Source: Gemmatimonadota bacterium (GTDB lineage Bacteria > Gemmatimonadota > Gemmatimonadetes > Longimicrobiales > Gaopeijiaceae). Taken from it: a stretch of DNA of 64,000 nucleotides. The notes beneath the pieces are model-generated. The model worked only from the letters and a program-made list of their open reading frames with translations, was not told the DNA's origin and did no database searches. How positions within the stretch are numbered: the stretch's first letter is position 1; each line of letters opens with the position of its first letter. The stretch spans positions 1 through 64,000 of the forward strand of contig JBDHCV010000002.1 in assembly GCA_039591855.1 (NCBI GenBank), written 5' to 3'. A program made the translations under genes and the position numbers. Below, one piece after another: positions 1 to 64,000 of this stretch.

Positions 1-58
1 CCCGCGTTGGTACTCCGGGACGAATGACCGCTCCGGGTCTCGGGGCCGCCGGGGCTTC

Positions 59-2290
59 CTAGCGCTCCCCCGGGCGGTAGACCCGCTCGGTGTGTCCTTC
101 GAGTTGGGACGGATAGAAATAGACCTCGCGAAGATCGCCCGTACTGTACCGAAGGGCCTGGTCGTTGAAGTGGGGCGACGCCGGGTCGTGGTTGAGCCCA
201 CCGGCCGTGACTGCACGGGCCCGGACGCTGTCTCCGAACTCCACCACCGCGACGAAGCTGTTGCCGCTGGTCCCGTACCACTTCTTCGACCCGTTCCGGG
301 GGGCCGCCCCGAAGGACGCCAGGGATCCCCAGCGGGCCGACGTGAAGCCCACGGGAATGCTGGGTCCGGCGTCGTCGAAGGGATGATCGATGTCCCCCGT
401 GAGCCGCTGGAACCGGTTGATGTCGCCCCAGGGCGTGCGCCACCCGCCGAAGTCCTCTTCCAGCCGTTGGACCGCGGCGGCCAGGGCCTCCAGGCGCTCC
501 CCACCCGCCGCGTCGGTGGCCATGTAGTCGTAGGCGGAGAGACCCGCCTCCCTGGCCGCTCCTCGGGTCCGCCTCATGAGCTCCTCGCCCCAGAAGACGG
601 CGAGTGAGGTGGGCACCGACTCCACGCTCCACCGCAGGTCCCAGTCTCGAAGCAGGTCGATGGGCTCGGCGAGCGTGCTCTTCCGGGGATCCGATTCCGG
701 GGTCCGGTCCCAATCCGCCACCAGTGCCGGGACCAACGGCTCGAAGGCGGTCAGGTAGCTGTCGTAGGCGGCATCGATGAGGGACTGAAGGGTGAAGTCC
801 GTCTTTCCGTCCAGTACCATGATGGCGTGGATTCCCCTGGGGTTCTCGCTGCCCGCGTCCATGTAGGGCGGGTAGTCCTCGGGGCGGGGACTGGTCGCGC
901 CGGTCACCGAGTAGGGCCAGTTGTTCGTGTTCTGGACCCAACCGTTCGACGGATTCACCGCGTTGGGGCTCTCGTCGAAGGCATGGACTCCCTGCCAGTC
1001 CGTCGAGGGGTCGCTCCCGTCCACCGGCTGTCCGTAGTCCAGACTGGGATCCCGGACCGGAACGAAGTTGGAGTGGAAGTACGCGATGTTGCCCTCGGCG
1101 TCGGCGAAGAGGGTGTTATTCGAGGAATTGGTGTGGAGCTCCAGGATCTCTCGGTATTCGGCGAGATTCTGTGCCTTCGTCCGAGTGTACGACTGGATGA
1201 GGGCGTTCAGGGGCTCCTCCATGAGGGCCACCGCCACCCAGCGCCCGTCGACCTCCCGGACGATGGGGCCGTGGTGGGTCCGGTAGACGGTGAACTCCCG
1301 CTCCGCCATTCCATCGGGGGTCCGGTAGGGGACCGTGACCTGCCGGGTCTCCACCGGCCGCTCCTCGTCGCCGTAGAGGTAGTAGAGCCCGTCCTCCCGC
1401 TCCACCACCGTCTCCAGGAACTCGTCGATGTTGTCCACGCTGCTGGAGGTATGCATCCAGCCCGCCGTCTCGTTGAACCCCTGGTAGATGAAGAACTGGC
1501 CCCAGGTCAGGGCACCGTAGGCGTTCAGCCCCTCGTCGCTGGTGACGTGGGCTTCGTGCCGGAAGAAGAACGAGGTGTGGGGGTTGATCAGGAGGAGGGC
1601 GTCCCCGTTGGCGGTGTTGGCGGGAGCGATGGCGAATCCATTGGACCCCGACGGCTCATGGTCCAGACCCAGGGCCTCGGCCGCACTGGCTACGGCCATG
1701 ATCCCGGTCTCCACCCGCTCTCCCTCAGCCTCCGCGGCCTGGGGCAGGGCCCGGGCCTCGCCGCCGTAGAAGGCTTCCAGGCGCTCCAGGTTCACGCGTT
1801 CGATATCTCCACCGATGCTCCCCTCGCTGAACGTGAGGGCCATCCAGGGCTCGAACTCCTGGATTACCCTGGGCTCCACCTCGGGGTGGGTGTGGAGGTA
1901 GTAGTTCAGTCCCGCGGCCCACGCGTCCATCAGGTCGACCAACCACGCGGGGCTCTGGGCGTAGAGTGCCTTCATCTCGTCGGGATCGATGAACAGCTTC
2001 ATCCGCAGATCCCGCCAGACCTCCCCTTCTCCGTCGGCTTCCGCCAGCCGTCCCTGGGAGAGGAGAAAGTTGTGCTCCACCCGGTTGAAGTCGTCCTCGG
2101 CCTGGGCATACATGAGCCCGAACACCGCGTCGGCGTCGGTCTCGGCCACGATGTGGGGAATGCCCCAGTCGTCCCGGGTGATGGTGACCCGCTCCGCCTG
2201 GGCCTCCCATGCGGCCACCGTGGGGTCGGAGGATCCCTGGGGAGCGCAGGCGGCGACCGCCAGCGTCAGGACTGCGAGGAGCTTCTTCAT
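59..2290 (-). CDS. Penicillin acylase family protein (Ntn-hydrolase, peptidase S45; could be an acyl-homoserine-lactone acylase). Start moved to the internal ATG of MKKLLAVLTLAVAACAPQ.
   Basis: Frame 59..2362 (-). Lipoprotein-like signal peptide MKKLLAVLTLAVAACA. Central GSNGFAIAPANTANGDALLLINPHTSF, typical of the penicillin amidase beta-subunit N-terminal Ser nucleophile region. Length about 740 aa fits PGA/PvdQ-type acylases. Confidence 0.75.
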   Translation of the reverse strand: MKKLLAVLTLAVAACAPQGSSDPTVAAWEAQAERVTITRDDWGIPHIVAETDADAVFGLMYAQAEDDFNRVEHNFLLSQGRLAEADGEGEVWRDLRMKLFIDPDEMKALYAQSPAWLVDLMDAWAAGLNYYLHTHPEVEPRVIQEFEPWMALTFSEGSIGGDIERVNLERLEAFYGGEARALPQAAEAEGERVETGIMAVASAAEALGLDHEPSGSNGFAIAPANTANGDALLLINPHTSFFFRHEAHVTSDEGLNAYGALTWGQFFIYQGFNETAGWMHTSSSVDNIDEFLETVVEREDGLYYLYGDEERPVETRQVTVPYRTPDGMAEREFTVYRTHHGPIVREVDGRWVAVALMEEPLNALIQSYTRTKAQNLAEYREILELHTNSSNNTLFADAEGNIAYFHSNFVPVRDPSLDYGQPVDGSDPSTDWQGVHAFDESPNAVNPSNGWVQNTNNWPYSVTGATSPRPEDYPPYMDAGSENPRGIHAIMVLDGKTDFTLQSLIDAAYDSYLTAFEPLVPALVADWDRTPESDPRKSTLAEPIDLLRDWDLRWSVESVPTSLAVFWGEELMRRTRGAAREAGLSAYDYMATDAAGGERLEALAAAVQRLEEDFGGWRTPWGDINRFQRLTGDIDHPFDDAGPSIPVGFTSARWGSLASFGAAPRNGSKKWYGTSGNSFVAVVEFGDSVRARAVTAGGLNHDPASPHFNDQALRYSTGDLREVYFYPSQLEGHTERVYRPGER

Positions 2291-2446
2291 TCTCTGCAAC
2301 CGGATGAGGGAATCGAGCATCGTGCCCGCGGGGAGCCTAGGAACCCCGGCCTGCCCTCGCAAGACGCGACCTCCCCCCCGCTGACGAACGCGAGGGGGAG
2401 GTCGTGTGCCCGGGGGGGGACCCCCGGGCAGGGGGTTCGACTGGGC

Positions 2447-3268
2447 CTACATGCCCGGCCCCCAGAAGTCCGGAGCGGCCGCCCTGGTCTCCGGGGCCAC
2501 GAAGGACATTCCCGGATCCAGCCGGAACCGATTGGTAATGGAGAGCTGGATGGCGTTGGACATGAAGTTCTCCATCAAGGTCATCTCGTCGGGTGTGATG
2601 GCGCCCATCACCATCTCCTCCTGGGCCATGGTGTCGTCGAACTCGGCGTAGGAATTGACGGACGAGAACATCATGAAGTAGCCCCAGGGCATCCCCGCGG
2701 TGACCTGGTAGGTGCGGAAGCTCATGTCGACCCCGGCTCGCTCCGCCGCGGCCACGTACGCTTCAACCGCCTCCTGGAACGCACCCTCCTGGCCGGCGCG
2801 GATCCGGAACATGGTGATGTCCCAGAACCGGGCCATGGCCAGGTCCGGGAAACCCCCGTGGCTGAGATCGGGACGGGCCACCGCCCTGACCTGGCGGGTG
2901 TCGTCCAGATACTCCGCGTCGGCCCTCCAGAGGCGGGCCAGTTCTGCGCTCAGAGCCGGATCGGACTCGTTCCGCTCCATGAAAGCGGCCTCTTGGGCGT
3001 GGGAGTCATACGGAGAGACGTACCAGACTTCGTTGGGGCCGCTCATGGAGACCATGGCCAGGTAGTAGTCTTCCGAGCCCGCCCGGGCGAAGGCGGCGGG
3101 CCACCCGAGTTCATTCGCACGGTGGTCGGCGTTCATGCCAACCTTCACCTCTTCGATGAAGATATTCAGGATGCCCGGCTGTGTGGTGGGCATCCCCTGG
3201 GCCGCGACCGCCGCAGCCGATGCGGCGAGAAATGCCAGGGGAAGGGTCATCCGAAAGAGTGGTCGCAT
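2447..3268 (-). CDS. Hypothetical secreted protein
   Basis: 273-aa ORF with N-terminal signal peptide (MTLPLAFLAASAAAVAAQG). No recognisable catalytic motif. Confidence 0.45.
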   Translation of the reverse strand: MRPLFRMTLPLAFLAASAAAVAAQGMPTTQPGILNIFIEEVKVGMNADHRANELGWPAAFARAGSEDYYLAMVSMSGPNEVWYVSPYDSHAQEAAFMERNESDPALSAELARLWRADAEYLDDTRQVRAVARPDLSHGGFPDLAMARFWDITMFRIRAGQEGAFQEAVEAYVAAAERAGVDMSFRTYQVTAGMPWGYFMMFSSVNSYAEFDDTMAQEEMVMGAITPDEMTLMENFMSNAIQLSITNRFRLDPGMSFVAPETRAAAPDFWGPGM

Positions 3269-3494
3269 ACATGCCTCCAGGGTCGGTGGCGTCGAGGGAC
3301 GCCCGGGGGGCGACCGCCACGGCCGGTGGGCCGTCGCGCGTCGCTCAGCCTATCCCGCATCGTGCGGGAAGGTGGTCGATTCTGAAGGCAGCTTAACCGC
3401 CATGTCGGTCGCGCGCCAGTCGGGGCCCAGTCGTGCCCGGTAGCCCCGGGGCGGTGACCTGCCAGGAGGACTGGGGTGGCGGTTGGCGGCTCGG

Positions 3495-5036
3495 CTACCG
3501 TCCCGGCGGCGTTCCGTAGGGGAACATGGTCTCCAGGTCCACGTGCTCGTAGGGGAGGGCGTCCAGGTACGTGGTGCCCACGAACGGGCCCGGCGCCTCG
3601 ACCACCACGATGGTCGGTGCGAACCCCGTCTCGTCGAATCCCCGCCGGAAGTGGACCCGGGACTTCACCACAAAGACCTGGTAGTCCTCGGGTGCGACCG
3701 GTCCGAACCGGAACCGCTCGGGGTCCGTGATCTGGGTGTAGGCCGGTGTGATCAGGACCATGTTCCCCCTCCCGAAGGAGACGGCAGCGGTGCGCTCGTA
3801 GCCCGCCCACGGCCCCACGTACTCCAGGGTCCCCCGGATTCGCACCGGCGTCCCTCCGGAGGGGGTGTATCCCCCGATCTCCATGTCGAAGGGGTCGCCC
3901 ACCGCCGCCTCGCTCTCGGCCAGGGCGTCCAGGGTCTGGGGAGAGGAGATGGCGCCGTAGAGGACCCGCTCGATCCCCGCCGCCTCGAAGGCCTTGAGGA
4001 TGTGGGTGGCGTCACCCGGCCGATCGGAGTGATCGCCCACCGCCACCGGGGTCTCTCCGGCGGACACGGCCCGGGCCACGATTCGGGCGGCCTGGTCCGG
4101 GACCGGGAAGCGGCCCAACGCGAAGTCCTCCCGTACCCGCCAGATGAAGTCGTTCATGTCGTCCGCGATCCGGTCCGCCAGGGCCTGGTCCCCGTTGGTC
4201 ATGACGTGAACCGTGGCGCCCACGTCGGGGACGTCCGACCACGGATACCCGTAGAAGACGCTCACGAAGGCGTCCGTCTCCCGGGCCTCCCAGCGCCGGG
4301 CCCGCTCCATGATGTCCATGGAGGGGGACTGCCCCGTCCACTGGAGGACCGTGGGGGTGAGGACGCCGGGTTTGCGGGTGGCGTTGGTGGGGACGTAGGT
4401 CCCGCTCATGACCCGGTGGAGGGCCCGCGCGGCCCGGGCGCCCTGGATGCCGGCGTCGTAATGGGGATATCGCTTGGTCACGAAGGCGAATTCGGCGTGT
4501 TCCAGGAACTCGGCGTCCTCGTTGCCGTGGAGGTCGAACGAGCCCGCGATGGGCACGCCGGGCCCGACGACTTCCCGGACCCTGCGGGCGATCTCGGCCT
4601 CGGGGCGGGGTACGTCGCGGACCGCCATGGCTCCGTGGAGCGCCAGGTACACCCCGTCCACTGGCATGGCCGCCCTCAGATCGGAGAGTATTCCCTCCAT
4701 GAAGTGCTCGAAAGTCTCCTCGGTGTTCCAACTCCGAGAGGAGCCGCCGAAGACGTTGTTCGGGGAGGTGAGGGGCACCAACGCCATGTCCCCGTAGTCT
4801 TCGGCCTGGCGGACGAACCCTCGGACGTAGCTCCCGGAGTCCAGCACGTCCGGCCCGGAGAGCACCTCCTGCCAGTCCTCCACCTCCACGTCGCCACCGG
4901 GGCAGAAGGTGCATGTCTCGTGCTGGAACTTGGCCACCGCCACCCGGAATAGGGTCTGTTCGTCGGTCTGCGCGGGACCGCAGGCGGCGAGGGCGAGGGT
5001 CGCGCCCAGGATGAGGGCTGAGCTTGAGCGTTTCAT
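3495..5036 (-). CDS. M81 family metallopeptidase (microcystinase MlrC-like, DUF1485 N-terminal domain)
   Basis: Lipoprotein signal (LALAACGPAQ) followed by FRVAVAKFQHETCTF, matching the conserved FxHETNTF motif of MlrC N-termini. About 510 aa is typical for the family. Confidence 0.6.
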   Translation of the reverse strand: MKRSSSALILGATLALAACGPAQTDEQTLFRVAVAKFQHETCTFCPGGDVEVEDWQEVLSGPDVLDSGSYVRGFVRQAEDYGDMALVPLTSPNNVFGGSSRSWNTEETFEHFMEGILSDLRAAMPVDGVYLALHGAMAVRDVPRPEAEIARRVREVVGPGVPIAGSFDLHGNEDAEFLEHAEFAFVTKRYPHYDAGIQGARAARALHRVMSGTYVPTNATRKPGVLTPTVLQWTGQSPSMDIMERARRWEARETDAFVSVFYGYPWSDVPDVGATVHVMTNGDQALADRIADDMNDFIWRVREDFALGRFPVPDQAARIVARAVSAGETPVAVGDHSDRPGDATHILKAFEAAGIERVLYGAISSPQTLDALAESEAAVGDPFDMEIGGYTPSGGTPVRIRGTLEYVGPWAGYERTAAVSFGRGNMVLITPAYTQITDPERFRFGPVAPEDYQVFVVKSRVHFRRGFDETGFAPTIVVVEAPGPFVGTTYLDALPYEHVDLETMFPYGTPPGR

Positions 5037-5063
5037 CGCGTTATCGGCTTCCGTTTCGGTGAA

Positions 5064-6311
5064 TCAGGCCGCGATGGCCTGCATGATCAGTCCGCAAATC
5101 CAGGCGGCGTAGGTCCCCAGCGCGTATCCCAGGACCGCGAGTAGCACGCCCGCCGGCGCCAGGCTGGGATGGAATGCGGACGCGACCACCGGGGCCGACG
5201 CCGCGCCGCCCACATTCGCCTGGCTTCCCACCGCCATGTAGAACACCGGGGCTCGAATCAGCTTCGCCACCAGGAGCAGGAGCACCGCGTGGAACGTGAT
5301 CCAGATCCCGCCCACCGCGAACAGGCCCGGGTTGCTGAAGATGGAACTCACGTCCATGCCCATCCCGATGGAGGCCACCAGGACGTAGAGCATGGCCGAG
5401 CCGACCCGGGACGCTCCGGCCCCTTCCAGGTTCTTGGCCCGTGTGAAGGAGAGCAGGAGGCCGCCGGTGGTGGCGATGACCACGATCCAGAAGAACGTGC
5501 TGGTCAGGCTCAGTCGCTCCAATCCAGGCGCCGACACGGAGATCCACCCGGAGATCCCCCCGCCCAGCGCATGAGCCAGCCCGGTCACGCCGAAACCCAC
5601 CGCCACCATGAGCATGAGGTCGGTGAGGTTGAGGACCCTGGCGTGCTCGTCGTGGAAGGCCTCCACGCTGGCCTTCAGCTCTGCGATTGCCGAGGTGTCC
5701 GCCCCGGAGCGTCGATCCATGGCGTCGGCCCGCCCGGCCATGAAGAGAAGGATCGCCATCCACACGTTGGCCCACAGGACATCCACGGCGATCATTTGCC
5801 CGAACAGTCGGTCCCCGACCTCGAAGACCTCCTTCATGGCGGTCTGGTTCGCGCCTCCACCGATCCAGCTTCCGGCCACCGTGGTGAGGCCCCGCCAGAC
5901 CGCCTCAGGACCGTCGCCGCCCACCGTCTCCGGACTGATGGATCCCACGATCAGGAGGGCGAGGGGGCCCCCCAGGACGATCCCCACCGTCCCGGTGAAG
6001 AACATGATCAGGGCCTTGGACCCCAGGCGCAGGATGGCCGGGAGGTCCACGGACAGGGTCAGGAGGACCAGCGTCGCCGGCAGCAGGTAGCGGGAGGTGA
6101 CGAAGTACAGGTTGGACTGCTCCGAGTCCACGATATTGAAGGTGTTCAGGAGCGACGGGAGGAAGTAACAGAGGAGAAGCCCGGGAACGTAGGTGTAGAA
6201 CTTCTTCCAGAAGGGGTGCTCACTCTTCTCGGTGTAGAAGACGAAGCCCAGAATGACGGCCAGCAGGCCGAGCACCACCGCATCGTTCGTGACAAGGGCT
6301 TGTGTTTCCAT
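5064..6311 (-). CDS. DUF819 (YjcL-like) polytopic membrane protein. Start moved to internal METQALVTN.
   Basis: About 10 predicted TM helices. Resembles YjcL/DUF819 (FYTYVPGLLLCYFLPSLLNTFNI). The 32 residues upstream of METQ are low complexity and probably untranslated. Confidence 0.45.
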   Translation of the reverse strand: METQALVTNDAVVLGLLAVILGFVFYTEKSEHPFWKKFYTYVPGLLLCYFLPSLLNTFNIVDSEQSNLYFVTSRYLLPATLVLLTLSVDLPAILRLGSKALIMFFTGTVGIVLGGPLALLIVGSISPETVGGDGPEAVWRGLTTVAGSWIGGGANQTAMKEVFEVGDRLFGQMIAVDVLWANVWMAILLFMAGRADAMDRRSGADTSAIAELKASVEAFHDEHARVLNLTDLMLMVAVGFGVTGLAHALGGGISGWISVSAPGLERLSLTSTFFWIVVIATTGGLLLSFTRAKNLEGAGASRVGSAMLYVLVASIGMGMDVSSIFSNPGLFAVGGIWITFHAVLLLLVAKLIRAPVFYMAVGSQANVGGAASAPVVASAFHPSLAPAGVLLAVLGYALGTYAAWICGLIMQAIAA

Positions 6312-6460
6312 GGCTCCCGTGGGGTTCGGTTCGGCGCGGGCCGGTGGAAGAGGCTGGCCCGACGGGCCTCGACGGCGGAAGATGAGGGTCGGGAGCGCAC
6401 CGGGCAAAGTGGCCGGCCCAACGGGTCGCAGGCGCGCGCCATCATCAGGGACCGACAGGA

Positions 6461-8041
6461 GTGAGTGCGATGGATCGAGAAGGAGCTCTGGCTCGGCTGG
6501 CGGACCAGCGCGACCGATGGGATTTCATCATCATCGGAGGGGGCGCCACGGGCATCGGTACGGCCCTGGACGCCGCCGCCCGGGGGTACTCGGTGGCCCT
6601 CCTGGATCGGAGCGATTTCGGCAAGGGCACTTCCAGCCGAAGCACTAAACTGATCCACGGCGGGGTCCGCTATCTCCAGCAGGGCAACATCCCCCTGGTC
6701 ATGGAGGCCCTGAAGGAGCGAGGAATCCTGCGGCGCAACGCCCCCCACCTGGTCCAGGATCTCCCGTTCGTCGTCCCCAACTACTCCTGGTGGGAGGCGC
6801 CCTTCTACGGGATCGGCATGAAGGTCTACGACGCCCTGGCCGGCAAGTACGGCTTCGGCCACTCCCGGGTCCTTTCGAGGGAGGAGACCCTGGAGCGGAT
6901 CCCCACCATCGAGACCGATGGCCTGAACGGAGGCGTGGTCTACCACGACGGCCAGTTCGACGACTCCCGACTCTTGATCAACCTTGCTCAGACGGCGGTG
7001 GAGCAGGGGGCCGTGTTGATCAACTACGCTCCGGTGACCGGGCTGACCAAGTCGTCGGACGGTCTGGTGGACGGGGTGAGGGCCCGAGACCTGGAGTCCG
7101 GGCGGGAGCTGGAGCTGCGAGGGCGGATCGTGGTGAACGCCACCGGGGTTTTCGCCGACGAGGTTCGCCGCATGGACGACCCGACAGCGGCGCCGGTGAT
7201 CCGGCCCAGCCAGGGGGTCCACGTGGTGCTGCCCCGCCGCTTCCTTCCCGGGGACTCGGCCATCATGGTGCCTCGCACCGACGACGGGCGCGTCCTGTTC
7301 GCCATCCCCTGGTACCACACCGTGGTCATCGGGACCACGGACACGCCCGTGGACAGACCGGAGCTGGAGCCCCGCCCCCTGGACGAGGAGGTGGACTTCC
7401 TGCTGGAGCACGCCGCTCGGTACCTGGAGGAGGATCCGGGCCCCGGGGACGTTCTATCCGTATTCGCCGGCCTGCGTCCCCTCGTGGACCCGTCGGGTGG
7501 GGAGGGGGAGACCTCGACGATCTCCCGGGAACACGTGATCCTGGTGCCTCCGTCGGGACTGTTGACCATCGCCGGGGGCAAGTGGACCACGTATCGGAAG
7601 ATGGCGGAGGACGTGGTGGACCATGGGGCGGTGCTCGGGGGCATGGAGATCCGGCCCTGCCCCACCCGGGAGTTGAACATCCACGGGTATCACCTAAACC
7701 CGGAGCGATTCGGACCCCTGGCCCCCTACGGCGCCGACGCCGCAGCCGTGGCCGCGCTGGAGCGGCACGATCCGGGACTCGCGGATCGGGTTCATCCCCG
7801 GCTGCCGGTGACCGCGGCCCAGGTGGTCTGGGCGGTCCGCGCCGAGATGGCCCGCACCGTGGACGACGTGCTGGCCCGGCGAACGAGGGCGTTGTTGTTC
7901 GATGCGGCGGCGGCGGCCGAGGCCGCGCCGGAGGTGGCCCGACTCATGGCCGTGGAGCTGGAGCGGGACCGGGGCTGGGAACAGGAGCAGGCGGATGACT
8001 TCCGGGCCCTGGCCGCCGGATACCGGCTCCCTGCCGGCTAG
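6461..8041 (+). CDS. glpD: FAD-dependent glycerol-3-phosphate dehydrogenase
   Basis: N-terminal FAD dinucleotide fold DFIIIGGGATGIGTALDAAARGYSVALLDRSDFGKGTSSRSTKLIHGGVRYL, typical of GlpD/GlpA. 526 aa. Start is ambiguous: GTG at 6461 or ATG at 6470. Confidence 0.85.
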   Translation: MSAMDREGALARLADQRDRWDFIIIGGGATGIGTALDAAARGYSVALLDRSDFGKGTSSRSTKLIHGGVRYLQQGNIPLVMEALKERGILRRNAPHLVQDLPFVVPNYSWWEAPFYGIGMKVYDALAGKYGFGHSRVLSREETLERIPTIETDGLNGGVVYHDGQFDDSRLLINLAQTAVEQGAVLINYAPVTGLTKSSDGLVDGVRARDLESGRELELRGRIVVNATGVFADEVRRMDDPTAAPVIRPSQGVHVVLPRRFLPGDSAIMVPRTDDGRVLFAIPWYHTVVIGTTDTPVDRPELEPRPLDEEVDFLLEHAARYLEEDPGPGDVLSVFAGLRPLVDPSGGEGETSTISREHVILVPPSGLLTIAGGKWTTYRKMAEDVVDHGAVLGGMEIRPCPTRELNIHGYHLNPERFGPLAPYGADAAAVAALERHDPGLADRVHPRLPVTAAQVVWAVRAEMARTVDDVLARRTRALLFDAAAAAEAAPEVARLMAVELERDRGWEQEQADDFRALAAGYRLPAG

Positions 8042-8664
8042 TTGATGTGGCCCTTCCCCGTTCGGGGCGGGGAGCGGCCGAAGACCCCGAACTTGAAGAG
8101 GAGCGTGCCTGCCCAGCCACTGACGTCCTGGTTGGTGAGGTTCACCAGGTCCACGTCCTGGACGAAGCGGTAGCTGCCCCCGGCGGAGATCCGCATGAAG
8201 TGGGTCACGTTCAACTCGAGGTTCACCCCCGGCTCGGCCACGAAGACCGCGTCCCAACTGGTGGGGTGGACCGGGTCGAAGCGATAGGTCACGCCGCCTC
8301 CGCCGATCAGACCCTGGAGGGTCAGGTGGACGAGGTCGTCGGAGCGCAGAAGCACCTCCAGGTCCAGGCCGCCGTATCCCATGCGGAGCTTTCCTGGCCG
8401 GTTGTACTGGTCGTAGACGTCGGTCCAGATGTCGCTGACCAATCCGTACCCGCCTCCGCCCAGGACCAGGGTGCGGTTGAGGATCCACCCGCCCCGTCCT
8501 CCCAGGAGTACAGCGAAGTCTCCCCGCATGGACGTGAACTTGGTGGCGAATCCGCCGAAACCGCCGCTCTCGATGTCCGAACCCACCAGGGTCCGGCCGC
8601 CCTGGGCGGCCAGGCCAGCCGGCAGAAACGCAAGCAGAACAAGGCCTATCGCGAATTTCCTCAT
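8038..8664 (-). CDS. Putative outer-membrane beta-barrel protein
   Basis: Signal peptide MRKFAIGLVLLAFLPAGLAAQ. Gly/aromatic-rich alternating pattern with a C-proximal LLFKFG beta-signal-like motif. Convergent with glpD with a 4-nt overlap. Confidence 0.4.
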   Translation of the reverse strand: MRKFAIGLVLLAFLPAGLAAQGGRTLVGSDIESGGFGGFATKFTSMRGDFAVLLGGRGGWILNRTLVLGGGGYGLVSDIWTDVYDQYNRPGKLRMGYGGLDLEVLLRSDDLVHLTLQGLIGGGGVTYRFDPVHPTSWDAVFVAEPGVNLELNVTHFMRISAGGSYRFVQDVDLVNLTNQDVSGWAGTLLFKFGVFGRSPPRTGKGHIN

Positions 8665-9055
8665 CGTCGTCCTCCCGAGCTGTCACCGCTTCCCAGGTCA
8701 CTCGGGACCCGCCTGGGCCCCGGTCCGAATTCGGCAGTGCGAATCCGATCTGCTGCCAAGAGGAGCATGGGGCGTGCCGCGGGCCGGGCCTGGTAGCGCC
8801 GGGGAGTTCTGCCTCTGCCTCCCGAGACGGCCCCGAGCCCGAACACGCCCTGCGTCATTCCCGTCTCCCACTCTCATGAGACGGGCGATTGGTCCTTACA
8901 GCGGCTCGCCGGCGGCCCGTTGAAACGACGGTAGCCCTGGGCATTCCGGGGACGCCAGGCAATCCTGGAAGTCCTCGCCGCTTGGCGAACCCCGCAACGC
9001 CGCCCATACTCTCAGCCACACGGAATCTCCAAGCCGACCGCCCGGAGGATCGACC

Positions 9056-11104
9056 ATGCACCGCATTCGGACCCTGTTCGCCGCCGCGCTTCTCCTCCTT
9101 CCCGGCCTGCTTTCGGGCCAGGAAGTCCGGCTTGAGGTGGGCCAGACCCGCTCCGGCACGCTCGCCAGCGGCGACACCGCCTCGTTCAACTTCCAGGCCG
9201 GAGACGACTTCCTCCTGTACGGCGAGGTGAACCAGATCAGCGTGGACGTGGTGGTGACGCTGGAGAACGCAGACGGGCAGCGGGTAGGCCCGAGTTGGGA
9301 TGGCCCGGCCCGGGGAGCGGAGGCGTTTTCGACATCCATCGCCGAGGCAGGGCTCTACACCCTGAAGGTGGCGCCCTTCGAGGAGGAGACCGGCGACTTC
9401 GAGGTCACGATCCTCCTGCTCGAGGCTGAGGCCGACGACCCCGAGCGCCTGGCGGATCAGCTCATGTTCGCCTACGACCGTCCGGGGAGTCCGGGAGGGG
9501 CGATCCAAGTCTGGCGGGACGGGCGGACCGTCTTCTCGAAGGCCTATGGCCTGGCGGATCTCGCCCACGGAATCGATTTCCAGACCACGACGGCCACCAA
9601 TATCGGGTCCACGTCCAAGCAGTTCACCGCCTTCGCGGTGCTCTTGGAGCAGGAGCGGGGCAACCTCACTCTGGACGACGACATCCGGGATTACTTCCCG
9701 GAGATCCCGGACTTCGGCGAGACCATCACGATCCGGAACCTCCTCAACCATACCTCGGGGCTTCGGGAATTCCTGAACCTCTGGGCGCTGTCCGGCGCCG
9801 ACACCCGGACCCTGACTCGGGACGACGTGCTCCGGGCCGCCACCCGTCAGCCCGCGCTCCAGAACTCCCCCGGCGCCGAGTTCAACTACAACAACACGGC
9901 CTTCTCCCTGGCCGCGCAGATCGTCGAGAAGACGTCGGAACAGGACTTCGACGACTACATGCGGGAGAACGTGTTCGGTCCGCTGGGGATGAACGACACC
10001 TATGTGCGCATGACGCCCCAGACCATCATACCGGGACGGTCCGACGGGTACACGCCCGGGAGCGAGGGGTGGACCGCGCCCGGTGACCTGGGAGGCGCCG
10101 TTGGCGCGGGCGGGATCTACGCGTCGGTCGAGGACCTGCAGCGCTGGGGGCAGAACCTGCTCTCGCCTACGGTGGGAACGCCCGAGATGGTCGAGGCGAT
10201 GATGACCGAGTTCCAACTCACCGACGGGGAGGGCTCGGGATACGGTCTGGGCCTCTTCATCGACGAGCAGCGGGGACTGAAGCGGGCCCATCACGGGGGC
10301 GCCGACGTCTCCCACCGCTCCATGATCGTCCACTACCCCGAGATCGGGGCCGGCCTCACCGCCCAGAGCAACGCCTCCAACTTCAACAGCGGCGGGACCG
10401 CGTTCCAGCTGGGGGGCGCGTTCTTCGACGACGCCATGGAGCCCGAGGAGGACGACGCGGTGGCCGCCGACGACGGGGACTTCGACCCCGAGACCTGGGA
10501 CCGGGCCGAGTTCGCGGTGGTGGAGGGCACGTACAGCCTCGACCAGGCCCCCCAGATCCAGGCCCGTCTCTGGAACTCCGGGGACAGTCTCTTCGTCCAG
10601 TTGACGAACCAGCCTGCGGCGGAGATCCGTCCCACCTCTCCCACCAGCTTCGAGCTGCTGATCGTGGACGCCCGGATCGTGTTCGAGGTCGAGGACGACG
10701 CCGAGGAGGCGTCCGGCTTCACCCTGTTCCAGAACGGCCAGGAGGTCCACGCCACCCGGGTCGCCGAGGAGGAGGTCGAGGCCGAGGAGGATTGGGAGCC
10801 CACGGCGGAGGAGTTGGCGGCGTTCGAGGGCCGCTATTACAGCGACGAGATCGAGACGTTCTACACCGTCGAGCTGCAGTGGCCCGAGGACGAGGGCGAG
10901 GAAGCGGGTGAGGAGTCCGCCCCGCGCCTGGTGATGAGGCAGCTTCGCATGGGCGAGGTCTCCATGACTCCCACGGAGCGCGATGCGTTCAGGACCGCGA
11001 GAGGGTTCAGCCTGGAGTTCGAACGGGACCGACACGGCGACGTGATCGCGCTCTACGCCGATGCGGGCCGTTCCCGGGACGTCCGGTTCGAGCGGGTGCG
11101 CTGA
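9056..11104 (+). CDS. Serine hydrolase of the beta-lactamase/PBP (class C-like) family, secreted, with a long C-terminal extension
   Basis: Signal peptide, then SxxK active-site motif (IGSTSKQFTA), then a YxN-like NHTSGL motif. The overlapping 726-aa antisense ORF has no motifs. Confidence 0.7.
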   Translation: MHRIRTLFAAALLLLPGLLSGQEVRLEVGQTRSGTLASGDTASFNFQAGDDFLLYGEVNQISVDVVVTLENADGQRVGPSWDGPARGAEAFSTSIAEAGLYTLKVAPFEEETGDFEVTILLLEAEADDPERLADQLMFAYDRPGSPGGAIQVWRDGRTVFSKAYGLADLAHGIDFQTTTATNIGSTSKQFTAFAVLLEQERGNLTLDDDIRDYFPEIPDFGETITIRNLLNHTSGLREFLNLWALSGADTRTLTRDDVLRAATRQPALQNSPGAEFNYNNTAFSLAAQIVEKTSEQDFDDYMRENVFGPLGMNDTYVRMTPQTIIPGRSDGYTPGSEGWTAPGDLGGAVGAGGIYASVEDLQRWGQNLLSPTVGTPEMVEAMMTEFQLTDGEGSGYGLGLFIDEQRGLKRAHHGGADVSHRSMIVHYPEIGAGLTAQSNASNFNSGGTAFQLGGAFFDDAMEPEEDDAVAADDGDFDPETWDRAEFAVVEGTYSLDQAPQIQARLWNSGDSLFVQLTNQPAAEIRPTSPTSFELLIVDARIVFEVEDDAEEASGFTLFQNGQEVHATRVAEEEVEAEEDWEPTAEELAAFEGRYYSDEIETFYTVELQWPEDEGEEAGEESAPRLVMRQLRMGEVSMTPTERDAFRTARGFSLEFERDRHGDVIALYADAGRSRDVRFERVR

Positions 11105-11137
11105 GGGACCCCGGGTTCCAGCCCCGGGGCGTCGGGA

Positions 11138-12304
11138 TCAGATCCGAAGGCCCAAGCCGGAGAGAAGCGTTCTGAGCTGCCTGCGTCGGACTGCGCTGCG
11201 GAGTCCGCTCCAGACGGAGTCCTCCGCCACGCCGTTCTCCGCCGCCAGCTCGAGGAGGTGCCGGGCGAATCGGATGTGATAGGACTTCTCCAGGCGAAGG
11301 GTGGCCGCCTGGGTGGCCGTGGGCGCAGGGGTCAGGGAGCCCGGAACGAGAAGCCCGTTGGCCATGAATGCCAGCTTGGTGAGAAGGCACTTGCTGCACA
11401 CACCGCAGTTGCTGTCGGGGGTGGGTGTCTCCCAACAGACCCGAAGGTGAGCCATCCCCTCGGGCCACTCCGAGATCAGGCGCGTCTTGGCCGAACGCCC
11501 CGTCTCCGAGCCGTCGTGGATCATCTCCATCAGGGGGCTGCTGAAGTACCGGTCGGTCAGGGCGTGGGAGCCGGCGGGTCCGGTTCTGCTGGCCGGGCGG
11601 ATGCTCCGCATGCCCCGGTGGTAGTTGGAGGCGGCGAGGATCGCAGCGGAACACCCTCCCGCGTAGCAGTGAAGGGCGGCCGCCAGGCCGGTGCCGTGGG
11701 CATAGAACCAGTGGGCTTTGAAGTCGCGGAAGTTCGTGCTGAGCTTCCAAAGGTCATATCCAAGGCTGGAGAGCATGGCCCGGGAGCCCTCCGCCGCCGC
11801 GTCGAAGTAATCCGCCCGATCCCGGGATATGTCGAACCCCAGGATCATCAGGCCGGCCTCGATGTTCTTCGTCCTTCGGCCCAACACTCCCAGTGCGTGG
11901 CGACGGGCTGTGTAGGCGCTGTCCAGTCCCCCCGAGAAGGCCAGCAGGGCCGGGCCGTCTCCAGGCTCCGGATGTACCTCCCGATCCGCGAACATCTCGA
12001 TGGGGCTGTAGCGATCCGGCACGAACGACGACCACATGGCCTGGAAATGCTCCATGTTGCGAAGGAGCATGTGGGAGACGTCTCCATGGACGTGGAGCGC
12101 ACGATGCGCTTCCATCGCCGGGAAGAGGAGCCCCAGGAGGAAGGAGTCCGCCACGTCGGGGATCTTGTCTCGGTGCCGCGCCTCCAGGTCGAACCAGAGG
12201 GTGTCCGGCTGGCCCGGAAGCCCCTCCACTCGGGCTGCGAGACGGATCCATCCGTCCCGCTCCTCGGGGGGCAAGGGATAGGCGTGAACGGTATCGGGGC
12301 TCAT
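11138..12304 (-). CDS. QueC-like PP-loop ATP pyrophosphatase with an N-terminal extension of about 100 aa
   Basis: PP-loop LLAFSGGLDSAYTARRHA (SGGxDS). C-terminal VCWETPTPDSNCGVCSKCLLTK aligns with the QueC zinc motif TCYNG..GDGCGHCAACNLR. 388 aa against about 230 aa for canonical QueC. Confidence 0.55.
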   Translation of the reverse strand: MSPDTVHAYPLPPEERDGWIRLAARVEGLPGQPDTLWFDLEARHRDKIPDVADSFLLGLLFPAMEAHRALHVHGDVSHMLLRNMEHFQAMWSSFVPDRYSPIEMFADREVHPEPGDGPALLAFSGGLDSAYTARRHALGVLGRRTKNIEAGLMILGFDISRDRADYFDAAAEGSRAMLSSLGYDLWKLSTNFRDFKAHWFYAHGTGLAAALHCYAGGCSAAILAASNYHRGMRSIRPASRTGPAGSHALTDRYFSSPLMEMIHDGSETGRSAKTRLISEWPEGMAHLRVCWETPTPDSNCGVCSKCLLTKLAFMANGLLVPGSLTPAPTATQAATLRLEKSYHIRFARHLLELAAENGVAEDSVWSGLRSAVRRRQLRTLLSGLGLRI

Positions 12305-12716
12305 GCGCTGCTCTGGGTTCGGTTCATTTGCGGATGTAGGGCATCACCCACGACAGGTTGCCGTGCCTGCGCAACACGCCGGCGGCGCGGGTTCCAGGCC
12401 CACGGGCCCCACGGTTCCTCGGGCCCCAGGCGACCCAGAACGGCCTGCCGTGCCGGGAATCCATACGAAATGTGGTGGATTCTGTCGAGATGGTATGGGT
12501 CCCCGTCCCGGAGGATACCCTGGGAGAAGGGTGAGAGCGAGGTCTTGGACGGTAGTCGTCCTGTAGCGCGTGTGTCTCCATGGAGGCAGAGAAGTGCAAG
12601 GAGTCTGCCTCCTGGTCGGTTCCGGGGCGCGGGCGGGGGTGGTCCGGCCCCGGAGCGCCCCGGGCCGGCTCGAGGGTAGAGCCCGCCCTCGGCGCTGATT
12701 ATCTTGTTCGTTGCTC

Positions 12717-12789
12717 GGGGCCTTAGCTCAGTTGGGAGAGCGCCTGCTTTGCAAGCAGGAGGTCGCCGGTTCGATCCCGGCAGGCTCCA
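12717..12789 (+). tRNA. tRNA-Ala (anticodon TGC)
   Basis: GGGGCCTTAGCTCAGTTGGGAGAGCGCCTGCTTTGCAAGCAGGAGGTCGCCGGTTCGATCCCGGCAGGCTCCA folds as a cloverleaf: 7-bp acceptor stem with one G-U, D-arm GCTCAGTTGGGAGAGC, anticodon loop CTTTGCAAG (TGC), T-arm GCCGGTTCGATCCCGGC. A terminator-like hairpin follows. Confidence 0.9.
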
Positions 12790-12919
12790 CTTTTACAAAG
12801 CTAGGCCCCGTTTGAGGTTACAGCCGCGGACGGGGTCTGGTGTTTCGGCCTGTGAGGCCGATGTGTCCATTTGATGTGTGAAGTGCTCCCCGATCCGCGG
12901 TGGGCTGCACCGTCGCTCT

Positions 12920-13261
12920 CTACTTCAGCTCTCGGAGAACCCTCTCCAGGCTCGGACGCAAGATCGGCACATCCGACACCGCCGTCTCCCAGACGATTTC
13001 GAGATCGACCACGAAGTACTCGTGAATCACCTTGTTGCGCATGCCGGCGATCTGGCGCCAAGGTATCTCGGGGTAGGCGTCGGTAACAGTGCCCGAGACC
13101 TTTCGAGCGGCCTCGCCCAGGACCTGTAGCTGCCGGAGCACGGCGTCCTGCTTCTCCGGATCGGCCCCGAACTGCTCCTCGGACACCCCCTCGACGTACC
13201 GCCCGATGCGATCCACCGCATCGAGCATGTGCTGGACCAGGACCTTGTCAGGATTCGGCAT
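12920..13261 (-). CDS. hepT: HepT-like (DUF86) toxin of a HepT/MntA toxin-antitoxin pair
   Basis: 113 aa with the Rx4HxY motif (RNKVIHEY). Overlaps the upstream nucleotidyltransferase gene by 14 nt. Confidence 0.8.
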   Translation of the reverse strand: MPNPDKVLVQHMLDAVDRIGRYVEGVSEEQFGADPEKQDAVLRQLQVLGEAARKVSGTVTDAYPEIPWRQIAGMRNKVIHEYFVVDLEIVWETAVSDVPILRPSLERVLRELK

Positions 13262-13538
13262 CGAAGAGCACGGTCGCCGAGGCGAGGATCGCCTCCTTCA
13301 TGTGCGGGCTCAGTCCTCGCTCGGTGACCAGGTCCACCTCACGACCGAAGAGCTTGGCAAGCTCGTCTTCGAGCTCGACGAACTCGAAGAACCCCCGACG
13401 TCCGTCATAGTCGACGATCAGATCGATGTCGGAGTCGGGGCGGTCCTCTCCCCTGGCTCCCGATCCGAAGATCCGAAGCCTCCGCACACCATATTCCTGG
13501 CACATACGTGCCAACCCTGATCGGTCGAAGTGAACCAT
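13248..13538 (-). CDS. mntA: MntA-like minimal nucleotidyltransferase antitoxin
   Basis: 96 aa with GSxxxG-type motif IFGSGARGE and DSDIDL, typical of the NTase-fold MntA partner of HepT. Confidence 0.8.
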   Translation of the reverse strand: MVHFDRSGLARMCQEYGVRRLRIFGSGARGEDRPDSDIDLIVDYDGRRGFFEFVELEDELAKLFGREVDLVTERGLSPHMKEAILASATVLFDAES

Positions 13539-13883
13539 GCTCCAATCTCCGCCGCCGGGGGCGATCCGGTCAACCTACAGGCCGGGATCATGCGAACGGT
13601 GGGGCGCTGCTGCCCGGGAGTGGGCCCCTCTCGAATAACTCGGCCCTCGAACGACTTTCACACCTGTATTGGCCTGACGTGACCCCCGAAGTTGCTCCCT
13701 GAAGGTGGACGCCTGCCAACGGGAGAGGGACACTTTCAGGCTCAGTCGAACTCACAAAGGACTGGCTCCGGCAAATCGGGGCGGTTCAGTCCTTCGGACC
13801 GCCGTCACGGCGCCCAAGCAGTGAGCCTGAACGGTCTTCCGAGAACCCCGGGGTAGTTCAGCCCAAGCTCCGGGCCGTCGCCG

Positions 13884-14321
13884 CTATCGCCGCCCACGAA
13901 CGAAGACGTGGTCGAAGTCATCATCGACAACGGTCATTAGCGTCAGCGTATCGCCGCTTAGGTGCACGACCCAGTCCGTATCCAATAGGAGTGGAGGGGA
14001 GTCAGACAGCACAAGAAGCGGCCCTCGCTCCTTAGAGCGGGCTGCCACATCTGTGCCCTGTACCAGAAATGTCCCGCGACCGACCACGGAATCGCCATCG
14101 AAGATAGAGAACTCACGCTCCCCAAAGCGCAGCTGCTGTCCTCGGCCGAGGGTCGTGTTGAAGCCCTCCAAGTGTCCACCGATTGCTGCGGCCCAGTCCC
14201 AATCGCCCACCAGAGAGGTCTCCTCCGATTCCCTCAACTCCCCGCCGCAAGCAACAAGGGCCAAGCCGAAGACCGAAATCAGGGGCCGTCTCAACGGCGA
14301 CTTCATGGCCAGACCCTCCAC
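13884..14321 (-). CDS. Small lipoprotein, putative immunity protein for the upstream HExxH RHS-CT toxin
   Basis: Lipoprotein signal LALVACGGE. Start overlaps the end of the orphan toxin cassette by about 19 nt. Position matches toxin-immunity pairs. Confidence 0.4.
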   Translation of the reverse strand: MEGLAMKSPLRRPLISVFGLALVACGGELRESEETSLVGDWDWAAAIGGHLEGFNTTLGRGQQLRFGEREFSIFDGDSVVGRGTFLVQGTDVAARSKERGPLLVLSDSPPLLLDTDWVVHLSGDTLTLMTVVDDDFDHVFVRGRR

Positions 14322-14830
14322 GAACTCAAGACGCGCTGGGTGTGGACCGCCTGGGCCCTAAGCCAGGGGGGTAGTCCGGCGAGAATGCGGGCCTGATCGG
14401 CGTAGATATCCCTATGCTCACTAACCGCCCTCCCTTGCCTGTGCTGAAGCTCATGCCACGCGGTCATGCCGATATCCACCGCATTGCCTACAGCAAGGTC
14501 GATCCGGACATAACCCCAAGGACCCTGACCGCGATTGCCACCGAGACTACCGGCAGCCACACGGTCGGACCTGTTGGTGAAGACCACGTCCACCTCAAGG
14601 TCTTCGTAGCCTTGGATCGCATCTTTCAATTGCGTCCGGGCTTCGTCGGAGAGTCCCGGTCTAACCAGAACACCCTTGAGGATGTTGATTACCGCACGGC
14701 ATTCGAGATCTTCCCGCCCCTCCTCCTCCTTACACAGCCCAAACGGATCCGAGAAGTTGATCGGATCCCCGCCGGCGTACCCGTAGAGGTTGAGCCCACC
14801 GGCGATCCCAATGGGATCTTGTTGGGTGAA
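14303..14830 (-). CDS. Orphan, 5'-truncated RHS repeat-protein C-terminal cassette: RHS core end followed by an HExxH putative metallopeptidase toxin domain. No ATG; the frame opens straight after a stop.
   Basis: Reverse-strand translation from 14830 gives SIGQFTQQDPIGIAGGLNLYGYAGGDPINFSDPFGLCKEEEG..., the RHS core terminal DPxGL motif, then a CT domain containing MTAWHELQH (HExxH). The track ORF 14303..14629 is the same frame with a TTG pseudo-start. Confidence 0.6.
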   Translation of the reverse strand, partial: FTQQDPIGIAGGLNLYGYAGGDPINFSDPFGLCKEEEGREDLECRAVINILKGVLVRPGLSDEARTQLKDAIQGYEDLEVDVVFTNRSDRVAAGSLGGNRGQGPWGYVRIDLAVGNAVDIGMTAWHELQHRQGRAVSEHRDIYADQARILAGLPPWLRAQAVHTQRVLSSWRVWP

Positions 14831-14836
14831 CTGCCC
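14733..14836. repeat. 104-bp direct repeat copy 1 (encodes the RHS core C-terminal end). About 99% identical to 15841..15944.
   Basis: cacagcccaaacggatccgagaagttgatcggatccccgccggcgtacccgtagaggttgagccc[a/g]ccggcgatcccaatgggatcttgttgggtgaactgccc occurs at both positions with one mismatch. Confidence 0.9.
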
Positions 14837-14982
14837 GATTGACGCACTTCAGCGTAACTCAGCCCGCTAAGTGCCCGACGTTTTTACTCTTGGCCGCTCA
14901 CTTTTTCTGAAATCACTTCGATTTCGCCGATATGCCCTGACGTGGGGCTTTAGGAGCTCTCCGCTGGGCGCGTTTCGGGCCA

Positions 14983-15351
14983 TTATCTACGACCCATCAA
15001 TTTCACCACGGCCGGGATCGAGAATAGCCCCAGCAAGGCGGCCGTGCCCCAACCCAATCCACCCCACCGGACCGACGGAATCGCAACGGCGCTCAGGACT
15101 ACGGCGAGGGTGCACTTCGCAACCAACCACGGGGATCGCCGACTGCCGCTGGCGATGAAGGCGATCGCCGCGAACCCAAACCCAGCCGCAGACACGACGG
15201 CCCTCATAGAGTTCCCGCGGTCACTCAGAGACTCCATGTCGAAGAACACGGGGATGAGAGCGTTAGCCGCCAACCCGATCACGATCGCCGTCATCGCCGA
15301 CGATATCTCTGGCACATCCGCCCCGCGCGAAGTCTCCGGCCCGTGGCTCAT
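14983..15351 (-). CDS. Small integral membrane protein, putative immunity protein for the glycine-zipper RHS-CT toxin
   Basis: 122 aa with 3-4 predicted TM helices. Start overlaps the stop of the upstream cassette by 4 nt (coupled). Confidence 0.4.
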   Translation of the reverse strand: MSHGPETSRGADVPEISSAMTAIVIGLAANALIPVFFDMESLSDRGNSMRAVVSAAGFGFAAIAFIASGSRRSPWLVAKCTLAVVLSAVAIPSVRWGGLGWGTAALLGLFSIPAVVKLMGRR

Positions 15352-16001
15352 CGGTTGACCGCGCCCTGAACCAGTCCGGCGACGAATCCCGCGAGCTCGC
15401 TCCGGCGATTCTCGAACACCTCCATCACCACCCCTCGGAATCGGTCCAGTTCAGCTCTCGGCACGCCTTGCGCCGCGTGGTGAGCCACGAACTCGTCGAG
15501 GTACCCAGGGAACGACTCCAGGGCCTCCCCGGCCACCCCTTCTAGGAGCTGGCCGCCGGCTTCGCCGAGGAATCCAAATACAGCGCCCTGAGCGATGTCA
15601 CCGCCGGACCCAAAGCTGCGCTGATCACCACCTCCCAGGAGCCCCCCGAGTCCTCCGATCGCAGCTTGCCCCATGAGCATCGCCGACTTCCCGACTTTCA
15701 GGGCCGCGAATTGCCCGGAGAGGGCTCCAGTCGCGCCTGCCGTAACAAGTGCATTGCCATTGAACGACCTACTGGCGGCCTGGGACAGGCCCTCGGTAAC
15801 AACCCCGACCACGCCACCGATCACCGCTGGGCACCACGGACACAGCCCAAACGGATCCGAGAAGTTGATCGGATCCCCGCCGGCGTACCCGTAGAGGTTG
15901 AGCCCGCCGGCGATCCCAATGGGATCTTGTTGGGTGAACTGCCCACTCGCCATCCCCCCCGCCGGTGCCGATTCCGGGATCCCCGGGGCCAGCCTCTGCA
16001 T
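15348..16001 (-). CDS. Orphan RHS C-terminal cassette: RHS core end (DPxGL) followed by a glycine-zipper, membrane-active putative toxin domain
   Basis: SGQFTQQDPIGIAGGLNLYGYAGGDPINFSDPFGLC is the RHS core end. The CT is rich in GxxxG repeats (VIGGVVGVV, AIGGLGGLLGGG), typical of pore-forming or ionophore toxin domains. Only about 17 aa precede the core motif, so this is an orphan module. Confidence 0.6.
   Translation of the reverse strand: MQRLAPGIPESAPAGGMASGQFTQQDPIGIAGGLNLYGYAGGDPINFSDPFGLCPWCPAVIGGVVGVVTEGLSQAASRSFNGNALVTAGATGALSGQFAALKVGKSAMLMGQAAIGGLGGLLGGGDQRSFGSGGDIAQGAVFGFLGEAGGQLLEGVAGEALESFPGYLDEFVAHHAAQGVPRAELDRFRGVVMEVFENRRSELAGFVAGLVQGAVNR
15841..15944. repeat. 104-bp direct repeat copy 2 (RHS core end)
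   Basis: See copy 1 at 14733..14836. Confidence 0.9.
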
Positions 16002-16038
16002 TACCCATGCCCGACCTACTCACAACCTGGAGGTCGGC

Positions 16039-16962
16039 ATGGCACACCACACCATGGGCGCATGGGTCGAATCGCACCTAGAATGGCTGGAGGCGAAGGG
16101 ATATGCGAGGGGCACGATCCAATCGCGGCGGGGATACCTTCGGAAGTTCGTCGCTTGGAGCGCTGGACAGGGCGCGACGCAGCCGCATGACTTCGCGCTC
16201 CCGCTCATCGAGGCCTACCGGGTCCACCTCCACACGCTCCGGCGCCGGGACGGTGCTCCGTTGGGCTGGGGTTCGCGGGCGCAACCGCTCCTGGCGATCC
16301 GGGGGCTCTTCCGCTGGCTGACTCTCACCGGGGAGTTGAGCTCGAACCCGGCGGCGGACGTGGAGTTGCCACGTCGGGGACGCCGCCTGCCGCGTCGGGT
16401 GCTCTCCGCGTCCGAGGTCGAGCGGGTCCTCGCCCTGCCGAACATCCGGACCGGGACGGGCCTACGGGACCGCACGATCCTCGAAGTCCTCTACTGGACG
16501 GGGATCCGCCGGGCCGAATGCGCGAACCTCGACCTCAGGGATCTCGACCTGGGCCGTGGCGTCCTGCTGATCCGAGATGGAAAGGGAGCCCGGGACCGGT
16601 TCGTCCCCCTGGGCCGTCGGGTCACCGTGTGGCTGACTCACTACATACGGCGGGGCCGTACGTCCCTCCTCAAGAGCGGCGACCCCGGCGCGCTCTTCCT
16701 ATCCCGGCTGGGAGGCCAGATCAGTGTGAAGCGGCTGGGGGCCATGGTACACGATGCCCTTTGGGCGGCGGGGCTGGGCGGAGGCGGGGCGTGTCACCGG
16801 TTTCGGCACACGGTGGCCACGCTGATGCTGGAAGGCGGCGCGGACATCCGCGACCTGCAGGAACTGCTCGGCCACGAGCAGCTGAACACCACGGCGCTCT
16901 ACGCGCGGGTGTCGATCCAACGACTGCAGGAGGTGCATCGACGCACGCACCCGGCCTGGTGA
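16039..16962 (+). CDS. Site-specific tyrosine recombinase/integrase (XerC/XerD-like)
   Basis: N-terminal SAM-like core-binding domain, catalytic domain with R...HxxR (HRFRHTVAT) and C-terminal LLGHEQLNTTALYARV carrying the Tyr nucleophile. Start at the ATG of MAHHTMGAW; the track ORF begins earlier at a non-ATG codon. Confidence 0.85.
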   Translation: MAHHTMGAWVESHLEWLEAKGYARGTIQSRRGYLRKFVAWSAGQGATQPHDFALPLIEAYRVHLHTLRRRDGAPLGWGSRAQPLLAIRGLFRWLTLTGELSSNPAADVELPRRGRRLPRRVLSASEVERVLALPNIRTGTGLRDRTILEVLYWTGIRRAECANLDLRDLDLGRGVLLIRDGKGARDRFVPLGRRVTVWLTHYIRRGRTSLLKSGDPGALFLSRLGGQISVKRLGAMVHDALWAAGLGGGGACHRFRHTVATLMLEGGADIRDLQELLGHEQLNTTALYARVSIQRLQEVHRRTHPAW

Positions 16963-17063
16963 TCGGGAGGGTTGAAACCGGGGTATTCCTGGGGCGAAAG
17001 GTGGGCCACTTGGGCCGGATAATGGGCCTTTTCAGGGCGGCAGATTCCGGCATCGCGAGGCGG

Positions 17064-17180
17064 CAAGAACGGCAGATCGTGCGCTCTACCAATGAGTTAG
17101 ACGTGTTCTTGCCGTGATTCGGCTTGGCCGATTATCGATTTGCAGGCAGGAGGTCGCCGGTTCGATCCCGGCAGGCTCCA
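17064..17180 (+). repeat. Composite tRNA-derived repeat, copy A. A 9-bp-stem hairpin holds an inverted tRNA D-arm-like segment, then a spacer, then a direct copy of the tRNA-Ala 3' half (17139..17180). attR-like.
   Basis: ggcaagaacggcagatcgtgcgctctaccaatgagttagacgtgttcttgcc is a hairpin (ggcaagaac/gttcttgcc) whose loop resembles the reverse complement of the tRNA D-arm (GCGCTCTCCCAACTGAGCTAAGG). ttgcaggcaggaggtcgccggttcgatcccggcaggctcca matches the tRNA-Ala 3' 42 nt with one mismatch. Confidence 0.8.
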
Positions 17181-17193
17181 CTGGCGTAAGGCG

Positions 17194-17226
17194 AAGCCCC
17201 GTAGTCGTTTAGGCTGCGGGGCTTTT
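17194..17226 (+). terminator. Hairpin plus short T-tract after repeat copy A (intrinsic-terminator-like). A homologous hairpin follows copy C at about 43043..43075.
   Basis: aagccccg...cggggctt 8-bp stem followed by ttctgtg. Confidence 0.35.
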
Positions 17227-17488
17227 CTGTGTCAAGCCCGGACTGTGCCACATCCTAACGTTCGCACTGGTCTCGTTTCAGGGGGTCACGTCACCGGAGG
17301 GATGATCCAGACGGGCACGGGCGGAGTTGACCCCTGAGGGGGGACAACTGTCCTACGCCACGGAGACCGGAGCGCACTTCGCCCGCGCTTGCAGCCCTAA
17401 ATCCGACTGTGCCAGAAACTGTGCCAGATTCGGGAGAAACTAACCCGGAAAAGGAGTTCTGGGCTGGACCTCGGCTCATCTCAGGGGG

Positions 17489-18877
17489 TCATGACCGCTC
17501 GCCGCGATTGGACCGGAAGAACTCGTGGTAGTGCTCCCGTAGTGCCTCGCGTAGCACGGTCTCGAAGGCGAGCAGCTCGAACCGTTGCTCCTTCCCAAGG
17601 GACTGGAGGAAGGGCGAGCGGTGGAAGCAGCGAAGGAAGATCCGGGGCTGCTCGGACTCCCGCCGAAGGACCAGTCCCGCGCGGAGGTTCACGAGCTCGT
17701 CCGACTCGCACAGCAGATAGATCGGGGTGCCCTCGATGGAGCTGACCTGAGTACCGACGGCCTCCCATGTACCCGGGTCGTCCAGGTCGAGATCGAGACC
17801 AAGAATCGGGACTGAAGTATCGCCCACGTCTGCCTTGAACCGTCGCAGGTGCAGAGTCGCCTCCGGGTCCACTACAACGACGGCCGCCAACTCGGCTCCC
17901 GCCTCCTTCAGCAGGAGTTCGAGAATGGTCTGGGCAAATCGACCGAATCCGGCCAATACGACGATGTCCCGCGCTTCCGTGGCCTCGAAATGAAGAGCGA
18001 GATGGATCTGATAAAGGTACGAAGCCGTCACCTGACGGGTATTGAACCCTTTGGGCACGGTGTGCCCCTTTGCTGCCCGCTCCACCGGGCGGAGCAGGGC
18101 GAGGTCTCCGACGTGGACCGCGATGGGTAGGTCCGGGGCGCCTGACTGGGCCGACCAGGCCAACTCCAGATTCGCCAGGTCGTCGTCCGTGACGACCACG
18201 AGGCCGAGAGCACCCTCGAGATGCAGAGGCGCCAATGCGTCCTCCCCCGCTCCAGACAGTCGGACGGTCTCCACGTCCGTCAGCTCTTCTGACCGATCGA
18301 CCTCGTCGGCCAGGAGGACCGGCACCTCCGGGTCCAACGATCGAATCGCGTTCAGGTAGATCCGTCCGATCGGGCCTCCCCCGACCACCACCATGTGCCC
18401 GCTCGATCGTCTCTTGAACCACTGGGGCCGAACGAGCTTGAGAAACGCCTCGGCGACGGCCGTCGTGGTGAGGGTGGGAGCGAGGAAGTAGGCCAGCCAG
18501 AGCATTCCGCGTCCCGCGGCGGACCCGCCGGTGGGTACCCCCAGGTCCAGCCCTCCGAAGACGAAGAGCCCCCCCGCATAATAGATCCAGGCGATCCACG
18601 GGTCCGAGGCGAGGGCAGGCCGCTCGCTGGTACCGACGCCAGTCGCGAATGCGACACCCGCCAGGACGAATACGGACAGGAAGGCGATCCATCGGAAGGA
18701 GCGCAGTGTCCGGGCGACCCGCTGGAGGGTGAGGCTCACCGTTGCGAAACCGGATTCAAGTGCCGGGAGCCACGCCCGCTGCCTCGCGGACCAGGGCGGT
18801 GACCACGGCTCGCCGGTCCTCGGAAACGGCGGCAATGAACGGTCCCGAGTGGGACACCGGATCCACCGCTCTACCAT
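17489..18877 (-). CDS. Two-TM ion-channel-like membrane protein with a cytoplasmic TrkA-N/RCK (Rossmann) domain and no GYG selectivity filter. The true start is probably downstream of the annotated ATG because the first ~120 nt overlap the IMPase gene.
   Basis: TM1 FRWIAFLSVFVLAGVAFATG, pore-helix-like WIAWIYYAGGLFVFGG, TM2 MLWLAYFLAPTLTTTAVAEAF, then HMVVVGGGPIGRIYLNAI (GxGxxG NAD-binding fold of RCK/TrkA-N). Confidence 0.55.
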   Translation of the reverse strand: MVERWIRCPTRDRSLPPFPRTGEPWSPPWSARQRAWLPALESGFATVSLTLQRVARTLRSFRWIAFLSVFVLAGVAFATGVGTSERPALASDPWIAWIYYAGGLFVFGGLDLGVPTGGSAAGRGMLWLAYFLAPTLTTTAVAEAFLKLVRPQWFKRRSSGHMVVVGGGPIGRIYLNAIRSLDPEVPVLLADEVDRSEELTDVETVRLSGAGEDALAPLHLEGALGLVVVTDDDLANLELAWSAQSGAPDLPIAVHVGDLALLRPVERAAKGHTVPKGFNTRQVTASYLYQIHLALHFEATEARDIVVLAGFGRFAQTILELLLKEAGAELAAVVVVDPEATLHLRRFKADVGDTSVPILGLDLDLDDPGTWEAVGTQVSSIEGTPIYLLCESDELVNLRAGLVLRRESEQPRIFLRCFHRSPFLQSLGKEQRFELLAFETVLREALREHYHEFFRSNRGERS

Positions 18878-19673
18878 CCAGATCGGTCACCATCCCACCC
18901 GCGCCCTTCATGAGCAGGATTCCCGCCGCCAGGTCGTACGGACTGGCGGGCCGCTTGGACCAGAGGTTGACGTAGACAAAGTCCCCACGGGCTGCTTCCA
19001 CCAGGGCCCAGGCAGGGGAGCCTCCCGGGGACCGGACCATCCGGACCGTCTCGGACTCCCAGGCCCGATACAGGCGCCCGACCAGATCCGACCCTCTTCT
19101 GCCCGGGTGGACGTTCACGAGGAGCGGCCCCGTTTCGGCGCCGGGCCCAGGGAGGGTAGCGCCGTAATCCGCCTCCCCGTAGACCGAGAGCTGCAACAAC
19201 CGTGTGGGCCTCCCAGCTGCGGCATAGCCGATCTGGCCGGTGGCCGGGTTGGACACCATTCCGAGTACCGGGACCCCATCTCGGAAGAGGGCGAGGGTGG
19301 TGGAGTACGTTTCGGTCCCGGTGAGAAACGCCCAGGTGCCGTCCACAGGATCCACGGCTAGAGCCATTCCCCGGTCGACCAGAACTCCACCCAGCTCCTC
19401 GCCCACCAGCACGGCATCCGGATCGAAGTCTCCGAGTCTGGAGGTGATCCGCTCCTCCACTCTCGTCTCGAGCTGCGTGACCGGAGATCCGTCGGTCTTA
19501 AGCGACACGTCGGCTTCCCCTCCCCGAGATCCCCGCACGGCTTGCGCTGCCTCGAGAAGGACATGCAGGCCGAACTCGACCCAGGCTGAGCTCACCTCTC
19601 CAGCTCTGGGAGGGGGGGCGTCGCCGGCTCGGAACCGCGCGATCACACTGGACTCGAGGTCGTTCAATGACAT
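18756..19673 (-). CDS. Inositol monophosphatase family protein (IMPase/SuhB/CysQ-like phosphatase)
   Basis: Signature AVDPVDGTWAFLTGTETYSTTLAL (DPxDGT) and C-terminal PYDLAAGILLMKGAGGMVTDLDG (WDxAAG-like). Start at the internal ATG of MSLNDLES, 4 nt after the stop of the upstream gene. Confidence 0.8.
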   Translation of the reverse strand: MSLNDLESSVIARFRAGDAPPPRAGEVSSAWVEFGLHVLLEAAQAVRGSRGGEADVSLKTDGSPVTQLETRVEERITSRLGDFDPDAVLVGEELGGVLVDRGMALAVDPVDGTWAFLTGTETYSTTLALFRDGVPVLGMVSNPATGQIGYAAAGRPTRLLQLSVYGEADYGATLPGPGAETGPLLVNVHPGRRGSDLVGRLYRAWESETVRMVRSPGGSPAWALVEAARGDFVYVNLWSKRPASPYDLAAGILLMKGAGGMVTDLDGRAVDPVSHSGPFIAAVSEDRRAVVTALVREAAGVAPGT

Positions 19674-19677
19674 CGCA

Positions 19678-22278
19678 TCATCCGGTTCGCGAGAGCATTT
19701 CTTCGGCCTCCGAGGATTCCACCTGCCCCCGTTCAGCCAGTTCCTGGATAGCACTCCGAATGAACTCCACCTGTCTACCCGGCACCCGGTTCACCACATC
19801 GGCCGTCAACGGCCACCAGCGAATCTCATCGAACTCGCCGCCGGGGTCGAATGCGGGAAGACCGACCCCCGGGTCGAGAAGAAGGAGGTAGGCCTTGCCC
19901 TCGACCCAGGCGTGGTCTGTTTGCCGTCGGTCGTAGGTGAATCCCTCCGAGACGAGCCAGGTCTCGGCATCTCCGACCGTCACCCCGGTCTCGTCCGCCA
20001 GGACACGGGCCACAGCAGCGGACGGCGCCTCTCCCGGCAGCACGAAGCCCTGCGGAAGGCCGAGATCGGAGCTTCCATCGACTCCTCCGAGGACGATCTC
20101 CAGGCTCCCCGAGGCTGACTCTCTTCGGACCACGAGCACCGCGACCGCCGCGTTGGGCCCCCAGAGCCCCAGGAGCCCACGACCCGCGATGCCCGTGCGG
20201 CCATGCGGGTTCAACGGCCGGCCCTCATCGTCCCGGAACCTCGCCTCAATGGCAGCGAGTGCCTCGGCGATCGATTGGTAGTCTTCCGGGTCGGCCCAGC
20301 CCCCTTCGCCTCGACTCCGGTCGCTCGATGTTACCGACGGGTCCACGTGGTAGGGCGGATCATACTCCTCGCAATCCAGCAACCACGGAGCCTGGTCGAT
20401 GGAGATCCTCTGCCGAGGCGGATACGAAGGCGGGCGCTCACCACGGATCTTCAGGTGGAAGTCGTCCTGGACCAGATCGAACACGAGGGCGTTCACCGAA
20501 CTGAGGGCATACAGGAGGGCCGGCACATCACACTCGCCCCTGTCCCGGCGCTTGTCGAAGCTCAGCGTGTGCAGAGCGTATCGAAGTAGCGCGACACGGT
20601 AGGCCAGCCAGTCGTCCCCCTCCTTGAGCAGGAAATACGACTCCCGTATCCGGCGCACGGCATCCAGGACCTTCCGGAAACGGAGATCCCACTTAACAAA
20701 CCGCAACTCGTCCGGCAGATTGGTCGACTCAGGGGGTATCGCGTGGGCCAGCAGGTAATCTTCCAGCTTATTGAGCCGATCCGCGTCCTCGAGCTCGAAC
20801 TCCTTGCTCATGACGAACTTGACGTCACTCTCCATCTTTGCGAAGTCGAGTTCGAGCGGTGCCTGGCCACTGTGTGTCCAATCGATGAACCATATGTTGT
20901 CGCCGTCATCACAGATGATGTTGGCGAAGTTCAGATCTCCGTGGCTCAAGCTAACGGTGCTCTCCAGGCCGTCCTCGTTGGCGGACACGAGCCGCAGGAG
21001 CTTCGCGAGGCGATCCACGTCGAGTCCCTCGGCGGAGTGGCCGGCCTCGGACACATAGCTCAGGATCAGCTCTGCGTTCTGGCGCATCCATCGGACCTGT
21101 TGCTCCGTATGCAGGCCGAAGGCGCGATAAGGCGCGACCCAACTCCGGTCCGCAGTGTTTCCGTATAGCTTTTCGGAGAGGAGTCCCAGGGACCTGTCCA
21201 GCCGGCGCATGAACCGCTCTAGCCCCGCCTCTCCCTCCGCCTCTTCAAAGGTGTCCTGAAGCGTCTGGGGACGGCCCTCCATGGCGGCGAGATCCATCCC
21301 CACCCCGATCGAATCGCCGAGGGCCACAGGGTAGCCGAAGGTCGGTACGTGCTTCCCGAAGAAGTCCTTTACCTGGTGATACCCGTTCAACTCCCGCCGC
21401 ATCTGCTCGAATGCGTCGATCTTCACGACCAGGGGCTCGGTCCGGGCGTTCCCCTTCCAGCCATCCGCCAGGAACAAGAGGCTGCCGCTGAACCCACCGG
21501 CCAGTGGGCGCAGCCGGGCGCGGCTCCAGTGCATGCAGAGAAGCTCGACGATCCTGCGTTCGGAGTCTTGCAGAGCCTCCAGGGCTTCCGGCGGCTCGAT
21601 GGCCACGGGAGCGAACCCAGAGCCGTCGATGCGTTCCGGATCCAGCCCCACGAAACGTGCGGCCTCTTCCAGATCCAGGATCACGTCGATCCCCGATGCG
21701 GGAAGCGTGTGGCGCAACGCCGCGAGATGGGCCTCTTGGGTGGAACTTCCGACCAGATGCGGACAGACCGCCACTCGCTCACAACGCCAGACGTTCCGCA
21801 GGAAGGACGCGAGGCCCAGAACTCTCCTTTCGGTGTGGCAGCCCACGACCAGGAAGGGAATGTCCCGGACGGCGTCGGCGTCGAGACCCATGTCCTGGAG
21901 TGCCCGACCGAGGCCGTCCGCGGGGATCACTCCCGGTGGAGCGGACACGGTGACGGCTGCTTCGGCCGGGTGGGTCAGAGGATCGATGACGGCGGTGGAC
22001 CCCGGTACCGGAGCCTCACCGGGCTTGGCCTCCGGCTTCAGCCCCGGCTCCAACAGGATCAGCGCAGGGTCGCCGGCGCCTCCCACGCTCTCCGCCACCG
22101 CCTCCAGGAAGACGACCAGGGGTCCATCTCCGAACGTCTTCCCTCTCCCGACCAGTCGCTCGATCTCCCGGTCCCCGACGTTGTCACGGGACGTGCGGTG
22201 GGGATGGTCCGGGCTAAGGAAGTCGGGGGCGAGACCGTCCGCGATCACGATCGCGCGCACGGAGTCTTGGTCTTTCAC
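19678..22278 (-). CDS. 866-aa three-domain fusion protein: N-terminal isochorismatase/cysteine-hydrolase-like domain, central aminoglycoside-phosphotransferase (APH/choline-kinase fold) kinase-like domain, C-terminal NUDIX hydrolase domain
   Basis: N-terminal IPFLVVGCHTERRVLG is a candidate Cys nucleophile region. Central GGFSGSLLFLADGW (Gly-rich loop), VSLSHGDLNFANII (HGDxxxxN catalytic loop) and IWFIDWTHSG (IDW) mark the APH fold. C-terminal GFVLPGEAPSAAVARVLADETGV fits the Nudix box Gx5Ex7REUxEExGU. GTG start overlaps the TGA stop of the upstream K+ channel gene (GTGA coupling). Confidence 0.65.
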   Translation of the reverse strand: MKDQDSVRAIVIADGLAPDFLSPDHPHRTSRDNVGDREIERLVGRGKTFGDGPLVVFLEAVAESVGGAGDPALILLEPGLKPEAKPGEAPVPGSTAVIDPLTHPAEAAVTVSAPPGVIPADGLGRALQDMGLDADAVRDIPFLVVGCHTERRVLGLASFLRNVWRCERVAVCPHLVGSSTQEAHLAALRHTLPASGIDVILDLEEAARFVGLDPERIDGSGFAPVAIEPPEALEALQDSERRIVELLCMHWSRARLRPLAGGFSGSLLFLADGWKGNARTEPLVVKIDAFEQMRRELNGYHQVKDFFGKHVPTFGYPVALGDSIGVGMDLAAMEGRPQTLQDTFEEAEGEAGLERFMRRLDRSLGLLSEKLYGNTADRSWVAPYRAFGLHTEQQVRWMRQNAELILSYVSEAGHSAEGLDVDRLAKLLRLVSANEDGLESTVSLSHGDLNFANIICDDGDNIWFIDWTHSGQAPLELDFAKMESDVKFVMSKEFELEDADRLNKLEDYLLAHAIPPESTNLPDELRFVKWDLRFRKVLDAVRRIRESYFLLKEGDDWLAYRVALLRYALHTLSFDKRRDRGECDVPALLYALSSVNALVFDLVQDDFHLKIRGERPPSYPPRQRISIDQAPWLLDCEEYDPPYHVDPSVTSSDRSRGEGGWADPEDYQSIAEALAAIEARFRDDEGRPLNPHGRTGIAGRGLLGLWGPNAAVAVLVVRRESASGSLEIVLGGVDGSSDLGLPQGFVLPGEAPSAAVARVLADETGVTVGDAETWLVSEGFTYDRRQTDHAWVEGKAYLLLLDPGVGLPAFDPGGEFDEIRWWPLTADVVNRVPGRQVEFIRSAIQELAERGQVESSEAEEMLSRTG

Positions 22279-23648
22279 AGCAGCACTCCCTCGAGTAGCA
22301 GGTCCGAACTCAGGTCACTTCGCTCCGAGGAGACCCGCTTGAGCACGTCGCGGAACTCCGGGTACGTATCGCGTATGGCTCCAAAGTCCCGCTCGCTCAG
22401 TGAGAATGTCTCGCTGAAGGTCAGCGCGCGCACGGAACCGGTACGTTTCTCGTTTAGCAACATGGACAGGTCGCCAAAGTAATCTCCCTCTCGGAGTACG
22501 CCGACCCGGTGTTGCTCCGGGGACAGGACCTCCAACTGGCCCTGGGTCAGGAATTGAATCTCCGCCCCGGCCTCGCCAGCGTGGGAGACCCAACTTCCTG
22601 GGACGAAGACCCGCGGCTGCAGGGCCATGAGGAGGACGTCCCGCAACGGCCGGCTGCATTCCCGGAAGAGTGGTACGTGCCGTGTGAGGTCTCCGGCAAG
22701 ATGGGCCAGCACATCGAGACGGATCGAATCGGGGAGGTCCTGGAGGGCCTCTCGGGCTGAGATCCCCCTGTATCGAGCCCAGACGTAGTCGTGGTAGTCA
22801 CGGACCTGCCGGGTAAGCTCCTGAGGCACTTTCCGGTTCTTCAGGTACTGGTTCACCGAGTCGACACGGTTGCGGAATACGGCCCGTGCCGAATCGATGC
22901 TCGAGACCAGCGCAGCAATATTCCCGATGATGTAAGCCCACAGGGATGCCCCCAGGAGCATGACCGCCATCGCGAAGCCGTACTCCAGGTTGTGCCGGGG
23001 GGTGATGTCGCCGTACCCGACGGCGGTCATGGTCACGATCGCCCAGTAAAGTGAGCGAACGTACTGCGTTCCTCGGGTCTCGCCCACCAGTCCTTCGACG
23101 GCGGCCCATGAATCGGGCGGGAATCCGGCGGCATGGTCCATCAAGAACCACGCGCTCGCCGTCCAGTGGAGGAACAGGGTCGCCACGGCAGCGAGCTTGG
23201 CGATCCGAAGAACGCCGAGGTTCGCCCTTCCCTGGGCCTCCCACCTCCGGAAGATCAGGAACATCCGCGCCACCCGGAGGAGTCGGGGAACCCGGGCCCA
23301 GAGGACGATCGACACCCCCCCAACGGAGACGGACGCCCAGGGGAGGAGTAGCAAGTCGAACGGGATCGATCCGAGGAGATCGACACCGAACATGCCGCCC
23401 CCATACCGCCCTCGCACCGACTCGGGTTCGCTGACCTCGACGCCTCCCGTGCGATAACTCGTGCGGAAGTTGAGAGCGATGTCGGCGAGGAAGAAAGCAT
23501 CGATCAGGTAAAGCCCGATCGATGAAAGGAGGATGGGTCGGTGTACGAAGCCCACCTGGTACGGAACCAACAGGCACGAAACGCCGACCAGAACGAGCGC
23601 GACAAGATCCCATCGGGATCGGAACCGCGACCCCTCAGGGATGATCAC
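22275..23648 (-). CDS. Cyclic-nucleotide-gated potassium channel (voltage-gated-like 6TM K+ channel with a C-terminal cNMP-binding domain, MloK1-like)
   Basis: Selectivity filter TMTAVGYGDITP. C-terminal CNB-domain features LREGDYFGDLSMLL ... RTGSVRA (cAMP/cGMP phosphate-binding-cassette-like). Confidence 0.8.
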   Translation of the reverse strand: MIIPEGSRFRSRWDLVALVLVGVSCLLVPYQVGFVHRPILLSSIGLYLIDAFFLADIALNFRTSYRTGGVEVSEPESVRGRYGGGMFGVDLLGSIPFDLLLLPWASVSVGGVSIVLWARVPRLLRVARMFLIFRRWEAQGRANLGVLRIAKLAAVATLFLHWTASAWFLMDHAAGFPPDSWAAVEGLVGETRGTQYVRSLYWAIVTMTAVGYGDITPRHNLEYGFAMAVMLLGASLWAYIIGNIAALVSSIDSARAVFRNRVDSVNQYLKNRKVPQELTRQVRDYHDYVWARYRGISAREALQDLPDSIRLDVLAHLAGDLTRHVPLFRECSRPLRDVLLMALQPRVFVPGSWVSHAGEAGAEIQFLTQGQLEVLSPEQHRVGVLREGDYFGDLSMLLNEKRTGSVRALTFSETFSLSERDFGAIRDTYPEFRDVLKRVSSERSDLSSDLLLEGVLL

Positions 23649-23667
23649 GCTGGCAACCCCAGGATCC

Positions 23668-24000
23668 TCAGAACCCCTCCAGGGCTTCGGCCTCCGTGCC
23701 GAATACGCTCAAGATCATGCTGAAGCCGGAGATCTCGAACACCTCGTTCACGGTCTCGTTCAGACCGCAAATCCGAAGGTTACCACCGGAGGCCGACATC
23801 TTCTTCGCAGTGCCGAGAAGCACACGGAGTCCTGCGCTGCTGATGTAGTCCAGATCCTGGAAGTTGACGATGATTTTCTTCACGCCCTCAGCCCCCAGCC
23901 GGTCAAGGCTGTCCTGTGCCTCCGGGGCAGTGTTGGTATCGAGGTTCCCCTCGAAGTGGACGACGCTCACGTCGCCCTGATCATTGACCGAGATGTTCAC
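23668..24000 (-). CDS. STAS-domain anti-sigma-factor antagonist (RsbV/SpoIIAA-like)
   Basis: 110 aa. DYISSAGLRVLLG carries the conserved phosphorylatable Ser/Thr region of SpoIIAA-type STAS proteins. Confidence 0.75.
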   Translation of the reverse strand: MNISVNDQGDVSVVHFEGNLDTNTAPEAQDSLDRLGAEGVKKIIVNFQDLDYISSAGLRVLLGTAKKMSASGGNLRICGLNETVNEVFEISGFSMILSVFGTEAEALEGF

Positions 24001-24008
24001 GTGCGATG

Positions 24009-25703
24009 CTACTCCTTGTCGCTCTCTGAGAGGTACTTGACGAGCACGACCACGTTTCGGTCGGTACGTCGGGTATAGGACACCTCGTCCATCAGACTTT
24101 CGACGAGGTGGATGCCCAACCCGCCGATTTCACGCTCGTCGACGGGTTGGGCAGTATCCGGGGAAATGCGGCCAAATGGGTTGAACGGTCGACCGTCATC
24201 GGCCATGCGAACCGCGAGTCGGTCCGAAGACAGCTCGACATGGATGTCGATGATACGCTCGAGGTCATCCTCATAGGCATAGGAAATCACGTTGTTCAGA
24301 AGATCGTCGAAGACGAGCTTCAGACTCCTGCGGACCCGGGTCGGTAGCCCATGCAACTCCGCGAATTCGTCGAACGCACGGTTCACGGCGTCGATCTCTT
24401 CGTAGCGGTTCCGAGCTTCGAGGTGGAGTCTGTGGACGTCGGAAACACCGAGGGCTCGTCCCGCGAACTTGACTGCGAGAACCGTGACGTCATCCGCCTG
24501 CTCTGCGTCAGCCTGGAACCGCCACACGTCCTCGGTCGAGGCCCCCACCACCTCTTCCACGGAGGGCGACTCCTGGGCGCTCAACACCTCCACCAAGCGC
24601 GCCTCCTCGTAGAGGGTCCCCGCTGGGTCCATTGCCTCGGTGACCCCATCCGTATACAGAAAGACGAGATCATCAGGCTGCAGAGTCGTGGACTCTTGGC
24701 CATAGACCAGCCCCTCGACGGCCCCGACCACCGGGCCGTGGCGCGCGTCGAGGCGCACGGGATCACCCCCGTCAGGCTTCACGTAGGGCGGGTTGTGCCC
24801 AGCATTCGTGTACACGAGCGCGCCGGAAGTCACATCGAGGATTCCGAGCCACAGGGTCACGAACATGGCGGAGTCGTTATTCCGCGCGATCTCCTCGTTG
24901 ACGTGGGTCATTATGCTCGCGGGCGAGAAGTCGTTCGAGGCGCGGGACTTGATGAGCGTTTTGGTCACGGCCATGAACAGCGCGGCCGGGACACCTTTCC
25001 CCGACACGTCCCCGACGCAGAAGCAGAAGCGATCCTCGTCGATAAGGAAGAAGTCGTAGAAGTCGCCCCCGACCTCACGAGCAGGCTCCAGTGTGGCGAA
25101 GACCGTGAACTCGTTCCTGTGGGGGTACGGGGGGAACTCCAGGGGCAACATGCTCATCTGGATGTCCCGACCGATGTTCAGTTCGCTCTCCATCCGCTCC
25201 TTTGCGGTGGTGGTCCGACGAAGGTCGTCGAACGATGCTTGCAGCTCCCGGTTCTTGACCGTCAGCTCCTGCATCAATGCGTCCCGGCCCTTTTGCTCGA
25301 TGAGTCTTCGGAGGCGACCGATCACCGAGTCCGTGAGCCCATTCTTCGGTATCTGCACGAGATCGACACCGAGACGCAGGCCAGGGATCCCATCGACTTC
25401 GGCGGGCTGAACGGTGTCGAAGAACGCCTCGGCCATTCCGCGGTCGATCTCATCTCGGACACCAACCAGCTCGAGAACGAACTCTGGCGGCTCCCGATCC
25501 GTGCGGATCCCGACCTCGATCCGACCGTCCTCGGAATGGCGGTCGACCAACCGGATAAGCTGTGATGTGGCGGATGCGATCCGACTTGCCAGCATCCCGT
25601 CTCGAGTCAGCTCCTCGAGCGCGAGCCGAACGTTCCTTCGTCGTTCCCGGACTGAACCGGTAGCCCCTACCGACAACGAGCCGAGCCTGATCATCGCTCC
25701 CAC
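24009..25703 (-). CDS. PP2C-type phosphatase (SpoIIE/RsbU-like) fused to a C-terminal RsbW-like HATPase_c anti-sigma kinase domain
   Basis: PP2C motifs VGGDFYDFFLIDEDRFCFCVGDVSGKGVPAALFMAV and YTDGVTEA. C-terminal ATP-lid GGLGIHLVESLMDEVSY. Coiled-coil N-terminal region as in RsbU. Confidence 0.75.
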   Translation of the reverse strand: MGAMIRLGSLSVGATGSVRERRRNVRLALEELTRDGMLASRIASATSQLIRLVDRHSEDGRIEVGIRTDREPPEFVLELVGVRDEIDRGMAEAFFDTVQPAEVDGIPGLRLGVDLVQIPKNGLTDSVIGRLRRLIEQKGRDALMQELTVKNRELQASFDDLRRTTTAKERMESELNIGRDIQMSMLPLEFPPYPHRNEFTVFATLEPAREVGGDFYDFFLIDEDRFCFCVGDVSGKGVPAALFMAVTKTLIKSRASNDFSPASIMTHVNEEIARNNDSAMFVTLWLGILDVTSGALVYTNAGHNPPYVKPDGGDPVRLDARHGPVVGAVEGLVYGQESTTLQPDDLVFLYTDGVTEAMDPAGTLYEEARLVEVLSAQESPSVEEVVGASTEDVWRFQADAEQADDVTVLAVKFAGRALGVSDVHRLHLEARNRYEEIDAVNRAFDEFAELHGLPTRVRRSLKLVFDDLLNNVISYAYEDDLERIIDIHVELSSDRLAVRMADDGRPFNPFGRISPDTAQPVDEREIGGLGIHLVESLMDEVSYTRRTDRNVVVLVKYLSESDKE

Positions 25704-26791
25704 CTGCAGGCAACGACCGCCGCGTCGTCATGGCGCTTGCCGTAGCGCGACACCACACGATCGGCGATCACGGCGGCGCCATGAAAGCGGAGCTGTGGGT
25801 AGTCCTTGAAGGAGGTTCTCTCCGAGATCCCATCGCTGTGGATCAGGAGAACCTCGCCTTCCTGGAGAGTCGCGGTCTCGACGCGCACTTTCTTGAGTCG
25901 GGTCCCGACCGTTCCAGCGGTAGCGGCGATGCGGCGGGACGTGTCGCCCTCGAGGCGAAGAACCGTGTTCCCCACCGCGGCGTAGCGGAAGGCGCCCGAT
26001 CCCAGGTCTATCCAACAGAGCGACACAGCGGCTCCAACAGTCCGAGCAAGCCTCTCATTCACCTGGATCATCAACTGCTCCAGCTGAAGGGTTCCGCGCT
26101 CTCGGATCAGGCGAACCGCCGCCTTGGCCGCGGCATTCGCCTCACGCCCGTGCCCCATCCCATCCACGACCCCGATCAGGACGCCGCCGTCCGCCTCCGT
26201 GATCGAAACGGCGTCGCCGCTGACAAGTTCTCCCCGGCAAGGGCGGTTGACGAAGGCGAGTTCGAGCGTTGCGGCGGTATCACTCTTTCCCGGGAAACGA
26301 GCCTCTCCGCGCGTGGTGCCCCGCTCCGCGAATGCGTCACTGTGAGCCGACGCGACCGCAGCGGACCGATACCGCGACGATGAGTGACGAGAGCCCCTCC
26401 ACTTCCGCACGATCACCTTCGTCCCGACCCCGACTTTGGAGGTCAGATCGAAGTCATCGACCATCCGCCGCACACCGGGAAGACCGAGTCCCAGCGTTCC
26501 ACTGGAACTGAAGTGGTCCTGCAACGCCTCGTCGACGTCCTCGATCCCCGGTCCGCGATCCGTGACCGTGACCTGAAGTCCGGATCGGGATCCCTCCTGG
26601 ACCTCCTCGAGCAGGACGATTCCACTCGTGGCGTATTTGAGTACGTTGGTGGCGAGTTCCGAGACTACGGTCCCAAGGGCCTTGGCCTCGGACTCCTCGA
26701 ACCCTGCGCTCCGTGCGATGGCCACCGCGGAACCCACTGCGTGGGCGACGTCCGCGTCCCGTCGTACCCGCTGTATGGCCCTACGCGTCAT
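25691..26791 (-). CDS. RsbT/RsbW-like HATPase_c Ser kinase domain fused to a C-terminal PP2C (SpoIIE-like) phosphatase domain
   Basis: N-box ELATNVLKYA, G1 VTDRGPGI, G2 GTLGLGLPGV. Then PP2C motifs LIGVVDGMGHGREA and LIHSDGI. Confidence 0.75.
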   Translation of the reverse strand: MTRRAIQRVRRDADVAHAVGSAVAIARSAGFEESEAKALGTVVSELATNVLKYATSGIVLLEEVQEGSRSGLQVTVTDRGPGIEDVDEALQDHFSSSGTLGLGLPGVRRMVDDFDLTSKVGVGTKVIVRKWRGSRHSSSRYRSAAVASAHSDAFAERGTTRGEARFPGKSDTAATLELAFVNRPCRGELVSGDAVSITEADGGVLIGVVDGMGHGREANAAAKAAVRLIRERGTLQLEQLMIQVNERLARTVGAAVSLCWIDLGSGAFRYAAVGNTVLRLEGDTSRRIAATAGTVGTRLKKVRVETATLQEGEVLLIHSDGISERTSFKDYPQLRFHGAAVIADRVVSRYGKRHDDAAVVACRWER

Positions 26792-27269
26792 CGTCGTGCA
26801 CGACGGCCTGGGCCCAATCTTCCGGCGTCGCTTCGCCGGGCAATTCAGACCCCTCTGGGCCGGCTATCACCGGTCCGGAGACCTCCGAGCCGGACCCCTC
26901 CTCCTGACCGAAAACGCTGAATGCGTCGTCGAGCGTTGCGGTCGCTTCGACGCCTCTCGTGTCCACTCCGAGATCGATCAGCGCGGCCACGACCCCGGCG
27001 TTCAACCCCGACAACACCGTTCTTGCTCCCATGAGCAAAGCCATTCTCATGGTGTCCCTGATCGCCCGGTAATCCTCGCCATCCATCACGTCCACTCCGG
27101 ACAGATCGAGGATCACCCCCCGGGCACCCGACGCTTGGAGGAAGTCGAGGAGCTCGTCTCTGAACGCGGCCAAGATGCCCTCGTCCAGATCGACCTGTAT
27201 CGACGCGACGACGCACCCCTGGGCGAGCTGCAGGGGGATTCGGGAAAGCGAATCCGCCGCGGGCCTCAC
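26781..27269 (-). CDS. RsbS-like STAS-domain protein (stressosome scaffold/antagonist)
   Basis: 162 aa. STAS fold with ILDLSGVDVMDGEDYRAIRDT. Overlaps both neighbours by 4-11 nt. Confidence 0.7.
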   Translation of the reverse strand: MRPAADSLSRIPLQLAQGCVVASIQVDLDEGILAAFRDELLDFLQASGARGVILDLSGVDVMDGEDYRAIRDTMRMALLMGARTVLSGLNAGVVAALIDLGVDTRGVEATATLDDAFSVFGQEEGSGSEVSGPVIAGPEGSELPGEATPEDWAQAVVHDDDA

Positions 27270-28177
27270 CGCTCGCGCGTCCCTAGTCGGCCCGGAGCCC
27301 CGACGACATGAGACAACGCGTCCCTCATGGTCGCAGTGGTCTTGACCTCACCGACGTCGATGCCCAGATCGACGATCGTCTGTGCGATGGCGGGAGAGAC
27401 TCCTGAGATCGTGGTTTCACAGCCCATGAGTTTGGTGGCGCGGGTGATCTTGATCAGATGGTTCGCCACCGCGGTATCCACGACTCCCACACCGCTGATG
27501 TCGAGAATGAACACCCTGGCTTGGGTCTCCGAAATCTTACCGAGGGTCGCGTTCATGATGTCTCGCGAACGCTTGGAGTCGATGATCCCGACGATCGGTA
27601 GGAACAGCAATCCCTGCCAGATCTCGGTTACGGGCGTGGACATCTCCATCAGGGACCTGGATGCTGCGGTCAACTCCTGCTCCACCAGGTAGTTGTAGGT
27701 GTCCACAACGATAGCGGTGTCGAAGTGGAGTAGCTTGACCACGGACTCCACCATCAGGTCGCGGTCGCCTGGGTCGATGTCGCACTCCCGAATCGTCTCG
27801 CTGAACAACTCGTGGAACATGTTCATGCCGGCGAAGAAGATGTTGAGCGGCAACCCGATGCGGGCGTGGGTCTCGCCGACCACGGACCGGCGGCGCACAT
27901 AGTCCTCGTCGACCTGGCCGTCCATGAAGAGGTTCCAGTATGGCTCCTGGAGCTTCTGGACCCGGCGAACAGTCTCCGGATCGGAAAAGAACTGGTCATA
28001 GTCGGGATGCTCTTCCAACCAGGCATACCATCGGTCCACGATCTCGTCCATCCGGGCGAGCGCTAGCTCTCCGAAACTGCGGATCCGTTCCAGGTCTTCC
28101 TCTCCGATCCGGTACAAGTCCAGTAGTTCACGATGATCCGGATGGGTCGGGTGGTTGATCGCGTGATGGTCTGCCAT
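27266..28177 (-). CDS. RsbR-like stressosome sensor (N-terminal non-haem globin-like sensor domain + C-terminal STAS domain)
   Basis: 303 aa. C-terminal STAS with ILDISGVGVVDTAVANHLIKI and a conserved Thr region. N-terminal ~150 aa all-helical, as in RsbR. Confidence 0.7.
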   Translation of the reverse strand: MADHHAINHPTHPDHRELLDLYRIGEEDLERIRSFGELALARMDEIVDRWYAWLEEHPDYDQFFSDPETVRRVQKLQEPYWNLFMDGQVDEDYVRRRSVVGETHARIGLPLNIFFAGMNMFHELFSETIRECDIDPGDRDLMVESVVKLLHFDTAIVVDTYNYLVEQELTAASRSLMEMSTPVTEIWQGLLFLPIVGIIDSKRSRDIMNATLGKISETQARVFILDISGVGVVDTAVANHLIKITRATKLMGCETTISGVSPAIAQTIVDLGIDVGEVKTTATMRDALSHVVGAPGRLGTRER

Positions 28178-28241
28178 TGAATCCTCTTTGGTTGTTGACC
28201 AGGCCGCCGAAGTACATTCTGGTCAGCTCAATGCGTCGTGT

Positions 28242-30101
28242 CTATGCGTCGTGCGCTTCCGTGAGCCGGATCGCGTCCCGGAGGGTCCTCGCGGTGAGAA
28301 TGCCATCGAGTTCCACCCCCTGGTCGGCCATCTCGGAGGCCAACGCAGGTTGGATCCCGGAGATGATAACTCCCGCGCCGAGTAGCCGAGCTGACTGCGC
28401 TATGCCCAGGAGTTGGAGCGTCACGCGTTCATCCAGCCGAGGCACACCTGTGAGATCGAGAATCGCAAAGCGTGCCCCCTTCTCATGCAGTTCCCGGGTC
28501 AGGTTCCGACGGATCTGGTCGCAACGGACCTCGTCGAGCTCGCCGACGAGCGGGAGCACGACGACATCGTCATGGATCGGAATCAGGGGGGTAGAGAGCG
28601 CCTCGATGGATCGGTTCTGACGATCGATCAGGTCACGAAGCGACACGCGCATTGTCTCGAAACTCCTCGCGAGATCCCCGATCTCGTCCCCCCGGCCTAC
28701 ATCTACCTCGACCTCCAACTTCCCGTTTGCGAGTCGTGCTGCCGTCTCGGCGAGTCCAAGGATCGGGCGGACCAGATTCGCCGCGAACCAGAACCCCAGA
28801 AGACCCAGGAGGGGCAGGAGTCCGGCAAGAGCGATCAGCATTCTGCGACCCAGCGCTCCAACCGGAGCGAGGGCCTCCTGAACGTCGATCTCGCTCATCA
28901 ACACCCAGTCCAACCCAGTTATGGACAGGGGACGGAAGCTCGAGAACACCTCGATTCCTCGATAGTCGAGGAACCGCGCAACGCCGGATTCGCCAGTCAA
29001 CGCCCGTCGGACTCCTTCAGTCGACACCGGTTGGAGGCCGACCGCGCTCCCCTGGGCAGCGATGGCGCGAACCACATCCTCGCCCACCCCTCCCTCCCGG
29101 ATCGCCTGCAGATACCCCTCGAAGTCCTCGATCAGGAACCGGGATTCGGTGCGTAGCCGTTCGTCAGGGCCCACGAGGTAGGCCTCGCCGCTCTCGCCCA
29201 TCCCCACCGATCGCCAACCTCCACCGCTGGTCATGGTCTCGTTGATCCGGTCCAAGGGCAGTTGGAACACGAGGACTCCGAGGAGTTCATCCCCGTCCAT
29301 GACCGGAGACGCGATGAATGACGCCGGTGCGCCATACGAGGGCGGATAGGGCGCGAAGTCGATCAGGCGGCTGAAGGAGTCCGACTCGGACTCCCGGGCG
29401 ACCCGATACGCCTCCGCCAAATTGGAATCCCGGTGGGGGCCCACCTCCAGGGACGTGCCGAAATCCACCTCTTTGAACACGGTATACACGATCCGGTGGT
29501 CGGTCGCGCTCACCAGAAAGAGGTCGTAGAACCCGAACCGCTCCAGGAAGGACCTGAAAATCGGGTGATACAGCCCATGGACGCCATCGTAGCGGGTCCC
29601 CGAGTCAGACCCGTCGAGCAGTTGCTTCGACCCTACCTCGAACGGATTCCCGCTGATGAACAGGTGCTGGAGATGTCGCGCCGATTGGTCCTGGGGGATG
29701 TAGGCGGTGGCCGGTCCCGGATCGTCCACGTTCGCCGAGAGGCGAGGAAGGAATTCGTCCTGGTAGTACAGGCTGAGAGCGAGATTTGCTTCGCCGTCTA
29801 GGGGTGGGACGGCTCCAAGTTCCTCGGTCGCCGCGGAGAACTCCCGGAGGGCGTCTACTACCATCCGGTTCTCCGACAGGGAGACGACCTGAGCGCGGAT
29901 CATCTCGAAGTATGCTTCGACCTGGCGTCCCTTCAACTCGCGAACGGAGGTCAGGTGATCGATCGCCTGGCGCTCCAGGGTCGAAACTCCCAGCCGGTAC
30001 GACACCGTTGCCATCGTGCCGAGGGCCAGGACTGCGACCAGTCCCAGTACCACGTGCACCCTGTAGCGAATGGACCGGTCACGGCGGAAGGTATCGAGCA
30101 C
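28242..30101 (-). CDS. Membrane sensor: N-terminal TM, periplasmic dCache-like domain, second TM, HAMP, C-terminal STAS (RsbR-paralog-type membrane stressosome input)
   Basis: TM1 VVLGLVAVLALGTMATV, about 330-aa periplasmic region, TM2 LIALAGLLPLLGLLGFWFAANL, HAMP (PILGLAETAARLANGKLEVEVD...GDEIGDLARSFETMRVSL), then STAS ILDLTGVPRLDERVTLQLLGIA. Confidence 0.65.
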   Translation of the reverse strand: MLDTFRRDRSIRYRVHVVLGLVAVLALGTMATVSYRLGVSTLERQAIDHLTSVRELKGRQVEAYFEMIRAQVVSLSENRMVVDALREFSAATEELGAVPPLDGEANLALSLYYQDEFLPRLSANVDDPGPATAYIPQDQSARHLQHLFISGNPFEVGSKQLLDGSDSGTRYDGVHGLYHPIFRSFLERFGFYDLFLVSATDHRIVYTVFKEVDFGTSLEVGPHRDSNLAEAYRVARESESDSFSRLIDFAPYPPSYGAPASFIASPVMDGDELLGVLVFQLPLDRINETMTSGGGWRSVGMGESGEAYLVGPDERLRTESRFLIEDFEGYLQAIREGGVGEDVVRAIAAQGSAVGLQPVSTEGVRRALTGESGVARFLDYRGIEVFSSFRPLSITGLDWVLMSEIDVQEALAPVGALGRRMLIALAGLLPLLGLLGFWFAANLVRPILGLAETAARLANGKLEVEVDVGRGDEIGDLARSFETMRVSLRDLIDRQNRSIEALSTPLIPIHDDVVVLPLVGELDEVRCDQIRRNLTRELHEKGARFAILDLTGVPRLDERVTLQLLGIAQSARLLGAGVIISGIQPALASEMADQGVELDGILTARTLRDAIRLTEAHDA

Positions 30102-30113
30102 GGTTCGACTCGG

Positions 30114-30515
30114 TCAGACCTTTGAGACCTGAACGCGGCCCGCAGGCAGCGTCAGGTAGAACACCGGCTCGGTGATCACCGAGAGGACCGGGTAGATTCG
30201 GCCGCCTTGCTTCAGGACGTCGCCCAGGCGGACGGCGACTGTGGTACGCCCGTCTTCCGACCACTGGCTGTCAGAGGTCGTGGTGAAGGCGAGCCCCGGC
30301 CCGATCTGAGCGGCCAACGAGGTCGCTCCCCCCTCGTAGACGTTCACCACGGCCTCGGATGGATCCGGATTCGCTGCGATGGTCCATGCCCCGGTGTCGG
30401 GATCCTGGCTCAGAAAGTCCTCCAGTGATTCCCGGAACAGGATAGTGTCTGAGGTAAAACCACTCTCCTCCAACACCTGTCGGAGTCTCTCATCCATCTT
30501 CGCGTCATTCGTCAT
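30114..30515 (-). CDS. Hypothetical protein (133 aa from the internal start MTNDAKMDERL)
   Basis: ORF 30114..30578. The first 21 codons overlap the flotillin gene end, so the internal ATG is used. Acidic, no TM. Confidence 0.35.
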   Translation of the reverse strand: MTNDAKMDERLRQVLEESGFTSDTILFRESLEDFLSQDPDTGAWTIAANPDPSEAVVNVYEGGATSLAAQIGPGLAFTTTSDSQWSEDGRTTVAVRLGDVLKQGGRIYPVLSVITEPVFYLTLPAGRVQVSKV

Positions 30516-30537
30516 CCAGGCCACTCCGCTATTCGAT

Positions 30538-31827
30538 TCAGTCGAGTTCACCAGGGAGCCCCGCTTCGCCCCCCCCACTCCCCTTCGCCAGCCTCGCTAC
30601 GTCGATCCCCGTCGCGTTCTCCACCTGTTCCAACATGGTGATCGCGCTCTTCGAGAGGTTCTTCACGTAGTTTGGGAGCCCCTCCCCGTCGCCGCCGTCG
30701 AGAATGGTAAGCTTGTCCACCCGCAGGTTGTCGGCCATGACCCGAGTGACCTTGTCCAGGAGGCCCGGCAACATCTGGATCAGAAACAGGTCGCTGGTCG
30801 CGCCGCCGGCCACCTGCTTCTGCATCAACTCCACCGCCTCCGACATCGCCCTCCCGTTTTCGAGAATCCGAGAGGCCTTCCCCTCGGCCTCCATGGCGAG
30901 CGCCTTCTGCCGGGCCTGTGCCGGCACGACCGTATCAGCTTCCTCGCGATGGGCGCTGACCTCGACTCTCTTGGCCTCCAACTCGATCTCGCGCTCAGCT
31001 CGGGCGATCTCACCTGAGATAGCGGCCCGCCCCTCCGCCTCGTTCGCCTTCGCCGCGAGGTCCGCACGTTCTACAGCGAGTTCGTTCTCCCGGAGGATCA
31101 CCACCCTCTCCGAGGCGATCTCGGCCTCTCGGCCGATGCGGGTCTGCTCGGCCGCAACCTGGCGGGCCTCAGCCTCAGCCTCTGCCTCGGCAATACGGGC
31201 GTCCCGGCTCACCTCCGCAGTCCGCTTGCGGCCGATGGCATCCAGATATCCCTGGTCATCGGTGATGCTCTGGATCTGGAGGAAGTCCAGGACAATGCCG
31301 AGGCGGTTCAGGTCCTCGCGAGCACGCTCCACGACCTTCCCTGCGATTTCCAGGCGCTGGGCATTGGCCTCCTCCGGACTTACCGACGCGACGATGCCGC
31401 GAAGCGAACCCTCCAGCACCTGCCGCGCGGTCTTGTCCACGGCCTCCGTGCCCTTGCCAAGGAAGCGCTCCACAGCACTCTCAAGCCCCTCTTCGGGCCG
31501 CCCCGCCAGCTTCACGTTGGCCCGGCCCTCTATGTTCACGGGAATCATCCCGGCACAGAGAACCTTCGAGAGGTGAATGTCGACCGTGCGGGTCGTAAGG
31601 GGCAATCTCATCACCGACTCCACGAACGGTCGCTTGAAGCCCCGACCGCCCCGGATCACCCGGTACCCGATCGAGGTGCCGTCAGCGAGCTTGCGGGACC
31701 GCCCCGCCAGAATCACGACCTCGTTGGGCTGGCAAATCACCATGTTCGACTTGATGAACACGATGAGGAGGAACACGGCGAGTATCCCAACCCCGAGGGA
31801 AATCCCGATCAGTTGTGCTGAGTCCAT
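30538..31827 (-). CDS. SPFH/Band-7 family protein, flotillin-like (YqiK/FloA-like)
   Basis: N-terminal TM ISLGVGILAVFLLIVFI, SPFH domain, then long Ala/Glu-rich coiled coil (EAEAEAEARQVAAEQTRIGREAEIASE...), characteristic of bacterial flotillins. Confidence 0.75.
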   Translation of the reverse strand: MDSAQLIGISLGVGILAVFLLIVFIKSNMVICQPNEVVILAGRSRKLADGTSIGYRVIRGGRGFKRPFVESVMRLPLTTRTVDIHLSKVLCAGMIPVNIEGRANVKLAGRPEEGLESAVERFLGKGTEAVDKTARQVLEGSLRGIVASVSPEEANAQRLEIAGKVVERAREDLNRLGIVLDFLQIQSITDDQGYLDAIGRKRTAEVSRDARIAEAEAEAEARQVAAEQTRIGREAEIASERVVILRENELAVERADLAAKANEAEGRAAISGEIARAEREIELEAKRVEVSAHREEADTVVPAQARQKALAMEAEGKASRILENGRAMSEAVELMQKQVAGGATSDLFLIQMLPGLLDKVTRVMADNLRVDKLTILDGGDGEGLPNYVKNLSKSAITMLEQVENATGIDVARLAKGSGGGEAGLPGELD

Positions 31828-31857
31828 TGTCCGTCCTCTCCGATCTCGGAGCTCGGT

Positions 31858-33297
31858 CTACACGTTGAAATAGAGCGCAAACTCGGCAGGGTGCGGACGA
31901 AGCCGCACGTATTCGAGTTCGTCTGTACGCTTGGTCTGGATCCAGGTATCGATCACGTCCCTGGTAAAGACGTCTCCCCGCAGCAGGAACTCGTGGTCCC
32001 GCTCCAAGGCGTCCAGTGCCTCGCCAAGGCTCGCGGGGGTCCGTCCGATGGCCTTGCCACGCTCTGTCTCCGCCAGCGCATATAGATCCTCGTCCACCGG
32101 GTCCGGTGGCTCGATATCGCTGAGCACGCCATCCATTCCCGCCATGAGCAGGGCGGCGAATCCCAGGTATGGATTGCAGGAGGGGTCGGGGGTACGGAAC
32201 TCGATGCGCTTCGCCTTGGGACTGGACCCCCCGACCGGAACTCGTACACAGGCGCTTCGGTTGCGGCCCGAGAAGATCAGGTTCATCGGAGCCTCATACC
32301 CGGGCACCAGACGCCGGTAGGAGTTGGTGGTCGGCGAGCAGATGGCACAGAGCGCCGGCGCGTGCTTCAGGAGTCCGCCGATGAACTGTAGGGCGAACGG
32401 ACTCAGGTCAGCGTATCCGCCCTCCTTGTAGAACAGATTCTGCCCGGCCTTCCAGAGGCTCACGTTCATGTGCATGCCCGAGCCGTTTTCCTGTAGAAGG
32501 GGCTTGGGCATGAAGGTAGCGGTCTTCTTGTAGCGGTCGACGACGTTCTTGACGGTGTACTTGTACTTTATCGCCGCGTCGGCCTGAAGCAGGAGGGTGC
32601 CGAAGCGGAATCCGATCTCACACTGCCCCGCAGCACCCACCTCGTGATGGTGCAGTTCCGGCTCCAGCCCCACCTGCTGCAGCACGTTGGAGATCTTGGA
32701 TCGCAGGTTGTTGTACTGATCGACCGGTGGCGCCGCGAAGTAAGCCTGCTTCCGGCCGGCCTGGTGCCCCAGACTCGGGCCCCCTTCCTGCCCACCTGAG
32801 CTCCAGAACGCAGCGGCGCTGTTCAGGAAATAGTAGCCGTGCTGGGTCGCCTGATCGAAGCGGACCTCATCGAACACGAAGAACTCGATCTCGGGTCCGA
32901 AGAAGACCTGGTCGGCCAGCCCGAGTGACCGGGCGAGTCGTTCAGCTCGCCCCGCGATCCCTCGTGGATCCCTGGAGTAGGGGGTCCGACGGATCGGATC
33001 GGCGATGTCGCAGAAGACGGAGAGCGCCGGATCGTCAAAAAAGGGATCCTTGAATACCGAGGCCGGGTCCGGCATCAGCAACATGTCGCTCTCGCTGATC
33101 TTCTGGAACCCCCGAACGGACGACCCGTCGAAGGCAAATCCGTTTCGGAACGTGTCCTCGTCCACGGCTTCGCTGGGTACGGTCAGGTGCTGAAGCGTGC
33201 CGATGAGATCCACGAACTTCAGGTCGAGAAACCGGATTCCGTCCTCTCGGATCATCTTCATCACGTCGCGCGCCGTGGCGCGCCGGTCCCTAGACAT
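31858..33297 (-). CDS. glnA: Glutamine synthetase type I
   Basis: 479 aa. GS motifs FDGSSVRGF, ATFMPKPLLQENGSGMHMNVSLWK, NSYRRLVPGYEAP, and the adenylylation-loop region. Confidence 0.9.
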   Translation of the reverse strand: MSRDRRATARDVMKMIREDGIRFLDLKFVDLIGTLQHLTVPSEAVDEDTFRNGFAFDGSSVRGFQKISESDMLLMPDPASVFKDPFFDDPALSVFCDIADPIRRTPYSRDPRGIAGRAERLARSLGLADQVFFGPEIEFFVFDEVRFDQATQHGYYFLNSAAAFWSSGGQEGGPSLGHQAGRKQAYFAAPPVDQYNNLRSKISNVLQQVGLEPELHHHEVGAAGQCEIGFRFGTLLLQADAAIKYKYTVKNVVDRYKKTATFMPKPLLQENGSGMHMNVSLWKAGQNLFYKEGGYADLSPFALQFIGGLLKHAPALCAICSPTTNSYRRLVPGYEAPMNLIFSGRNRSACVRVPVGGSSPKAKRIEFRTPDPSCNPYLGFAALLMAGMDGVLSDIEPPDPVDEDLYALAETERGKAIGRTPASLGEALDALERDHEFLLRGDVFTRDVIDTWIQTKRTDELEYVRLRPHPAEFALYFNV

Positions 33298-33309
33298 CAG
33301 CGTCCCCCG

Positions 33310-33645
33310 TCACGACAGAATCCGCGGACCGCGTTCGCCGGTCCAGATCGAGATGACCTCATGCAGCTCCGTTACGAAGATCGATCCCCATCCACCGATC
33401 TCGTGAGCCCCGTCGGAGATGGCCTGGATCGCCCGCTCCAGGTCGGCGTCGGTAACCGCTAGTTCGACCCGCACACGCCGAAACAGGCTCACCTTCTGCT
33501 CCACCCCCCGGTATTTGCGCTGCTCCGTTCGCGGCGCGGTGCCCATTACGGTCGAAGCGGTGAGCTTGGGGAATCCCGCCTCGTGTAGACTCGTCTTCAC
33601 GGACGGAAGTTGTTCCGGCCGGATCACGGCGACGACCAGCTTCAT
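33310..33645 (-). CDS. glnK: Nitrogen regulatory protein P-II (GlnB/GlnK)
   Basis: MKLVVAVIRPEQLPSVKTSLHEAGF and a T-loop region (TEQRKYRGVE, uridylylation Tyr). 112 aa from the internal ATG; the track ORF has a 23-codon upstream extension. Confidence 0.85.
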   Translation of the reverse strand: MKLVVAVIRPEQLPSVKTSLHEAGFPKLTASTVMGTAPRTEQRKYRGVEQKVSLFRRVRVELAVTDADLERAIQAISDGAHEIGGWGSIFVTELHEVISIWTGERGPRILS

Positions 33646-33661
33646 GGCCAGGTCCTCCCGC

Positions 33662-34948
33662 TCAATCAGTAGTGAAGATCTGGAAGCCGCTGTACGACTC
33701 CAGACCGTGCTCATCGATGTCCAGCCCCCTCAGCTCCGTCTCATGGGAAACTCGGAGTCCGACGGAGGCATCGATGGCCTTGAAGACGATCCACATCACG
33801 ATCGCGACGAACGCAAGACAGGCGACTACTCCCAGGGTCTGGATCCCCAACTGGCCGAACCCACCCCCAAAGAAAAGGCCGTCGGAAGGAGAACCGAATG
33901 CAGCCTGACCAAAGAGGCCCACCGCCAGCGTACCCCAGATTCCAACCATCCCGTGTACAGGAACTGCGCCGACCGGGTCGTCGATGCCGAGACGGTCGAG
34001 GAGTTCGATCCCGTACACGATCAGAATCCCGCCTGCAGCTCCGATCCAAATCGCGCTTCCCGGACCTACCGCGGCGCACGGCGCAGTGATCGCCACCAAC
34101 CCGGCCAGGGCCCCGTTGAGGGCGATGGTCAGGTCGGGTCTTCCGTACTTCACCCACGCGAAGACCATGGCCACGATCCCGCCCATGCTCGGGGCGAGTG
34201 TGGTGTTCATGGCGACCCGCGCGACCACGTCGGGTTCAGCCATCCCCAGAGTGGACCCGGCGTTGAACCCGTACCATCCGAACCAAAGGACGAGCACCCC
34301 CAGGGTGGCCAGGGGCATGCTGTGCCCCAGGATCACGTTGGACGAGCCGTCCTCATTGAATCGGCCGATCCGGGGGCCGAGCATCCAGGCCCCGACCAGA
34401 GCGGCCACCCCGCCCACAGCGTGAACAACCGTGGACCCGGCGAAGTCATGGAAGCCCAGCCCGGCCAGCCATCCCCCACCCCAGACCCAGTGCCCCACGA
34501 TCGGGTAAACAAAGGCGGAGATGAGGAATGAGTAGGCCAGATAGGCGGCAAACCTCATGCGCTCCGCAACCGCTCCCGCCACGATGGTTGCCGCGGCTCC
34601 GGCGAACACCGCCTGGAACAGCCAGAAAGCTTCCAGAGGGAGGCCGTCCACGGGTGATTCGGCGCCGATCATGAACCAGCCCCGAGTCCCGAACAGGGCG
34701 CCGTCGCCCCCGTACATGAGAGCGTACCCGAAGATGAAGTAAGCCAAGGCCGCGAAGCAGAAGTCCAAGACGTTCTTGGTCAGGACGTTCGCAGCGTTCT
34801 TCGTGCGCACGAGCCCCGCTTCGAGCATGCCGAACCCCGCCTGCATGAAGAAGACGAGGAACGCCGCCAGCAGAACCCATAGTGTGCTGAGACCGTCGAA
34901 CGCCTGACCGGCCTCCTGAACGGATGCGGCTAGCACCGGAACCTCCAT
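33662..34948 (-). CDS. amtB: Ammonium transporter
   Basis: 428 aa, 11 TM, Amt signatures (FLVFFMQAGFGMLEAGLVRTKNAANVLTKNVLDF; twin-His region). Confidence 0.9.
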   Translation of the reverse strand: MEVPVLAASVQEAGQAFDGLSTLWVLLAAFLVFFMQAGFGMLEAGLVRTKNAANVLTKNVLDFCFAALAYFIFGYALMYGGDGALFGTRGWFMIGAESPVDGLPLEAFWLFQAVFAGAAATIVAGAVAERMRFAAYLAYSFLISAFVYPIVGHWVWGGGWLAGLGFHDFAGSTVVHAVGGVAALVGAWMLGPRIGRFNEDGSSNVILGHSMPLATLGVLVLWFGWYGFNAGSTLGMAEPDVVARVAMNTTLAPSMGGIVAMVFAWVKYGRPDLTIALNGALAGLVAITAPCAAVGPGSAIWIGAAGGILIVYGIELLDRLGIDDPVGAVPVHGMVGIWGTLAVGLFGQAAFGSPSDGLFFGGGFGQLGIQTLGVVACLAFVAIVMWIVFKAIDASVGLRVSHETELRGLDIDEHGLESYSGFQIFTTD

Positions 34949-35136
34949 GCCGACTCCTATCGCGAATTGGCCTCCTGGAGAGGCGCGGGCCGGACTCCCC
35001 GGCTTATAGTCGCCTCACCGTAAGCCCTAGCAACCATCGCGACAAGGCGCCGGCCAAGCGCTTCCCGAGCCGCGGATCAGCGCCGAAAAGAAAGGTGAGG
35101 GGGGTAAACAGACCGTCAGCGGCAGGTTGCTGCGAC

Positions 35137-35247
35137 CGGCAGATCGTGCGCTCTACCAATGAGTTAGACGTGTTCTTGCCTTGATTCGGCTTGGCCGATT
35201 ATCGATTTGCAAGCAGGAGGTCGCCGGTTCGATCCCGGCAGGCTCCA
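35137..35247 (+). repeat. Composite tRNA-derived repeat, copy B (tRNA-Ala 3' half at 35207..35247, exact match, preceded by the conserved hairpin-remnant segment)
   Basis: cggcagatcgtgcgctctaccaatgagttagacgtgttcttgccttgattcggcttggccgattatcgatttgcaagcaggaggtcgccggttcgatcccggcaggctcca. Followed by a terminator-like hairpin (caatgcccag...ctgggcattg). Confidence 0.8.
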
Positions 35248-35692
35248 CTTACATAAAACAATGCCCAGAAATCGCTTATGCGGTTGCTGGGCATTGTCTG
35301 TTTTGCCGCCATGTGGGTGGCGATCACGCTAAGTCATCATTGCGTCATCAATCGAGATCCGTCTCAGGGCCGTCGCCAGCGTCCACCCCGCCCCGTCGTT
35401 CCTCTGTCCCCCAGGACGGCACCTCCCTGAAGTCCTCCGGCCACCATATGACGATTCCCACGCGCACCCTCCGGTTTAGGGTTGCCTGGAAGCGGGCGTG
35501 GGGGGTAGGCGATAGGATGGCGGGATGGGACAGATTACAGCTCGGCCCGGTTGCCCTCCCGCGCCCACAAGCAAGAGGCTCACCGATCCCTCTGGAAGGC
35601 ACGGCTCTTGCGAACTACACCGCACCCAACTGAGGGCGTGCGGCGCACTCTCCCCTCAGCAGTCACACCTTCCCGCCGTACTTGGAGGTTCC

Positions 35693-36274
35693 TTGAAAAA
35701 CCCCGCCATCTTCGCCATTGCCCTCGCTGTCACAGCTTGTGGCGCAAACCCTGCAGCCCTGGACCCAGACGACCTCGTTCTCGCTTCCGATCAGGGAGGC
35801 GCCGTCCTTCAAACCGTGACTGGAGGAGGAAGGGCGGACCTCACGACCTTCGGGCCCGCCGGCTACGAAGGATTCATGGAGACCTACGGATTCACGGCAC
35901 GGAAGACGGCTTACGGCGGCGTCTCGGGAAATCTGCACGCTGACTGGAGCGAGCTGGACGGCGTCGTGATGGACCTGGACATCGTCTGCCTCTCGGTCGT
36001 GGGCAACAGCGCCTACCTCGGCGGGTTCGTCACCGCCAGTTCCGACCCGGGTTACATCCCGGTGGGACTTGCGATGGCCTGGAAAGTGACCGACTACGGC
36101 GAGGGACAGGCCGAGGACGACCGCATCAGTGGTCTCGACAACCGAATCGGTGGTGACCCGTCGGTGTGCAGCGACCCTGCCTGGCAGGATTTCTTCGACG
36201 GCAAAATCGCCCGGAATCACACCGACTCTCCCTTAACCGCGGGTCACGTGCAGATCGTCGACCGTACCCCGTGA
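35693..36274 (+). CDS. Hypothetical lipoprotein (TTG start preceded by GGAGG)
   Basis: LKNPAIFAIALAVTACGANPA signal and lipobox. The track ORF 35525..36274 has a non-signal N-terminal extension. Start choice is uncertain. Confidence 0.4.
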   Translation: MKNPAIFAIALAVTACGANPAALDPDDLVLASDQGGAVLQTVTGGGRADLTTFGPAGYEGFMETYGFTARKTAYGGVSGNLHADWSELDGVVMDLDIVCLSVVGNSAYLGGFVTASSDPGYIPVGLAMAWKVTDYGEGQAEDDRISGLDNRIGGDPSVCSDPAWQDFFDGKIARNHTDSPLTAGHVQIVDRTP

Positions 36275-36759
36275 GCTGACCAACCTCTGACGACGGGCGG
36301 CGCCTTCGGGTGTCGCCCGTTTCGTATCCGTGCTCCTGGAGCGGGGGGGGACTTCAGGTCGTGGATCGGGACCTGCTACCCTTGGTCGCACTTTCGCTGA
36401 CGCGGAACCCTGCTGCTAGCCCGGAAAGGCGGTGGCCCGCCCGGGTAGGGAGGGGAACGCCCCCTAAGTGAAGATCCTCAGACGCTGCTCTAGGGTCCGG
36501 CAATCCAAGATGCCCGTCGAATTGAGGATCTCGCCGTCGAAGACCTTGCCCCCAGTCCGCTCAAGCCACTCCTCGCAGAGCCACCTCAGGTCCTCAGCTG
36601 GGATCACGGCCCGGTCCCGTCTGAGCCACCTGGAACCCTGGCCCGGCCATCCACGACGCACTCTCCGCACCCTGCGTACGCAACCCGACGGACGGTGTCG
36701 CGGTCGCAATCGCGCACCATGGCGGTGCAGGCTGATCGAACCGTCGCACCCTACAAACC

Positions 36760-37137
36760 ATGAACGCGCGCTTCGGCATCGCTACCATCGCGATCACCCT
36801 CCTGCTTGGGGGCTGTCGGACCATGGCTGAGACGAGTCCGTTTCAACCCGGTCCTAGCACCGAGGTTACCACGGTCCCAGCAATCTCCACTGGTCACGTT
36901 GAAGTGTCGGGGCCGTCGGATTCCGCGTCCGTGGATGGCACCAACCTCCCGGTCTGCACGAGCACCGGCGCTCGGTACGAGGATTCTCCCGAACACCAGT
37001 GGATTCACCTCGCTGGAGCCGTCATCGAGCCGTGGCTCTTCACGGTCACCGAAGCCGTCTTCGTAGGGTTTGCTTACATCTGGGTCAGAACGGATTGGAT
37101 CTACTTCTGCCGACCATCCTATGAGTGTTCGCTGTAA
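36760..37137 (+). CDS. Hypothetical lipoprotein
   Basis: MNARFGIATIAITLLLGGC lipobox. 125 aa. Confidence 0.4.
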   Translation: MNARFGIATIAITLLLGGCRTMAETSPFQPGPSTEVTTVPAISTGHVEVSGPSDSASVDGTNLPVCTSTGARYEDSPEHQWIHLAGAVIEPWLFTVTEAVFVGFAYIWVRTDWIYFCRPSYECSL

Positions 37138-37359
37138 CGGCGGCCTGCACGGCCTCACGCCGCGTCTCCCGTCAGTTCACGCACCGCGTCAGCGAACGAC
37201 TCACGACGGGCCTGCATCCAGAGCTTGATCGCATCGCCACCCTCGCCACACGGGAAGCAATACCAGACGCCCTTGTCGGGATCGATGGCAATGCTTGGGT
37301 CGTGATCGTCATGCAGGATGTCCTGCTAGCAGGATCGCGGTCCCTCCCCTCTGGAATCC

Positions 37360-40050
37360 TCAACCGCCGCCTTCGCCGCTCCGGAGCCGTTCGGTCCAGT
37401 TCATGACCACCACCGCTTCGCCGGTGGCCCCGGATCTCCCGCGGAGGACCATGAGGAAACGCTGTCCGTCGTCCGACACGTCGTACTGGGTGCTGAAGAT
37501 GTTGGACCCGAAGTCGAGCCCGGAGAAGAGGACCTGCTGGCGCGTCACACGGAACGACGGCTCGGTGACCACCGAAGCCGCGACGATGTCCCCGTTTCCG
37601 TTCCGGTAGAAGAGTTCCCCGCCCGAACGCCCCCACGCGGGCTCCGTTCCTCCCTCCGTGGACACCCGGTAGACGGCCGCGTCGGCATCGGGAAAGGGGC
37701 GGACGTAGACCTCGTTGGATCCCCCCTCGTCGGAGACGTACGCCAGCCAGCGGTGGTCCGGGCTCACGGCCGGAGTGAGCTCGCCCGCCTCCGTGGCCAC
37801 CAGGGGCGTGACGGTGGTCGTCGCCCCCATCTCCACCAGGAGGATGTCCCCGGCGCCGGGCTCCTGGTTGTCCGTCCGGATCACGAGGCGCTGGGCGTCC
37901 ACGGGGACCACCTCGAAGATCGCCCGGGTCTCGGGGATGACCACGGCCTCCGGTAGGCCTGTGGCGTCCACACGCTTTCGGTAGACAGCGCCCACGCTGG
38001 CTCGATCGGAGATGAAGTAGACCGCCTCCCCCGAGGGGGACCAGTTCAGCCGCCAGTTCAGCTCGCCTTGGAAGGTGTGGCGAACCGCATCTCCACCCCC
38101 GAGCGGCTTGGTCCAGATGTGCGTCCCCTCCTCGGACTGGACCACGGCGGCCAACACCGACCCGTCCGGAGAGATCCGTACGCCCGCGAGCGTGCTCCTC
38201 ACGTCCGGCAGGAGCCCATCCTCGGTGGCGCCGGTCCGATCCACCCAGACGAGGTCGTCCACCGCGTCCCCGGCTCCCCGGTAGACGAGGGTGCCCGCCT
38301 CGGCCAGGGCCAACCGAGCGGCGCCGTACGCCACCACGTCCACCGTCTCCTGAAGAGCTAGAGGGGCGCCGGTGACCTCGAGCCGGTCGGCGTCGAAGCG
38401 GGCCGCGAGCAAGGTTCCGTCCGCCTGAGCCACCACCACGTGTCCGGTGGGGGAGTAGCGGGCGTAGACCCCCTGGAAGAGGGCCTGGATCCGGGAGTTG
38501 GCGAAGTCGACGACGGCGACCTGATAGGCGTCGAGATTCCGGGAGGCCATGGGGATGACCGTCATCAGCGCGCCTCTTCCCGAGGGCAGGGCGTCCACCC
38601 ACGCGTGGGTCCGTTCTCCCTCCGACAGGGTGGTGATGCGCTCCCGGCTCCCGTCTTCGGGTGAGACCCTCCACACGCCATCCAGCATGGAGACGTAGAT
38701 GAGTCCGTCCTCGCCCCAGTCCACGCCCCCTCCATACAGGCTCGGATCCTGGACGCCGGAATCCACGAGCGTCCTGGGGAGCCCACCGGCGATAGTGACG
38801 ACCTTCAGTTCCAGGAGCGTCGTCAGAAAGGCCAGGGACTCCCCGTCAGGGGAGAACGACACGCAACAGCGCACGTCGCCGGTGCCTCGCACCGGCACGG
38901 GGTCGAGTCTGTCCCGCTCCCGGATCATCACCTGGGGCAGCGCTCCGGTCACGCTGGCGAACGCGATCCGGCTTCCGTCCGGGGAGATGGCCAGCCCCGG
39001 ATCGAAGAAGGCTCCGCCGCCTGCCTCCCGGTCGCCAGGGAGGTCGATGATGAAGCGGGTGACGTCCCGGTCGGGCTCCGGGGGACGCCCGGTCAGGAGT
39101 GCGGCGACCGCCACGGTGAGGATCCCGACGGCCACGGCGAGACCAGTGGTGACTGGCGTCCATGTCCGGGCTGGGGCAGCCCCGGGACGGCCCGGGATCA
39201 TCCGGCCCGTGAATCCGGGGTCCAGGAGGGCGGCCCGAAAGTCCCCGGCGGTCTCGAATCGGTCGGCCGGGAGCTTCTCCACGGCCTGCGCCACTGCCGC
39301 CGCCACGTTGGGCGGGACCGACCTGCGGAGCCGGGTCACCGGGCCCGCTTCCTCGGTGAGAATCTTCATGATGACCTGCTGGACCGACGCGCCGGTGTGC
39401 GGCGGGGCGCCGGTGAGCATCTCGTAGAGGACGCTCCCCAGGGAATAGATGTCGGCCCGGGCGGTCAGGTCCCGGTCCGCCGTCGCCTGCTCCGGGCTCA
39501 TGTAATGCGGCGTCCCCAGGCTGAGCCCCGTCTCCGTCATGCGCCCTTGGCCGGCGGCGCTCACGGCCAGCGCGATCCCGAAGTCGGCGACCACGGGCCG
39601 GCCGTCCTGCAGCAGGATGTTCTCCGGCTTGATGTCCCGGTGGATGATCTCCTTGCGGTGGGCGTAGTCCAGGGCGTCGGCCACGTCCCGGGCGATGCGA
39701 ACGGCCTCTTCCACCCCCAGTTGCCCCTCCCGGTCGATGCGCTGCCGGAGCGTCTCGCCCTCGATGTAGGGCATGACGTAATACAGGAACGAGTCCGCTT
39801 CGCCCGAGTCGAAGAGCGGCAGGATGTGGGGGTGCTGCAAGTTGGCCGTGGTCTTGATCTCCGCCAGGAACCGCTCGGCACCCAGGACGGCGGCGAGTTC
39901 GGGACGGAGGACCTTGATGGCGACCTTGCGGTCGTGCTTGAGATCCTCGGCCAGGTGGACGGTGGCCATGCCGCCCTGGCCGAGCTCCCGCTCGATGCGG
40001 TAGCGGTCGGCCAGAGCTGCGGCGAGGCGCGAGGGCTGTGTATCGCTCAA
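37360..40050 (-). CDS. Ser/Thr protein kinase fused to a C-terminal TolB-like beta-propeller (WD40-like) region, paralog 1. Probable TTG start overlapping the stop of the upstream paralog; the track ORF extends to 40146.
   Basis: Kinase subdomains ELGQGGMATVHLAED, DRKVAIKVL, HRDIKPENILL, DFGIA, SPEQ. One TM after the kinase domain, then repeated propeller blades. Confidence 0.7.
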   Translation of the reverse strand: MSDTQPSRLAAALADRYRIERELGQGGMATVHLAEDLKHDRKVAIKVLRPELAAVLGAERFLAEIKTTANLQHPHILPLFDSGEADSFLYYVMPYIEGETLRQRIDREGQLGVEEAVRIARDVADALDYAHRKEIIHRDIKPENILLQDGRPVVADFGIALAVSAAGQGRMTETGLSLGTPHYMSPEQATADRDLTARADIYSLGSVLYEMLTGAPPHTGASVQQVIMKILTEEAGPVTRLRRSVPPNVAAAVAQAVEKLPADRFETAGDFRAALLDPGFTGRMIPGRPGAAPARTWTPVTTGLAVAVGILTVAVAALLTGRPPEPDRDVTRFIIDLPGDREAGGGAFFDPGLAISPDGSRIAFASVTGALPQVMIRERDRLDPVPVRGTGDVRCCVSFSPDGESLAFLTTLLELKVVTIAGGLPRTLVDSGVQDPSLYGGGVDWGEDGLIYVSMLDGVWRVSPEDGSRERITTLSEGERTHAWVDALPSGRGALMTVIPMASRNLDAYQVAVVDFANSRIQALFQGVYARYSPTGHVVVAQADGTLLAARFDADRLEVTGAPLALQETVDVVAYGAARLALAEAGTLVYRGAGDAVDDLVWVDRTGATEDGLLPDVRSTLAGVRISPDGSVLAAVVQSEEGTHIWTKPLGGGDAVRHTFQGELNWRLNWSPSGEAVYFISDRASVGAVYRKRVDATGLPEAVVIPETRAIFEVVPVDAQRLVIRTDNQEPGAGDILLVEMGATTTVTPLVATEAGELTPAVSPDHRWLAYVSDEGGSNEVYVRPFPDADAAVYRVSTEGGTEPAWGRSGGELFYRNGNGDIVAASVVTEPSFRVTRQQVLFSGLDFGSNIFSTQYDVSDDGQRFLMVLRGRSGATGEAVVVMNWTERLRSGEGGG

Positions 40051-42716
40051 CGGCCGGCTCCGCGCATGATCCGGTTCACTTCCTCCAACCAGTTCTCCAC
40101 GATGACCAGCGCCGGCTCGTCCTGCGCACCGACCTGGTCCCTCCATCGCACCAGCAGGAACCGGGAGTCGTCCGGGCTGACGTCGAAGGAGCGGTAAAAC
40201 TCTACCTCTCGGTAGCCAGCTGCGCTGAACAGGACCTGCTGTTCACCCCGCTGGAACACCGCGCCCGGCAGCACCGCCTGCGAGGCCAGCTCCCGGTTGC
40301 TGTTGATGAAGAAGAGCTCCCGCCCGCTGTGGGCCCACACCGGGCTCGTGCCGCCGGCGTTCGAGACCTGCCACTTGCCCGCCTCCACGTCGGGGAACGG
40401 CCGCACGAACACCTCCCGCCGTCCCGTCTCCGTGGACACGTAGGCCAACCAGCGTCCATCGGGTGAGAGCGCGGGCGAATCTTCATCGTAGGGCGCCACC
40501 AACAGTGGGCGGGGCACCGTATCCTGCCCCACCCGGAGCGCCACGACATTGCGCAGGTTGTCGCCCGTGCCCGTCCGCATGACGATCCATTGTCCGTCCC
40601 GGGACCGATGGGCCTCCCATATCGCGGCCTCGAGGTCGAGCACGAGGGAATCTGCTCCGGTCCCGTCCGCCCGACGCTGGTAGAGGTCGAAGTCCCCGCC
40701 GCGATTGGAGAGGAAGGTCACAGCGCGGCCATCCGGCGTCCAGCGCGGTCGAATCTCCTGGGACTCAGTGAAGGTGAGCCGCGACACCGGGCCCTCGTCC
40801 AGTTCTTTGACGAAGACGTCCGCGTTCGCTTCGATCCGCGGGGTGATGGCAAGGCGTGTTCCGTCGGGAGAGAGCGCCCAACCGGGAAGATTGTCTTCGA
40901 GCCGAAGACCCCATGCCGTATCGACCGGTTCGGCCCGGCCATCTCGGGACACCCACACCGCCTCACTCGCCAACCCCGATCCGCCCCCGGCGAGGTAGAC
41001 AAGTGTGCCCGAGGCGGCGAGCGAGATCTGTGCACGGTTTGTCACGGTCACGCCTTCGAAGAGCGGCACTGGAGCTCCCGTCACACTGAGCGTACCCAGG
41101 TCGAACGGCGCCCCGAACACGGCGCCGTCCCGTCGCGCGAAGAGCAGTCGGCCATCCGCGTACGCCGCCCAGGCCACGTCCGGCAGCAGCAGCTTCACCT
41201 CGCCGGAGCGGCCGTCGGCCACCCAGAGCTCGGAGGTCGGCACGCAGCTTGCCGAGCAGTGGGTGAACAGGATCCCCCGGCCATCCGGCAGGGCCGCCAT
41301 GGCACCGGCGAACCGCCCGGCTTCCGGCGTGAACACCACTTCCGAGTTGCCTCCGCCCGCGGGCATGCGCCGCAAGCGCCACTCGCCGTCCTGGTAGGCG
41401 ACGGTCCCGTCGTCCAGCCAGATGGCGACCCCCTGGGCGGTGTCTGCGATCGTCGTGGCGACACCGCCGTTCGCCGGAATCCTCCACAGTCGGCCGGCGG
41501 CGATGAAGCCAATCCACTCCCCGTTCGGTGACACGGAGGGGATCTGGGCTCCCGTCGTGCCGGCCAGCGGTGTCGCTTCCAGCCGATCGCGAGCCTTCAC
41601 CCACAGCTGCGTCTCCCCGGGGGCGTCGCCGGGTCCCGTGTAGACCAGCCACGACCCGTCCGGAGCAACATTCAACTGCGGGTATTCGCTGATGACCAGT
41701 GAACGGTCCGGCGGGATCGTCAGCGCGTACCGGGTCACCGGCTTCGGGGGCGGCCGCAGGAGGGCCCACGTAGCGACGGCAGCGAAGAGGAGCGTAGTCG
41801 CGGCGAGCCCGGCGGTGAGAACGGAACGGCGGCGGGCCGGCGGGGCGGTCGCGCCCACCGCACCGGCGGTCGCGGTCGTGAAGGTCAGGTCGCCCAGTGC
41901 GTGGGCGAATTCCCTTGCCGTGTCGAATCGGTCCGCCGGCAGCTTCTCCAGGGCCTTCGCCAGCGCGGCCGCCACGTTCAGCGGCACCGAACCGCGTAGC
42001 TCCGTCACCGGCTGCGCCCGCTCGGCGATGATCTTCATGATGATCGCCTGCGCCGAGTTGCCCATGTGCGGCGGCTCGCCCGCCAGCATCTCATACAAGA
42101 CGCTGGCCAGCGAATACACGTCGCTCCGCGCCGTGATCGCCTTGTCCGCCGTCGCCTGCTCCGGGCTCATGTAGTGTGGCGTGCCCAGGCTCAGCCCCGT
42201 CTCCGTCATCCGCCCGCCCGCCGCCGCGCTCACCGCCAGCGCGATCCCGAAGTCCATCACCATCGCCCGCCCGTCGTGCAACAGGATGTTCTCCGGCTTG
42301 ATGTCCCGATGGATCACCCCGTTCCGGTGTGCATAGTCCAGCGCGTCCGCCACCTCCGTCGCGATCCGCACCCCATCCTCGATCCCGAACTGCGTGTCCC
42401 GATCCAGCTTCTCACGGATCGTCTCGCCCTTGATGTAGGGCATGACGTAGAACAGAAAGCTGTCCGCTTCACCGGAGTCGAACAGCGGTAGGATGTGGGG
42501 GTGCTGCAGGCTCGCCGTCGTCTTGATCTCCTGCACGAATCGATCGGCGCCCAGGACGGCGGCCAACTCGGGCTTGAGGACCTTGATGGCGACCTTGCGA
42601 TCGTGCTTCAGGTCTTCGGCCAGATACACCGTGGCCATCCCCCCCGCGCCGAGCTCGCGCTCGATGCGGTAGCGGTCGGACAGGGCGGCGTTGAGACGGG
42701 AGGGGATGTCGGTCAT
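40047..42716 (-). CDS. Ser/Thr protein kinase fused to a TolB-like beta-propeller region, paralog 2 (start at MTDIPSRLNAALSDRYRIEREL)
   Basis: Same architecture as paralog 1 (kinase domain about 70% identical by eye). The 67-codon extension in the track ORF lacks features. Confidence 0.7.
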   Translation of the reverse strand: MTDIPSRLNAALSDRYRIERELGAGGMATVYLAEDLKHDRKVAIKVLKPELAAVLGADRFVQEIKTTASLQHPHILPLFDSGEADSFLFYVMPYIKGETIREKLDRDTQFGIEDGVRIATEVADALDYAHRNGVIHRDIKPENILLHDGRAMVMDFGIALAVSAAAGGRMTETGLSLGTPHYMSPEQATADKAITARSDVYSLASVLYEMLAGEPPHMGNSAQAIIMKIIAERAQPVTELRGSVPLNVAAALAKALEKLPADRFDTAREFAHALGDLTFTTATAGAVGATAPPARRRSVLTAGLAATTLLFAAVATWALLRPPPKPVTRYALTIPPDRSLVISEYPQLNVAPDGSWLVYTGPGDAPGETQLWVKARDRLEATPLAGTTGAQIPSVSPNGEWIGFIAAGRLWRIPANGGVATTIADTAQGVAIWLDDGTVAYQDGEWRLRRMPAGGGNSEVVFTPEAGRFAGAMAALPDGRGILFTHCSASCVPTSELWVADGRSGEVKLLLPDVAWAAYADGRLLFARRDGAVFGAPFDLGTLSVTGAPVPLFEGVTVTNRAQISLAASGTLVYLAGGGSGLASEAVWVSRDGRAEPVDTAWGLRLEDNLPGWALSPDGTRLAITPRIEANADVFVKELDEGPVSRLTFTESQEIRPRWTPDGRAVTFLSNRGGDFDLYQRRADGTGADSLVLDLEAAIWEAHRSRDGQWIVMRTGTGDNLRNVVALRVGQDTVPRPLLVAPYDEDSPALSPDGRWLAYVSTETGRREVFVRPFPDVEAGKWQVSNAGGTSPVWAHSGRELFFINSNRELASQAVLPGAVFQRGEQQVLFSAAGYREVEFYRSFDVSPDDSRFLLVRWRDQVGAQDEPALVIVENWLEEVNRIMRGAGR

Positions 42717-42913
42717 GGCGGGGGGATTCGAGGATTGGCGCAAGATTCGCCTCGCGCAGGTAGGTCCGCAAGTAGTCAGACGCCGGAAGGCGCCGTGGGG
42801 CCGATGCTTCTGACGGGCCCGGAGTCCACGTCCCGGTTGCAGGTACGTACCGGTGTCCACTTGGGCCCGATATTGGGCCCCATCAGGGCTGCAGATCCTG
42901 GCCTCGCCGGGCG

Positions 42914-43029
42914 ACAAGAACGGCAGATCGTGCTCTCTACCAACGAGTTAGACGTGTTTTGCCGTGATTCGGACTAACCGATTATCGATTTGCAGGCAGG
43001 AGGTCGCCGGTTCGTTCCCGGCAGGCTCC
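42914..43029 (+). repeat. Composite tRNA-derived repeat, copy C (tRNA-Ala 3' half at 42988..43029 with 2 mismatches). Flanks are also homologous to copy A over about 75 bp on each side.
   Basis: gacaagaacggcagatcgtgctctctaccaacgagttagacgtgttttgccgtgattcggactaaccgattatcgatttgcaggcaggaggtcgccggttcgttcccggcaggctcca. Upstream gtgtccacttgggcccgatattgggcc... and the downstream hairpin aagccccgcagtcggttcggctgcggggctt match the copy A flanks. Confidence 0.8.
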
Positions 43030-43152
43030 ACTGCCCCAAGTCCAAGCCCCGCAGTCGGTTCGGCTGCGGGGCTTCGGTATTCTGGACACGGACCGTGCCA
43101 GAGAGTGTGTCGGATTCCCCGAGAATCCGGTCCCTACCGCCTCTTCGAGGCC

Positions 43153-45873
43153 CTACGCCGTGCTCAGGTACACGCTCTCGATGTGTTCCCTGAGGGACGC
43201 CAGCGACCCGCCGTCCCAGCCGTCGCAGATCTCGTCGATGGTCTGGAGCCCCAGGAGCCGATAGCTCTCGGTCTGGGACTCGTCGAACCATTGGTCCGCG
43301 GTGCTCTGGTGGGGGAAGGTGGGATTGGCGGCGGCGTAGCTCGCCACGTCGGGGGACTCGTTCCCCAGGAGCAGCGGCTTGACGTACACGAGGAACCCGT
43401 CCTCCGACGGCGGATCGGCCTTCGAGTACTCCACCGTGGCCACTGCGCAGCGGCGCACCCCCTCACGCAGGGGATTGGTGCCCGCGTCGGAGAACGTGAT
43501 CGGCACGCCCATGTCGATGCGGATCTTCCGCAGGGCGTTTCCCAGGTCGTCGTAGTTGAAGTCCGGATCGCACCCGGCGTCGAAGACCACGATCTGCCGG
43601 CACCGGCGCCGCACCATCTCGTACAGCCCCAGGTTCTCGAAATGTCCCCCGTCGGACAGGTACACGTAGGGGGTCTCGTCGGAGGTCTGGCCCAGCGCTT
43701 CCTTCACCAGTGACCGGATGGCGGAGAGGGGGCCGGGCAGCTTCCAGCTCCGCGCCCCCGGGGTCCCCGGATTCCCCAGCCAGGCTCCGAGGCGGGTGTT
43801 GAAGAGGGTCATGATGAACCCCACCACCGGGGAGGAGTGGTAGCCCATGTTGGGGCTCGCAGCGGCGCCCGAAAGGGCCACGGCCGTTCCCAGCGTGATC
43901 CCCCCCCCGTACTCATCCGTGGGACGGAACCCGAGTGACGCGTTGCCGCAGTGGAGTGGGGTCACCGTAAAGGGTTCGGCCTTGCGCTGCTGCCAGGCCA
44001 GACGGCTGGATCCCACCAGGTTCAGGGTGAGGTTCACGACATGGAACGGTCGAAGCGCCGGGTCCAGGTCCGCCATGGGGAGATCGTCGTTGGCCGCGAA
44101 GCCGGTGAAGTGGCTGGCCCTGCGATGGGGGTTGGAGGCTCCCAGGTAGGCCCGGATCAGCCGGTCCCGGTACATGGCGTGGAGCGAGAAGGTGTTGATG
44201 TTCACGTAGCGCGCCATGATCCAGCTCACCGACAGGAGGGCGAGGGCCAGCAAAGCCACGTGGGCGGGATGGGACCGGTCGAGGATCCCATAGTGGTTCG
44301 CCCAACCGACCACCTGCCCGTCCGGGCCGAGCATCTGGTGGCCCGAAAGTGCGTGCATGGCCTTCAGGAGGACGTTCGTGAGGACCGACAGGGCGCCGGC
44401 CAGGAGCGCGACGAAGACGGGCGGGGCCACGCGAGCGGCCAGGGAGAGGATGCGAGATGGCTTCTGGGTTTCGCCTGCCGCCCCGGCGTTGGCGTTGGCC
44501 ACGAAAGACCCGCTGAAGGTACTGAGCCAACCGGCGGCAACGGCCACGCTGGCCAGGAGGCCGTGCGCCCACGCCCGCCAGCCCAAGGCCCACTCGGGCA
44601 GCATCAGCACGACCCCGCACACCCCGAACCATCCGATGGCCACCAGGAGCACCCCGGCCACAGCCCGTGACATCCATTCCCGGTCTTCGTCCCGGAGGAA
44701 CGTGCTGGAGAGGCCCACGAAGAAGACGGTGGCCAAAGCGAAGCCGAGCAGGATCAAAGGCAGGCCCAGGGTGACGTACGCCGCCCAGGACAGGTCGAGC
44801 TCGGGCTTGGGATTCCACAGCACGAAGTTCGTGGTCACCCAGGTGGCGACGCCGGTCCCGACCGCCATGCACAGCACGGCCAGCGACAGGGGCCCGATGA
44901 GCAGGCGCATGCGCTCGCCGAAGGGACGGGGACTGACGGCCAAGCTCAGGAGCCACGCCACGCCGCACGCGAGGAGCATCCACCACAGGACGTCACTGAG
45001 GTTGCTTTCGTCGACGAACGAGTTGCCGAGGTAATGGAGGGAGTCGAAGGCCATGAAAGTCAGGACCCCGACGACCAGGGGGACCAACATGTTGCGGATG
45101 TAGTCGTAGCGGGTGTGGTCCCTCCCCCCGAGGCCGGGCAGATAGCGCAGGATGAAGAAGAGCGCCGTCGCCAGGCAGGCCAGGGCGATTCCGGGAAGGA
45201 CGTAGGAGACGAGGGCCGACTCGCTGACGGCGTTCAGCACAGGAGCGCCGTAGTCGGGCTCGGTGCCGGGGCCGGGGAAGACCGCATCGCTGAACACCAC
45301 CTCGGGGAAGGCGAGGAGGGACAGGAAGAGCCGCGGGATCATCAGCACGAACATCAGGAGCGGGATCAGCACCAGCCAGTTGAGCAGGATGTTGCGCAGG
45401 ACGGTTGCCAGAAGGGTCCACAGGTCCGTGGAGAAGGTCCCCACCCGGGGGGACATGTAGCTGTTGTAGTCCCTCAGGTGCTGGATGGGGTCGGACTCGC
45501 CGGGCTTAGGCAGGGGGGCGTCCCGGCGAAGGCGCGGGACGACCCCGGCGAGGCCTTTGGCCCGGTTGACCCATGCGGTGAGCCAACTGCCGATGAACCC
45601 GCCCCCCGACACGGTCGAGATGTAGTCGAGTTTCTCCAGGATCCCGTGCTCGGCGAGTCCCTGGATCGCCCCCATCCCGAAGGTGGCGCTGCGGATGCCT
45701 CCGCCGGAGATACAGAGGGCGCTCACGGGCTGCGATTCGTCGGAGGCGCCGTCGGGCTGCATCGCCTGGCGTTCGCGGGCGAGGACGTCGTCGATACCGA
45801 GGGGGGTGTCGTCGGCCACTAGGAACCTCTGGGCGGAATGATCGTCGGGAGCCTCGGCGGGAGGTCCCCGCAC
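43153..45873 (-). CDS. Patatin-like phospholipase fused to a large polytopic membrane domain (906 aa)
   Basis: Oxyanion-hole CISGGGIRSATFGMGAIQGL (GGxR), nucleophile elbow STVSGGGFIG (GxSxG), catalytic Asp motif YLSDGGHFENLG (DGG). More than 10 predicted TM helices in the middle. Confidence 0.7.
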   Translation of the reverse strand: MRGPPAEAPDDHSAQRFLVADDTPLGIDDVLARERQAMQPDGASDESQPVSALCISGGGIRSATFGMGAIQGLAEHGILEKLDYISTVSGGGFIGSWLTAWVNRAKGLAGVVPRLRRDAPLPKPGESDPIQHLRDYNSYMSPRVGTFSTDLWTLLATVLRNILLNWLVLIPLLMFVLMIPRLFLSLLAFPEVVFSDAVFPGPGTEPDYGAPVLNAVSESALVSYVLPGIALACLATALFFILRYLPGLGGRDHTRYDYIRNMLVPLVVGVLTFMAFDSLHYLGNSFVDESNLSDVLWWMLLACGVAWLLSLAVSPRPFGERMRLLIGPLSLAVLCMAVGTGVATWVTTNFVLWNPKPELDLSWAAYVTLGLPLILLGFALATVFFVGLSSTFLRDEDREWMSRAVAGVLLVAIGWFGVCGVVLMLPEWALGWRAWAHGLLASVAVAAGWLSTFSGSFVANANAGAAGETQKPSRILSLAARVAPPVFVALLAGALSVLTNVLLKAMHALSGHQMLGPDGQVVGWANHYGILDRSHPAHVALLALALLSVSWIMARYVNINTFSLHAMYRDRLIRAYLGASNPHRRASHFTGFAANDDLPMADLDPALRPFHVVNLTLNLVGSSRLAWQQRKAEPFTVTPLHCGNASLGFRPTDEYGGGITLGTAVALSGAAASPNMGYHSSPVVGFIMTLFNTRLGAWLGNPGTPGARSWKLPGPLSAIRSLVKEALGQTSDETPYVYLSDGGHFENLGLYEMVRRRCRQIVVFDAGCDPDFNYDDLGNALRKIRIDMGVPITFSDAGTNPLREGVRRCAVATVEYSKADPPSEDGFLVYVKPLLLGNESPDVASYAAANPTFPHQSTADQWFDESQTESYRLLGLQTIDEICDGWDGGSLASLREHIESVYLSTA

Positions 45874-46382
45874 GCCGACGGGCCGGGCTCAGGCGATCCG
45901 GGCCCCGTTCGTCGCGTGCGCAAGGATGGGCGGGGGGAGATCGGTGGGTCAAGGATGATCGTGAAGGAAAGGCGGGGGTGATGCGGATATGCCGTATTGC
46001 CGGCAGGAACCCCGGCGGGCAGCAATCCACGCCACCCGCCGTGTTCGTTCCCGGCAGGCTCCATCCCGCGGCACCCGTCGCTTCGGACCGCGACTCTGTG
46101 CTCCGAGCGAACGACCCCCTCCTCACTGGCGCCGGATACCCGGTCTGAGCCTTCCAAGCGGAATCGAGCTTCCGACAGGCGGCAGAAATGTCCTTCCCCA
46201 GGGCGCCTTTCCACCCACACGGTCTCGCCCGGAGTCCCGTATCTCCTGAAGCCACTGGGACATATTTGTTTCCCCCCCGTCATCGTATCGTTGGGAATGT
46301 CCCTTGCACCGTCCGTAGGGAATCACGACCCGGGACGTCCCCGGTTCCCGCCCTTCCGGACGCTTGATCCAAGGAGTCCCTG

Positions 46383-47306
46383 ATGACCCGTAAGCATATC
46401 GTGGCATGGGCCAAGGCCCTGGCCTTCGTCGTTGTCTTCTCCGCATGTAGCGACCGCACCGGAGCCGGAGCCCCGGGCAAGATGTCCGTCCTGCTCACCG
46501 ATGCCGAGGGGGACTTCCTCCAGGCCTGGGTCGAGATCAGGCGCGTCGAGCTGGTCGGAGACGGGGGCGGAGAAGACGACGGAGCCGCGGTTCTCCGGGA
46601 GACCCCCTTCGTCACCGACCTCCTGACCCTCTCCAACGATTTCGCCACCCTCGTGAACGGCGCGGTGGTGCCGGCGGGGACCTATTCGCAACTCCGGTTC
46701 GTGATCCCCAACGCCTGCATCGAGGTGGAGGGCCCCGATGAGAGCAGCATGGTCTACGCCTCAGAGGGGTTCACGAGGTGCGGGGACGTCGATGGACCCC
46801 TCCAGCTTCCGTCCTTCGACCAGAGCGGCCTCAAGGTCAACCTTCCCGGAGGCGCGGTGACCGTCGACGGCGACGCCCAGATCCTCCTTGCGGACTTCGA
46901 CGTCTCCCAGAGCTTTGGCCAAGTGGCGGGGAGTTCGGGGCAGTGGGTGATGCACCCCGTCATCCGGGCCGAGGACTTCAGCTTTGCCGGCACGATCGCC
47001 GTGGAACTCACGGCGGCCGAGGACGCGGGTCTGGACGGCGTGGGCGGCAGCCTGGCCGACTTCCAGGCGCGCCTGAGCTCCGAGGAGACCCCGGTGGCCT
47101 TCGAGGATCCGGAAGCGGACGGGATCTGGACCGCCACCTTCTTCCTCCTCCTGCCAGGCGACTACCAAGTATCGGTGGAGCGGAAGGATGGCGTGACCTA
47201 CGACTTCACCACCAATCCCGAGTCGCCGCAGAACGTGGAGCTCGGACAGGGTGGGGACGTCACGGTCCCCTTCGTCTTGACCTCGGCCACACCTCCCGCG
47301 AGCTGA
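46383..47306 (+). CDS. Secreted lipoprotein (DUF4382-like)
   Basis: Signal and lipobox ALAFVVVFSACSD. 307 aa, beta-rich. Confidence 0.4.
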   Translation: MTRKHIVAWAKALAFVVVFSACSDRTGAGAPGKMSVLLTDAEGDFLQAWVEIRRVELVGDGGGEDDGAAVLRETPFVTDLLTLSNDFATLVNGAVVPAGTYSQLRFVIPNACIEVEGPDESSMVYASEGFTRCGDVDGPLQLPSFDQSGLKVNLPGGAVTVDGDAQILLADFDVSQSFGQVAGSSGQWVMHPVIRAEDFSFAGTIAVELTAAEDAGLDGVGGSLADFQARLSSEETPVAFEDPEADGIWTATFFLLLPGDYQVSVERKDGVTYDFTTNPESPQNVELGQGGDVTVPFVLTSATPPAS

Positions 47307-47399
47307 AGAAGGACGGGTCCCCATCCCACCGGTTTCGCGAGCAGGGCGCCCGACCGGGTGCCCTGCTCGCTCGCACGCGTCGGCCCCGCCCGGTCCGTC

Positions 47400-48254
47400 C
47401 TACCGCCCCATCCGACCAGCGAGCTTTCGCAGCGCCTCCAGCGCCCGACCGCGGTCGGCGAGCACGCCGTCGTTGTGTGCGGCCTCCAGAGGGATCAACT
47501 CCGCGTCACGGGAGGCCCCTGCGAGGGCGAGGCCATGGTGGAACGGGACCACCCCGTCGCTTCGACCGTGGAACAGGACCCAGGGCAGGTCGAGGGTGGG
47601 GGCCCGGGCGAGATTGTCGAAGCGGGTGCGCATGAGGAGGCGGACCGGAACCCAGGGGTAGAGTTCGGCCGCCCGGTCGGGAGCCGAGGTCGGAGCGCCC
47701 TCGGTGATCAGCGCGGCCGGGGCGAGCTCGCCCGCCATGTACATGGCCGGCCCGGATCCGAGGGACCACCCGTACACCGCGATCCTCTCGGGATCCACGA
47801 GGAGGTCGCGGGTGAGGTAGTCCCAGCCAGCGCGGGCGTCCGCGTACAACCCGGACTCGGACGGCGTCCCCACGTCCGCGGAGACCCCGTAGCCCCGGAA
47901 CTCCACCGCCAGGACGTTGAAGCCCGCCTCGTGAAGTAGCCGGTAACGCTCGATCGAGCCGGGAGTCCCCACCAGCCCTCCGTTGCCGTGGAAGTAGATG
48001 GCCCACGGGGCTTCCGATGGGGCGTCGGGACGCGGGGCGGCGAGGAGGAAGACGGGCACGCCGTCGTCCGCAGGCACGCGAGTCGAATCCCAGTTCAGTC
48101 CGGGCTCGGCGGGTACCGCCCATTCCCCCGCCGCCCTCCCGGCTCCCGGGAACACGAGAGCCGTCTCCCGAGCGACCAGGAAGACCAGAAGGACCAGGTA
48201 GGCCGGCCCGAGAATCAGGAGGCCTCGGACGGCGAGGCGTGCGACGCGTCTCAT
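47400..48254 (-). CDS. Alpha/beta hydrolase
   Basis: N-terminal TM/signal, HGNGG oxyanion region, nucleophile elbow GWSLGSG (GxSxG), C-terminal His. Confidence 0.65.
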   Translation of the reverse strand: MRRVARLAVRGLLILGPAYLVLLVFLVARETALVFPGAGRAAGEWAVPAEPGLNWDSTRVPADDGVPVFLLAAPRPDAPSEAPWAIYFHGNGGLVGTPGSIERYRLLHEAGFNVLAVEFRGYGVSADVGTPSESGLYADARAGWDYLTRDLLVDPERIAVYGWSLGSGPAMYMAGELAPAALITEGAPTSAPDRAAELYPWVPVRLLMRTRFDNLARAPTLDLPWVLFHGRSDGVVPFHHGLALAGASRDAELIPLEAAHNDGVLADRGRALEALRKLAGRMGR

Positions 48255-48409
48255 ATGAATCTGAACATGTCGAGCCCGAACGCCCGGGGCGAACGGGCTC
48301 GCGTTTCATGCCGACCGCCGTGTTCCCGATTCCGATGGCCGCCCCCGGGCCCGAACCCTATCTTCACCCCGATCTCCCGCGCCCCGGAAACCGTCGTATG
48401 GAGCCGACC

Positions 48410-51400
48410 ATGATCAAGGTCCGTTCGCTGGTTCTTTTCCTTCTTTCCGTAGCGATGCTCGGAGCCTCCGCCCCGCCTCCGGACCCCATCCAGTTCATGC
48501 GGGATCCCCATGTGAGCGGGGACCTCATCGCATTCTCCTATCAGGGGGACATCTGGGTGGCCTCCCGGGATGGCTCGAACGCCCGACGCCTCACCAACCA
48601 CGTCGCCCGGGACGTGCTCCCGCGATTCTCGCCGGACGGGCAGTGGGTGGCTTTCTCCAGCGACCGGTTCGGCAACTACGACGTCTTCCTGATTCCGGTG
48701 GAGGGGGGGGAGCCCACCCAGCTGACCTTCCACACCACGGCGGACCGGGTGGCGGGATGGACGCTTGATGGGACCATCATGTTCGTGACCTCGAGGGGGA
48801 GTCATCCCTTCCTCTCGCCCATGCACACCGTTTCGCCCGACGGCGGACTGCCCATGCCCATGGAGATGGACCAGGCGGCCGCAGCGGCGGTGAGCCCGGA
48901 CGGGCGATTCGTGGCCTTCAACCGCATCGGGGTGAACACCACGCGGAAGGGCTACAAAGGCAATCGGGCTCCGGACGTCTACGTGATGGACCGGGAGTCG
49001 GGGAGCGTCACACAGCTGACGGACACCAACCTGCAGGACTTCCGGAATCACGTTCCGGACGGGGAGGCCATGTGGGGCCAGGACGGGCGCCTCTACTACC
49101 TGAGCGAGCGGGACGGGACCTTCAACATCTGGTCCATGGCGCCGGACGGGAGCGACGATACCCAGATCACCCGGCACTCGGGGGACGGGGTCAACTATCC
49201 GTCCATCAGCCCGGACGGAAGCACGATCGCCTACACCCGGGGACACGAGTTGTGGACCCTGGACGTGCCCGGTGGCGAGCCCACCCGGATCACCGTGGCT
49301 CTCGCGTTCGATCCCACCATGAACCGGGTCGAGTGGGTGGACGTCGCCAACCGGGCCGAGGGTTTCGCCCTCCACCCGGACGGGAAGACTCTGGCCGTGG
49401 ACAGCCGGGGCGAGATCTTCATGGTCCCCGTGGATCCCGAGAAGGGGGAGAAGACCCAGGTCACATCGTCGGCGTGGCGGGACCGCTACCAGAAGTTCTC
49501 ACCCGACGGGTCCATGCTCGCCTACGTCTCAGACGACGGGGGGCAGGAGGAGATCTGGGTCCGGGACCTGGCCACCGGTGAGAGCCGGAAGCTCACGGAC
49601 CACGACTCCAAGAAGGACGACAACTACGTCTGGTCGCCGGATTCGGAGCGAATCGCCTTCGAGGCCGCCAATCGGCTCTTCGAAGTGGATGTGGCCACGG
49701 GCCGAACCACCGAGCTGGCTTTCAACGTCAACCGCGGGTTCACCCTCTCCCAGTATTCGCCGGACGGGGGCTGGCTTCTCTATTCCCGCCGGGATCTGGA
49801 CGAGGACGACGAAGTCTATCTCCTCGAGGTCTCGTCCCGGAACGAGATCAACGTCACCCGGGATCCGTTCCGGGACATCGGCGGGGTGCTGACCCCCGAC
49901 GGGAAGCACCTGGTGTTCGCTTCGATGAGGGACGGGGGCACGGCGCACCTGTTCGTCACCCCCCTGGCCCGACTGACCGAAGACCCGGACGATCCCCTGG
50001 TACGGGGTCGGGAGGCGGATCGGTCGGAGGATTCGGATGAGGTGGATCCCCTCCAGGTCGACGGCGACGGCATCGAGAAGCGTGTGAAACAGCTGACCTC
50101 GGGCGAGAACGGCATCCGGGGGATGGTCCTCTCCCACGACGGAGGGACGGTCTACTACACCTCGAGGGACGACGACGGACCCGCGCTGTTCGCGGTGCCC
50201 GTCACCGGCGGGGAGGCCCGGCGGGTAGCCGGGGGCAACTTCTCCGACATGCAGATCCCCGACGAGGGGGGGCGGGTCTTCTTCTTCCGCACCCAGGGTG
50301 GGGGCGGGTTCGGCGGTGCGCCCTCCGGGGGATCCGAGATCTTCCAGATGCCGTTGACCGGGGGGCAGCCCCGGGCCGAGCGGATCCCCTTCGCCTTCTC
50401 GGTGAAGGTGGATCACCGGGGGGAGTGGGAGCAGATCTTGGAGGAGAGCTGGCGGGTCATGAAGCACCTCTTCTACGACCCGGACATGCACGGGGTGGAC
50501 TGGGACGGGGCCCGGGACACCTACAAGCCCCTGCTGGCGCACGTGGGCACCTACGAGGACGCCTACGACCTGGCCAACCAGATGATCGGGGAGCTCAACG
50601 CCTCCCACGTGGGGGTGCGGGGCTCGCCCAGCGTCTCCATGGAGGAGGAGTACCAGACCCGGCTTCCGGGCTTCGAGCTGGAGCCGGCGGACGGAGGGTA
50701 CCGGGTGACCCACGTCTATCGGGACGGCCCCGCGGACAAGGAGTGGTTGGATATCCAGGTGGGAGACTACGTGATGGCCATCGACGGGAAGGAGACCCGG
50801 GCCGGCGACAACTACTGGATGCACCTGAACTCCGCGATCAACGAGTACGTGACCGTGCGCGTGGCCGACTCGGCGAACGGCGGGAACGCCCGGGATCTCC
50901 GGATCCGGACCATGACCTCTCTGCGCAACGTCCAGTACCAGGAGTGGGTCGAGGGCAACCGGGACTACGTCACGGCCGAAACCGACGGGCGGATCGCCTA
51001 CGTCCACATCCGGGCCATGAACCAGGCGTCGCTGCGGGTCTTCGAGAACGAGATCGACCGGTTCTGGAACGCCGAGGGGATCATCGTCGACATCCGATAC
51101 AACGGTGGGGGCAACATCGATCAGCAGATCCTCGACATCCTGGAGCGCCGCCCCTACGAGTACTGGAACAACCGCTGGGCGGCTCCGAGCGCGGGACGTC
51201 GGCCCCGGCAGGCCATCGCTGGACCAAAGGTCATGCTCATCAACTACCGGTCCGCGTCGGACTCCGAGGTGACCCCCCTGGGCTTCCGGGACCTGGAGCT
51301 GGGTCGGATCGTGGGGAATCCCACCATGGGTGCCGTGATCGCCACCGGGAGCTACCGGCTCATCAACGGGGGCACCATCCGGACGCCCGGTTCACTGGTC

Positions 51401-51601
51401 GTGAACTACGACCCGAGCCAGCCCAACAACCACGGGCTGAACCTCGAGAACTACGGCGTGGCCCCGGACGTCTGGGCGGAGAACACCCCCGAGGACGAGT
51501 TGGCCGGCTTCGACCGGGAGCTCAAGGCCGCCATCGACGAGGCCATGCGGATGCTGGGCGAGGGGAATTGGCAGTACCGGGCGAACGGCGGGGAGGAATA
51601 A
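48410..51601 (+). CDS. Tricorn-protease-like S41 peptidase with N-terminal TolB-type beta-propellers and a C-terminal PDZ + tail-specific protease domain
   Basis: Signal peptide MIKVRSLVLFLLSVAMLGASA, repeated WxxDG propeller blades (FSPDGQWVAF, SPDGSTIAY, ...), C-terminal S41 domain with the catalytic Ser region (SASDSE) and a PDZ. GGAG 6 nt upstream of the ATG. The 131 codons upstream in the track ORF look untranslated. Confidence 0.7.
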   Translation: MIKVRSLVLFLLSVAMLGASAPPPDPIQFMRDPHVSGDLIAFSYQGDIWVASRDGSNARRLTNHVARDVLPRFSPDGQWVAFSSDRFGNYDVFLIPVEGGEPTQLTFHTTADRVAGWTLDGTIMFVTSRGSHPFLSPMHTVSPDGGLPMPMEMDQAAAAAVSPDGRFVAFNRIGVNTTRKGYKGNRAPDVYVMDRESGSVTQLTDTNLQDFRNHVPDGEAMWGQDGRLYYLSERDGTFNIWSMAPDGSDDTQITRHSGDGVNYPSISPDGSTIAYTRGHELWTLDVPGGEPTRITVALAFDPTMNRVEWVDVANRAEGFALHPDGKTLAVDSRGEIFMVPVDPEKGEKTQVTSSAWRDRYQKFSPDGSMLAYVSDDGGQEEIWVRDLATGESRKLTDHDSKKDDNYVWSPDSERIAFEAANRLFEVDVATGRTTELAFNVNRGFTLSQYSPDGGWLLYSRRDLDEDDEVYLLEVSSRNEINVTRDPFRDIGGVLTPDGKHLVFASMRDGGTAHLFVTPLARLTEDPDDPLVRGREADRSEDSDEVDPLQVDGDGIEKRVKQLTSGENGIRGMVLSHDGGTVYYTSRDDDGPALFAVPVTGGEARRVAGGNFSDMQIPDEGGRVFFFRTQGGGGFGGAPSGGSEIFQMPLTGGQPRAERIPFAFSVKVDHRGEWEQILEESWRVMKHLFYDPDMHGVDWDGARDTYKPLLAHVGTYEDAYDLANQMIGELNASHVGVRGSPSVSMEEEYQTRLPGFELEPADGGYRVTHVYRDGPADKEWLDIQVGDYVMAIDGKETRAGDNYWMHLNSAINEYVTVRVADSANGGNARDLRIRTMTSLRNVQYQEWVEGNRDYVTAETDGRIAYVHIRAMNQASLRVFENEIDRFWNAEGIIVDIRYNGGGNIDQQILDILERRPYEYWNNRWAAPSAGRRPRQAIAGPKVMLINYRSASDSEVTPLGFRDLELGRIVGNPTMGAVIATGSYRLINGGTIRTPGSLVVNYDPSQPNNHGLNLENYGVAPDVWAENTPEDELAGFDRELKAAIDEAMRMLGEGNWQYRANGGEE

Positions 51602-51604
51602 CCA

Positions 51605-51925
51605 ATGACGAAACTCATGAAAGCACTCGCGCTAGCCGCCCTTCTGGCCACCGGGGGCTGCATGACCTATCCCGTCGCGGCCACGGTGATCATCGAGCCG
51701 GGGCAGAGGGTCACGGCGGAGGCTTCGAAGTTCAGCTTCCTCTTCCTCTCCCCCCTCCCTTCGTCCACCGGAGGGGAACTACTGAACCAGCTCGTGGAGC
51801 AGTGCGGGGGTGGTAGCGTGACGGGCATCACGACGGGCATGTCCTTGGCCTTCGCCGTGATCGGCCAGGTAGAGACGATGACGGTATCCGGGTATTGCAC
51901 CGAGACCCGGGAGCAACTCAGGTGA
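51605..51925 (+). CDS. Small lipoprotein, co-operonic with the tricorn-like protease (4-nt gap)
   Basis: MTKLMKALALAALLATGGC lipobox. 106 aa. Confidence 0.4.
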   Translation: MTKLMKALALAALLATGGCMTYPVAATVIIEPGQRVTAEASKFSFLFLSPLPSSTGGELLNQLVEQCGGGSVTGITTGMSLAFAVIGQVETMTVSGYCTETREQLR

Positions 51926-51997
51926 GCTGAGTAATCGGCAAAGGTGACACAACCGGGCCCGTTGGGAGATCCCCGCCGGGCCCGGGTTGCACCCTCG

Positions 51998-53725
51998 CTA
52001 CTCCGCTCCCAGGAAGGCCTTCGCGTGGGCCACCTCCGGGAGGGGGCTGTCCGGACCGGTCAGGGCCACGACATCCGCGTAGCCTCTCGCGGCGGCGGCC
52101 GCGTCACCGGCCATCTCCGACGCCCGGGCACTGCCGTAGATGCTGTTGAGGCGGTTAGGTGACCGCTCGAGCACCGAGCGGAACGCCGCCCGCGCTTCGC
52201 CCGGCCGACCCATGGACAGCAGCATGTCCCCGAGAAGCTCTCCCGCAGGCACCACCTCCCCGGGGGTCACCGGGTGCTTCTGGTTCATCGACTCGAGTTG
52301 TGTTGCCCGGCGCATCAAGGACAGGGCCCGATCGTGGTCGCCCTCGGCGAAGGCAAGCCATGCGCTCGCCCCGATCTTCTGGATCTCCACCTGCGCGCCC
52401 CAGTCGTACCGATCCGGGAGCTCGGAGGCTGCCTCCTGCAGGGCCTCCAGGCGCTCGACCGCGGCGTGGGCGGTCGGCAGGTCACCCGTCTGCGCGGCTG
52501 CGAGAGCGTGTCCGAAGCGGACGATGGCCTCCAAGTGGGGATAGCGATCCCACGTCAGGTCCCGGGGCCAACGCGCGGGGATGGCTTCCGCGGCCCGCCA
52601 GTCCCGTCGCTCCACTGCGATCCGCACCGGCACGGCCGCGAAGGCGTAGGCGGTCACCACGTTGTCCACCACCGGGCCGTCCAGTGCGTTCAAGTGCATC
52701 CGGACCTCCCGCGCCTCGTCATCCCGTCCCTGCTGTAGGTACGCGTACGCCAGGTAGTCCAGGGCGTGGAGGTGATGGTGTGAGGTGGCTCCCCCGATGG
52801 GGTGGGACAGGGCCGCCGCGGCGGACCGCCGGTTGTAGTCGATGGACTCGTCCCAGAGACCGAGTCGGGTGAAGATGTGCGACGTCATGTGGAGGGCGTG
52901 GGCGTTCTCGGGGGCCACGAGCCCGTAGCTCCGTGCCGCGGACAGCGCCCGCTCGGCCAGTCCCGGGACGTCATAGGCGTGGATGATGTAGTGGAGGGCG
53001 CCGGGGTGGTCCGGCACGAGGGCCAGAACCTCTTCGGCCATCTCCCCGGCGCGGATCTGGTTGGCGAACGTCGTGTCGGTACCCGGGGCCGTGGCGATGA
53101 GGGTCAGCGCCGTGAACAAGCGGGCCTCCAGGTCCCCGGGGTGCCGCTCGGTCACCCTTGCCCATGCCTCGGCGTAGCCCGCCAGCCGTTCGGGCTCGGT
53201 CCGGTCCACCCCCTCGGCGTAATAGGCTTCGAGGGCTACGACCCAGGCCTCCTCCCGGTCCGATGCGAAGCCGGCCGCCCGCGCCTGTTGAAGGAGCTCC
53301 CATCCCCGGGCGAATTGGTCGTCGGAGGGTACGTCCGGCCAGACCGGGTGCACCCAGGAGATGGCCTGTCCCCAGTACCCGAGCGCGCACCCCGGGTCGA
53401 TTCCCGTGGCCTCGCGGAAGGCGTCCTCGGCCTCGACGTGGGTCATGTTGTGGAGGAGGGCCAGTCCTCGGGTGACGAGCGTCGAGGCCTCGGGGGCGCA
53501 TTCGACCGTCAGGGCTACGCTCCCCAGCGACGTTCCCGTGTCATCCAGGACCTGCGTCACCCGGGACGGGTCCACCGCCGGGATTGTCCTCCCTGCCACC
53601 TCGGGCGAGTCCTCTTCGCGCTCGGAGGCCCACCGGTCGACCTGACCGCAGGCGAGGACGAGTGCCCCCGCCATGAGGGCCATTCCCACTCCGCTCCGTC
53701 CGAGACCCATCGTGGTCCGCTTCAT
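51998..53725 (-). CDS. Secreted TPR-repeat protein
   Basis: Signal and lipobox LVLACGQ. Repeated helical Ala/Leu-rich 34-aa-type units. Confidence 0.45.
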   Translation of the reverse strand: MKRTTMGLGRSGVGMALMAGALVLACGQVDRWASEREEDSPEVAGRTIPAVDPSRVTQVLDDTGTSLGSVALTVECAPEASTLVTRGLALLHNMTHVEAEDAFREATGIDPGCALGYWGQAISWVHPVWPDVPSDDQFARGWELLQQARAAGFASDREEAWVVALEAYYAEGVDRTEPERLAGYAEAWARVTERHPGDLEARLFTALTLIATAPGTDTTFANQIRAGEMAEEVLALVPDHPGALHYIIHAYDVPGLAERALSAARSYGLVAPENAHALHMTSHIFTRLGLWDESIDYNRRSAAAALSHPIGGATSHHHLHALDYLAYAYLQQGRDDEAREVRMHLNALDGPVVDNVVTAYAFAAVPVRIAVERRDWRAAEAIPARWPRDLTWDRYPHLEAIVRFGHALAAAQTGDLPTAHAAVERLEALQEAASELPDRYDWGAQVEIQKIGASAWLAFAEGDHDRALSLMRRATQLESMNQKHPVTPGEVVPAGELLGDMLLSMGRPGEARAAFRSVLERSPNRLNSIYGSARASEMAGDAAAAARGYADVVALTGPDSPLPEVAHAKAFLGAE

Positions 53726-53879
53726 CTCGACCTCCTGCCTGCTGTCGGGTCATCCATGCCTTCCTCCGCGTCGTCGATCCGGGGACGCAGGGGCCTTCCT
53801 ACCGAGAGAGGCGCGCTTCTCCCGCGACTCCGCTCATCCCTCACCACCTCCCCCTGTAGCGGTCCGCTCCACCCCTGAT

Positions 53880-54140
53880 GCTTGGTTGCATCAGATCGAG
53901 CCGTATTACGCCATTTGTTTCCGGTAAAAAAACGCGCAAAACATTTTGCAGTAGTGATTTAGCATTCACATCGGTCCCTCGTGCGATTCTTGCGGTATCC
54001 TGCCTCTTACCCGTTCGGAGGGGACGGGTCGATTCGACAGGAGAATCCGTTCATTTCGGTCCGGAGACTCGGGCGGTTCGCGAACCGCCGGGAGTCATCC
54101 GACCGCGATTTCGTGTTTTTCCCATCCAAGGAGGTCGAGT
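53880..54140 (+). promoter_or_regulatory. AT-rich intergenic region, putative promoter/leader upstream of the lipoprotein gene at 54141
   Basis: Locally low GC (gtattacgccatttgtttccggtaaaaaaacgcgcaaaacattttgcagtagtgatttagcattcac) in an otherwise very GC-rich genome. Contains TTGCAG...TAGTGAT-like -35/-10 candidates. GGAGG 7 nt before the ATG at 54141. Confidence 0.35.
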
Positions 54141-54980
54141 ATGAAGCGCTGGATCGTTCTAACCCTCGTCATCGGGCTGGCTGCGTGCGCGGGAGAGCCC
54201 ACGTCGCCGGACTTCGCGGACGCTCCGGACACTCCGGACCTGACCCTGCAGGCGGACGCGCACACGGGGAACGGGTTTCCGCAGGGCGCCCACGACTACA
54301 AGCTCAACATCATCGGCGTGCCCCACGGCAAGACCGCCGACATGGACGACAACAACGGCCGTCGGATCTTCGTTCTGCTCAACGGCGGCGAGACCGTCAC
54401 CAACGCCGGCGGAAAGTGGAAGACCGACACCGACTACTGGAAGCAGGACAGCCGGGTCAACAAGATCCTCCTCGTCGAGGGCGATGGCTACGGGGTCCTC
54501 GACGCCAATGCGACGGACAAGGACGGCGCCCAGTTCATGCTACCGGATCCGTGTGTGGGCGATGATTCCACGGACGGATGTACTCCCGTCTACGATGTCT
54601 ATGCGCGCGCCCTCGGCACGCCCAACGGCAAGGCGATCGTTACCACCTGCGCCGACGAAGATGGCGATGGGTACGACGATTACGACGACATCTGGTGCGG
54701 CTCGAATCAGCTCGAGGTCGAGCGAAAGGCTGGGCGCTCCAAGGCGGAACTCGTGAACGACGAGCTCCTGAGGATGGTCGTCACCATCGATCCGACATCC
54801 GATCCGGAGCTCTACAATTGCGTGAATGGTGACCCGCTTGACACCGACGTTTCTGCCCTCGCGCCGTCGAGCTATGACGTCTACCTTTTCGACCGTTGCT
54901 TCGAGAACTACTTCTGGAACTTCGACAACAACGGATTGAAGCTGCTGGAGCTGCGCTTCTACGCGGTGCCCGCGGTGTGA
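54141..54980 (+). CDS. Hypothetical lipoprotein (Asp/Gly-rich, possible Ca-binding)
   Basis: MKRWIVLTLVIGLAACAG lipobox. DGDGYDDYDD and Cys pairs. Confidence 0.45.
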   Translation: MKRWIVLTLVIGLAACAGEPTSPDFADAPDTPDLTLQADAHTGNGFPQGAHDYKLNIIGVPHGKTADMDDNNGRRIFVLLNGGETVTNAGGKWKTDTDYWKQDSRVNKILLVEGDGYGVLDANATDKDGAQFMLPDPCVGDDSTDGCTPVYDVYARALGTPNGKAIVTTCADEDGDGYDDYDDIWCGSNQLEVERKAGRSKAELVNDELLRMVVTIDPTSDPELYNCVNGDPLDTDVSALAPSSYDVYLFDRCFENYFWNFDNNGLKLLELRFYAVPAV

Positions 54981-55110
54981 TGCGGACAAGACCCTCGATC
55001 TGGTAAAACGAAGGGGGGAGGGCGGATCATCCGCCCTCCCCCCTTCCTCATCTCACCCGGCCCGGACGCTCGAGACCTCGGTCCCGCCGGCGAAGGACCT
55101 GGCGGTCGCG

Positions 55111-55914
55111 CTATGGCTTCACTCGCCGCCGATATCCCTGGAGCAACTCTCCCACCATCCCACCGACGAGCCCCAACACCGCCGCCCCGACGATCCCGAT
55201 CACAATGATGGAGATGAAGAACGGGGTGTCCATGACGGTCCAGAGAAAGACGCCTTCGAGAAACACCACTCCGGCGCCGGCGATGCATGGTTCGGCCAGG
55301 GTGGCGCCCGGGGAGTAGTACCCGACGAAGGCACCGGTCACGACGAAGCTCACGCAGTAACAGAGGAGGATGACGAGTTCGCTGACGTCGAATAGGGCCC
55401 GGGTAACGAACACGGAGTAGTTGCTGAGCATGAAGCCCATCAGGATGCCCACGCCGATCCATCGCACAGCCAGCCCGGGATCCCGGGACGACTCTTCCAA
55501 CGAGCCCTCCAGCATCTCACCCACCCAGGCTCCAGCCATGGTCAGGACCGGTCCTCCGACCGCCCCCACCACCACCATCTTCAGCGGGATGAAGAACCCC
55601 AGACCCAGGATCAGCACCACGCCGGTGAGGACCGCGAGGACTCCCCCGGCCGCCAGGCCCTCCAGGATCGTCGTCCCGGGAGACTTGAACCCCAGGAGAA
55701 TCCCGGTGAAGAGGAATGTCAGGGCTCCGATCAGGATGGCCACGTCGGGGCGGGGAATCTCCGGCGCCACGATGTAGGTGAAGGTGCTGATGAGGGGCAC
55801 CCCCAGGAGTACGGCGATGCTGGTCCACTTCCAGTCGATTCCGCTGTGAGTGACAGGAATGGAAGGGATTGCGGAGGCGACCAGCTGCGTGTCGGTCCGA
55901 GAACGCATACACAC
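55111..55914 (-). CDS. Hypothetical polytopic membrane protein
   Basis: About 8 TM helices, no motif recognised. Confidence 0.4.
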   Translation of the reverse strand: MCMRSRTDTQLVASAIPSIPVTHSGIDWKWTSIAVLLGVPLISTFTYIVAPEIPRPDVAILIGALTFLFTGILLGFKSPGTTILEGLAAGGVLAVLTGVVLILGLGFFIPLKMVVVGAVGGPVLTMAGAWVGEMLEGSLEESSRDPGLAVRWIGVGILMGFMLSNYSVFVTRALFDVSELVILLCYCVSFVVTGAFVGYYSPGATLAEPCIAGAGVVFLEGVFLWTVMDTPFFISIIVIGIVGAAVLGLVGGMVGELLQGYRRRVKP

Positions 55915-56153
55915 CTCTCCCGTTCGGGTGGCAGGAGAATCCAGGGCGCAGAACGTCTCTGCGCGTTGGATTCCGCCCGGGCGGGAGAGCGGGTCTCAAC
56001 GGTCCTGATGAACCCAGTATAGGATGCGATGGGAGAGGGGACAAACCGACATGGGGGATCCAAGTTCCCGGCCGGTCGGGGCTGGTTTCTGCCGCCGCCG
56101 GGGCCTACCGTTGCCCCCGGGGTCGATCCGACAACGAGCAACTGGAGATCACG

Positions 56154-57881
56154 ATGGGCGAGCCGGAATCCGAGAATGCGGCGACACAGTCCGACCTCAC
56201 TGCGGACGACCCGGGCGGCCGCGACGTAAGCCGTCGGCAGTTCCTGGGCCTCGGGGCGGCTGCCGGGGCGGTCACCCTCACCGGGCTGGGCTCGGCCTGC
56301 ACGGCCGCGGGGCCTGACGATCAGGGCGGCCCGGGGACCGGCGCCGGGGGGGGCGCGGGTTTCGAACTTCCCCATCCGGAGTTGGAGGAGGTCACCCTCG
56401 ATCGCCTCCAGGCCGGGATGGCTTCCGGCGAATGGACGTCGGAGCAGATCACCCGTGTATACCTGGATCGGATCGCCGCCGGGAACCTCCGAGGGCCCGA
56501 GCTTCGGGCGGTCATTGAGACCAACCCCGATGCGCTGGCCATCGCGGCCGATCTGGATCGGGAGCGGGCGGAAGGACGCGTCCGGGGACCGCTCCACGGG
56601 GTCCCGATCCTCCTCAAGGACAACATCGACACGGCCGACGGGATGACCACGACGGCCGGAAGCCTCGCCCTGGAGGGGTCCACGCCGCTCCAGGACGCCT
56701 TCATCGTGGAGCGCCTCCGGGAGGCCGGAGCCATCGTCCTGGGGAAGGCGAATCTCTCCGAGTGGGCGAACTTCCGTTCCAACCGGTCCTCGTCGGGCTG
56801 GAGCGGGCGGGGCGGGCAGTGTCGGAACCCGTTCGCCCTGGACCGCAATCCGTGCGGCTCCAGCTCCGGGTCAGGGGCCGGCGTCTCGGCCAACTTCACC
56901 GCCATCGCCATCGGCACCGAGACCAACGGCTCCATCGTGTGTCCCTCGTCCGCCAACGGCGTGGTGGGGATCAAGCCCACCGTGGGCCTCTGGAGCCGGA
57001 GCGGGATCATCCCCATTTCCGTGACCCAGGACACCGCGGGCCCCATGTGCCGAACGGTCCGGGACGCCACGATCCTCCTCGGCGCCTGCATGGGCATCGA
57101 TCCCCGGGATTCCCATACCCAGCGGAGCGAGGGCCACGCATCCACCGACTACACCCCCTTCTTGGATCCCGAGGGCCTTCGAGGCGCCCGGATCGGGATC
57201 GTGAGGGACACCTTCGGAAGCCACGAGGGGGTCACGGCGATCCTGGAGGAGGCCATGGAGGTAATGCGGGCCGCCGGTGCGGAACTGGTGGACCCGGTGG
57301 AGATCCCGGATCAGCGCGGGGTCGGTGGCGTCGCGTATCAGACCATGCTCTACGAGTTCAAGGCCGGCCTGAACGAGTACTTCGCGTCCCTCGGGCCTGA
57401 CGCTCCGGTTCGGACCCTGGAGGACGTCATCGCGTTCAACGAGGCGAACGCCGATCGCTCCATGCCCTACTTCCAGCAGGAGACCATGCTCCTGGCCCAG
57501 GAGAAGGGCCCGTTGTCGGAGCAGGCCTACCAGGAGGGAATCGCGGAAAAGCGCAGGAGAGCCGGGCCCGAAGGCATCGACCGGGTCATGAACGAGCACA
57601 ACTTGGACGCCCTGTTCGGCCCCACCGGAGGTCCGGCCTGGGTCACCGACCTCATCGACGGCGACAACTACAGCATCAGCAGCTCCAGTCCGGCCGCCAT
57701 CTCCGGCTACCCCAACGTCACCGTCCCCGCCGGATTCGTGTTCGGGATGCCCGTGGGGGTGTCCTTCTGGGGAAGGGAATGGAGCGAGGGCCCGCTCATC
57801 CGGATCGCCTACGCTTTCGAGCAGGCCACCCTGCACCGGAGAGCGCCCGGCTTCCTCCCCACGGCGGACCTGAGCGTCTGA
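56154..57881 (+). CDS. Amidase (amidase-signature family) with a Tat signal peptide
   Basis: SRRQFLGLGAAAGAVTL twin-arginine signal. AS signature GGSSSGSGAGVSA and catalytic Ser/Lys context (LLKDNID). Start at MGEPESE; the upstream extension in the track ORF is not signal-like. Confidence 0.75.
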   Translation: MGEPESENAATQSDLTADDPGGRDVSRRQFLGLGAAAGAVTLTGLGSACTAAGPDDQGGPGTGAGGGAGFELPHPELEEVTLDRLQAGMASGEWTSEQITRVYLDRIAAGNLRGPELRAVIETNPDALAIAADLDRERAEGRVRGPLHGVPILLKDNIDTADGMTTTAGSLALEGSTPLQDAFIVERLREAGAIVLGKANLSEWANFRSNRSSSGWSGRGGQCRNPFALDRNPCGSSSGSGAGVSANFTAIAIGTETNGSIVCPSSANGVVGIKPTVGLWSRSGIIPISVTQDTAGPMCRTVRDATILLGACMGIDPRDSHTQRSEGHASTDYTPFLDPEGLRGARIGIVRDTFGSHEGVTAILEEAMEVMRAAGAELVDPVEIPDQRGVGGVAYQTMLYEFKAGLNEYFASLGPDAPVRTLEDVIAFNEANADRSMPYFQQETMLLAQEKGPLSEQAYQEGIAEKRRRAGPEGIDRVMNEHNLDALFGPTGGPAWVTDLIDGDNYSISSSSPAAISGYPNVTVPAGFVFGMPVGVSFWGREWSEGPLIRIAYAFEQATLHRRAPGFLPTADLSV

Positions 57882-58059
57882 GGAAGCCTGCTCCCCACAG
57901 CCGAGAGCCCGCCGCGAAGGTATCGACGCACCATTGAATCCTCCCGGCTGCACGGACGTATTCAATCCGACGCATCCAGCTGAACGCACCGTTGGGGAAG
58001 GGGTGACCGCGTAGGGGAGCCGCTCCTGCGCACGGTCCACGCCCAACCGAGGATCCGCC

Positions 58060-59115
58060 ATGTACTCGACATGCATGTTCTGCAGCCATTCCCTGGGACG
58101 GAACGAAGTGGTCGAGCACTTCCCCGTGGGTCGACGGCTCGCCTTCGACGCCCATCGGGGGCGCCTGTGGGTGGTCTGCCGGAAGTGCGAGCGGTGGAAT
58201 CTGACCCCCATCGAGGAGCGCTGGGAGGCGGTGGAGGAGTGCGAGCGGCTCTTCGAGGGCATGCGCACACGGGTCTCCACGGAGCACATCGGGCTGGGAC
58301 GCCATCCGGGAGGCCTGGATCTGGTGCGGATCGGTCCGGCGCTCCGCCCCGAGTTCGCGGCGTGGCGCTACGGGGATCAGTTCGGACGCCGGCGGAGGAA
58401 GGCCATGCTCTACGGGGCCGCCGGGTTCGGCGTCATCGGCGTGGTGGCGGTGGTCGGGGTGACGACGGGACTCATCAGCGGGGCGCTCCTGGGACAGAGC
58501 GGGAACTTCGTGAATATCTGGGTGAACGGTCGGGTGTTGGCCCGTGTGCCGGCCGGGGACGGCGAGGTCCTGAAGCTGAAGCTCCCCGATCTGAAGAAGG
58601 CTCGCATGATCCAGAGTGACGGCGAGTGGGGTGTGGAGGTGATGAAGGGAAAGCGGGTGGAGCGGTTCACCGGGGAGGAGGGCAGGGAGGTGGCGGGAAT
58701 CCTGGTGTCACGCCTCAATCGGGGTGGCGCCCGAGCTGCGGAGGTGCAGAACGCCGTGGGGTTCATCGAGGAGGCCGGCCACCCCGAAGCCTACCTGGGC
58801 GGTCTCGTGGAAGCGGCCTCGGTCCCTGCCGGGACGGCGAAGAAGGCCACCCGCCGGGTCGAACGTCCCCGAGACAGCGCCGGGCTCCTTCACAAGCTCC
58901 CCACCCCCACGCGCCTGGCGCTCGAGATGGCCCTCCACGAGGAGTCCGAGCGAAGGGCGCTGGACGGAGAGTTGGCGGGCCTGAAGGCGGCCTGGCGCCA
59001 AGCGGAGGAGATCGCCGCGATCTCGGACAACCTGCTCCTCCCGGAGGGCGCCGAGGCATTCGTGGAGGAGCACCGAGAGACCCCCGAGCCCCCCGGGCCC
59101 TCCAGGTCGGGGTAG
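58060..59115 (+). CDS. Hypothetical protein with an N-terminal C4 zinc ribbon and one TM helix
   Basis: CMFCSHS...CRKCERW. TM MLYGAAGFGVIGVVAVVGVTTGLISGALLG. Confidence 0.4.
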   Translation: MYSTCMFCSHSLGRNEVVEHFPVGRRLAFDAHRGRLWVVCRKCERWNLTPIEERWEAVEECERLFEGMRTRVSTEHIGLGRHPGGLDLVRIGPALRPEFAAWRYGDQFGRRRRKAMLYGAAGFGVIGVVAVVGVTTGLISGALLGQSGNFVNIWVNGRVLARVPAGDGEVLKLKLPDLKKARMIQSDGEWGVEVMKGKRVERFTGEEGREVAGILVSRLNRGGARAAEVQNAVGFIEEAGHPEAYLGGLVEAASVPAGTAKKATRRVERPRDSAGLLHKLPTPTRLALEMALHEESERRALDGELAGLKAAWRQAEEIAAISDNLLLPEGAEAFVEEHRETPEPPGPSRSG

Positions 59116-59131
59116 TCCGGCCTCCCGTGGT

Positions 59132-60187
59132 CTAGGCGTCCGGGGCCAGCTCCCGGTACCATGCCTCGACGGCGAGTTGGTTGTACCGTTGGCTGAAACG
59201 GAACCACTCACCGAATTCCTCGGGAATGGCGTACGCGGACGCGGCCGCCTCGGCGGGGGTTCCCGCTTCGGCCGCCATGCGGGCGTACCCCTCCAGGTGC
59301 TCCAGCACCGAGCGATACCGTTCCATGTCCGACCCACTCGCCAGCTCGCCGTGTCCCGGAACGAATACGGTCCCGGGATCCGATCCCAGGGCCCGGACCG
59401 AGTCCATGAGCCGACCCGGCTGGGCGTCCACGAAGTTGGGGAACATGTCCTTCCAGACCAGGTCGCCGCAGAAGACGACCCGTTCTCCGCCCGACTCCAC
59501 CTCTACGGTGACGTCCGAGGGGGTGTGTCCGCCCCGAGAGTGGATCCGAGCGACCACCCCTCCCAGATCCAGTTCGTGGTCCCCACCCCATGGTGGCAAG
59601 GCCCCCTCCGGCAGGGGCCGGCCTCCCGCCGAGTCCGCCTCCCGCCACCCGGCTTCGATCAGATCCCGCGTCCCCGCAGTGGACAGGATGGCCACCGGCC
59701 GATCCGGAGTGGCCTGGGCACCCCCCAGCCCGTCGGTGTGATCCCGGTGGTAGTGGGTGACCACCTGGTGGGTGGGGCGCAGGCCCGACAGCGCTTCGGC
59801 CTGGTCGCTCATCCACCGGGCTCCCTCGGCGGTGGCGAAGGCCTCCACCATCAATACGCCTTCGGTTCCGGCCACCAGGCCCCCGTTGCACAGGGTGAAC
59901 CGTCCGGCGTCCCCCTCGGCGAACGGGTTGGATACCATTCCGTACACCCCCTCCGCCACCCGGTAAAGGGTGCCCCAGGCCTCCTGGGTCACCGGCCGGA
60001 TCTGGCGGCCCCCGATGGTGGGGATGACCTGGCCGTGACCCAAGGCCCCCAGCAGTCGGCCCGGCAGCACGCCAGCGGCCAGCAAGTGTGCGACGCAGCC
60101 TCCGCCGACCCGGAGAAAGCCCCGCCTGGACCATTCCGGTCCGGAGGAACCCGGATTGGATGGCTCCCGATTGGATTTCTGCTCCAT
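59132..60187 (-). CDS. MBL-fold metallo-hydrolase with a Tat-like signal
   Basis: SRRGFLRVGGG signal. HxHxDH motif VVTHYHRDHTDG, plus downstream His/Asp ligands. The upper 978 nt of the track ORF (to 61165) overlap the dienelactone hydrolase gene in another frame and are rejected. Confidence 0.7.
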   Translation of the reverse strand: MEQKSNREPSNPGSSGPEWSRRGFLRVGGGCVAHLLAAGVLPGRLLGALGHGQVIPTIGGRQIRPVTQEAWGTLYRVAEGVYGMVSNPFAEGDAGRFTLCNGGLVAGTEGVLMVEAFATAEGARWMSDQAEALSGLRPTHQVVTHYHRDHTDGLGGAQATPDRPVAILSTAGTRDLIEAGWREADSAGGRPLPEGALPPWGGDHELDLGGVVARIHSRGGHTPSDVTVEVESGGERVVFCGDLVWKDMFPNFVDAQPGRLMDSVRALGSDPGTVFVPGHGELASGSDMERYRSVLEHLEGYARMAAEAGTPAEAAASAYAIPEEFGEWFRFSQRYNQLAVEAWYRELAPDA

Positions 60188-60249
60188 GCTACCGCTCCCG
60201 TGGTTCGTTCGACCCCCATCCAGGGGGTCCGTCCCGCGCCGCCGGGGTC

Positions 60250-61098
60250 TCAGCTTCCCAGATACTGTTGGAAGAACGCAACAGTTCGGGGCCAGGCTGC
60301 CCGGGTGGCGCGCATGTTGGCGCCCTCCTGCCCGGGCTGATTCCGGAGGAATCCGTGCCCGGCTCCGTCGTAGATCTCCACCTCGTATGTCTTGCCCAGG
60401 CGGTCCATCTCCTGACGGGCATCGGGGATGGTGGCGTTGACCCGGTTGTCGTCCCCGCCATAGAGCCCCAGGACGGGTGCCGTGATGGCCGAGAGCGTCT
60501 CCGTGGCGGGGGAGGACCCGTAGTAGACCACTGCCGCGTCCAGGCCGTCCCAGGCGCCGGCCAGAAGGAATGAGCTGCTCCCGCCCCAGCAGAATCCCAC
60601 GACCCCAACCTGGTCCCCGGCCGCCGGGAGACCGGTCGCGTAGGCTGCGGCGGCCTCGAGCCTCCGGTTCACCTCCGCCCGCTCCAGGCCTCGTATCGCC
60701 GCTACGGCGCCCTGTCGGTCCATGGACGGGGATCCGCCGCCGTCCACACCCTTGCCGGATAGAAGGTCCGGAGCGATGGCGATGAAGCCCTCCGCGGCCA
60801 ATTGGTCGGCCACCGAGCGGATCCAGTCCGTGAGCCCGTAGATCTCGTGGATCACGATGACCACGGGGGCCGCGTCGCTTCGCTCGGGATACACGACCCA
60901 CGCCGTCACCTCGTCCCCGCCGCCCGCCGGGAAGCTGACCCATTCCCCGTGACGAGGGGACGCGTCCAGGCGGGCCACGGCACCCGCCTCGTCCGAGGGA
61001 AGGTCCTGCGCCGACAGTTGAAACGGGGTGGCGAGAACCGTTGCGGCGGCCATGGCTGCGATGGCGACAACCGGGGCGTGGCGCAAAGTCATGTTCAT
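60250..61098 (-). CDS. Dienelactone hydrolase family protein (secreted alpha/beta hydrolase)
   Basis: Signal peptide. VIVIHEIYGL and nucleophile GFCWGG (G-x-C-x-G, the DLH family uses Cys/Ser). Catalytic Asp/His region GGDDNRV...GAGHGF. Confidence 0.7.
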   Translation of the reverse strand: MNMTLRHAPVVAIAAMAAATVLATPFQLSAQDLPSDEAGAVARLDASPRHGEWVSFPAGGGDEVTAWVVYPERSDAAPVVIVIHEIYGLTDWIRSVADQLAAEGFIAIAPDLLSGKGVDGGGSPSMDRQGAVAAIRGLERAEVNRRLEAAAAYATGLPAAGDQVGVVGFCWGGSSSFLLAGAWDGLDAAVVYYGSSPATETLSAITAPVLGLYGGDDNRVNATIPDARQEMDRLGKTYEVEIYDGAGHGFLRNQPGQEGANMRATRAAWPRTVAFFQQYLGS

Positions 61099-61362
61099 TC
61101 GAGAACTCCGAGACGATAATGGCGGGATCGAGCCGGGTCCCGTTCGGCGAACGCGGCAGGCACACGCCTACGTTACCGCGGATCCCACCGGGAGTTCAAA
61201 CGCCGGGTCGTTGGAGGGTAGCCGCCGGTGGCCGTCCGTCCCCTCCTCACGGCACGCAAGTTGCTCGATTGTGACCCTGTTGCGACGGCCGCGCGGGCGT
61301 TCGAGCGCCGGTGGCCGAGGACAATTGTTCCCCAGTGGATAACAGGTGCGAGGGATCGACTC

Positions 61363-64000: not shown

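Follow-up and report, generated by a model that had tools for sequence, protein, structure and literature searches.

STAS proteins can deliver an output with no sigma factor involved, as in SypA/SypE and BtrV (PMC8256260). Nudix boxes of the RIL type bind ADP-ribose (ADPR) without hydrolyzing it (PMC6461439), and AmtB/PII has been linked to ADP-ribosylation, with DraT/DraG as the precedent (PMC6067124). In the window, the 64-kb stretch of an uncultured Gemmatimonadota genome that was analyzed here, a STAS-based partner switch, a NUDT9-like domain and an amtB-glnK pair lie in a single block (Table 1). Its gene set recurs across about 15 taxon labels, so the block looks like one signalling unit, so far undescribed.

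Extent and boundaries of the block

The block (17489-34948, minus strand) contains 15 co-directional genes in 17.5 kb. An earlier note on this DNA had described 12 genes over 14 kb, from flotillin (31827) to TrkA-N (17489), on one strand; Pfam and independent gene calls on identical contigs bear out this string and every domain named in it, all on the minus strand, and the isochorismatase fold of the tri-domain protein (Tri) is visible only with structure prediction. That reading missed the upstream end, where glnA, glnK and amtB follow one another with gaps of 12-30 nt upstream of flotillin; their linkage to flotillin, the ADP-ribosyltransferase (ART)-like fold of the protein listed as hypothetical, and the island boundaries had all been overlooked. 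From flotillin to TrkA_N the junctions measure -11 to +30 nt, the exception being the 64 nt between dCache and RsbR. The channel stop and the Tri start overlap by 4 nt (GTGA), as first read, and 4-nt overlaps occur at several block junctions. No convincing terminators were found inside the 15 genes, the promoter and terminator scans being uninformative.

Two ~115-nt repeat copies derived from tRNA-Ala exactly enclose the whole block, which from these flanking repeats looks like an island. The GC content of the block is lower than that of its flanks, and its surroundings form an array of tRNA-linked islands, with an integrase adjoining, as well as a toxin-antitoxin pair (MNT/HepT).

For comparison we used 73 Tri-anchored loci with about 15 taxon labels, of which 27 are Gemmatimonadota and many are phylogenetically non-independent; all comparison genomes are MAGs, and some labels are possibly binning errors.

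Table 1 Features of the block and its boundaries, in order along the window.
Feature	Coordinates	Strand	Evidence
att-like repeat with the tRNA-Ala 3' half at its end, one block boundary	17068..17181	+	exact 30-nt match to tRNA-Ala 12761-12790, chance expectation 0; ~115 nt common to other copies
TrkA_N/RCK membrane protein, last block gene	17489..18739	-	Pfam TrkA_N E 1.6e-10
IMPase-family phosphatase	18756..19673	-	Pfam Inositol_P E 1e-26
Tri gene as a whole (APH/TCAD9 kinase, NUDT9_N, NUDIX)	19678-22278	-	
Tri domain 3, NUDT9-like cap and Nudix fold, degenerate box RVLADE	19756..20430	-	PDB NUDT9 1q33 E 9e-24; PF25969 NUDT9_N
Tri domain 2, APH/TCAD9 kinase-like, catalytic motifs intact	20479..21516	-	Pfam TCAD9 E 2e-26, APH
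Tri domain 1, isochorismatase/nicotinamidase fold	21529..22278	-	without Cys nucleophile: GxxTxxCV -> GCHTERRV
SthK/LliK-type cyclic-nucleotide-gated K+ channel	22275..23648	-	Pfam Ion_trans, Ion_trans_2, cNMP_binding
RsbV-like anti-anti-sigma-type STAS, conserved phosphorylatable Ser	23668..24000	-	Pfam STAS E 5e-22
RsbU-like PP2C :: RsbW-like serine kinase fusion	24009..25694	-	Pfam SpoIIE E 1e-50, HATPase_c_2 E 1e-22
RsbT-like kinase :: RsbX-like PP2C fusion	25691..26791	-	Pfam HATPase_c_2 aa 13-130, SpoIIE aa 201-364
RsbS-like single-STAS protein	26781..27269	-	Pfam STAS E 2e-8
RsbR, protoglobin sensor and STAS	27266..28177	-	Pfam Protoglobin E 1.6e-31, STAS
dCache-HAMP-STAS membrane sensor, RsbR-like stressosome input	28242..30101	-	Pfam dCache_1, HAMP, STAS
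133-aa 'hypothetical', HopF/AvrPphF-ORF2-like ADP-ribosyltransferase fold	30114..30515	-	putative catalytic Glu is Leu in this copy
Flotillin/SPFH protein	30538..31827	-	Pfam Band_7 E 2.5e-26
glnA, type I glutamine synthetase	31858..33297	-	Pfam Gln-synt_C E 5e-124; NCBIfam TIGR00653 594.6 bits, above cut-off
glnK, P-II protein of 111 aa, start at Met24 of an ORF running to 33714	33310..33645	-	Pfam P-II E 8e-17
amtB, ammonium transporter, first block gene	33662..34948	-	Pfam Ammonium_transp E 2e-130; in 20/73 Tri loci
Second att-like repeat, other block boundary	35135..35248	+	~115 nt common to other copies

A stressosome and one partner switch without a sigma gene

HMM searches back the STAS, HATPase and PP2C assignments. 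The dCache-HAMP-STAS gene was found together with RsbR, RsbS and RsbT in 14 loci, and the Thr of the RsbR VVDT motif is invariant among homologues. The RsbS-like protein has a Gly at the position of Bacillus Ser59, a position that is not conserved (motif table); since RsbS lacks a conserved phospho-acceptor, the Bacillus-type release mechanism may not apply here. The double partner-switching cascade proposed earlier was a mis-parse: RsbT::PP2C is a kinase with an RsbX-type feedback phosphatase, and the two are separate genes, in the order R-S-T-PP2C, in four loci (L038, L044, L091, L106). The only partner switch predicted in the block is PP2C::RsbW with RsbV. The former matches RssB-type PP2C, Rv1364c and RsbW in the PDB, its halves being separate genes in many loci, and the RsbV-like motif SSAGLRVLL is kept in nearly all of 44 aligned homologues.

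The reported lack of a sigma factor extends beyond the block, which encodes none: no sigma gene turned up in the 64-kb window in a heuristic tblastn search that used SigB and RpoE, and ORF clustering and Pfam-annotated gene calls found no conserved one in roughly 170 loci. The latter result argues against conventional transcriptional control, in which the RsbW-like domain would be the anti-sigma factor of a SigB- or SigF-like factor encoded elsewhere, with the channel, Tri and IMPase as regulon members or operon passengers. We consider this unlikely. In its favor, the RsbW half matches the anti-sigma B and anti-sigma F models (below cut-offs) as well as RsbW and SpoIIAB in the PDB, the RsbV Ser motif is canonical, and our view of the genome is limited to 64 kb. 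However, SypE-like kinase-phosphatase fusions act via a STAS protein and not a sigma factor (PMC8256260), and the partner switch stays adjacent to the channel or Tri through many rearrangements.

The K+ channel, Tri and the IMPase

The channel has SthK, LliK, CNGA1 and HCN as PDB relatives (E about 1e-61) and keeps the Arg-Thr of the phosphate-binding cassette. Its selectivity filter is TAVGYGD, not TVGYGD as first read, and TTVG[YF]GD in most homologues. No nucleotide cyclase that would feed its CNB domain is encoded in the block. Among nine contexts of the channel subfamily other than the window (P0286 being two contigs), four contain the Tri cluster and three contain partner-switch genes without Tri; these genes form PP2C-HATPase and STAS switches, except for a lone HATPase_c_2 gene in one context. 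Three channel homologues of 48% identity lie in unrelated contexts. Since channel relatives stand beside partner switches even without Tri, ion flux is favored as one output. In the earlier proposal of ion flux and a nucleotide pool as the output instead of transcription, the recurring adjacency of channel and partner switch supports the first part; the second, which took Tri as a nucleotide-processing fusion enzyme, is doubtful, as only the kinase domain keeps its catalytic motifs.

The kinase motif HGDLNxxN is present in 79 of 80 Tri homologues (HGDINFAN in the remaining one), and IDW and VxK are likewise conserved. Meanwhile, the nucleophilic Cys of the isochorismatase fold is lost throughout the Tri family, and none of 65 homologues has the first Glu of the Nudix box (REUXEE). 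Domain 3 also matches NUDT9-H of TRPM2 in the PDB (E 4e-20), and its Nudix box is like that of human TRPM2. With the catalytic residues gone and a TRPM2-like box, the nicotinamidase-like and NUDT9-like domains are probably sensors. The IMPase, for which no NCBIfam subfamily scored above cut-off, is the most constant neighbour of Tri (61 of 73 loci, 84%).

A K+ channel, a TrkA_N protein, an IMPase-family enzyme, glutamine synthetase (GS) and AmtB in one block would also suit osmotic or K+-glutamate homeostasis. Stress would open the channel, Tri-IMPase would make or recycle a compatible solute derived from inositol phosphate or sugar phosphate, GS and AmtB would adjust glutamate/glutamine, and the NAD/ADP-ribose likeness would be an evolutionary residue. 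Next to Tri, L046 and L066 have a fragment of a Na+/H+ exchanger and a gene resembling spermine synthase, and the sampled habitats are mostly marine or sediment MAGs. We rate this reading as less probable again, because genes for inositol-phosphate synthase or CDP-inositol are not conserved near Tri, and the great majority of full-length Tri members seen keep both degenerate domains, NUDT9-like and nicotinamidase-like, which argues for their use. Furthermore, the TrkA_N gene, whose product has no informative PDB relative that we found, is restricted to Gemmatimonadota (14 loci).

Ammonium-assimilation genes and the ART-like protein

GlnK has the Tyr of its T-loop (KYRG). In the flotillin subfamily, 80 metagenome loci were compared; glnA lies directly upstream in essentially all of those with upstream sequence, and the closer members carry the Rsb/Tri module alongside. 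The amtB-glnK-glnA-flotillin operon is much commoner than the Tri module and also occurs alone; given this wider spread, a favored landing site could be an alternative cause of its linkage to Tri.

Only ~20% of loci have the ART-like gene, and in the window copy its putative catalytic Glu is replaced by Leu; the protein thus cannot be essential to the unit and may be inactive here. Its toxin-type fold, the Pfam TCAD9 family named after conflict systems, and the adjoining integrase and toxin-antitoxin pair within the island array could point to a phage-defence or conflict island, with an NAD-consuming ART, a TCAD9-type kinase, a Nudix domain and a channel effector acting in abortive infection. 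This is highly improbable to us: no component matches a PADLOC family except for generic CNB-domain similarity, a STAND or AAA+ partner is absent, the would-be NAD-processing domains lack catalytic residues, and linkage to the housekeeping-type amtB-glnK-glnA is tight in many phyla.

Recurrence of the gene set

The recurrence of the gene set around Tri is far beyond chance. RsbV is found in 60% of the 73 loci, PP2C in 58% and the RsbW kinase in 56%; the K+ channel is near Tri in 38% (10 taxon labels), any gene of the nitrogen operon in 30 of 73 (about 10 labels), and the stressosome in about 20%. The complete amtB-glnK-glnA-flotillin operon occurs in 11 of the 24 Tri loci of at least 18 kb, where random placement would give roughly 0.1. 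The order of the genes differs between phyla (L026, L034, L038, L044, L054-56), and the channel and Tri genes remain syntenic with Rsb genes in many genomes, in rearranged order. From these frequencies, the predicted conserved core is Tri-IMPase with a simple partner switch, and the stressosome is an accessory input. A chance juxtaposition of functionally uncoupled operons, which would be allowed by the uninformative promoter and terminator scans and by the fact that channel-family genes, like the amtB-glnA-flotillin operon, also occur alone, is barely credible, as the same components recur near Tri across 73 loci in varied orders and orientations, a synteny that already contradicts it, several junctions overlap by 4 nt, and a single att-like repeat pair encloses the full set.

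Proposed mechanism

To the reading we prefer, a horizontally mobile unit that couples sensing to post-translational, non-transcriptional membrane outputs and is built onto amtB-glnK-glnA-flotillin, we give roughly an even chance. Its signalling order is modelled on the Bacillus and Vibrio stressosome paradigms. The heme-globin RsbR, the dCache-HAMP-STAS sensor and RsbS would assemble and hold the RsbT kinase, which has its own RsbX-type reset phosphatase attached. Once released, RsbT would activate the PP2C half of PP2C::RsbW; this half would dephosphorylate the RsbV-like STAS protein and the RsbW half would re-phosphorylate it. Either RsbV, depending on whether it is phosphorylated, or the RsbW domain, once free, would then act by protein-protein contact on the SthK-type channel and the Tri-IMPase pair, a link that we infer from adjacency alone.

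Tri would be an active kinase whose flanking domains most likely sense nicotinamide and ADP-ribose, the two halves of NAD+, the NUDT9-like domain working as NUDT9-H of vertebrate TRPM2 does. The IMPase would undo the work of the kinase, acting on a putative sugar-phosphate or nucleotide substrate, and the HopF-like ADP-ribosyltransferase, where present and intact, would be the source of an NAD-derived signal or mark. As the presumed physiological target, K+ flux and ammonium assimilation would be quickly tuned in flotillin microdomains.

Extent and boundaries of the gene block

The ORF listing, Pfam annotation and independent gene calls, the last cross-checked on contigs with identical proteins, together gave an unbroken minus-strand run of fifteen genes from amtB to a TrkA_N gene, whose junctions range from -11 to +30 nt with a single exception of 64 nt between the dCache and RsbR genes. 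An earlier note, made from the sequence alone, had described such an unbroken string, and both this claim and its domain calls from flotillin to TrkA_N, those of STAS, HATPase and PP2C included, were borne out by the annotation. Contrary to what was stated there, flotillin is not the first gene of the string: upstream of it on that strand come glnA at a distance of 30 nt, glnK after a gap of 12 nt and amtB after a further 16 nt. A promoter and terminator scan of 17-36 kb gave fewer matches than shuffled sequence and was uninformative, and an Rfam scan of the window returned the tRNA-Ala alone.

The final 30 nt of this tRNA gene recur exactly at two sites (0 expected by chance) and with one mismatch at a further site, and the att-like repeats that hold these copies split 12.8-43.0 kb into three tandem island-like segments. 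In the repeats, the non-tRNA arm contains GCGCTCTACCAATGAGTTAGAC, which resembles the reverse complement of a tRNA D-arm. GC content is 0.60-0.66 over 12-37 kb and 0.67-0.70 outside. Given the bounding repeats and the lower GC, the block has the look of an island or, as it carries no integrase, of a cis-mobilisable element. Because the island limits enclose all fifteen genes, they provide an independent argument that amtB-glnK-glnA belongs with the rest. A tRNA scan of 51 related loci revealed no consistent tRNA linkage, indicating that the island-like organisation is peculiar to this genome. Just past the last repeat we also noted a large ORF with a patatin-like phospholipase domain.

Coordinates of the block, of genes within it and of flanking features
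Feature	Position	Strand	Description
Intact tRNA-Ala(TGC) gene	12717-12790		Source of the repeated 3' end
Segment 1	12.8-17.2 kb		Integrase, MNT/HepT toxin-antitoxin pair, hypotheticals
MNT/HepT pair	about 12920-13538	-	NTP_transf_2 / HepT-like; same 4.4-kb segment as the integrase
Tyrosine integrase	15898-16962	+	Directly before the first repeat; sole integrase, in the segment adjoining the block
att-like repeats	17068-17181, 35135-35248, 42918-43031		~115 nt shared; tRNA-Ala 3' half and non-tRNA arm of ~70 nt
Exact copies of tRNA-Ala 30-nt end	17152-17181, 35219-35248		
Fourth copy of 30-nt end	43002-43031		One mismatch
Segment 2	17.2-35.2 kb		Exactly the 15-gene block
15-gene block	17489-34948	-	amtB first, TrkA_N gene last
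Tri	19678-22278	-	Tri-domain protein
K+ channel	22275-23648	-	
RsbV-like STAS	23668-24000	-	
PP2C::RsbW	24009-25694	-	
RsbS-like	26781-27269	-	
Segment 3	35.2-43.0 kb		Two Ser/Thr kinase-PD40 genes
Ser/Thr kinases	37360-40146, 40047-42917	-	Large paralogues, C-terminal PD40/beta-propeller repeats
906-aa ORF	43153-45873	-	N-terminal patatin-like phospholipase domain

Tri, the IMPase and the 133-aa protein

The tri-domain protein (Tri, 866 aa) combines a kinase with two domains that have lost enzymatic motifs. Its N-terminus has the isochorismatase/nicotinamidase fold, in which the GxxTxxCV motif reads GCHTERRV with Arg at the position of the nucleophilic Cys; in a register taken from the M. tuberculosis PncA sequence, Arg predominates at this position among the 76 aligned Tri homologues that we tabulated, and none of them has Cys. 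The central kinase matches Pfam TCAD9 and APH and carries VVKID, HGDLNFAN and IDWTH, and its VxK, HGDLNxxN and IDW elements are kept in 77-80 homologues (HGDLNxxN in 79 of 80). The C-terminus (PF25969 and PF00293) matches the cap and core of human NUDT9 (1q33, residues 15-272; hmmsearch E 8.6e-24) and of the TRPM2 NUDT9-H domain (E about 4e-20). Its Nudix box is RVLADE, following the pattern R-[VI]-L-x-x-E and not REUXEE: the first Glu of REUXEE is found in none of 65 homologues (V 36, I 11, A 9, others 9) and the second-last in seven of the 65. NUDT9 carrying RILGEE is inactive, and human TRPM2, with RILRQE, binds ADP-ribose without hydrolysing it (PMC6461439). With the kinase motifs kept and the Nudix and Cys motifs lost, Tri would most simply be a kinase with a former enzyme domain on either side, the two being related to the two halves of NAD+.

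The IMPase (Pfam Inositol_P, E 1e-26) has the DPVDGT and EE metal-binding motifs. It scores far below the cut-offs of the HisN, CysQ, FBPase/IMPase and NADP-phosphatase models, the best sub-threshold named match being HisN (histidinol-phosphatase), and NCBIfam places neither the IMPase nor Tri in a named subfamily.

A small hypothetical protein of 133 aa was modelled with a pLDDT of 77, and its sole significant Foldseek match was the HopF-like structure 1s21 (E 7e-6). Weak PF09143 matches were obtained for 30 of 32 family members, and the aromatic-Arg motif is invariant. The catalytic acidic residue of HopF1 is Asp174 (PMC3384090); at position 111, which corresponds to it in an approximate register from the Pfam match, 30 of the 32 members have Glu and the window copy has Leu. 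On account of this Leu at the putative catalytic position, the window copy of the ART-like protein may be inactive.

Gene content of the loci that carry Tri

Among GTDB species representatives, a scan located 79 loci, 73 of which contain true members of the Tri family. All 73 are MAGs, under about 15 phylum- or class-level labels, some of which may be binning errors. At E<=1e-10 the family comprises 374 proteins (90% clusters), and at E<=1e-30 there are 99 representatives among 1.84 billion 50% clusters, ~20-25 of them full length; the sources name them merely 'ADP-ribose pyrophosphatase' or 'NUDIX domain-containing'. We counted the other components by tblastn with the window's fifteen proteins; since many of the loci are related to one another, the counts tabulated here are not fully independent.

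Components of the block among the 73 Tri loci
Component	Loci	Remark
IMPase	61	
RsbV	44	
PP2C	42	
RsbW-type kinase	41	
K+ channel	28	10 taxon labels
Flotillin / glnA / glnK / amtB	22 / 21 / 19 / 20	Any one: 30 loci, about 10 labels
Small hypothetical (133 aa)	15	
RsbR / RsbS / RsbT	14-15	
dCache-STAS	14	
TrkA_N	14	Gemmatimonadota only

Tri is most constantly accompanied by the IMPase-family phosphatase, the partner switch, an SPFH scaffold and the ammonium-assimilation operon, and the complete amtB-glnK-glnA-flotillin set is present in 11 of the 24 Tri loci of at least 18 kb. Gene order and orientation vary by lineage. Bacteroidota have RsbW-RsbV-Tri-IMP with PP2C-flot-glnA-glnK-amtB on the opposite strand, a deltaproteobacterial MAG has amtB-glnK-glnA-flot-KCh-IMP-Tri-RsbR-RsbS-RsbT-PP2C-PP2C::RsbW-dCache-RsbV, and Acidobacteriota have amtB-glnK-glnA-flot-Tri-IMP. 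Loci that are rearranged and yet keep the same members classically signal functional coupling. Single-linkage clustering of all ORFs from the 79 loci, which is noisy owing to stop-to-stop fusions and GC-rich shadow ORFs, yielded no further conserved family and no sigma factor.

Two single loci differ in their neighbours. A HisZ-like gene and two HisG (ATP phosphoribosyltransferase) genes precede Tri-IMPase in one Leptospiraceae MAG (L065:7263-13498), the sole case, which hints at phosphoribosyl chemistry in this one locus. In a Chromatiaceae MAG (L067:6631-9165), a gene resembling that of the major vault protein (Vault_3 and MVP shoulder; SPFH-like) overlaps the start of Tri, and its product may replace flotillin as the scaffold.

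The amtB-glnK-glnA-flotillin operon extends far beyond Tri

A subfamily alignment of the flotillin searched against metagenomes gave 168 relatives; a metagenome scan with one flotillin sequence as the query (30616-31827, the first 404 of 429 residues, also used for the PADLOC run described below, a truncation with no bearing on the results) returned no matches. Among the best 80 of the 168 loci, glnA lies immediately upstream of flotillin wherever upstream sequence is present, usually with amtB-glnK before it. The operon is far broader in distribution than the Tri/Rsb module (comparison loci L084-L163): Rsb and Tri genes follow it only where the flotillin is at least about 56% identical to that of the window, and more distant flotillins, with 10-kb flanks available, have none. 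Our literature search found no description of this four-gene operon.

Stressosome and partner switch without a sigma factor gene

RsbR consists of a Protoglobin and a C-terminal STAS domain (Pfam), and the Thr of its VVDT motif is invariant in 13 homologues. In the RsbS-like protein the STAS fold is present and the position of Ser59, the phosphorylatable serine of Bacillus RsbS, is occupied by Gly; this position varies among the homologues (G/A/S/T/R/F/L/P/Q; L001-L062), and the dCache-STAS protein has no conserved acceptor at the equivalent site. As both proteins lack a conserved acceptor, the release of RsbT may differ from the Bacillus mechanism. Directly after the RsbS gene lies a HATPase_c_2::SpoIIE fusion gene. 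Since RsbT and PP2C are separate genes in the same order in four loci, and since this is the RSTX order of globin-coupled stressosomes, the protein is best read as an RsbT-RsbX fusion and not as a second partner switch.

Together, SpoIIE::HATPase_c_2 and the RsbV-like STAS protein make up a complete partner switch, the SpoIIE and HATPase_c_2 halves being separate genes in many loci. RsbV keeps its phosphorylatable Ser (motif SSAGLRVLL), the triad of STAS antagonist, HATPase_c_2 kinase and PP2C occurs in about 60% of the Tri loci, and no RsbU_N domain was detected with Pfam. We found no sigma gene in the block, its flanks or the window, nor one conserved in related loci, and a heuristic tblastn of the window with SigB and RpoE queries also gave none. 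A sigma factor encoded in trans is a possible partner of the RsbW-like kinase.

The K+ channel and its association with partner switches

The channel is homologous over its full length to SthK, LliK, CNG and HCN channels (PDB, E about 1e-61). It has the six TM helices, K+ pore and C-linker of that family, and in its CNB domain the phosphate-binding cassette has a conserved Arg-Thr. Its filter, given as TVGYGD in the earlier note, reads TAVGYGD, with Ala at about residue 209 in place of the first Thr, while most homologues have TTVG[YF]GD and one has Ser. The hydroxyl of this first Thr forms the innermost K+ site, and Ala might alter selectivity, a change that is of interest given the ammonium genes nearby.

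Full or partial Tri clusters surround channel homologues of 54%, 51% and 49% identity. Two others at 51% (L169:4435-12688 and L172:2228-8380) lie in a distinct cluster without Tri, in the order hybrid sensor kinase, REC-PP2C-HATPase_c_2, STAS (110 aa), one or two SulP-STAS-cNMP_binding transporters and channel. One homologue adjoins a lone RsbW-like gene, and three at 48% are in unrelated contexts. The window's channel subfamily is often encoded beside partner-switch genes, and this association is partly independent of Tri, which is the best support for ion flux as an output, as the earlier note had proposed. The distinct cluster with SulP transporters further suggests a more general control of CNB-domain transport proteins by partner switches. 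For the TrkA_N protein, a PDB sequence search gave nothing informative.

Discussion

In its sensing half, the block can be recognised as a variant Vibrio-type RSTX stressosome joined to a SypE/SypA-like switch, and its channel belongs to a known family. The block shares with the V. vulnificus RSTX module, as the text of PMC9237108 presents it, the same order of Protoglobin-STAS RsbR, single-STAS RsbS, RsbT and RsbX-type PP2C, the absence of a downstream sigma factor, and occurrence in aquatic bacteria; it differs in that RsbT and RsbX are fused, a second, dCache-HAMP-STAS input is present and RsbS lacks the conserved phospho-Ser. Eleven downstream architectures of stressosome modules are described there, a PP2C-type downstream protein being one of them, whereas the K+ channel, Tri, IMPase and GS operon of the block are absent from the output classes that the text names (PP2C phosphatases, c-di-GMP turnover and His-Asp phosphorelays) (PMC9237108).

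Compared with SypE-SypA of Vibrio fischeri and BtrU/W/V of Bordetella, where the STAS protein is itself the output (PMC8256260), the block likewise sets a PP2C and an RsbW-like kinase on one STAS protein; however, the domain order differs, the window has no REC domain, and the neighbouring candidate targets are a channel and a kinase instead of biofilm or secretion genes. Tri resembles NUDT9 (1q33) and TRPM2 NUDT9-H (6mix; PMC6461439) in cap and core; like human TRPM2, it has a Nudix box without the Mg-binding Glu, and it is encoded next to a cation channel. Its NUDT9-like domain is bacterial, shares a polypeptide with a kinase and a nicotinamidase-like domain and not with a channel, and its ligand binding is putative. 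The channel shares full-length homology and the GYG pore with SthK and LliK (PDB 6cjq, 5v4s), with Ala for the first filter Thr.

In the DraT/DraG-GlnB/GlnK-AmtB system, which provides fast post-translational control of nitrogenase at the membrane, an ADP-ribosyltransferase and NAD chemistry are also tied to AmtB and PII (PMC6067124), whereas the block has no DraT, DraG or nitrogenase and its ART is HopF-like. HopF1/HopF2 (AvrPphF ORF2; 1s21; PMC3384090) is the best and sole significant structural match of the 133-aa protein, which keeps the aromatic-Arg motif but is much shorter, has Leu at the putative position of the catalytic acid in this window and no secretion signal context, and belongs to a housekeeping-type cluster of free-living bacteria.

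The same families and the same logic, from sensor STAS to RsbT, PP2C, STAS and RsbW-type kinase, make up the B. subtilis cascade of RsbR/S/T-RsbU-RsbV-RsbW-SigB. The block differs from it in having no sigB, RsbU and RsbW in one polypeptide, no RsbU_N domain detected by Pfam, and predicted membrane and enzyme outputs. Our literature search found nothing on the Tri family, its pairing with IMPase, the HopF-like protein in this setting or the attachment to amtB-glnK-glnA-flotillin; that all carriers are uncultured (MAGs, metagenomes) may explain this.

Set against these results, the earlier interpretation stands as to the absence of a sigma factor from the block, the window and related loci, and as to the linkage with the channel and Tri. 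Its 'double partner switch' is wrong or incomplete given the RsbT-RsbX fusion, as is its 'nucleotide-processing enzyme' given the degenerate Nudix box and isochorismatase Cys of Tri, and it overlooked the nitrogen (amtB-glnK-glnA) and ADP-ribose connections.

We propose that the block may be a post-translational control unit, in which the stressosome and partner switch and NAD-derived ligands would converge on a kinase-phosphatase pair and the K+ channel, and these signals would adjust both the assimilation of ammonium and the flux of ions. We infer the direction of signalling from the Bacillus/Vibrio paradigm, and the ligands, substrate of the kinase and physiological target are likewise inferred. 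Three independent components point to NAD+/ADP-ribose chemistry, namely the ART fold of the 133-aa protein and the NUDT9-like and nicotinamidase-like domains of Tri. A fuller reading, which we regard as unlikely, is a horizontally mobile system, not recognised before, in which NAD+/ADP-ribose signalling serves the homeostasis of nitrogen and ions. In flotillin microdomains the ART would mark GS, GlnK, AmtB or the channel, or release ADP-ribose and nicotinamide; the Tri kinase would read these products through its dead NUDT9 and nicotinamidase domains, as a bacterial counterpart of TRPM2 gating by ADP-ribose; Tri and the IMPase would set messenger or target phosphorylation; and the stressosome and partner switch would gate the whole, together with the CNG K+ channel and with no sigma factor.

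PII phosphorylation of the cyanobacterial Ser49/PphA type was rejected as the kinase target, the T-loop of GlnK having Val at that position. A defence system was down-weighted because PADLOC, run on ten cluster proteins, found no defence family and returned generic CNB-domain similarity alone.

The proteins of about 860 aa that join nicotinamidase-like, kinase and NUDT9-like domains constitute an uncharacterised family, in which the decay of the Nudix box parallels that of the TRPM2 ADP-ribose sensor. The amtB-glnK-glnA-flotillin operon is very widely conserved, a hint at an organisation of ammonium assimilation in microdomains of the membrane, and the block is conserved enough for interaction experiments to be designed. 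If the proposal is true, the stressosome and partner-switch field would gain a candidate direct non-transcriptional output, an ion channel and enzyme pair, and the block suggests that nitrogen control is linked to ADP-ribosylation chemistry beyond the DraT/DraG paradigm.

Follow-up and report, generated by a model that had tools for sequence, protein, structure and literature searches.

Several described systems come close to one part or another of the locus presented here. NUDT9 carrying the E230I/F231L substitutions binds ADP-ribose (ADPR) with a Kd of about 16 nM while its hydrolysis is abolished (PMC7612441), and hsTRPM2, whose Nudix box reads RILRQE, is inactive; active chanzymes keep the canonical REFxEE (PMC6461439). 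A further report describes NUDT9-H domains with a slow turnover (PMC11479946). TCAD9 was named for conflict systems (PMC10910872). Finally, a STAS partner switch is known to control a nucleotide-messenger enzyme in the HsbA–HsbD pair (PMC5085249).

The protein described here, which we call TRI (tri-domain protein), belongs, as judged from the aligned sequences, to a bacterial family that is rare and uncharacterised and has an intact kinase of the small-molecule type placed between two domains devoid of catalytic residues. It is encoded in the window, i.e. the whole stretch of 64 000 nucleotides that was analysed, taken from a contig of a Gemmatimonadota bacterium (JBDHCV010000002.1); the genes whose coordinates are given below all lie on its minus strand. 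The architecture is undescribed in the literature that we searched (TCAD9; NUDT9 with STAS or partner switching; DSP-PTPase with Nudix, NAD kinase or isochorismatase).

The TRI gene and its family

The TRI gene (19678..22278) encodes 866 residues from a GTG at 22278, with a GGGAG located 7 nt on its 5′ side. The initial annotation had claimed an open reading frame of this length with three domains, and both the frame and the domain matches are indeed present. It had also placed the start at a GTG overlapping the TGA of the upstream 457-aa channel gene (22275–23648). This overlap is seen as GTGA, but a second in-frame GTG at codon 7, which yields 860 aa, is an equally plausible start: TRI homologues start at this position and one public annotation is of 860 aa. 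The 4-nt overlap between the two genes is therefore likely rather than certain.

A search of sequence databases for the tri-domain architecture, as suggested at the outset, returned 374 clusters at E ≤ 1e-5. Among the 120 clusters listed, all but a few truncated entries cover about 99% of the length of TRI, at 52–70% identity. TRI is a genuine gene and a chance open reading frame is ruled out. It is carried by about 60 species from roughly ten phyla, with metagenome-assembled genomes (MAGs) as the sole source; because the family is rare and restricted to MAGs, its impact hinges on biochemical follow-up. Our survey of TRI homologues comprised 60 loci, with counts given over 50 or 45 loci or over 25 large loci, and the MAG contigs and taxonomic labels behind these loci may be unreliable. 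An apparent fusion of TRI with an IMPase (P0275; 1228 aa) was discarded as a frameshift artefact: its Nudix and IMPase parts match in fragments only and are separated by Arg-rich junk.

The three domains and the state of their motifs

The centre of TRI (residues ~253–600; 20479..21522) is a TCAD9/APH-type protein-kinase-like domain, with Pfam scores of 93.4 bits for TCAD9 and 30.7 bits for APH. The Gly loop (GGFSGS, 261–266), the Lys (K286), the Glu (E296), the HxDxxxxN motif (HGDLNFAN, 446–453) and the Dxx motif (IDWTH, 465–469) are all intact. These catalytic motifs are invariant in the 113 close homologues and 23 divergent cluster representatives aligned across the kinase domain, and HGDLNFAN and IDW, the two motifs proposed beforehand for verification, align to the kinase family consensus. 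The nearest structures found by fold search are methylthioribose kinase, maltokinase and lanthipeptide kinase; small-molecule kinases dominate the matches, peptide kinases are among the top ones and Hanks kinases come far lower. The central kinase is probably the sole catalytically intact domain of TRI, and is predicted to be active.

The N-terminal domain (residues 1–250; 21529..22278) was recognized as a three-layer α/β isochorismatase fold by fold search, the sole search that succeeded. It has no Pfam match at E ≤ 0.1, PF00857 included, and nothing was found in NCBIfam, by profile against PDB sequences or by hhalign against Mycobacterium tuberculosis PncA (using a PncA sequence that may be inexact). 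By motif and secondary-structure register, on which the mapping of the triad rests, G146-C-H-T-E-R-R152-V corresponds to G-x-x-T-D-x-C-V, which places an Arg at the position of the Cys nucleophile. No conserved Lys follows the strand 109–112 across the homologues, and D14, C147 and R152 all vary in divergent members. The Cys/Asp/Lys triad that an amidase reading would call for thus lacks both a conserved nucleophile and a conserved Lys, and its Asp is variable. This domain is most likely a pseudo-enzyme, acting as a second ligand-binding domain or as a scaffold.

The C-terminal domain (residues 605–866; 19678..20466) is NUDT9-like, composed of a NUDT9_N part and a Nudix fold, and is a predicted nucleotide binder without hydrolysis. 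It reaches 38.8 bits for NUDIX (cut-off 21.1), and the last 260 residues match human NUDT9 (PDB entry 1q33) with an E-value of 3.5e-12 and the NUDT9-H domain of TRPM2 with an E-value of 9e-9, in agreement with the ADP-ribose type proposed initially. PF25969 (NUDT9_N) and PF00293 are precomputed in TRI homologues. Two NUDT9 signatures, GRTGxxGRGxLxxWGxN and YDxRQTDHAWxE, are near-invariant, and so are the counterparts of NUDT9 D271 and R273 within them. The Nudix box itself (residues 744–766; 19981..20049; GFVLPGE-x7-RVLADETGV), which had been expected to align to the family consensus, is degenerate: compared with REUxEE it reads R-V-L-A-D-E, with the first Glu replaced by Val and the second by Asp. 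Of the 113 close homologues, 99 have V and nine have I at the first position, the rest have T, M or L, and none has Glu; nor is this Glu present in any of the 20 divergent cluster representatives in which a Nudix domain is kept. The second Glu is variable, and the third is kept in 90 of the 113 close homologues and is a Lys in many divergent members. As a control, the stand-alone NUDT9-like proteins of Streptomyces and Amycolatopsis have RELREE. G744, E750, R758 and usually E763 are kept in TRI homologues. NUDT9 D172, which contacts the ribose-5-phosphate, has an Ala or Val as its equivalent in TRI, and the ligand may therefore differ from ADPR. Judging by analogy from the NUDT9 and TRPM2 variants described above, this domain most likely binds ADPR or a close relative without hydrolysing it, although slow hydrolysis by the degenerate box may be conceivable. 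The database labels ‘ADP-ribose pyrophosphatase’ and ‘NUDIX domain-containing protein’ probably misstate the function of TRI proteins.

All three fold assignments of the initial annotation (isochorismatase fold, APH-type kinase and NUDIX) hold, but the idea of three active enzymes forming a pathway is not supported, in view of the degenerate Nudix box and of an isochorismatase-like domain without conserved Cys or Lys. Rather than three enzymes, TRI probably contains a single one, the kinase, together with two domains that serve as sensors or scaffolds.

Gene neighbourhood of TRI

Four nucleotides past the TRI stop codon, as noted in the initial annotation, begins the gene for an IMPase-family phosphatase of 305 aa (18756..19673; ATG at 19673). 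It scores 94.6 bits for Inositol_P (cut-off 27) and its translation shows the metal-binding motifs GEE, DPVDGT and YDLAAG, while it falls below every NCBIfam equivalog cut-off (97 against 275 for HisN and 65 against 229 for CysQ). Inspection of the neighbours of the homologues places an IMPase gene directly downstream of TRI in 43 of the 50 loci, with gaps of mostly 2–10 nt, which makes it the most conserved partner. At L001/L011, in one Acidobacteriota genome, the slot after TRI is occupied by a DSP-PTPase paralogue. This paralogous family (isochorismatase-like, TCAD9 and DSP-PTPase domains, ~770 aa, for example in Enhygromyxa salina; 1416 hits) reaches 34.8 bits for PF00857, and its phosphatase domain matches the Pfam PTP-NADK model (DSP-PTPase phosphatase fused to NAD+ kinase). 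The two paralogue neighbourhoods inspected (L067 and L068) have no genes in common, nor does either share any with the TRI cluster, so that they offer no hint of function.

The dominant regulatory context of TRI, which the initial annotation overlooked, is a STAS/PP2C/HATPase_c_2 partner-switching module. It comprises a 110-aa STAS protein (RsbV/SpoIIAA-like; 23668..24000; STAS 78 bits), in which the phosphorylatable Ser of the motif DYISSAGL is conserved; from reference sequences that may be inexact, we take this residue to be the counterpart of SpoIIAA S58 and RsbV S56. Next to it lies an HsbR-like fusion of PP2C (SpoIIE) and HATPase_c_2 (24009..25703; 172.7 bits for SpoIIE and 80.6 bits for HATPase_c_2) and, further upstream, stressosome-like input genes (25691..30101), namely HATPase_c_2-SpoIIE (25691–26791), STAS (26781–27269), protoglobin-STAS (27266–28177) and dCache-HAMP-STAS (28242–30101). 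A STAS protein with the conserved phospho-Ser occurs in 33 of 45 TRI loci, and the 25 large loci contain PP2C in 19 cases and HATPase_c_2 in 16; about a quarter of the loci have no partner-switch genes within the sequence available. In one homologue, HATPase_c_2 and TRI form one continuous open reading frame of 1014 aa, flanked by FHA-PP2C, STAS and IMPase. Other fusions join IMPase to HATPase_c_2 (L065) and AmtB to PAS, PP2C and HATPase_c_2 (L027). No sigma-factor gene was found in the cluster of the window or in the annotated homologous loci. Gene order and the single fusion involving TRI itself suggest that TRI is functionally linked to the STAS/RsbW-like module.

The gene upstream of TRI (22275..23648) encodes a 6TM K+ channel of 457 aa with a TAVGYGD filter and a C-terminal cyclic-nucleotide-binding domain (Ion_trans, Ion_trans_2 and cNMP_binding). 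The channel linkage put forward initially recurs across several phyla: a K+ channel is present in 18 of 45 loci, and directly upstream of TRI in 15. The view that it is unique to this genome, drawn from four Acidobacteriota-type loci, was ruled out by the 60-locus survey. The channel is nevertheless missing from most TRI loci and is an accessory partner. The initial annotation also supposed that a product of the fused enzymes could be sensed by the CNB or RCK domains of the flanking channels. The last gene of the cluster (17489..18739) encodes a 416-aa membrane protein with a TrkA_N/KTN nucleotide-binding domain, in which no K+ filter is recognizable; such a protein is found in eight of the 25 large loci. 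On the other side, and on the same strand as TRI, are nitrogen-assimilation genes (30538..34948): AmtB (33662–34948), P-II (33310–33714), GlnA (31858–33297) and Band7 (30538–31827). AmtB-PII-GlnA neighbours recur beside TRI in several phyla. An integrase and a HepT/MNT toxin–antitoxin pair are located 0.5–4.5 kb beyond the TRI cluster.

Proposed function and comparison with known systems

The reading that we favour, with a probability of roughly 40%, is that TRI acts as a kinase which responds to an ADPR-like ligand, answers to a partner switch and works together with a phosphatase, the two flanking domains being sensors or scaffolds. As to its ligand, its substrate, the direction of its regulation and its coupling to the channel, we infer the following scheme. 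The NUDT9-like domain would either sense its ligand allosterically or hold the substrate for the kinase, and the isochorismatase-fold domain would be a second binding or scaffold domain. The kinase, which resembles sugar/ribose-hydroxyl kinases, would phosphorylate a small hydroxylated molecule, for which the bound nucleotide itself is a candidate; the co-translated IMPase-family phosphatase would remove this phosphate. PP2C and the RsbW-like GHKL kinase would set the phosphorylation state of the 110-aa STAS protein, and thereby control TRI. This switch would be fed by the stressosome-like sensors in this genome and by an ammonium-transporter-like sensor elsewhere. In about a third of the genomes, the adjacent ligand-gated K+ channel or channels are probably affected by the output.

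A more specific version, which we regard as doubtful, makes TRI a receptor-kinase for an NAD-derived nucleotide, whose product, a phospho-ADPR messenger, would be erased by the IMPase, with a STAS switch and a K+ channel output. Captured ADPR (or a relative) would either activate the kinase or pass its terminal ribose to the methylthioribose-kinase-like site; the STAS switch would report ammonium or stress status and gate the cycle and, in many genomes, set the opening of the CNB/KTN K+ channel. If true, nitrogen status and K+ flux would be joined by an ADPR-based second-messenger circuit that serves housekeeping instead of phage defence. If the reading that we favour is right, an ADP-ribose pyrophosphatase would have been turned into a ligand sensor independently in bacteria, by the same Glu-to-hydrophobic change as in vertebrate TRPM2 and with a kinase attached. 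Moreover, the family would give a sigma-independent enzymatic output to STAS partner switches and to stressosome-like sensors, the targets of which are to our knowledge unknown in most phyla, and a hypothesis would be at hand that joins NAD-derived nucleotides, nitrogen status (AmtB/PII/GlnA and the Amt-fused PP2C-kinase) and K+ channels.

Other readings have to be weighed against our proposal of a regulated kinase. The initial annotation envisaged a nicotinamidase-like amidase, a small-molecule kinase and an ADPR/NAD pyrophosphatase which, with the IMPase, would make or destroy an NAD-derived metabolite. The three confirmed folds and NUDT9 type, the tight IMPase linkage and the PTP-NADK match of the paralogue are consistent with it. 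It is very unlikely, however, given a Nudix box in which the first Glu is never present and the third is a Lys in many divergent members, the same substitution being known to inactivate NUDT9 (PMC7612441, PMC6461439), and an N-terminal domain devoid of a Pfam Isochorismatase match and of a conserved Cys or Lys. The Nudix box bears in the same way on the possibility that the NUDT9-like domain keeps a slow ADPR hydrolysis acting as a timer that ends signalling, like the choanoflagellate TRPM2 chanzyme. The residues that TRI retains (G744, E750, R758 and usually E763) and the existence of slow-turnover NUDT9-H domains (PMC11479946) would fit. We nonetheless consider a timer quite unlikely: active chanzymes keep the canonical motif (PMC6461439), whereas the Mg-binding Glu position is always hydrophobic or non-acidic in TRI and the last Glu is often a Lys in divergent members.

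It may also be asked whether TRI is rather the protein kinase of the partner switch, acting on STAS (replacing or supplementing RsbW) or on the K+ channel, with the IMPase and the flanking domains as accessories. In many loci the gene directly upstream encodes a STAS protein with a conserved Ser, three Acidobacteriota loci (L002–L004) have STAS but lack an intact HATPase_c_2 gene in their surroundings, the best structural matches include peptide kinases and TCAD9 was defined in protein-based signalling systems. Yet a dedicated HATPase_c_2 kinase is also present in 15 of the 18 large STAS-containing loci and is fused to one TRI, where it would be redundant; small-molecule kinases dominate the structural class, with Hanks kinases far lower, and the most strictly kept partner is a phosphatase of the sugar-phosphate type rather than one acting on proteins. 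We hence judge this role rather unlikely. A biological-conflict or defence effector, making for instance a toxic ADPR phosphate, is highly improbable. TCAD9 owes its name to conflict systems and its origin to a vWA-MoxR-VMAP ternary (PMC10910872), ADPr-1″P is a known toxic metabolite (PMC9503650) and the integrase and HepT/MNT pair are close by. Nevertheless, PADLOC gives no match for TRI, IMPase or STAS, no TRI relative occurs in 2.9 million viral contigs, and plasmids carry stand-alone NUDT9-like genes only, with no full-length TRI, so that a defence or mobile-element origin was rejected. The Pfam-annotated neighbourhoods of seven TRI loci contain no members of the vWA, MoxR or VMAP families; the context is one of amtB-glnK-glnA and signalling genes, and the integrase lies outside the conserved block.

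Compared with known families, the TRI kinase belongs to the APH/choline-kinase/methylthioribose-kinase group and matches the TCAD9 model (PF19974) with intact motifs; unlike TCAD9 systems, TRI has no ternary-system genes in the seven annotated neighbourhoods and its kinase is flanked by two predicted pseudo-enzyme domains. Its N-terminal domain shares the fold of the isochorismatase/cysteine-hydrolase superfamily (PncA, YcaC and CSHase) but no detectable sequence similarity, and differs from these enzymes by an Arg or variable residue at the nucleophile position, a nonconserved Lys and a variable Asp. The DSP-PTPase paralogue has the same isochorismatase-like and kinase core (26% identity over residues 144–576), also without the Cys, whereas it ends in a phosphatase domain where TRI has a NUDT9-like one, and its family is much larger.

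The likeness to human NUDT9 and to the NUDT9-H domain of TRPM2 resides in the NUDT9_N part and in the GRTGxxGRG and DxRxTDxAW signatures, and R-V-L-A-D-E mirrors the inactive, ADPR-binding R-I-L-R-Q-E pattern of hsTRPM2. The TRI gene is moreover coupled to that of a cation channel belonging to the voltage-gated-like superfamily, which recalls TRPM2. In TRI, however, the fusion partners of the NUDT9-like domain are a kinase and an isochorismatase-fold domain, and the channel has a gene of its own; in contrast to the ADPR-gated TRPM2 chanzyme, this neighbour is a CNB-bearing 6TM K+ channel, found in about a third of the loci. The loss of the Glu in TRI is independent (bacterial), and the NUDT9 D172 equivalent is lost as well. 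On the regulatory side, the 110-aa STAS protein with its conserved Ser and the RsbR-like sensor-STAS proteins upstream recall RsbU/V/W and the stressosome RsbR/S/T. The HsbR-like PP2C–HATPase_c_2 fusion recalls HsbR–HsbA–HsbD of Pseudomonas aeruginosa (PMC5085249), and so does the target, which is likely to be an enzyme and not a sigma factor. The candidate target in the present locus would be the TRI kinase with its IMPase, instead of a diguanylate cyclase or a sigma factor.

Domain composition and catalytic residues

The tri-domain protein TRI (19678–22278, − strand; 866 aa from a GTG start) is, from its sequence, the product of a genuine gene. It matches 374 database clusters at E ≤ 1e-5, and the 120 of these that were listed, a few truncated entries excepted, show about 99% length coverage, 52–70% identity and identical Pfam content. 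The three folds proposed in the initial annotation (isochorismatase-like, APH-type kinase and NUDIX) are all correct, and each domain family is already known. Residues 1–252, the isochorismatase-like domain, have no sequence match in Pfam, NCBIfam or the PDB, and a profile of this domain finds just 164 clusters in 1.84 billion representatives. The middle (approximately 253–600) matches Pfam TCAD9 (93.4 bits) and is protein-kinase-like, with APH, choline-kinase and RIO echoes. The C-terminus (approximately 605–866) is NUDT9-like (NUDIX, 38.8 bits; E 3.5e-12 with human NUDT9 and 9e-9 with TRPM2 NUDT9-H), and NUDT9_N is present in all homologues.

None of the kinase motifs (GGxSGS, K286, E296, HGDLNxxN and IDW(T/x)H) varies among 113 close homologues or among 23 divergent sequences, the latter being 50%-identity cluster representatives that align across the kinase domain. 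HGDLNFAN and IDW fit the family consensus, and this domain is predicted to be catalytically active. The idea of three active enzymes, on the other hand, is not supported. The Nudix box, GFVLPGE-x7-RVLADETGV, aligns gap-free with REFGEE of NUDT9 and RILRQE of human TRPM2, giving R-V-L-A-D-E. Its first Glu position, whose Glu coordinates the catalytic Mg2+ (PMC6461439), is Val in 99/113 homologues, Ile in 9/113 and never Glu, which speaks against RVLADETG as a catalytic box. The second Glu position varies across the family; at the third, 90/113 have Glu and many divergent members have Lys. As a control, two stand-alone plasmid NUDT9-like proteins (Streptomyces and Amycolatopsis) retain RELREE. 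NUDT9 carrying RILGEE and hsTRPM2 NUDT9-H are both inactive (PMC6461439); in the literature, the E→I/F→L change reduces kcat to about 1% with Km unaltered, and NUDT9 E230I/F231L retains an ADPR Kd of about 16 nM with hydrolysis lost (PMC7612441). Around the NUDT9 ligand site, GRTGxxGRGxLxxWGxN and YDxRQTDHAWxE are near-invariant in the TRI family, the second including the equivalents of NUDT9 D271 and R273; at the position of D172 there is Ala/Val. The database label ‘ADP-ribose pyrophosphatase’ is probably wrong for this family.

In the isochorismatase-like domain, the motif register (not a superposition) of G146-C-H-T-E-R-R152-V places an Arg at the nucleophilic Cys position, and by the same register no Lys is conserved after the third strand. 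D14, C147 and R152 are each variable among the representatives of 50%-identity clusters. Judged by these residues, TRI looks like one competent enzyme, the kinase, between two domains resembling pseudo-enzymes.

Gene cluster, neighbourhood and distribution

The window cluster comprises 15 genes on the − strand (34948 to 17489), in the order AmtB, P-II, GlnA, Band7, unknown ORF, dCache-HAMP-STAS, protoglobin-STAS, STAS, HATPase_c_2-PP2C, PP2C-HATPase_c_2, STAS, K+ channel, TRI, IMPase and TrkA_N protein. Translational coupling of TRI to the channel gene had been proposed: the TRI GTG and the channel TGA do share GTGA, with GGGAG 7 nt 5′ of the GTG, but most homologues begin at the GTG of codon 7 and one public annotation of TRI gives 860 aa from it, so that the 4-nt overlap is likely rather than certain. 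The adjacent IMPase-family gene (305 aa; Inositol_P, 94.6 bits) does open with an ATG 4 nt past the TRI stop.

The channel (22275–23648, −) is a 6TM K+ channel (Ion_trans and Ion_trans_2) whose filter reads TAVGYGD and whose C-terminus bears a cNMP_binding (CNB) domain. Its phosphate-binding cassette (residues ~395–420) reads FGD...KRTGS, compared with FGE...RxA; the Arg is retained and the Glu is replaced by Asp. A cyclic nucleotide could be the ligand; the window cluster contains no cyclase gene. The last gene (17489–18739, −) encodes a TrkA_N/KTN protein with N-terminal hydrophobic segments; it may not be the channel first supposed, since no K+ selectivity filter is recognizable in it and the PDB contains no sequence relative. 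Both proteins would be accessory.

The stressosome-like set (25691–30101, −), consisting of dCache-HAMP-STAS, protoglobin-STAS, short STAS and HATPase_c_2-PP2C, lies immediately 5′ of the RsbU/W-like and RsbV-like genes and is found again in 8/25 large loci; the window cluster has no sigma-factor gene. Just 5′ on the same strand is amtB-glnK-glnA-band7 (30538–34948, −), which also accompanies TRI in Acidobacteriota, Gemmatimonadota, Gammaproteobacteria, Bacteroidota, Planctomycetota and Myxococcota. The ORF between Band7 and dCache-STAS (30114–30578, −; ~133–154 aa) has no Pfam family, and is likewise called as a gene in GCA_039587245.1 and GCA_039585795.1. A 928-aa Hanks-type Ser/Thr protein kinase with PD40 β-propeller repeats (37360–40146, −) is encoded 5′ of the nitrogen genes. 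At the other end, a tyrosine-recombinase (phage-type integrase) gene (15898–16962, +) and a HepT/MNT toxin–antitoxin pair (12920–13538, −) start about 0.5 kb past the cluster; 12920–16962 probably marks the edge of a mobile element, beyond the conserved block. The GC content at 12–16 kb is 0.63–0.64, below that of 0–12 kb.

In a search of 185,579 species, each represented by a single genome, 60 loci turned up, all in MAGs and mostly in Gemmatimonadota. In a survey of stop-to-stop ORFs in 62 non-redundant loci, queried with the window's proteins, the IMPase lies directly 3′ of TRI on the same strand in 43/50 (gaps mostly 2–10 nt), a 110-aa STAS protein occurs in 33/45 (29 of them ≤2.2 kb upstream) and the CNB channel is immediately 5′ in 15/45 (anywhere in the locus in 18/45), adjoining TRI in Gemmatimonadota, Acidimicrobiia, Planctomycetota, Thermoanaerobaculia and Myxococcota. 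The 25 large loci encode PP2C (SpoIIE; 19), HATPase_c_2 (16), AmtB (11), P-II, Band7, the TrkA_N protein and RsbR-like sensor-STAS proteins (8 each) and GlnA (6).

The window sequence equals GCA_039587245.1 and GCA_039585795.1, and the closest among the matches listed are labelled Gemmatimonadota. Other labels are Acidobacteriota, Planctomycetota, Gamma- and Alphaproteobacteria, Myxococcota, Acidimicrobiia, Bacteroidota, Desulfobacterota, Verrucomicrobiota and Armatimonadota, some of which may reflect binning errors. The labels Akkermansiaceae (L008) and Hyphomicrobium (L009) are odd given the 60–73% identity to the Gemmatimonadota-type protein, and reflect either whole-cassette horizontal transfer or binning errors. 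The viral contigs searched contain no relative, and the plasmids searched no full-length one.

Fusions and a proposed partner-switch target

The STAS protein carries a DYISSAGL motif that aligns on SpoIIAA S58 and RsbV S56. In locus L069 (3214–6258, +), a continuous 1014-aa ORF (P0280) joins HATPase_c_2 to all three TRI domains, with FHA-PP2C, STAS and IMPase genes on its flanks; in L065 (3219–4769, +), a 517-aa IMPase–HATPase_c_2 fusion is followed by STAS and TRI. These fusions tie an RsbW-like kinase to TRI and to the IMPase. An apparent TRI–IMPase fusion (P0275) was rejected as a frameshift artefact. The STAS/PP2C/GHKL genes and the RsbW-like–TRI fusion indicate that TRI would be a target of the partner switch. 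That TRI itself might be the STAS kinase is argued against by the dedicated GHKL kinase alongside STAS in 15/18 large loci. Recurrent Amt/PII/GlnA neighbours and a 1013-aa AmtB-HAMP-PAS-PP2C-HATPase_c_2 fusion (L027, 8339–11377, −) suggest nitrogen status as one input to the switch, the fusion suggesting that ammonium sensing may feed it.

In one genome (L001/L011) the IMPase slot is held by a paralogue, isochorismatase-like + TCAD9 + DSP-PTPase (L001 12615–14924, +; ~770 aa), whose family is large, with 1416 database matches, including Enhygromyxa salina, and likewise lacks the Cys; two other genomes inspected show no common neighbours for it. The kinase is consistently paired with a phosphatase, either the IMPase or, in the paralogue, DSP-PTPase, which suggests that a phosphate is added and removed in a cycle. 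Structural neighbours, among which 5-substituted ribose and sugar kinases rank first, would favour a small hydroxylated molecule as the kinase substrate; a protein is possible, because peptide kinases are also listed.

Comparison with known systems

A literature search found no description of the tri-domain family or of its partner-switching link. An enzyme under a partner switch, comparable to the control proposed for TRI, is the diguanylate cyclase HsbD, on which the STAS protein HsbA acts (PMC5085249). By analogy, the NUDT9-like domain would most plausibly bind ADPR or a relative, as a sensor or substrate holder, the closest parallel being the inactive NUDT9-H sensor of vertebrate TRPM2. 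NUDIX domains are found on TRPM channels of choanoflagellates, and an isochorismatase-like domain sits at the C-terminus of most craspedid TRPV channels (2026 preprint, bioRxiv 10.64898/2026.06.15.732245); this pairing of cation channels with NUDIX or isochorismatase-like domains is a parallel among eukaryotes.

Follow-up and report, generated by a model that had tools for sequence, protein, structure and literature searches.

Kinase-phosphatase fusion proteins in a putative stressosome operon of a Gemmatimonadota bacterium

We analyzed a 64-kb stretch of Gemmatimonadota DNA (hereafter, the window) that carries a minus-strand operon for STAS-domain signaling proteins. The genes encode a membrane sensor, a globin-coupled RsbR, an RsbS-like protein, two multi-domain proteins (genes 4 and 5), an RsbV-like protein and a potassium channel-like protein (Table 1). 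A first-pass annotation of this DNA had described genes 4 and 5 as HATPase::PP2C followed by PP2C::HATPase, and Pfam searches located both domain pairs where they had been placed. Three STAS proteins had been counted, one fewer than the operon encodes, the fourth being the dCache-HAMP-STAS membrane sensor. The ATPase domains had been taken for kinases of the RsbT/RsbW type, and their best solved relatives are indeed SpoIIAB and RsbW. Histidine-kinase identity was considered and rejected: neither protein has a HisKA domain, the best-scoring model is HATPase_c_2, and SpoIIAB and RsbW are the PDB matches. Catalytic motifs are intact in all four kinase and PP2C domains of genes 4 and 5.

Table 1. 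Genes and protein domains of the operon.
Feature	Size or residues (aa)	Position	Strand	Basis
Membrane sensor, dCache_1 + HAMP + RsbR/YtvA-type STAS	619	28242..30101	-	dCache_1 1.8e-13, HAMP 9.6e-15, STAS 2.3e-13
Globin-coupled RsbR, Protoglobin + STAS	303	27266..28177	-	Protoglobin 1.6e-31, STAS 1.1e-12
RsbS-like single STAS protein	162	26781..27269	-	best PDB matches to RsbS proteins
Gene 4, rsbT::rsbX fusion	366	25691-26791	-	single ORF, HATPase_c_2 + PP2C
Gene 4, RsbT-type GHKL Ser/Thr kinase domain	13-130	26402..26755	-	HATPase_c_2 2.3e-13 (Pfam)
Gene 4, variable interdomain linker	131-175	26267..26401	-	sequence and length unconserved in alignment
Gene 4, RsbX-type PP2C domain	176-364	25700..26266	-	MtX and RsbX matches
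Gene 5, pseudokinase + coiled coil + RsbU-like PP2C + RsbW-like kinase	564	24009-25703	-	
Gene 5, degenerate RsbW/SpoIIAB-like (GHKL) N-terminal domain without ATP lid	1-136	25296..25703	-	
Gene 5, long linker helix, motif ...L143..E146....N151.E153-L154	140-183	25155..25286	-	AF2 helix in both models
Gene 5, RsbU/RssB-type PP2C domain	198-415	24459..25112	-	SpoIIE 1.1e-50
Gene 5, RsbW-type kinase/anti-sigma-like domain	424-557	24033..24434	-	HATPase_c_2 1.3e-22
RsbV-like anti-sigma-factor antagonist, STAS	110	23668..24000	-	TIGR00377 1.8e-27, STAS 5.3e-22
Cyclic-nucleotide-binding K+-channel-like protein	457	22275..23648	-	Ion_trans 1.3e-22, cNMP_binding 2e-12

The C-terminal region of the dCache-HAMP-STAS protein matched the NCBIfam family YtvA_fam (aa 484-611, 1.1e-24), and the protein is probably a membrane-anchored RsbR paralogue. 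Its gene is kept upstream of the globin RsbR gene at L001, L005-L007, L009, L010, L013, L015 and L087 of the collected loci. The globin RsbR aligned with VvRsbR of Vibrio vulnificus (7o0i_B, 1.3e-95, aa 14-291) and is the probable haem/O2 sensor of the stressosome. Its phospho-acceptor positions, S201 and T235, are conserved as the equivalents of Bacillus T171 and T205, and both residues are retained in 31-32 of the 32 loci with a fused kinase-phosphatase gene. The RsbS-like protein matched VvRsbS (7o0i_a, 1.3e-18), Listeria RsbS (6.9e-18) and B. subtilis RsbS (1.8e-15); its gene overlaps both the RsbR gene (4 nt) and gene 4 (11 nt). As in VvRsbS, a glycine occupies the position equivalent to Bacillus Ser59. 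Therefore, the Bacillus mode of release through RsbS phosphorylation cannot apply here as such.

Gene 4 encodes the T and X domains in one polypeptide. The N-box residues E45 and N49, the G1 box (D78-G80-G82) and the G2 box (G98-G106) of its kinase domain are invariant among 23 homologues. No RsbT structure was found in the PDB to compare it with, so the domain is assigned to RsbT by its family, its motifs and synteny. In the second domain, Pfam detected SpoIIE/PP2C at aa 201-364 (1.6e-13), and the best PDB matches were Moorella MtX (3zt9, 2.7e-19) and B. subtilis RsbX (3w40, 6.9e-11). Residues D193, D210-G213-H214-G215, G274-N275, D320-G321 and D355-D356, with the metal-binding aspartates among them, are invariant in the homologue alignment. 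The pair G274-N275 corresponds to the GN motif, which is a signature of the RsbX class (PMC4524716). The domain spans about 190 aa, with neither a regulatory N-domain nor a coiled-coil linker, and the short linker between kinase and phosphatase gave no domain match, a central receiver included. Judged from these matches and the GN motif, the PP2C domain of gene 4 is RsbX-type and not RsbU-type, and the earlier proposal that an RsbT domain is fused to the phosphatase that it activates is not supported. We found no prior description of an RsbT-RsbX fusion in the literature searched, although an earlier mention may exist.

The gene order RsbR-RsbS-T-X is constant in 84 of 84 related loci. T and X form a single ORF in 29 of 81 loci, joined by an in-frame linker of 21-73 aa (domain gap, 63-219 nt), and about 52 loci have a separate rsbX gene of about 200 aa right behind rsbT. 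The T::X gene lies directly 3' of rsbS in every locus examined. Since fusion of T and X leaves this order unchanged, gene 4 is to be read as the stressosome kinase joined to the reset phosphatase (rsbT::rsbX). Fused T::X genes are found in isolates (Aeromonas salmonicida ATCC 33658, A. sobria, A. dhakensis, Undibacterium and Pseudomonas sp. Pc102) and also in complete chromosomes. The fusion stands beside unrelated downstream modules, such as a hybrid histidine kinase with a REC-HD-GYP protein in Aeromonas and Pseudomonas sp. Pc102, and some loci that carry it have no RsbV or RsbW at all. This occurrence with unrelated modules places T::X in the stressosome and not in the RsbV tier. The two-domain architecture of gene 4 is shared by at least 118 of its best 120 protein clusters and that of gene 5 by 120 of its best 120, and homologues of the two genes are found together on the same contigs in many genomes, a recurrence well beyond what chance would give. 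A neighbor-joining tree of T plus X, which carries no support values, suggests multiple origins of the fusion.

The longest ORF of gene 5 starts at a GTG (25703) and gives the 13-nt overlap with gene 4 that had been described. Homologues begin with MIxLG, which corresponds to the ATG at 25694; this is likely to be the true start, and the overlap would then shrink to the 4 nt of ATGA. The PP2C domain (Pfam SpoIIE/PP2C, aa 222-413) matched RssB of P. aeruginosa (3eq2, 3.5e-22, in an alignment that includes the linker) and Rv1364c (4.7e-12). It is of the GH type, with D214, D232, G302-H303, D352-G353 and D404-D405 invariant, and is the RsbU-equivalent of the locus. The C-terminal domain (HATPase_c_2, aa 432-556) matched NCBIfam RsbW (2.7e-14) and B. 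subtilis RsbW (6m36, 3.8e-9), with N471, D502 and G527-G530 invariant. The linker helix predicted ahead of the PP2C domain is probably a dimeric coiled coil; its motif residues are invariant in the homologue alignment, and the same SR[DE]EL...KN.EL linker precedes HisKA in relatives. The full-length AF2 model had only moderate inter-domain confidence (pTM 0.50).

The N-terminal pseudokinase domain of gene 5 is absent from the first-pass annotation. No RsbU_N domain (PF08673) was detected in gene 5 or in six related N-termini (E<=5), and gene 5 gave no match to Response_reg, its N-domain being a pseudokinase instead. A full HMM scan with a Pfam census of architectures yielded about 690 cluster representatives of this domain. 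The domain invariably stands at the N-terminus, ahead of one conserved linker motif, and in the loci examined it occurs only directly after rsbX, whatever output enzyme follows, a pattern typical of a dedicated input domain. Its conservation is just as strong where no W domain exists, in histidine kinases and cyclases. In Halioglobus (L040), which has an unfused version of the system, the pseudokinase heads a histidine kinase that is followed by REC-PP2C, RsbV and RsbW. These features make aa 1-136 a candidate for an unnamed, catalytically dead kinase-like module that couples outputs to the stressosome. The N-domain fold and its modular distribution are shown computationally, as are the domain identities, catalytic motifs, gene order and conservation.

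The RsbV-like protein has its phospho-acceptor position at Ser54, within DYISSAGL, and AAGGAG lies 9 nt ahead of the GTG start of its gene. Across loci, the RsbV gene and the W domain invariably go together. The RsbV-like gene usually adjoins a channel or transporter gene: in Gemmatimonadota-type loci the product is a K+ channel that binds cyclic nucleotides, in Halieaceae-type loci a member of the Na/Pi-cotransporter family. Here the channel-like gene follows 19 nt after the RsbV gene, a position that it also takes in L001, L005, L006 and L088, and this gene association makes its product a candidate downstream partner. The absence of a nearby sigma factor gene, remarked on earlier, held for the whole window, in which no sigma-70 family Pfam domain was found among about 60 ORFs; likewise, none stands beside the module in L001, L002, L040 or L085-L088. 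A promoter and terminator scan of 19-36 kb returned fewer sites than shuffled sequences and was uninformative. L005 carries a standalone RsbW paralogue near amtB that has no counterpart in the window.

Among known systems, a close parallel is with the O2-sensing stressosome of Vibrio vulnificus and V. brasiliensis (7O0I; PMC9237108, PMC4976288), which shares the globin-coupled RsbR, the glycine at the RsbS Ser59 position and the lack of sigB; there too, rsbS is followed directly by the coding region for the kinase and an RsbX-type phosphatase and then by a variable output module. The present locus differs in having T and X in one polypeptide and an extra dCache-HAMP-STAS paralogue, and its output is a PP2C-kinase fusion with a STAS protein, whereas that of Vibrio is the PAS two-component pair VvD1-D2. 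The RsbR-S-T-U-V-W-sigmaB-RsbX cascade of Bacillus subtilis is likewise built in two tiers, a STAS scaffold with T and X and then U, V and W, with the same catalytic motifs and a helical linker between input domain and PP2C. However, in the Gemmatimonadota operon T is fused to X and U to W, a pseudokinase takes the place of RsbU_N, RsbS lacks Ser59 and there is no sigma gene. Gene 5 resembles HsbR-HsbA of P. aeruginosa and CrsR-CrsA of Shewanella oneidensis (PMC6482189) in combining input, PP2C and GHKL domains in one protein next to a STAS antagonist gene; their input is a receiver domain fed by a phosphorelay, in contrast to an RsbW-like pseudokinase after a stressosome module. The targets of HsbR/CrsR-type proteins, RpoS, FlgM and HsbD, are encoded elsewhere (PMC6482189). 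In Rv1364c of Mycobacterium tuberculosis (PAS-PP2C-RsbW-STAS; 3KE6), unlike gene 5, the STAS domain is also fused, the input is PAS and there is no stressosome link. RsbU_N-headed outputs, such as Moorella MtG and proteobacterial kinases, also place an N-terminal module and a coiled-coil linker before interchangeable PP2C, HisKA or GGDEF domains after rsbT/rsbX (PMC12143880).

Taken as a whole, the operon core is best explained, in our judgment with fair probability, as a Vibrio-type globin-coupled stressosome in which both tiers have been compacted by gene fusion. The stressosome probably senses O2. The two-tier STAS-based cascade recognized earlier is thus kept, as a stressosome followed by a partner switch, and within each fusion protein the kinase is joined to the phosphatase of the same tier. 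Tier 1 is identified by the matches of RsbR and RsbS to their V. vulnificus counterparts, the closeness of the gene 4 PP2C to MtX and RsbX, and the order R-S-T-X; tier 2 is identified by the combination of PP2C, HATPase_c_2 and an adjacent STAS gene, which matches RssB, Rv1364c and RsbW.

For complex formation, binding partners, direction of activation and output, we infer the following scheme. The globin RsbR, the membrane dCache-HAMP-STAS paralogue and RsbS would form the STAS scaffold of tier 1. Gene 4 would both phosphorylate this scaffold through its RsbT domain and erase the mark through its RsbX domain, its most likely substrate being RsbR (S201 and T235), given that the canonical serine is missing from RsbS. 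Gene 5 would be the output protein of tier 2, its dead RsbW/RsbT-like N-domain replacing the RsbU_N of Bacillus. The signal from the stressosome may reach this domain through the RsbT domain, with which it would pair if T leaves the scaffold despite its tether to X, or through scaffold STAS domains, on which it would dock as an RsbT mimic; the conserved coiled-coil linker would then turn on the RsbU-like PP2C. Such coiled-coil control of PP2Cs is established for RsbU_N, and so is the modular exchange of this N-domain, downstream of stressosomes, between PP2Cs, histidine kinases and GGDEF proteins (PMC12143880, PMC9237108). On the RsbV-like STAS protein, the gene 5 PP2C is predicted to remove the phosphate and the C-terminal RsbW-like kinase to restore it at Ser54. 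The output would lie in how far the RsbV-like protein is phosphorylated, in what the W domain holds, or in both, and its target would be encoded elsewhere or be one of the adjacent membrane proteins. In a bolder version, which we consider rather improbable, the RsbV-like protein gates the neighboring transport protein with no sigma endpoint, and the dead N-domain is an RsbT mimic that docks outputs onto the stressosome.

Other readings of the two fusions were weighed against the compacted stressosome. Kinase-phosphatase fusion to a single end has a precedent in SypE of Vibrio fischeri, in which an N-terminal RsbW-like kinase and a C-terminal PP2C reportedly act antagonistically on the STAS protein SypA. 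The domain order and logic are those of gene 4, but SypE has a central receiver domain, a PP2C outside the RsbX class, a single STAS substrate and no RsbR/RsbS scaffold. By this precedent, and given an RsbS without the canonical phospho-serine, both fusions could act on the RsbV-like protein with opposite set-points, RsbR and RsbS being mere binding sensors. We hold this to be very unlikely, since T::X stays with RsbR-RsbS irrespective of an RsbV gene, the RsbR phospho-acceptors are both kept, and RsbV co-varies with the W domain and not with T::X. The reading closest to the first-pass annotation, in which gene 4 joins RsbT to an RsbU-type phosphatase for intramolecular activation and gene 5 is a second, reciprocal copy, agrees with the kinase-PP2C order and with the activation of a PP2C by Bacillus RsbT. 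It is highly implausible in view of the RsbX class of the gene 4 PP2C, with its GN motif and its lack of a regulatory N-domain or coiled-coil linker, and of the roughly 52 loci in which the same PP2C is encoded separately right after rsbT as the canonical rsbRSTX module (PMC9237108). The fusion also occurs in loci free of RsbV and RsbW, and reciprocity itself is not borne out: the two PP2C domains share 26% identity, and between the kinase domains there is hardly an alignment (E 0.011).

The role of the pseudokinase leaves more room. SpoIIAB/RsbW-type kinases are dimers, and the gene 5 N-domain might be a dimerization or scaffolding remnant, or an intramolecular partner of the W domain, with the signal passing through T-dependent phosphorylation. 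Such phosphorylation by RsbT was put forward by Heinz et al. for downstream proteins lacking RsbU_N (PMC9237108), and the cyclase downstream of Moorella MtT is reportedly phosphorylated by it (PMC4976288). We regard this explanation as unlikely, because the domain is conserved equally where no W domain exists, and its fixed N-terminal place, linker motif and position after rsbX speak for an input role. That assembly or frameshift errors joined separate genes has a negligible probability. In the close relative L013, T and X do lie in different frames, and in L086 they are split; against this stand in-frame fused ORFs in 29 loci, including isolate genomes and complete chromosomes, and more than 100 protein clusters with fused architecture. 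Conservation of the fused architectures refutes a frameshift artefact, as does their recurrence together in many genomes, and the fusions are genuine, as first supposed: a widespread, compact variant of a known signaling pathway.

The compacted stressosome bears on how stressosome signals are passed downstream outside Firmicutes. According to Heinz et al., most downstream proteins lack RsbU_N, and binding of VvRsbT to its presumed output was not detected (PMC9237108). A natural fusion of kinase and reset phosphatase fixes T and X at 1:1 stoichiometry and close together, and it sets limits to models that require RsbT to diffuse away from RsbX. The conserved pseudokinase input module offers a second handle on downstream signaling. 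If docking by an RsbT mimic is true, it would explain signal transfer by Gram-negative stressosomes without RsbU_N, and RsbV-gated transport, if true, would link O2 sensing by a stressosome directly to ion flux. Culturable bacteria, among them Aeromonas salmonicida ATCC 33658, Pseudomonas sp. Pc102 and Undibacterium, carry the same parts, and these hypotheses are thus directly testable. The fusion proteins are neither rare nor exotic, and they already carry the label "ATP-binding SpoIIE family protein phosphatase" from annotation pipelines.

Gene 4 and gene 5 each join a kinase to the phosphatase that opposes it within one tier of a partner-switching cascade. The two adjacent fusion genes were present as the first-pass annotation had described them, small amendments aside (Pfam domains, coordinates). 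They lie within a run of tightly packed minus-strand genes extending from about 34.9 kb to 19.7 kb (table below; GC3-based gene calling, Pfam and NCBIfam). The operon junctions are overlaps or very short gaps: RsbR and RsbS overlap by 4 nt, RsbS and gene 4 by 11 nt, and the channel and NUDIX genes by 4 nt; 8 nt separate gene 5 from the RsbV-like STAS gene, which is preceded by AAGGAG, and 19 nt separate the latter from the channel gene. The 13-nt overlap reported earlier between genes 4 and 5 holds for the longest ORF (GTG 25703), but not for the MIxLG start of the homologues, which corresponds to ATG 25694 and gives a 4-nt ATGA overlap.

Parts of the stressosome cluster, in order of transcription
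Feature	Coordinates	Strand	Domains or source
amtB, glnK (P-II), glnA, Band-7/SPFH gene, 154-aa ORF		-	before the dCache_1-HAMP-STAS gene
dCache_1-HAMP-STAS membrane protein	28242-30101	-	Pfam/NCBIfam
Protoglobin-STAS protein (RsbR, 303 aa)	27266-28177	-	Pfam/NCBIfam
Single-STAS protein (RsbS)	26781-27269	-	Pfam/NCBIfam
Gene 4	25691-26791	-	HATPase_c_2 aa 13-130, SpoIIE/PP2C aa 201-364
Gene 5	24009-25703	-	SpoIIE/PP2C aa 222-413, HATPase_c_2 aa 432-556
Anti-sigma-antagonist STAS protein, 110 aa (RsbV-like)	23668-24000	-	Pfam/NCBIfam
cNMP-binding ion channel	22275-23648	-	Pfam/NCBIfam
APH/TCAD9-kinase-NUDIX protein, 866 aa	19678-22278	-	Pfam/NCBIfam

Both fusions are conserved and widespread. 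Gene 4 matches 195 database clusters, and practically all of the best 120 are 350-390 aa long with PF13581 and PF07228; the best 120 matches of gene 5 all carry PF07228 and PF13581 in about 560 aa. Comparison of the match lists, with direct inspection of six loci, revealed that the two genes are adjacent in other genomes as well. A frameshift or assembly artefact was rejected as the source of the fusions, since both architectures recur in database clusters and as adjacent pairs. The active sites are intact. In an alignment of gene 4 with 23 homologues (34-63% identity), the kinase residues E45 and N49 of the N-box, D78-G80-G82 of G1 and G98-G106 of G2 were invariant, as were the metal-binding and signature residues D193, D210-G213-H214-G215, G274-N275, D320-G321 and D355-D356 of the PP2C domain; the linker (aa 131-175) varied in sequence and length. 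The equivalent catalytic residues of gene 5 were invariant across 37 homologues. A histidine-kinase identity of the ATPase domains was likewise rejected: Pfam detected no HisKA domain in either gene, and the matches were to SpoIIAB and RsbW, in agreement with the earlier view that these are RsbW/T-type kinase domains.

The first-pass annotation had taken gene 4 for RsbT fused to its target phosphatase, of the RsbU type. This proved wrong: judged by its structure matches, signature, size and synteny, the PP2C domain is of the RsbX class, and we assign gene 4 as a predicted rsbT::rsbX, not rsbT::rsbU. Its best structure matches were MtX, the stressosome phosphatase of Moorella (3zt9, 2.7e-19), and B. 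subtilis RsbX (3w40, 6.9e-11); the match to SpoIIE was far weaker, and the structure-sequence search gave no match to the RssB or Rv1364c phosphatases. A GN signature sets the RsbX class apart from other bacterial PP2Cs (PMC4524716); GN is present in gene 4, whereas gene 5 has GH at the same position. The domain comprises about 190 aa with no regulatory extension, comparable to RsbX (199 aa) and MtX (193 aa). Nor were genes 4 and 5 found to be permuted copies, for their PP2C domains are only 26% identical and their kinase domains barely align.

Related loci were then scanned with one genome per species. At least 589 were found, of which 84 were examined further (designated by L numbers), and a phmmer census with the window's domains recovered the order RsbR-RsbS-T-X in all 84. 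In about 52 loci T and X abut as separate genes (Cyanobacteria, Acidobacteriota, Chloroflexus, Planctomycetota, Nitrospirota and others). In 29 they share a single ORF, joined in frame by a linker of 21-73 aa; these loci come from Gemmatimonadota, Halieaceae, Aeromonas salmonicida, A. sobria, A. dhakensis, Rhodoferax, Undibacterium, Pseudomonas sp. Pc102, Polyangiales and Acidimicrobiia. In a rough neighbour-joining tree of T+X, fused sequences fell into two or more groups, with unfused ones interleaved. The outputs that follow T::X differ; the window, for example, has a PP2C-kinase, whereas Aeromonas and Pseudomonas have a hybrid histidine kinase with REC-HD-GYP. T::X was therefore assigned to the stressosome tier. 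In four Actinomadura loci (L058, L062, L063, L080) a separate RsbT-like gene precedes a longer protein in which T-like and X-like domains occur again, a pattern suggestive of duplication followed or accompanied by fusion. T and X are in different frames in a close Gemmatimonadota MAG (L013, 3248-4263) and were called as split, shortened genes in L086 (5916-7004); these breaks may be assembly frameshifts or real secondary fission.

The sensor tier is predicted to be of the Vibrio type. The globin RsbR matched V. vulnificus VvRsbR over nearly its full length (1.3e-95), and the best match of RsbS was VvRsbS. According to Heinz et al. (PMC9237108), the stressosome to which VvRsbR contributes the sensor subunit is an oxygen sensor. 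The same authors described eleven kinds of module downstream of globin rsbRSTX, PP2C phosphatases among them, and treated the RsbX homologue as a single-domain phosphatase (PMC9237108), whereas X is fused to T in the window. RsbR retains both acceptor residues. In RsbS, the position of the phosphorylated Ser59 of Bacillus is occupied by Gly, likewise in V. vulnificus RsbS; this position is neither Ser nor Thr in 26 of 32 fused T::X loci versus 19 of 41 separate ones (Fisher p=0.003, uncorrected for phylogeny). The dCache_1-HAMP-STAS gene, with an RsbR/YtvA-type STAS domain, directly precedes the globin RsbR gene in the window and in L001, L005-L007, L009, L010, L013, L015 and L087, and its product may be a stressosome subunit that is anchored in the membrane and senses a ligand. 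At the RsbS-Ser59/RsbR-T205 position it apparently has Glu (LDE, read by eye).

By their domains and motifs, gene 5 and the adjacent RsbV-like STAS gene make up a predicted HsbR/CrsR/Rv1364c-type module whose head is new. Like gene 5 and its neighbour, HsbR-HsbA and CrsR-CrsA consist of a PP2C plus a kinase/anti-sigma domain with an adjacent STAS antagonist, and their targets RpoS, FlgM and HsbD are encoded elsewhere (PMC6482189). Rv1364c has the PP2C, kinase/anti-sigma and STAS architecture in common with the module (PDB match 4.7e-12). In the loci examined, neither the W domain nor the RsbV-like gene occurred without the other, and the STAS protein carries a SpoIIAA-type DYISSAGL motif with Ser54. 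The closest MAG (L005) also encodes on its minus strand (1472-2023), divergent from amtB, a standalone RsbW-like protein that shares 48% identity with the gene 5 W domain; the window has no counterpart of it.

The N-terminal domain of gene 5 is a dead kinase with a modular distribution. A full HMM scan of 1.84 billion representatives yielded 690 relatives of this pseudokinase, which always occupied residues 1 to ~148. The 85 long relatives continue into HisKA (69), SpoIIE/PP2C (8), adenylate/guanylate cyclase (4), GGDEF (2), EAL (1) or HD (1). In the loci examined, all 20 pseudokinase ORFs directly followed rsbX or T::X, and the hybrid kinases encoded after T::X in Aeromonas, Pseudomonas and Rhodoferax begin with a region homologous to the pseudokinase (hhalign 99.1%, E 1.3e-18). 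Residues L143, E146, N151, E153 and L154 of the helix after it are conserved, and its SR[DE]EL...KN.EL linker motif also precedes HisKA in relatives. The pseudokinase thus behaves like a dedicated input module. It parallels RsbU_N, an N-terminal module that RsbT binds and whose coiled-coil linker controls PP2C, kinase or GGDEF outputs (PMC12143880), in position, linker and interchangeable outputs, but differs in fold. The Halioglobus locus L040 (10968-17347) is an uncompacted form of the cascade, in which R-S-T-X are followed, in this order, by separate genes for a pseudokinase-headed hybrid histidine kinase, a REC-PP2C protein, a Na/Pi-family transporter, an RsbV-like STAS protein and a standalone RsbW-like kinase.

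Pfam detected no sigma-factor domain in any ORF of the 64-kb window, which bears out the earlier remark that a sigma target is missing nearby. This is not unusual, because the targets of HsbR/CrsR-type modules are encoded elsewhere. The RsbV-like gene directly adjoins a membrane transport gene in 10 of the 13 loci with the module: a cNMP-binding K+-channel-like gene in the window, L001, L005, L006 and L088 (Gemmatimonadota-type loci, together with a single MAG labelled Planctomycetota), or a gene of the Na/Pi-cotransporter family in L002, L008, L040, L085 and L086 (Halieaceae-type). The other three (L009, L010, L087) have no transport gene beside it. We regard this adjacency as a lead rather than evidence, because the loci stem from few lineages. 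L088 has a further STAS gene of 110 aa after the channel gene.

On the basis of these features, we propose that RsbR, its membrane paralogue and RsbS would assemble into a stressosome with the gene 4 T domain held on it. T would change its activity toward S201/T235 of RsbR in response to O2 loss or to a periplasmic ligand, and the tethered X domain would reset the scaffold, the fusion ensuring 1:1 stoichiometry and co-localisation of writer and eraser. To sense the stressosome's state, the gene 5 pseudokinase could either pair with T or, acting as an RsbT mimic, dock to STAS domains. Dimerisation of the linker helices would next render the PP2C active, and the phosphorylation state of the RsbV-like protein, set by PP2C versus W, would be the output.

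In its components and general logic the cascade follows stressosome and partner-switch systems that are already known, and fusions of the gene 4 and gene 5 types are already auto-annotated in databases. No description of a fused RsbT-RsbX form was found in the literature searched, which did not cover the 2005 comparative paper. What goes beyond that literature is the rsbT::rsbX fusion as a recurrent variant, and the RsbW-like pseudokinase as a shared head of stressosome outputs. The closest genome-resolved relatives are Gemmatimonadota MAGs in which the neighbourhood is the same (59-61% identity for gene 4, about 71% for gene 5). A fragment at 70% identity is labelled Planctomycetota, and an identical gene 5 product is encoded on a 3.9-kb JGI metagenome contig (P0121).

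Immediately upstream of the stressosome genes, and on their strand, are the amtB, glnK, glnA and Band-7/SPFH genes (30538-34948). They are linked to the module in L001, L005, L009 and L010, with a different order in the last two, which hints at a connection between nitrogen assimilation and the stressosome pathway in this lineage. The NUDIX gene accompanies the cluster in L001, L005, L006, L009 and L088, and inositol-monophosphatase genes adjoin it in L001 and L088. Elsewhere in the window, whose G+C content is 63-70%, a tRNA-Ala gene (12717-12790) precedes a HepT/MNT-type toxin-antitoxin pair (12920-13261, 13248-13538), after which come several ORFs that match no family and a tyrosine integrase (15898-16962); this region (12717-16962) is lower in G+C, about 0.63, and looks like a small integrated element. 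The minus strand at 37360-42917 encodes two large Hanks-type Ser/Thr protein kinases in tandem (928 and 956 aa) with C-terminal PD40/WD40-like beta-propeller repeats, their ORFs overlapping by about 100 nt as called.
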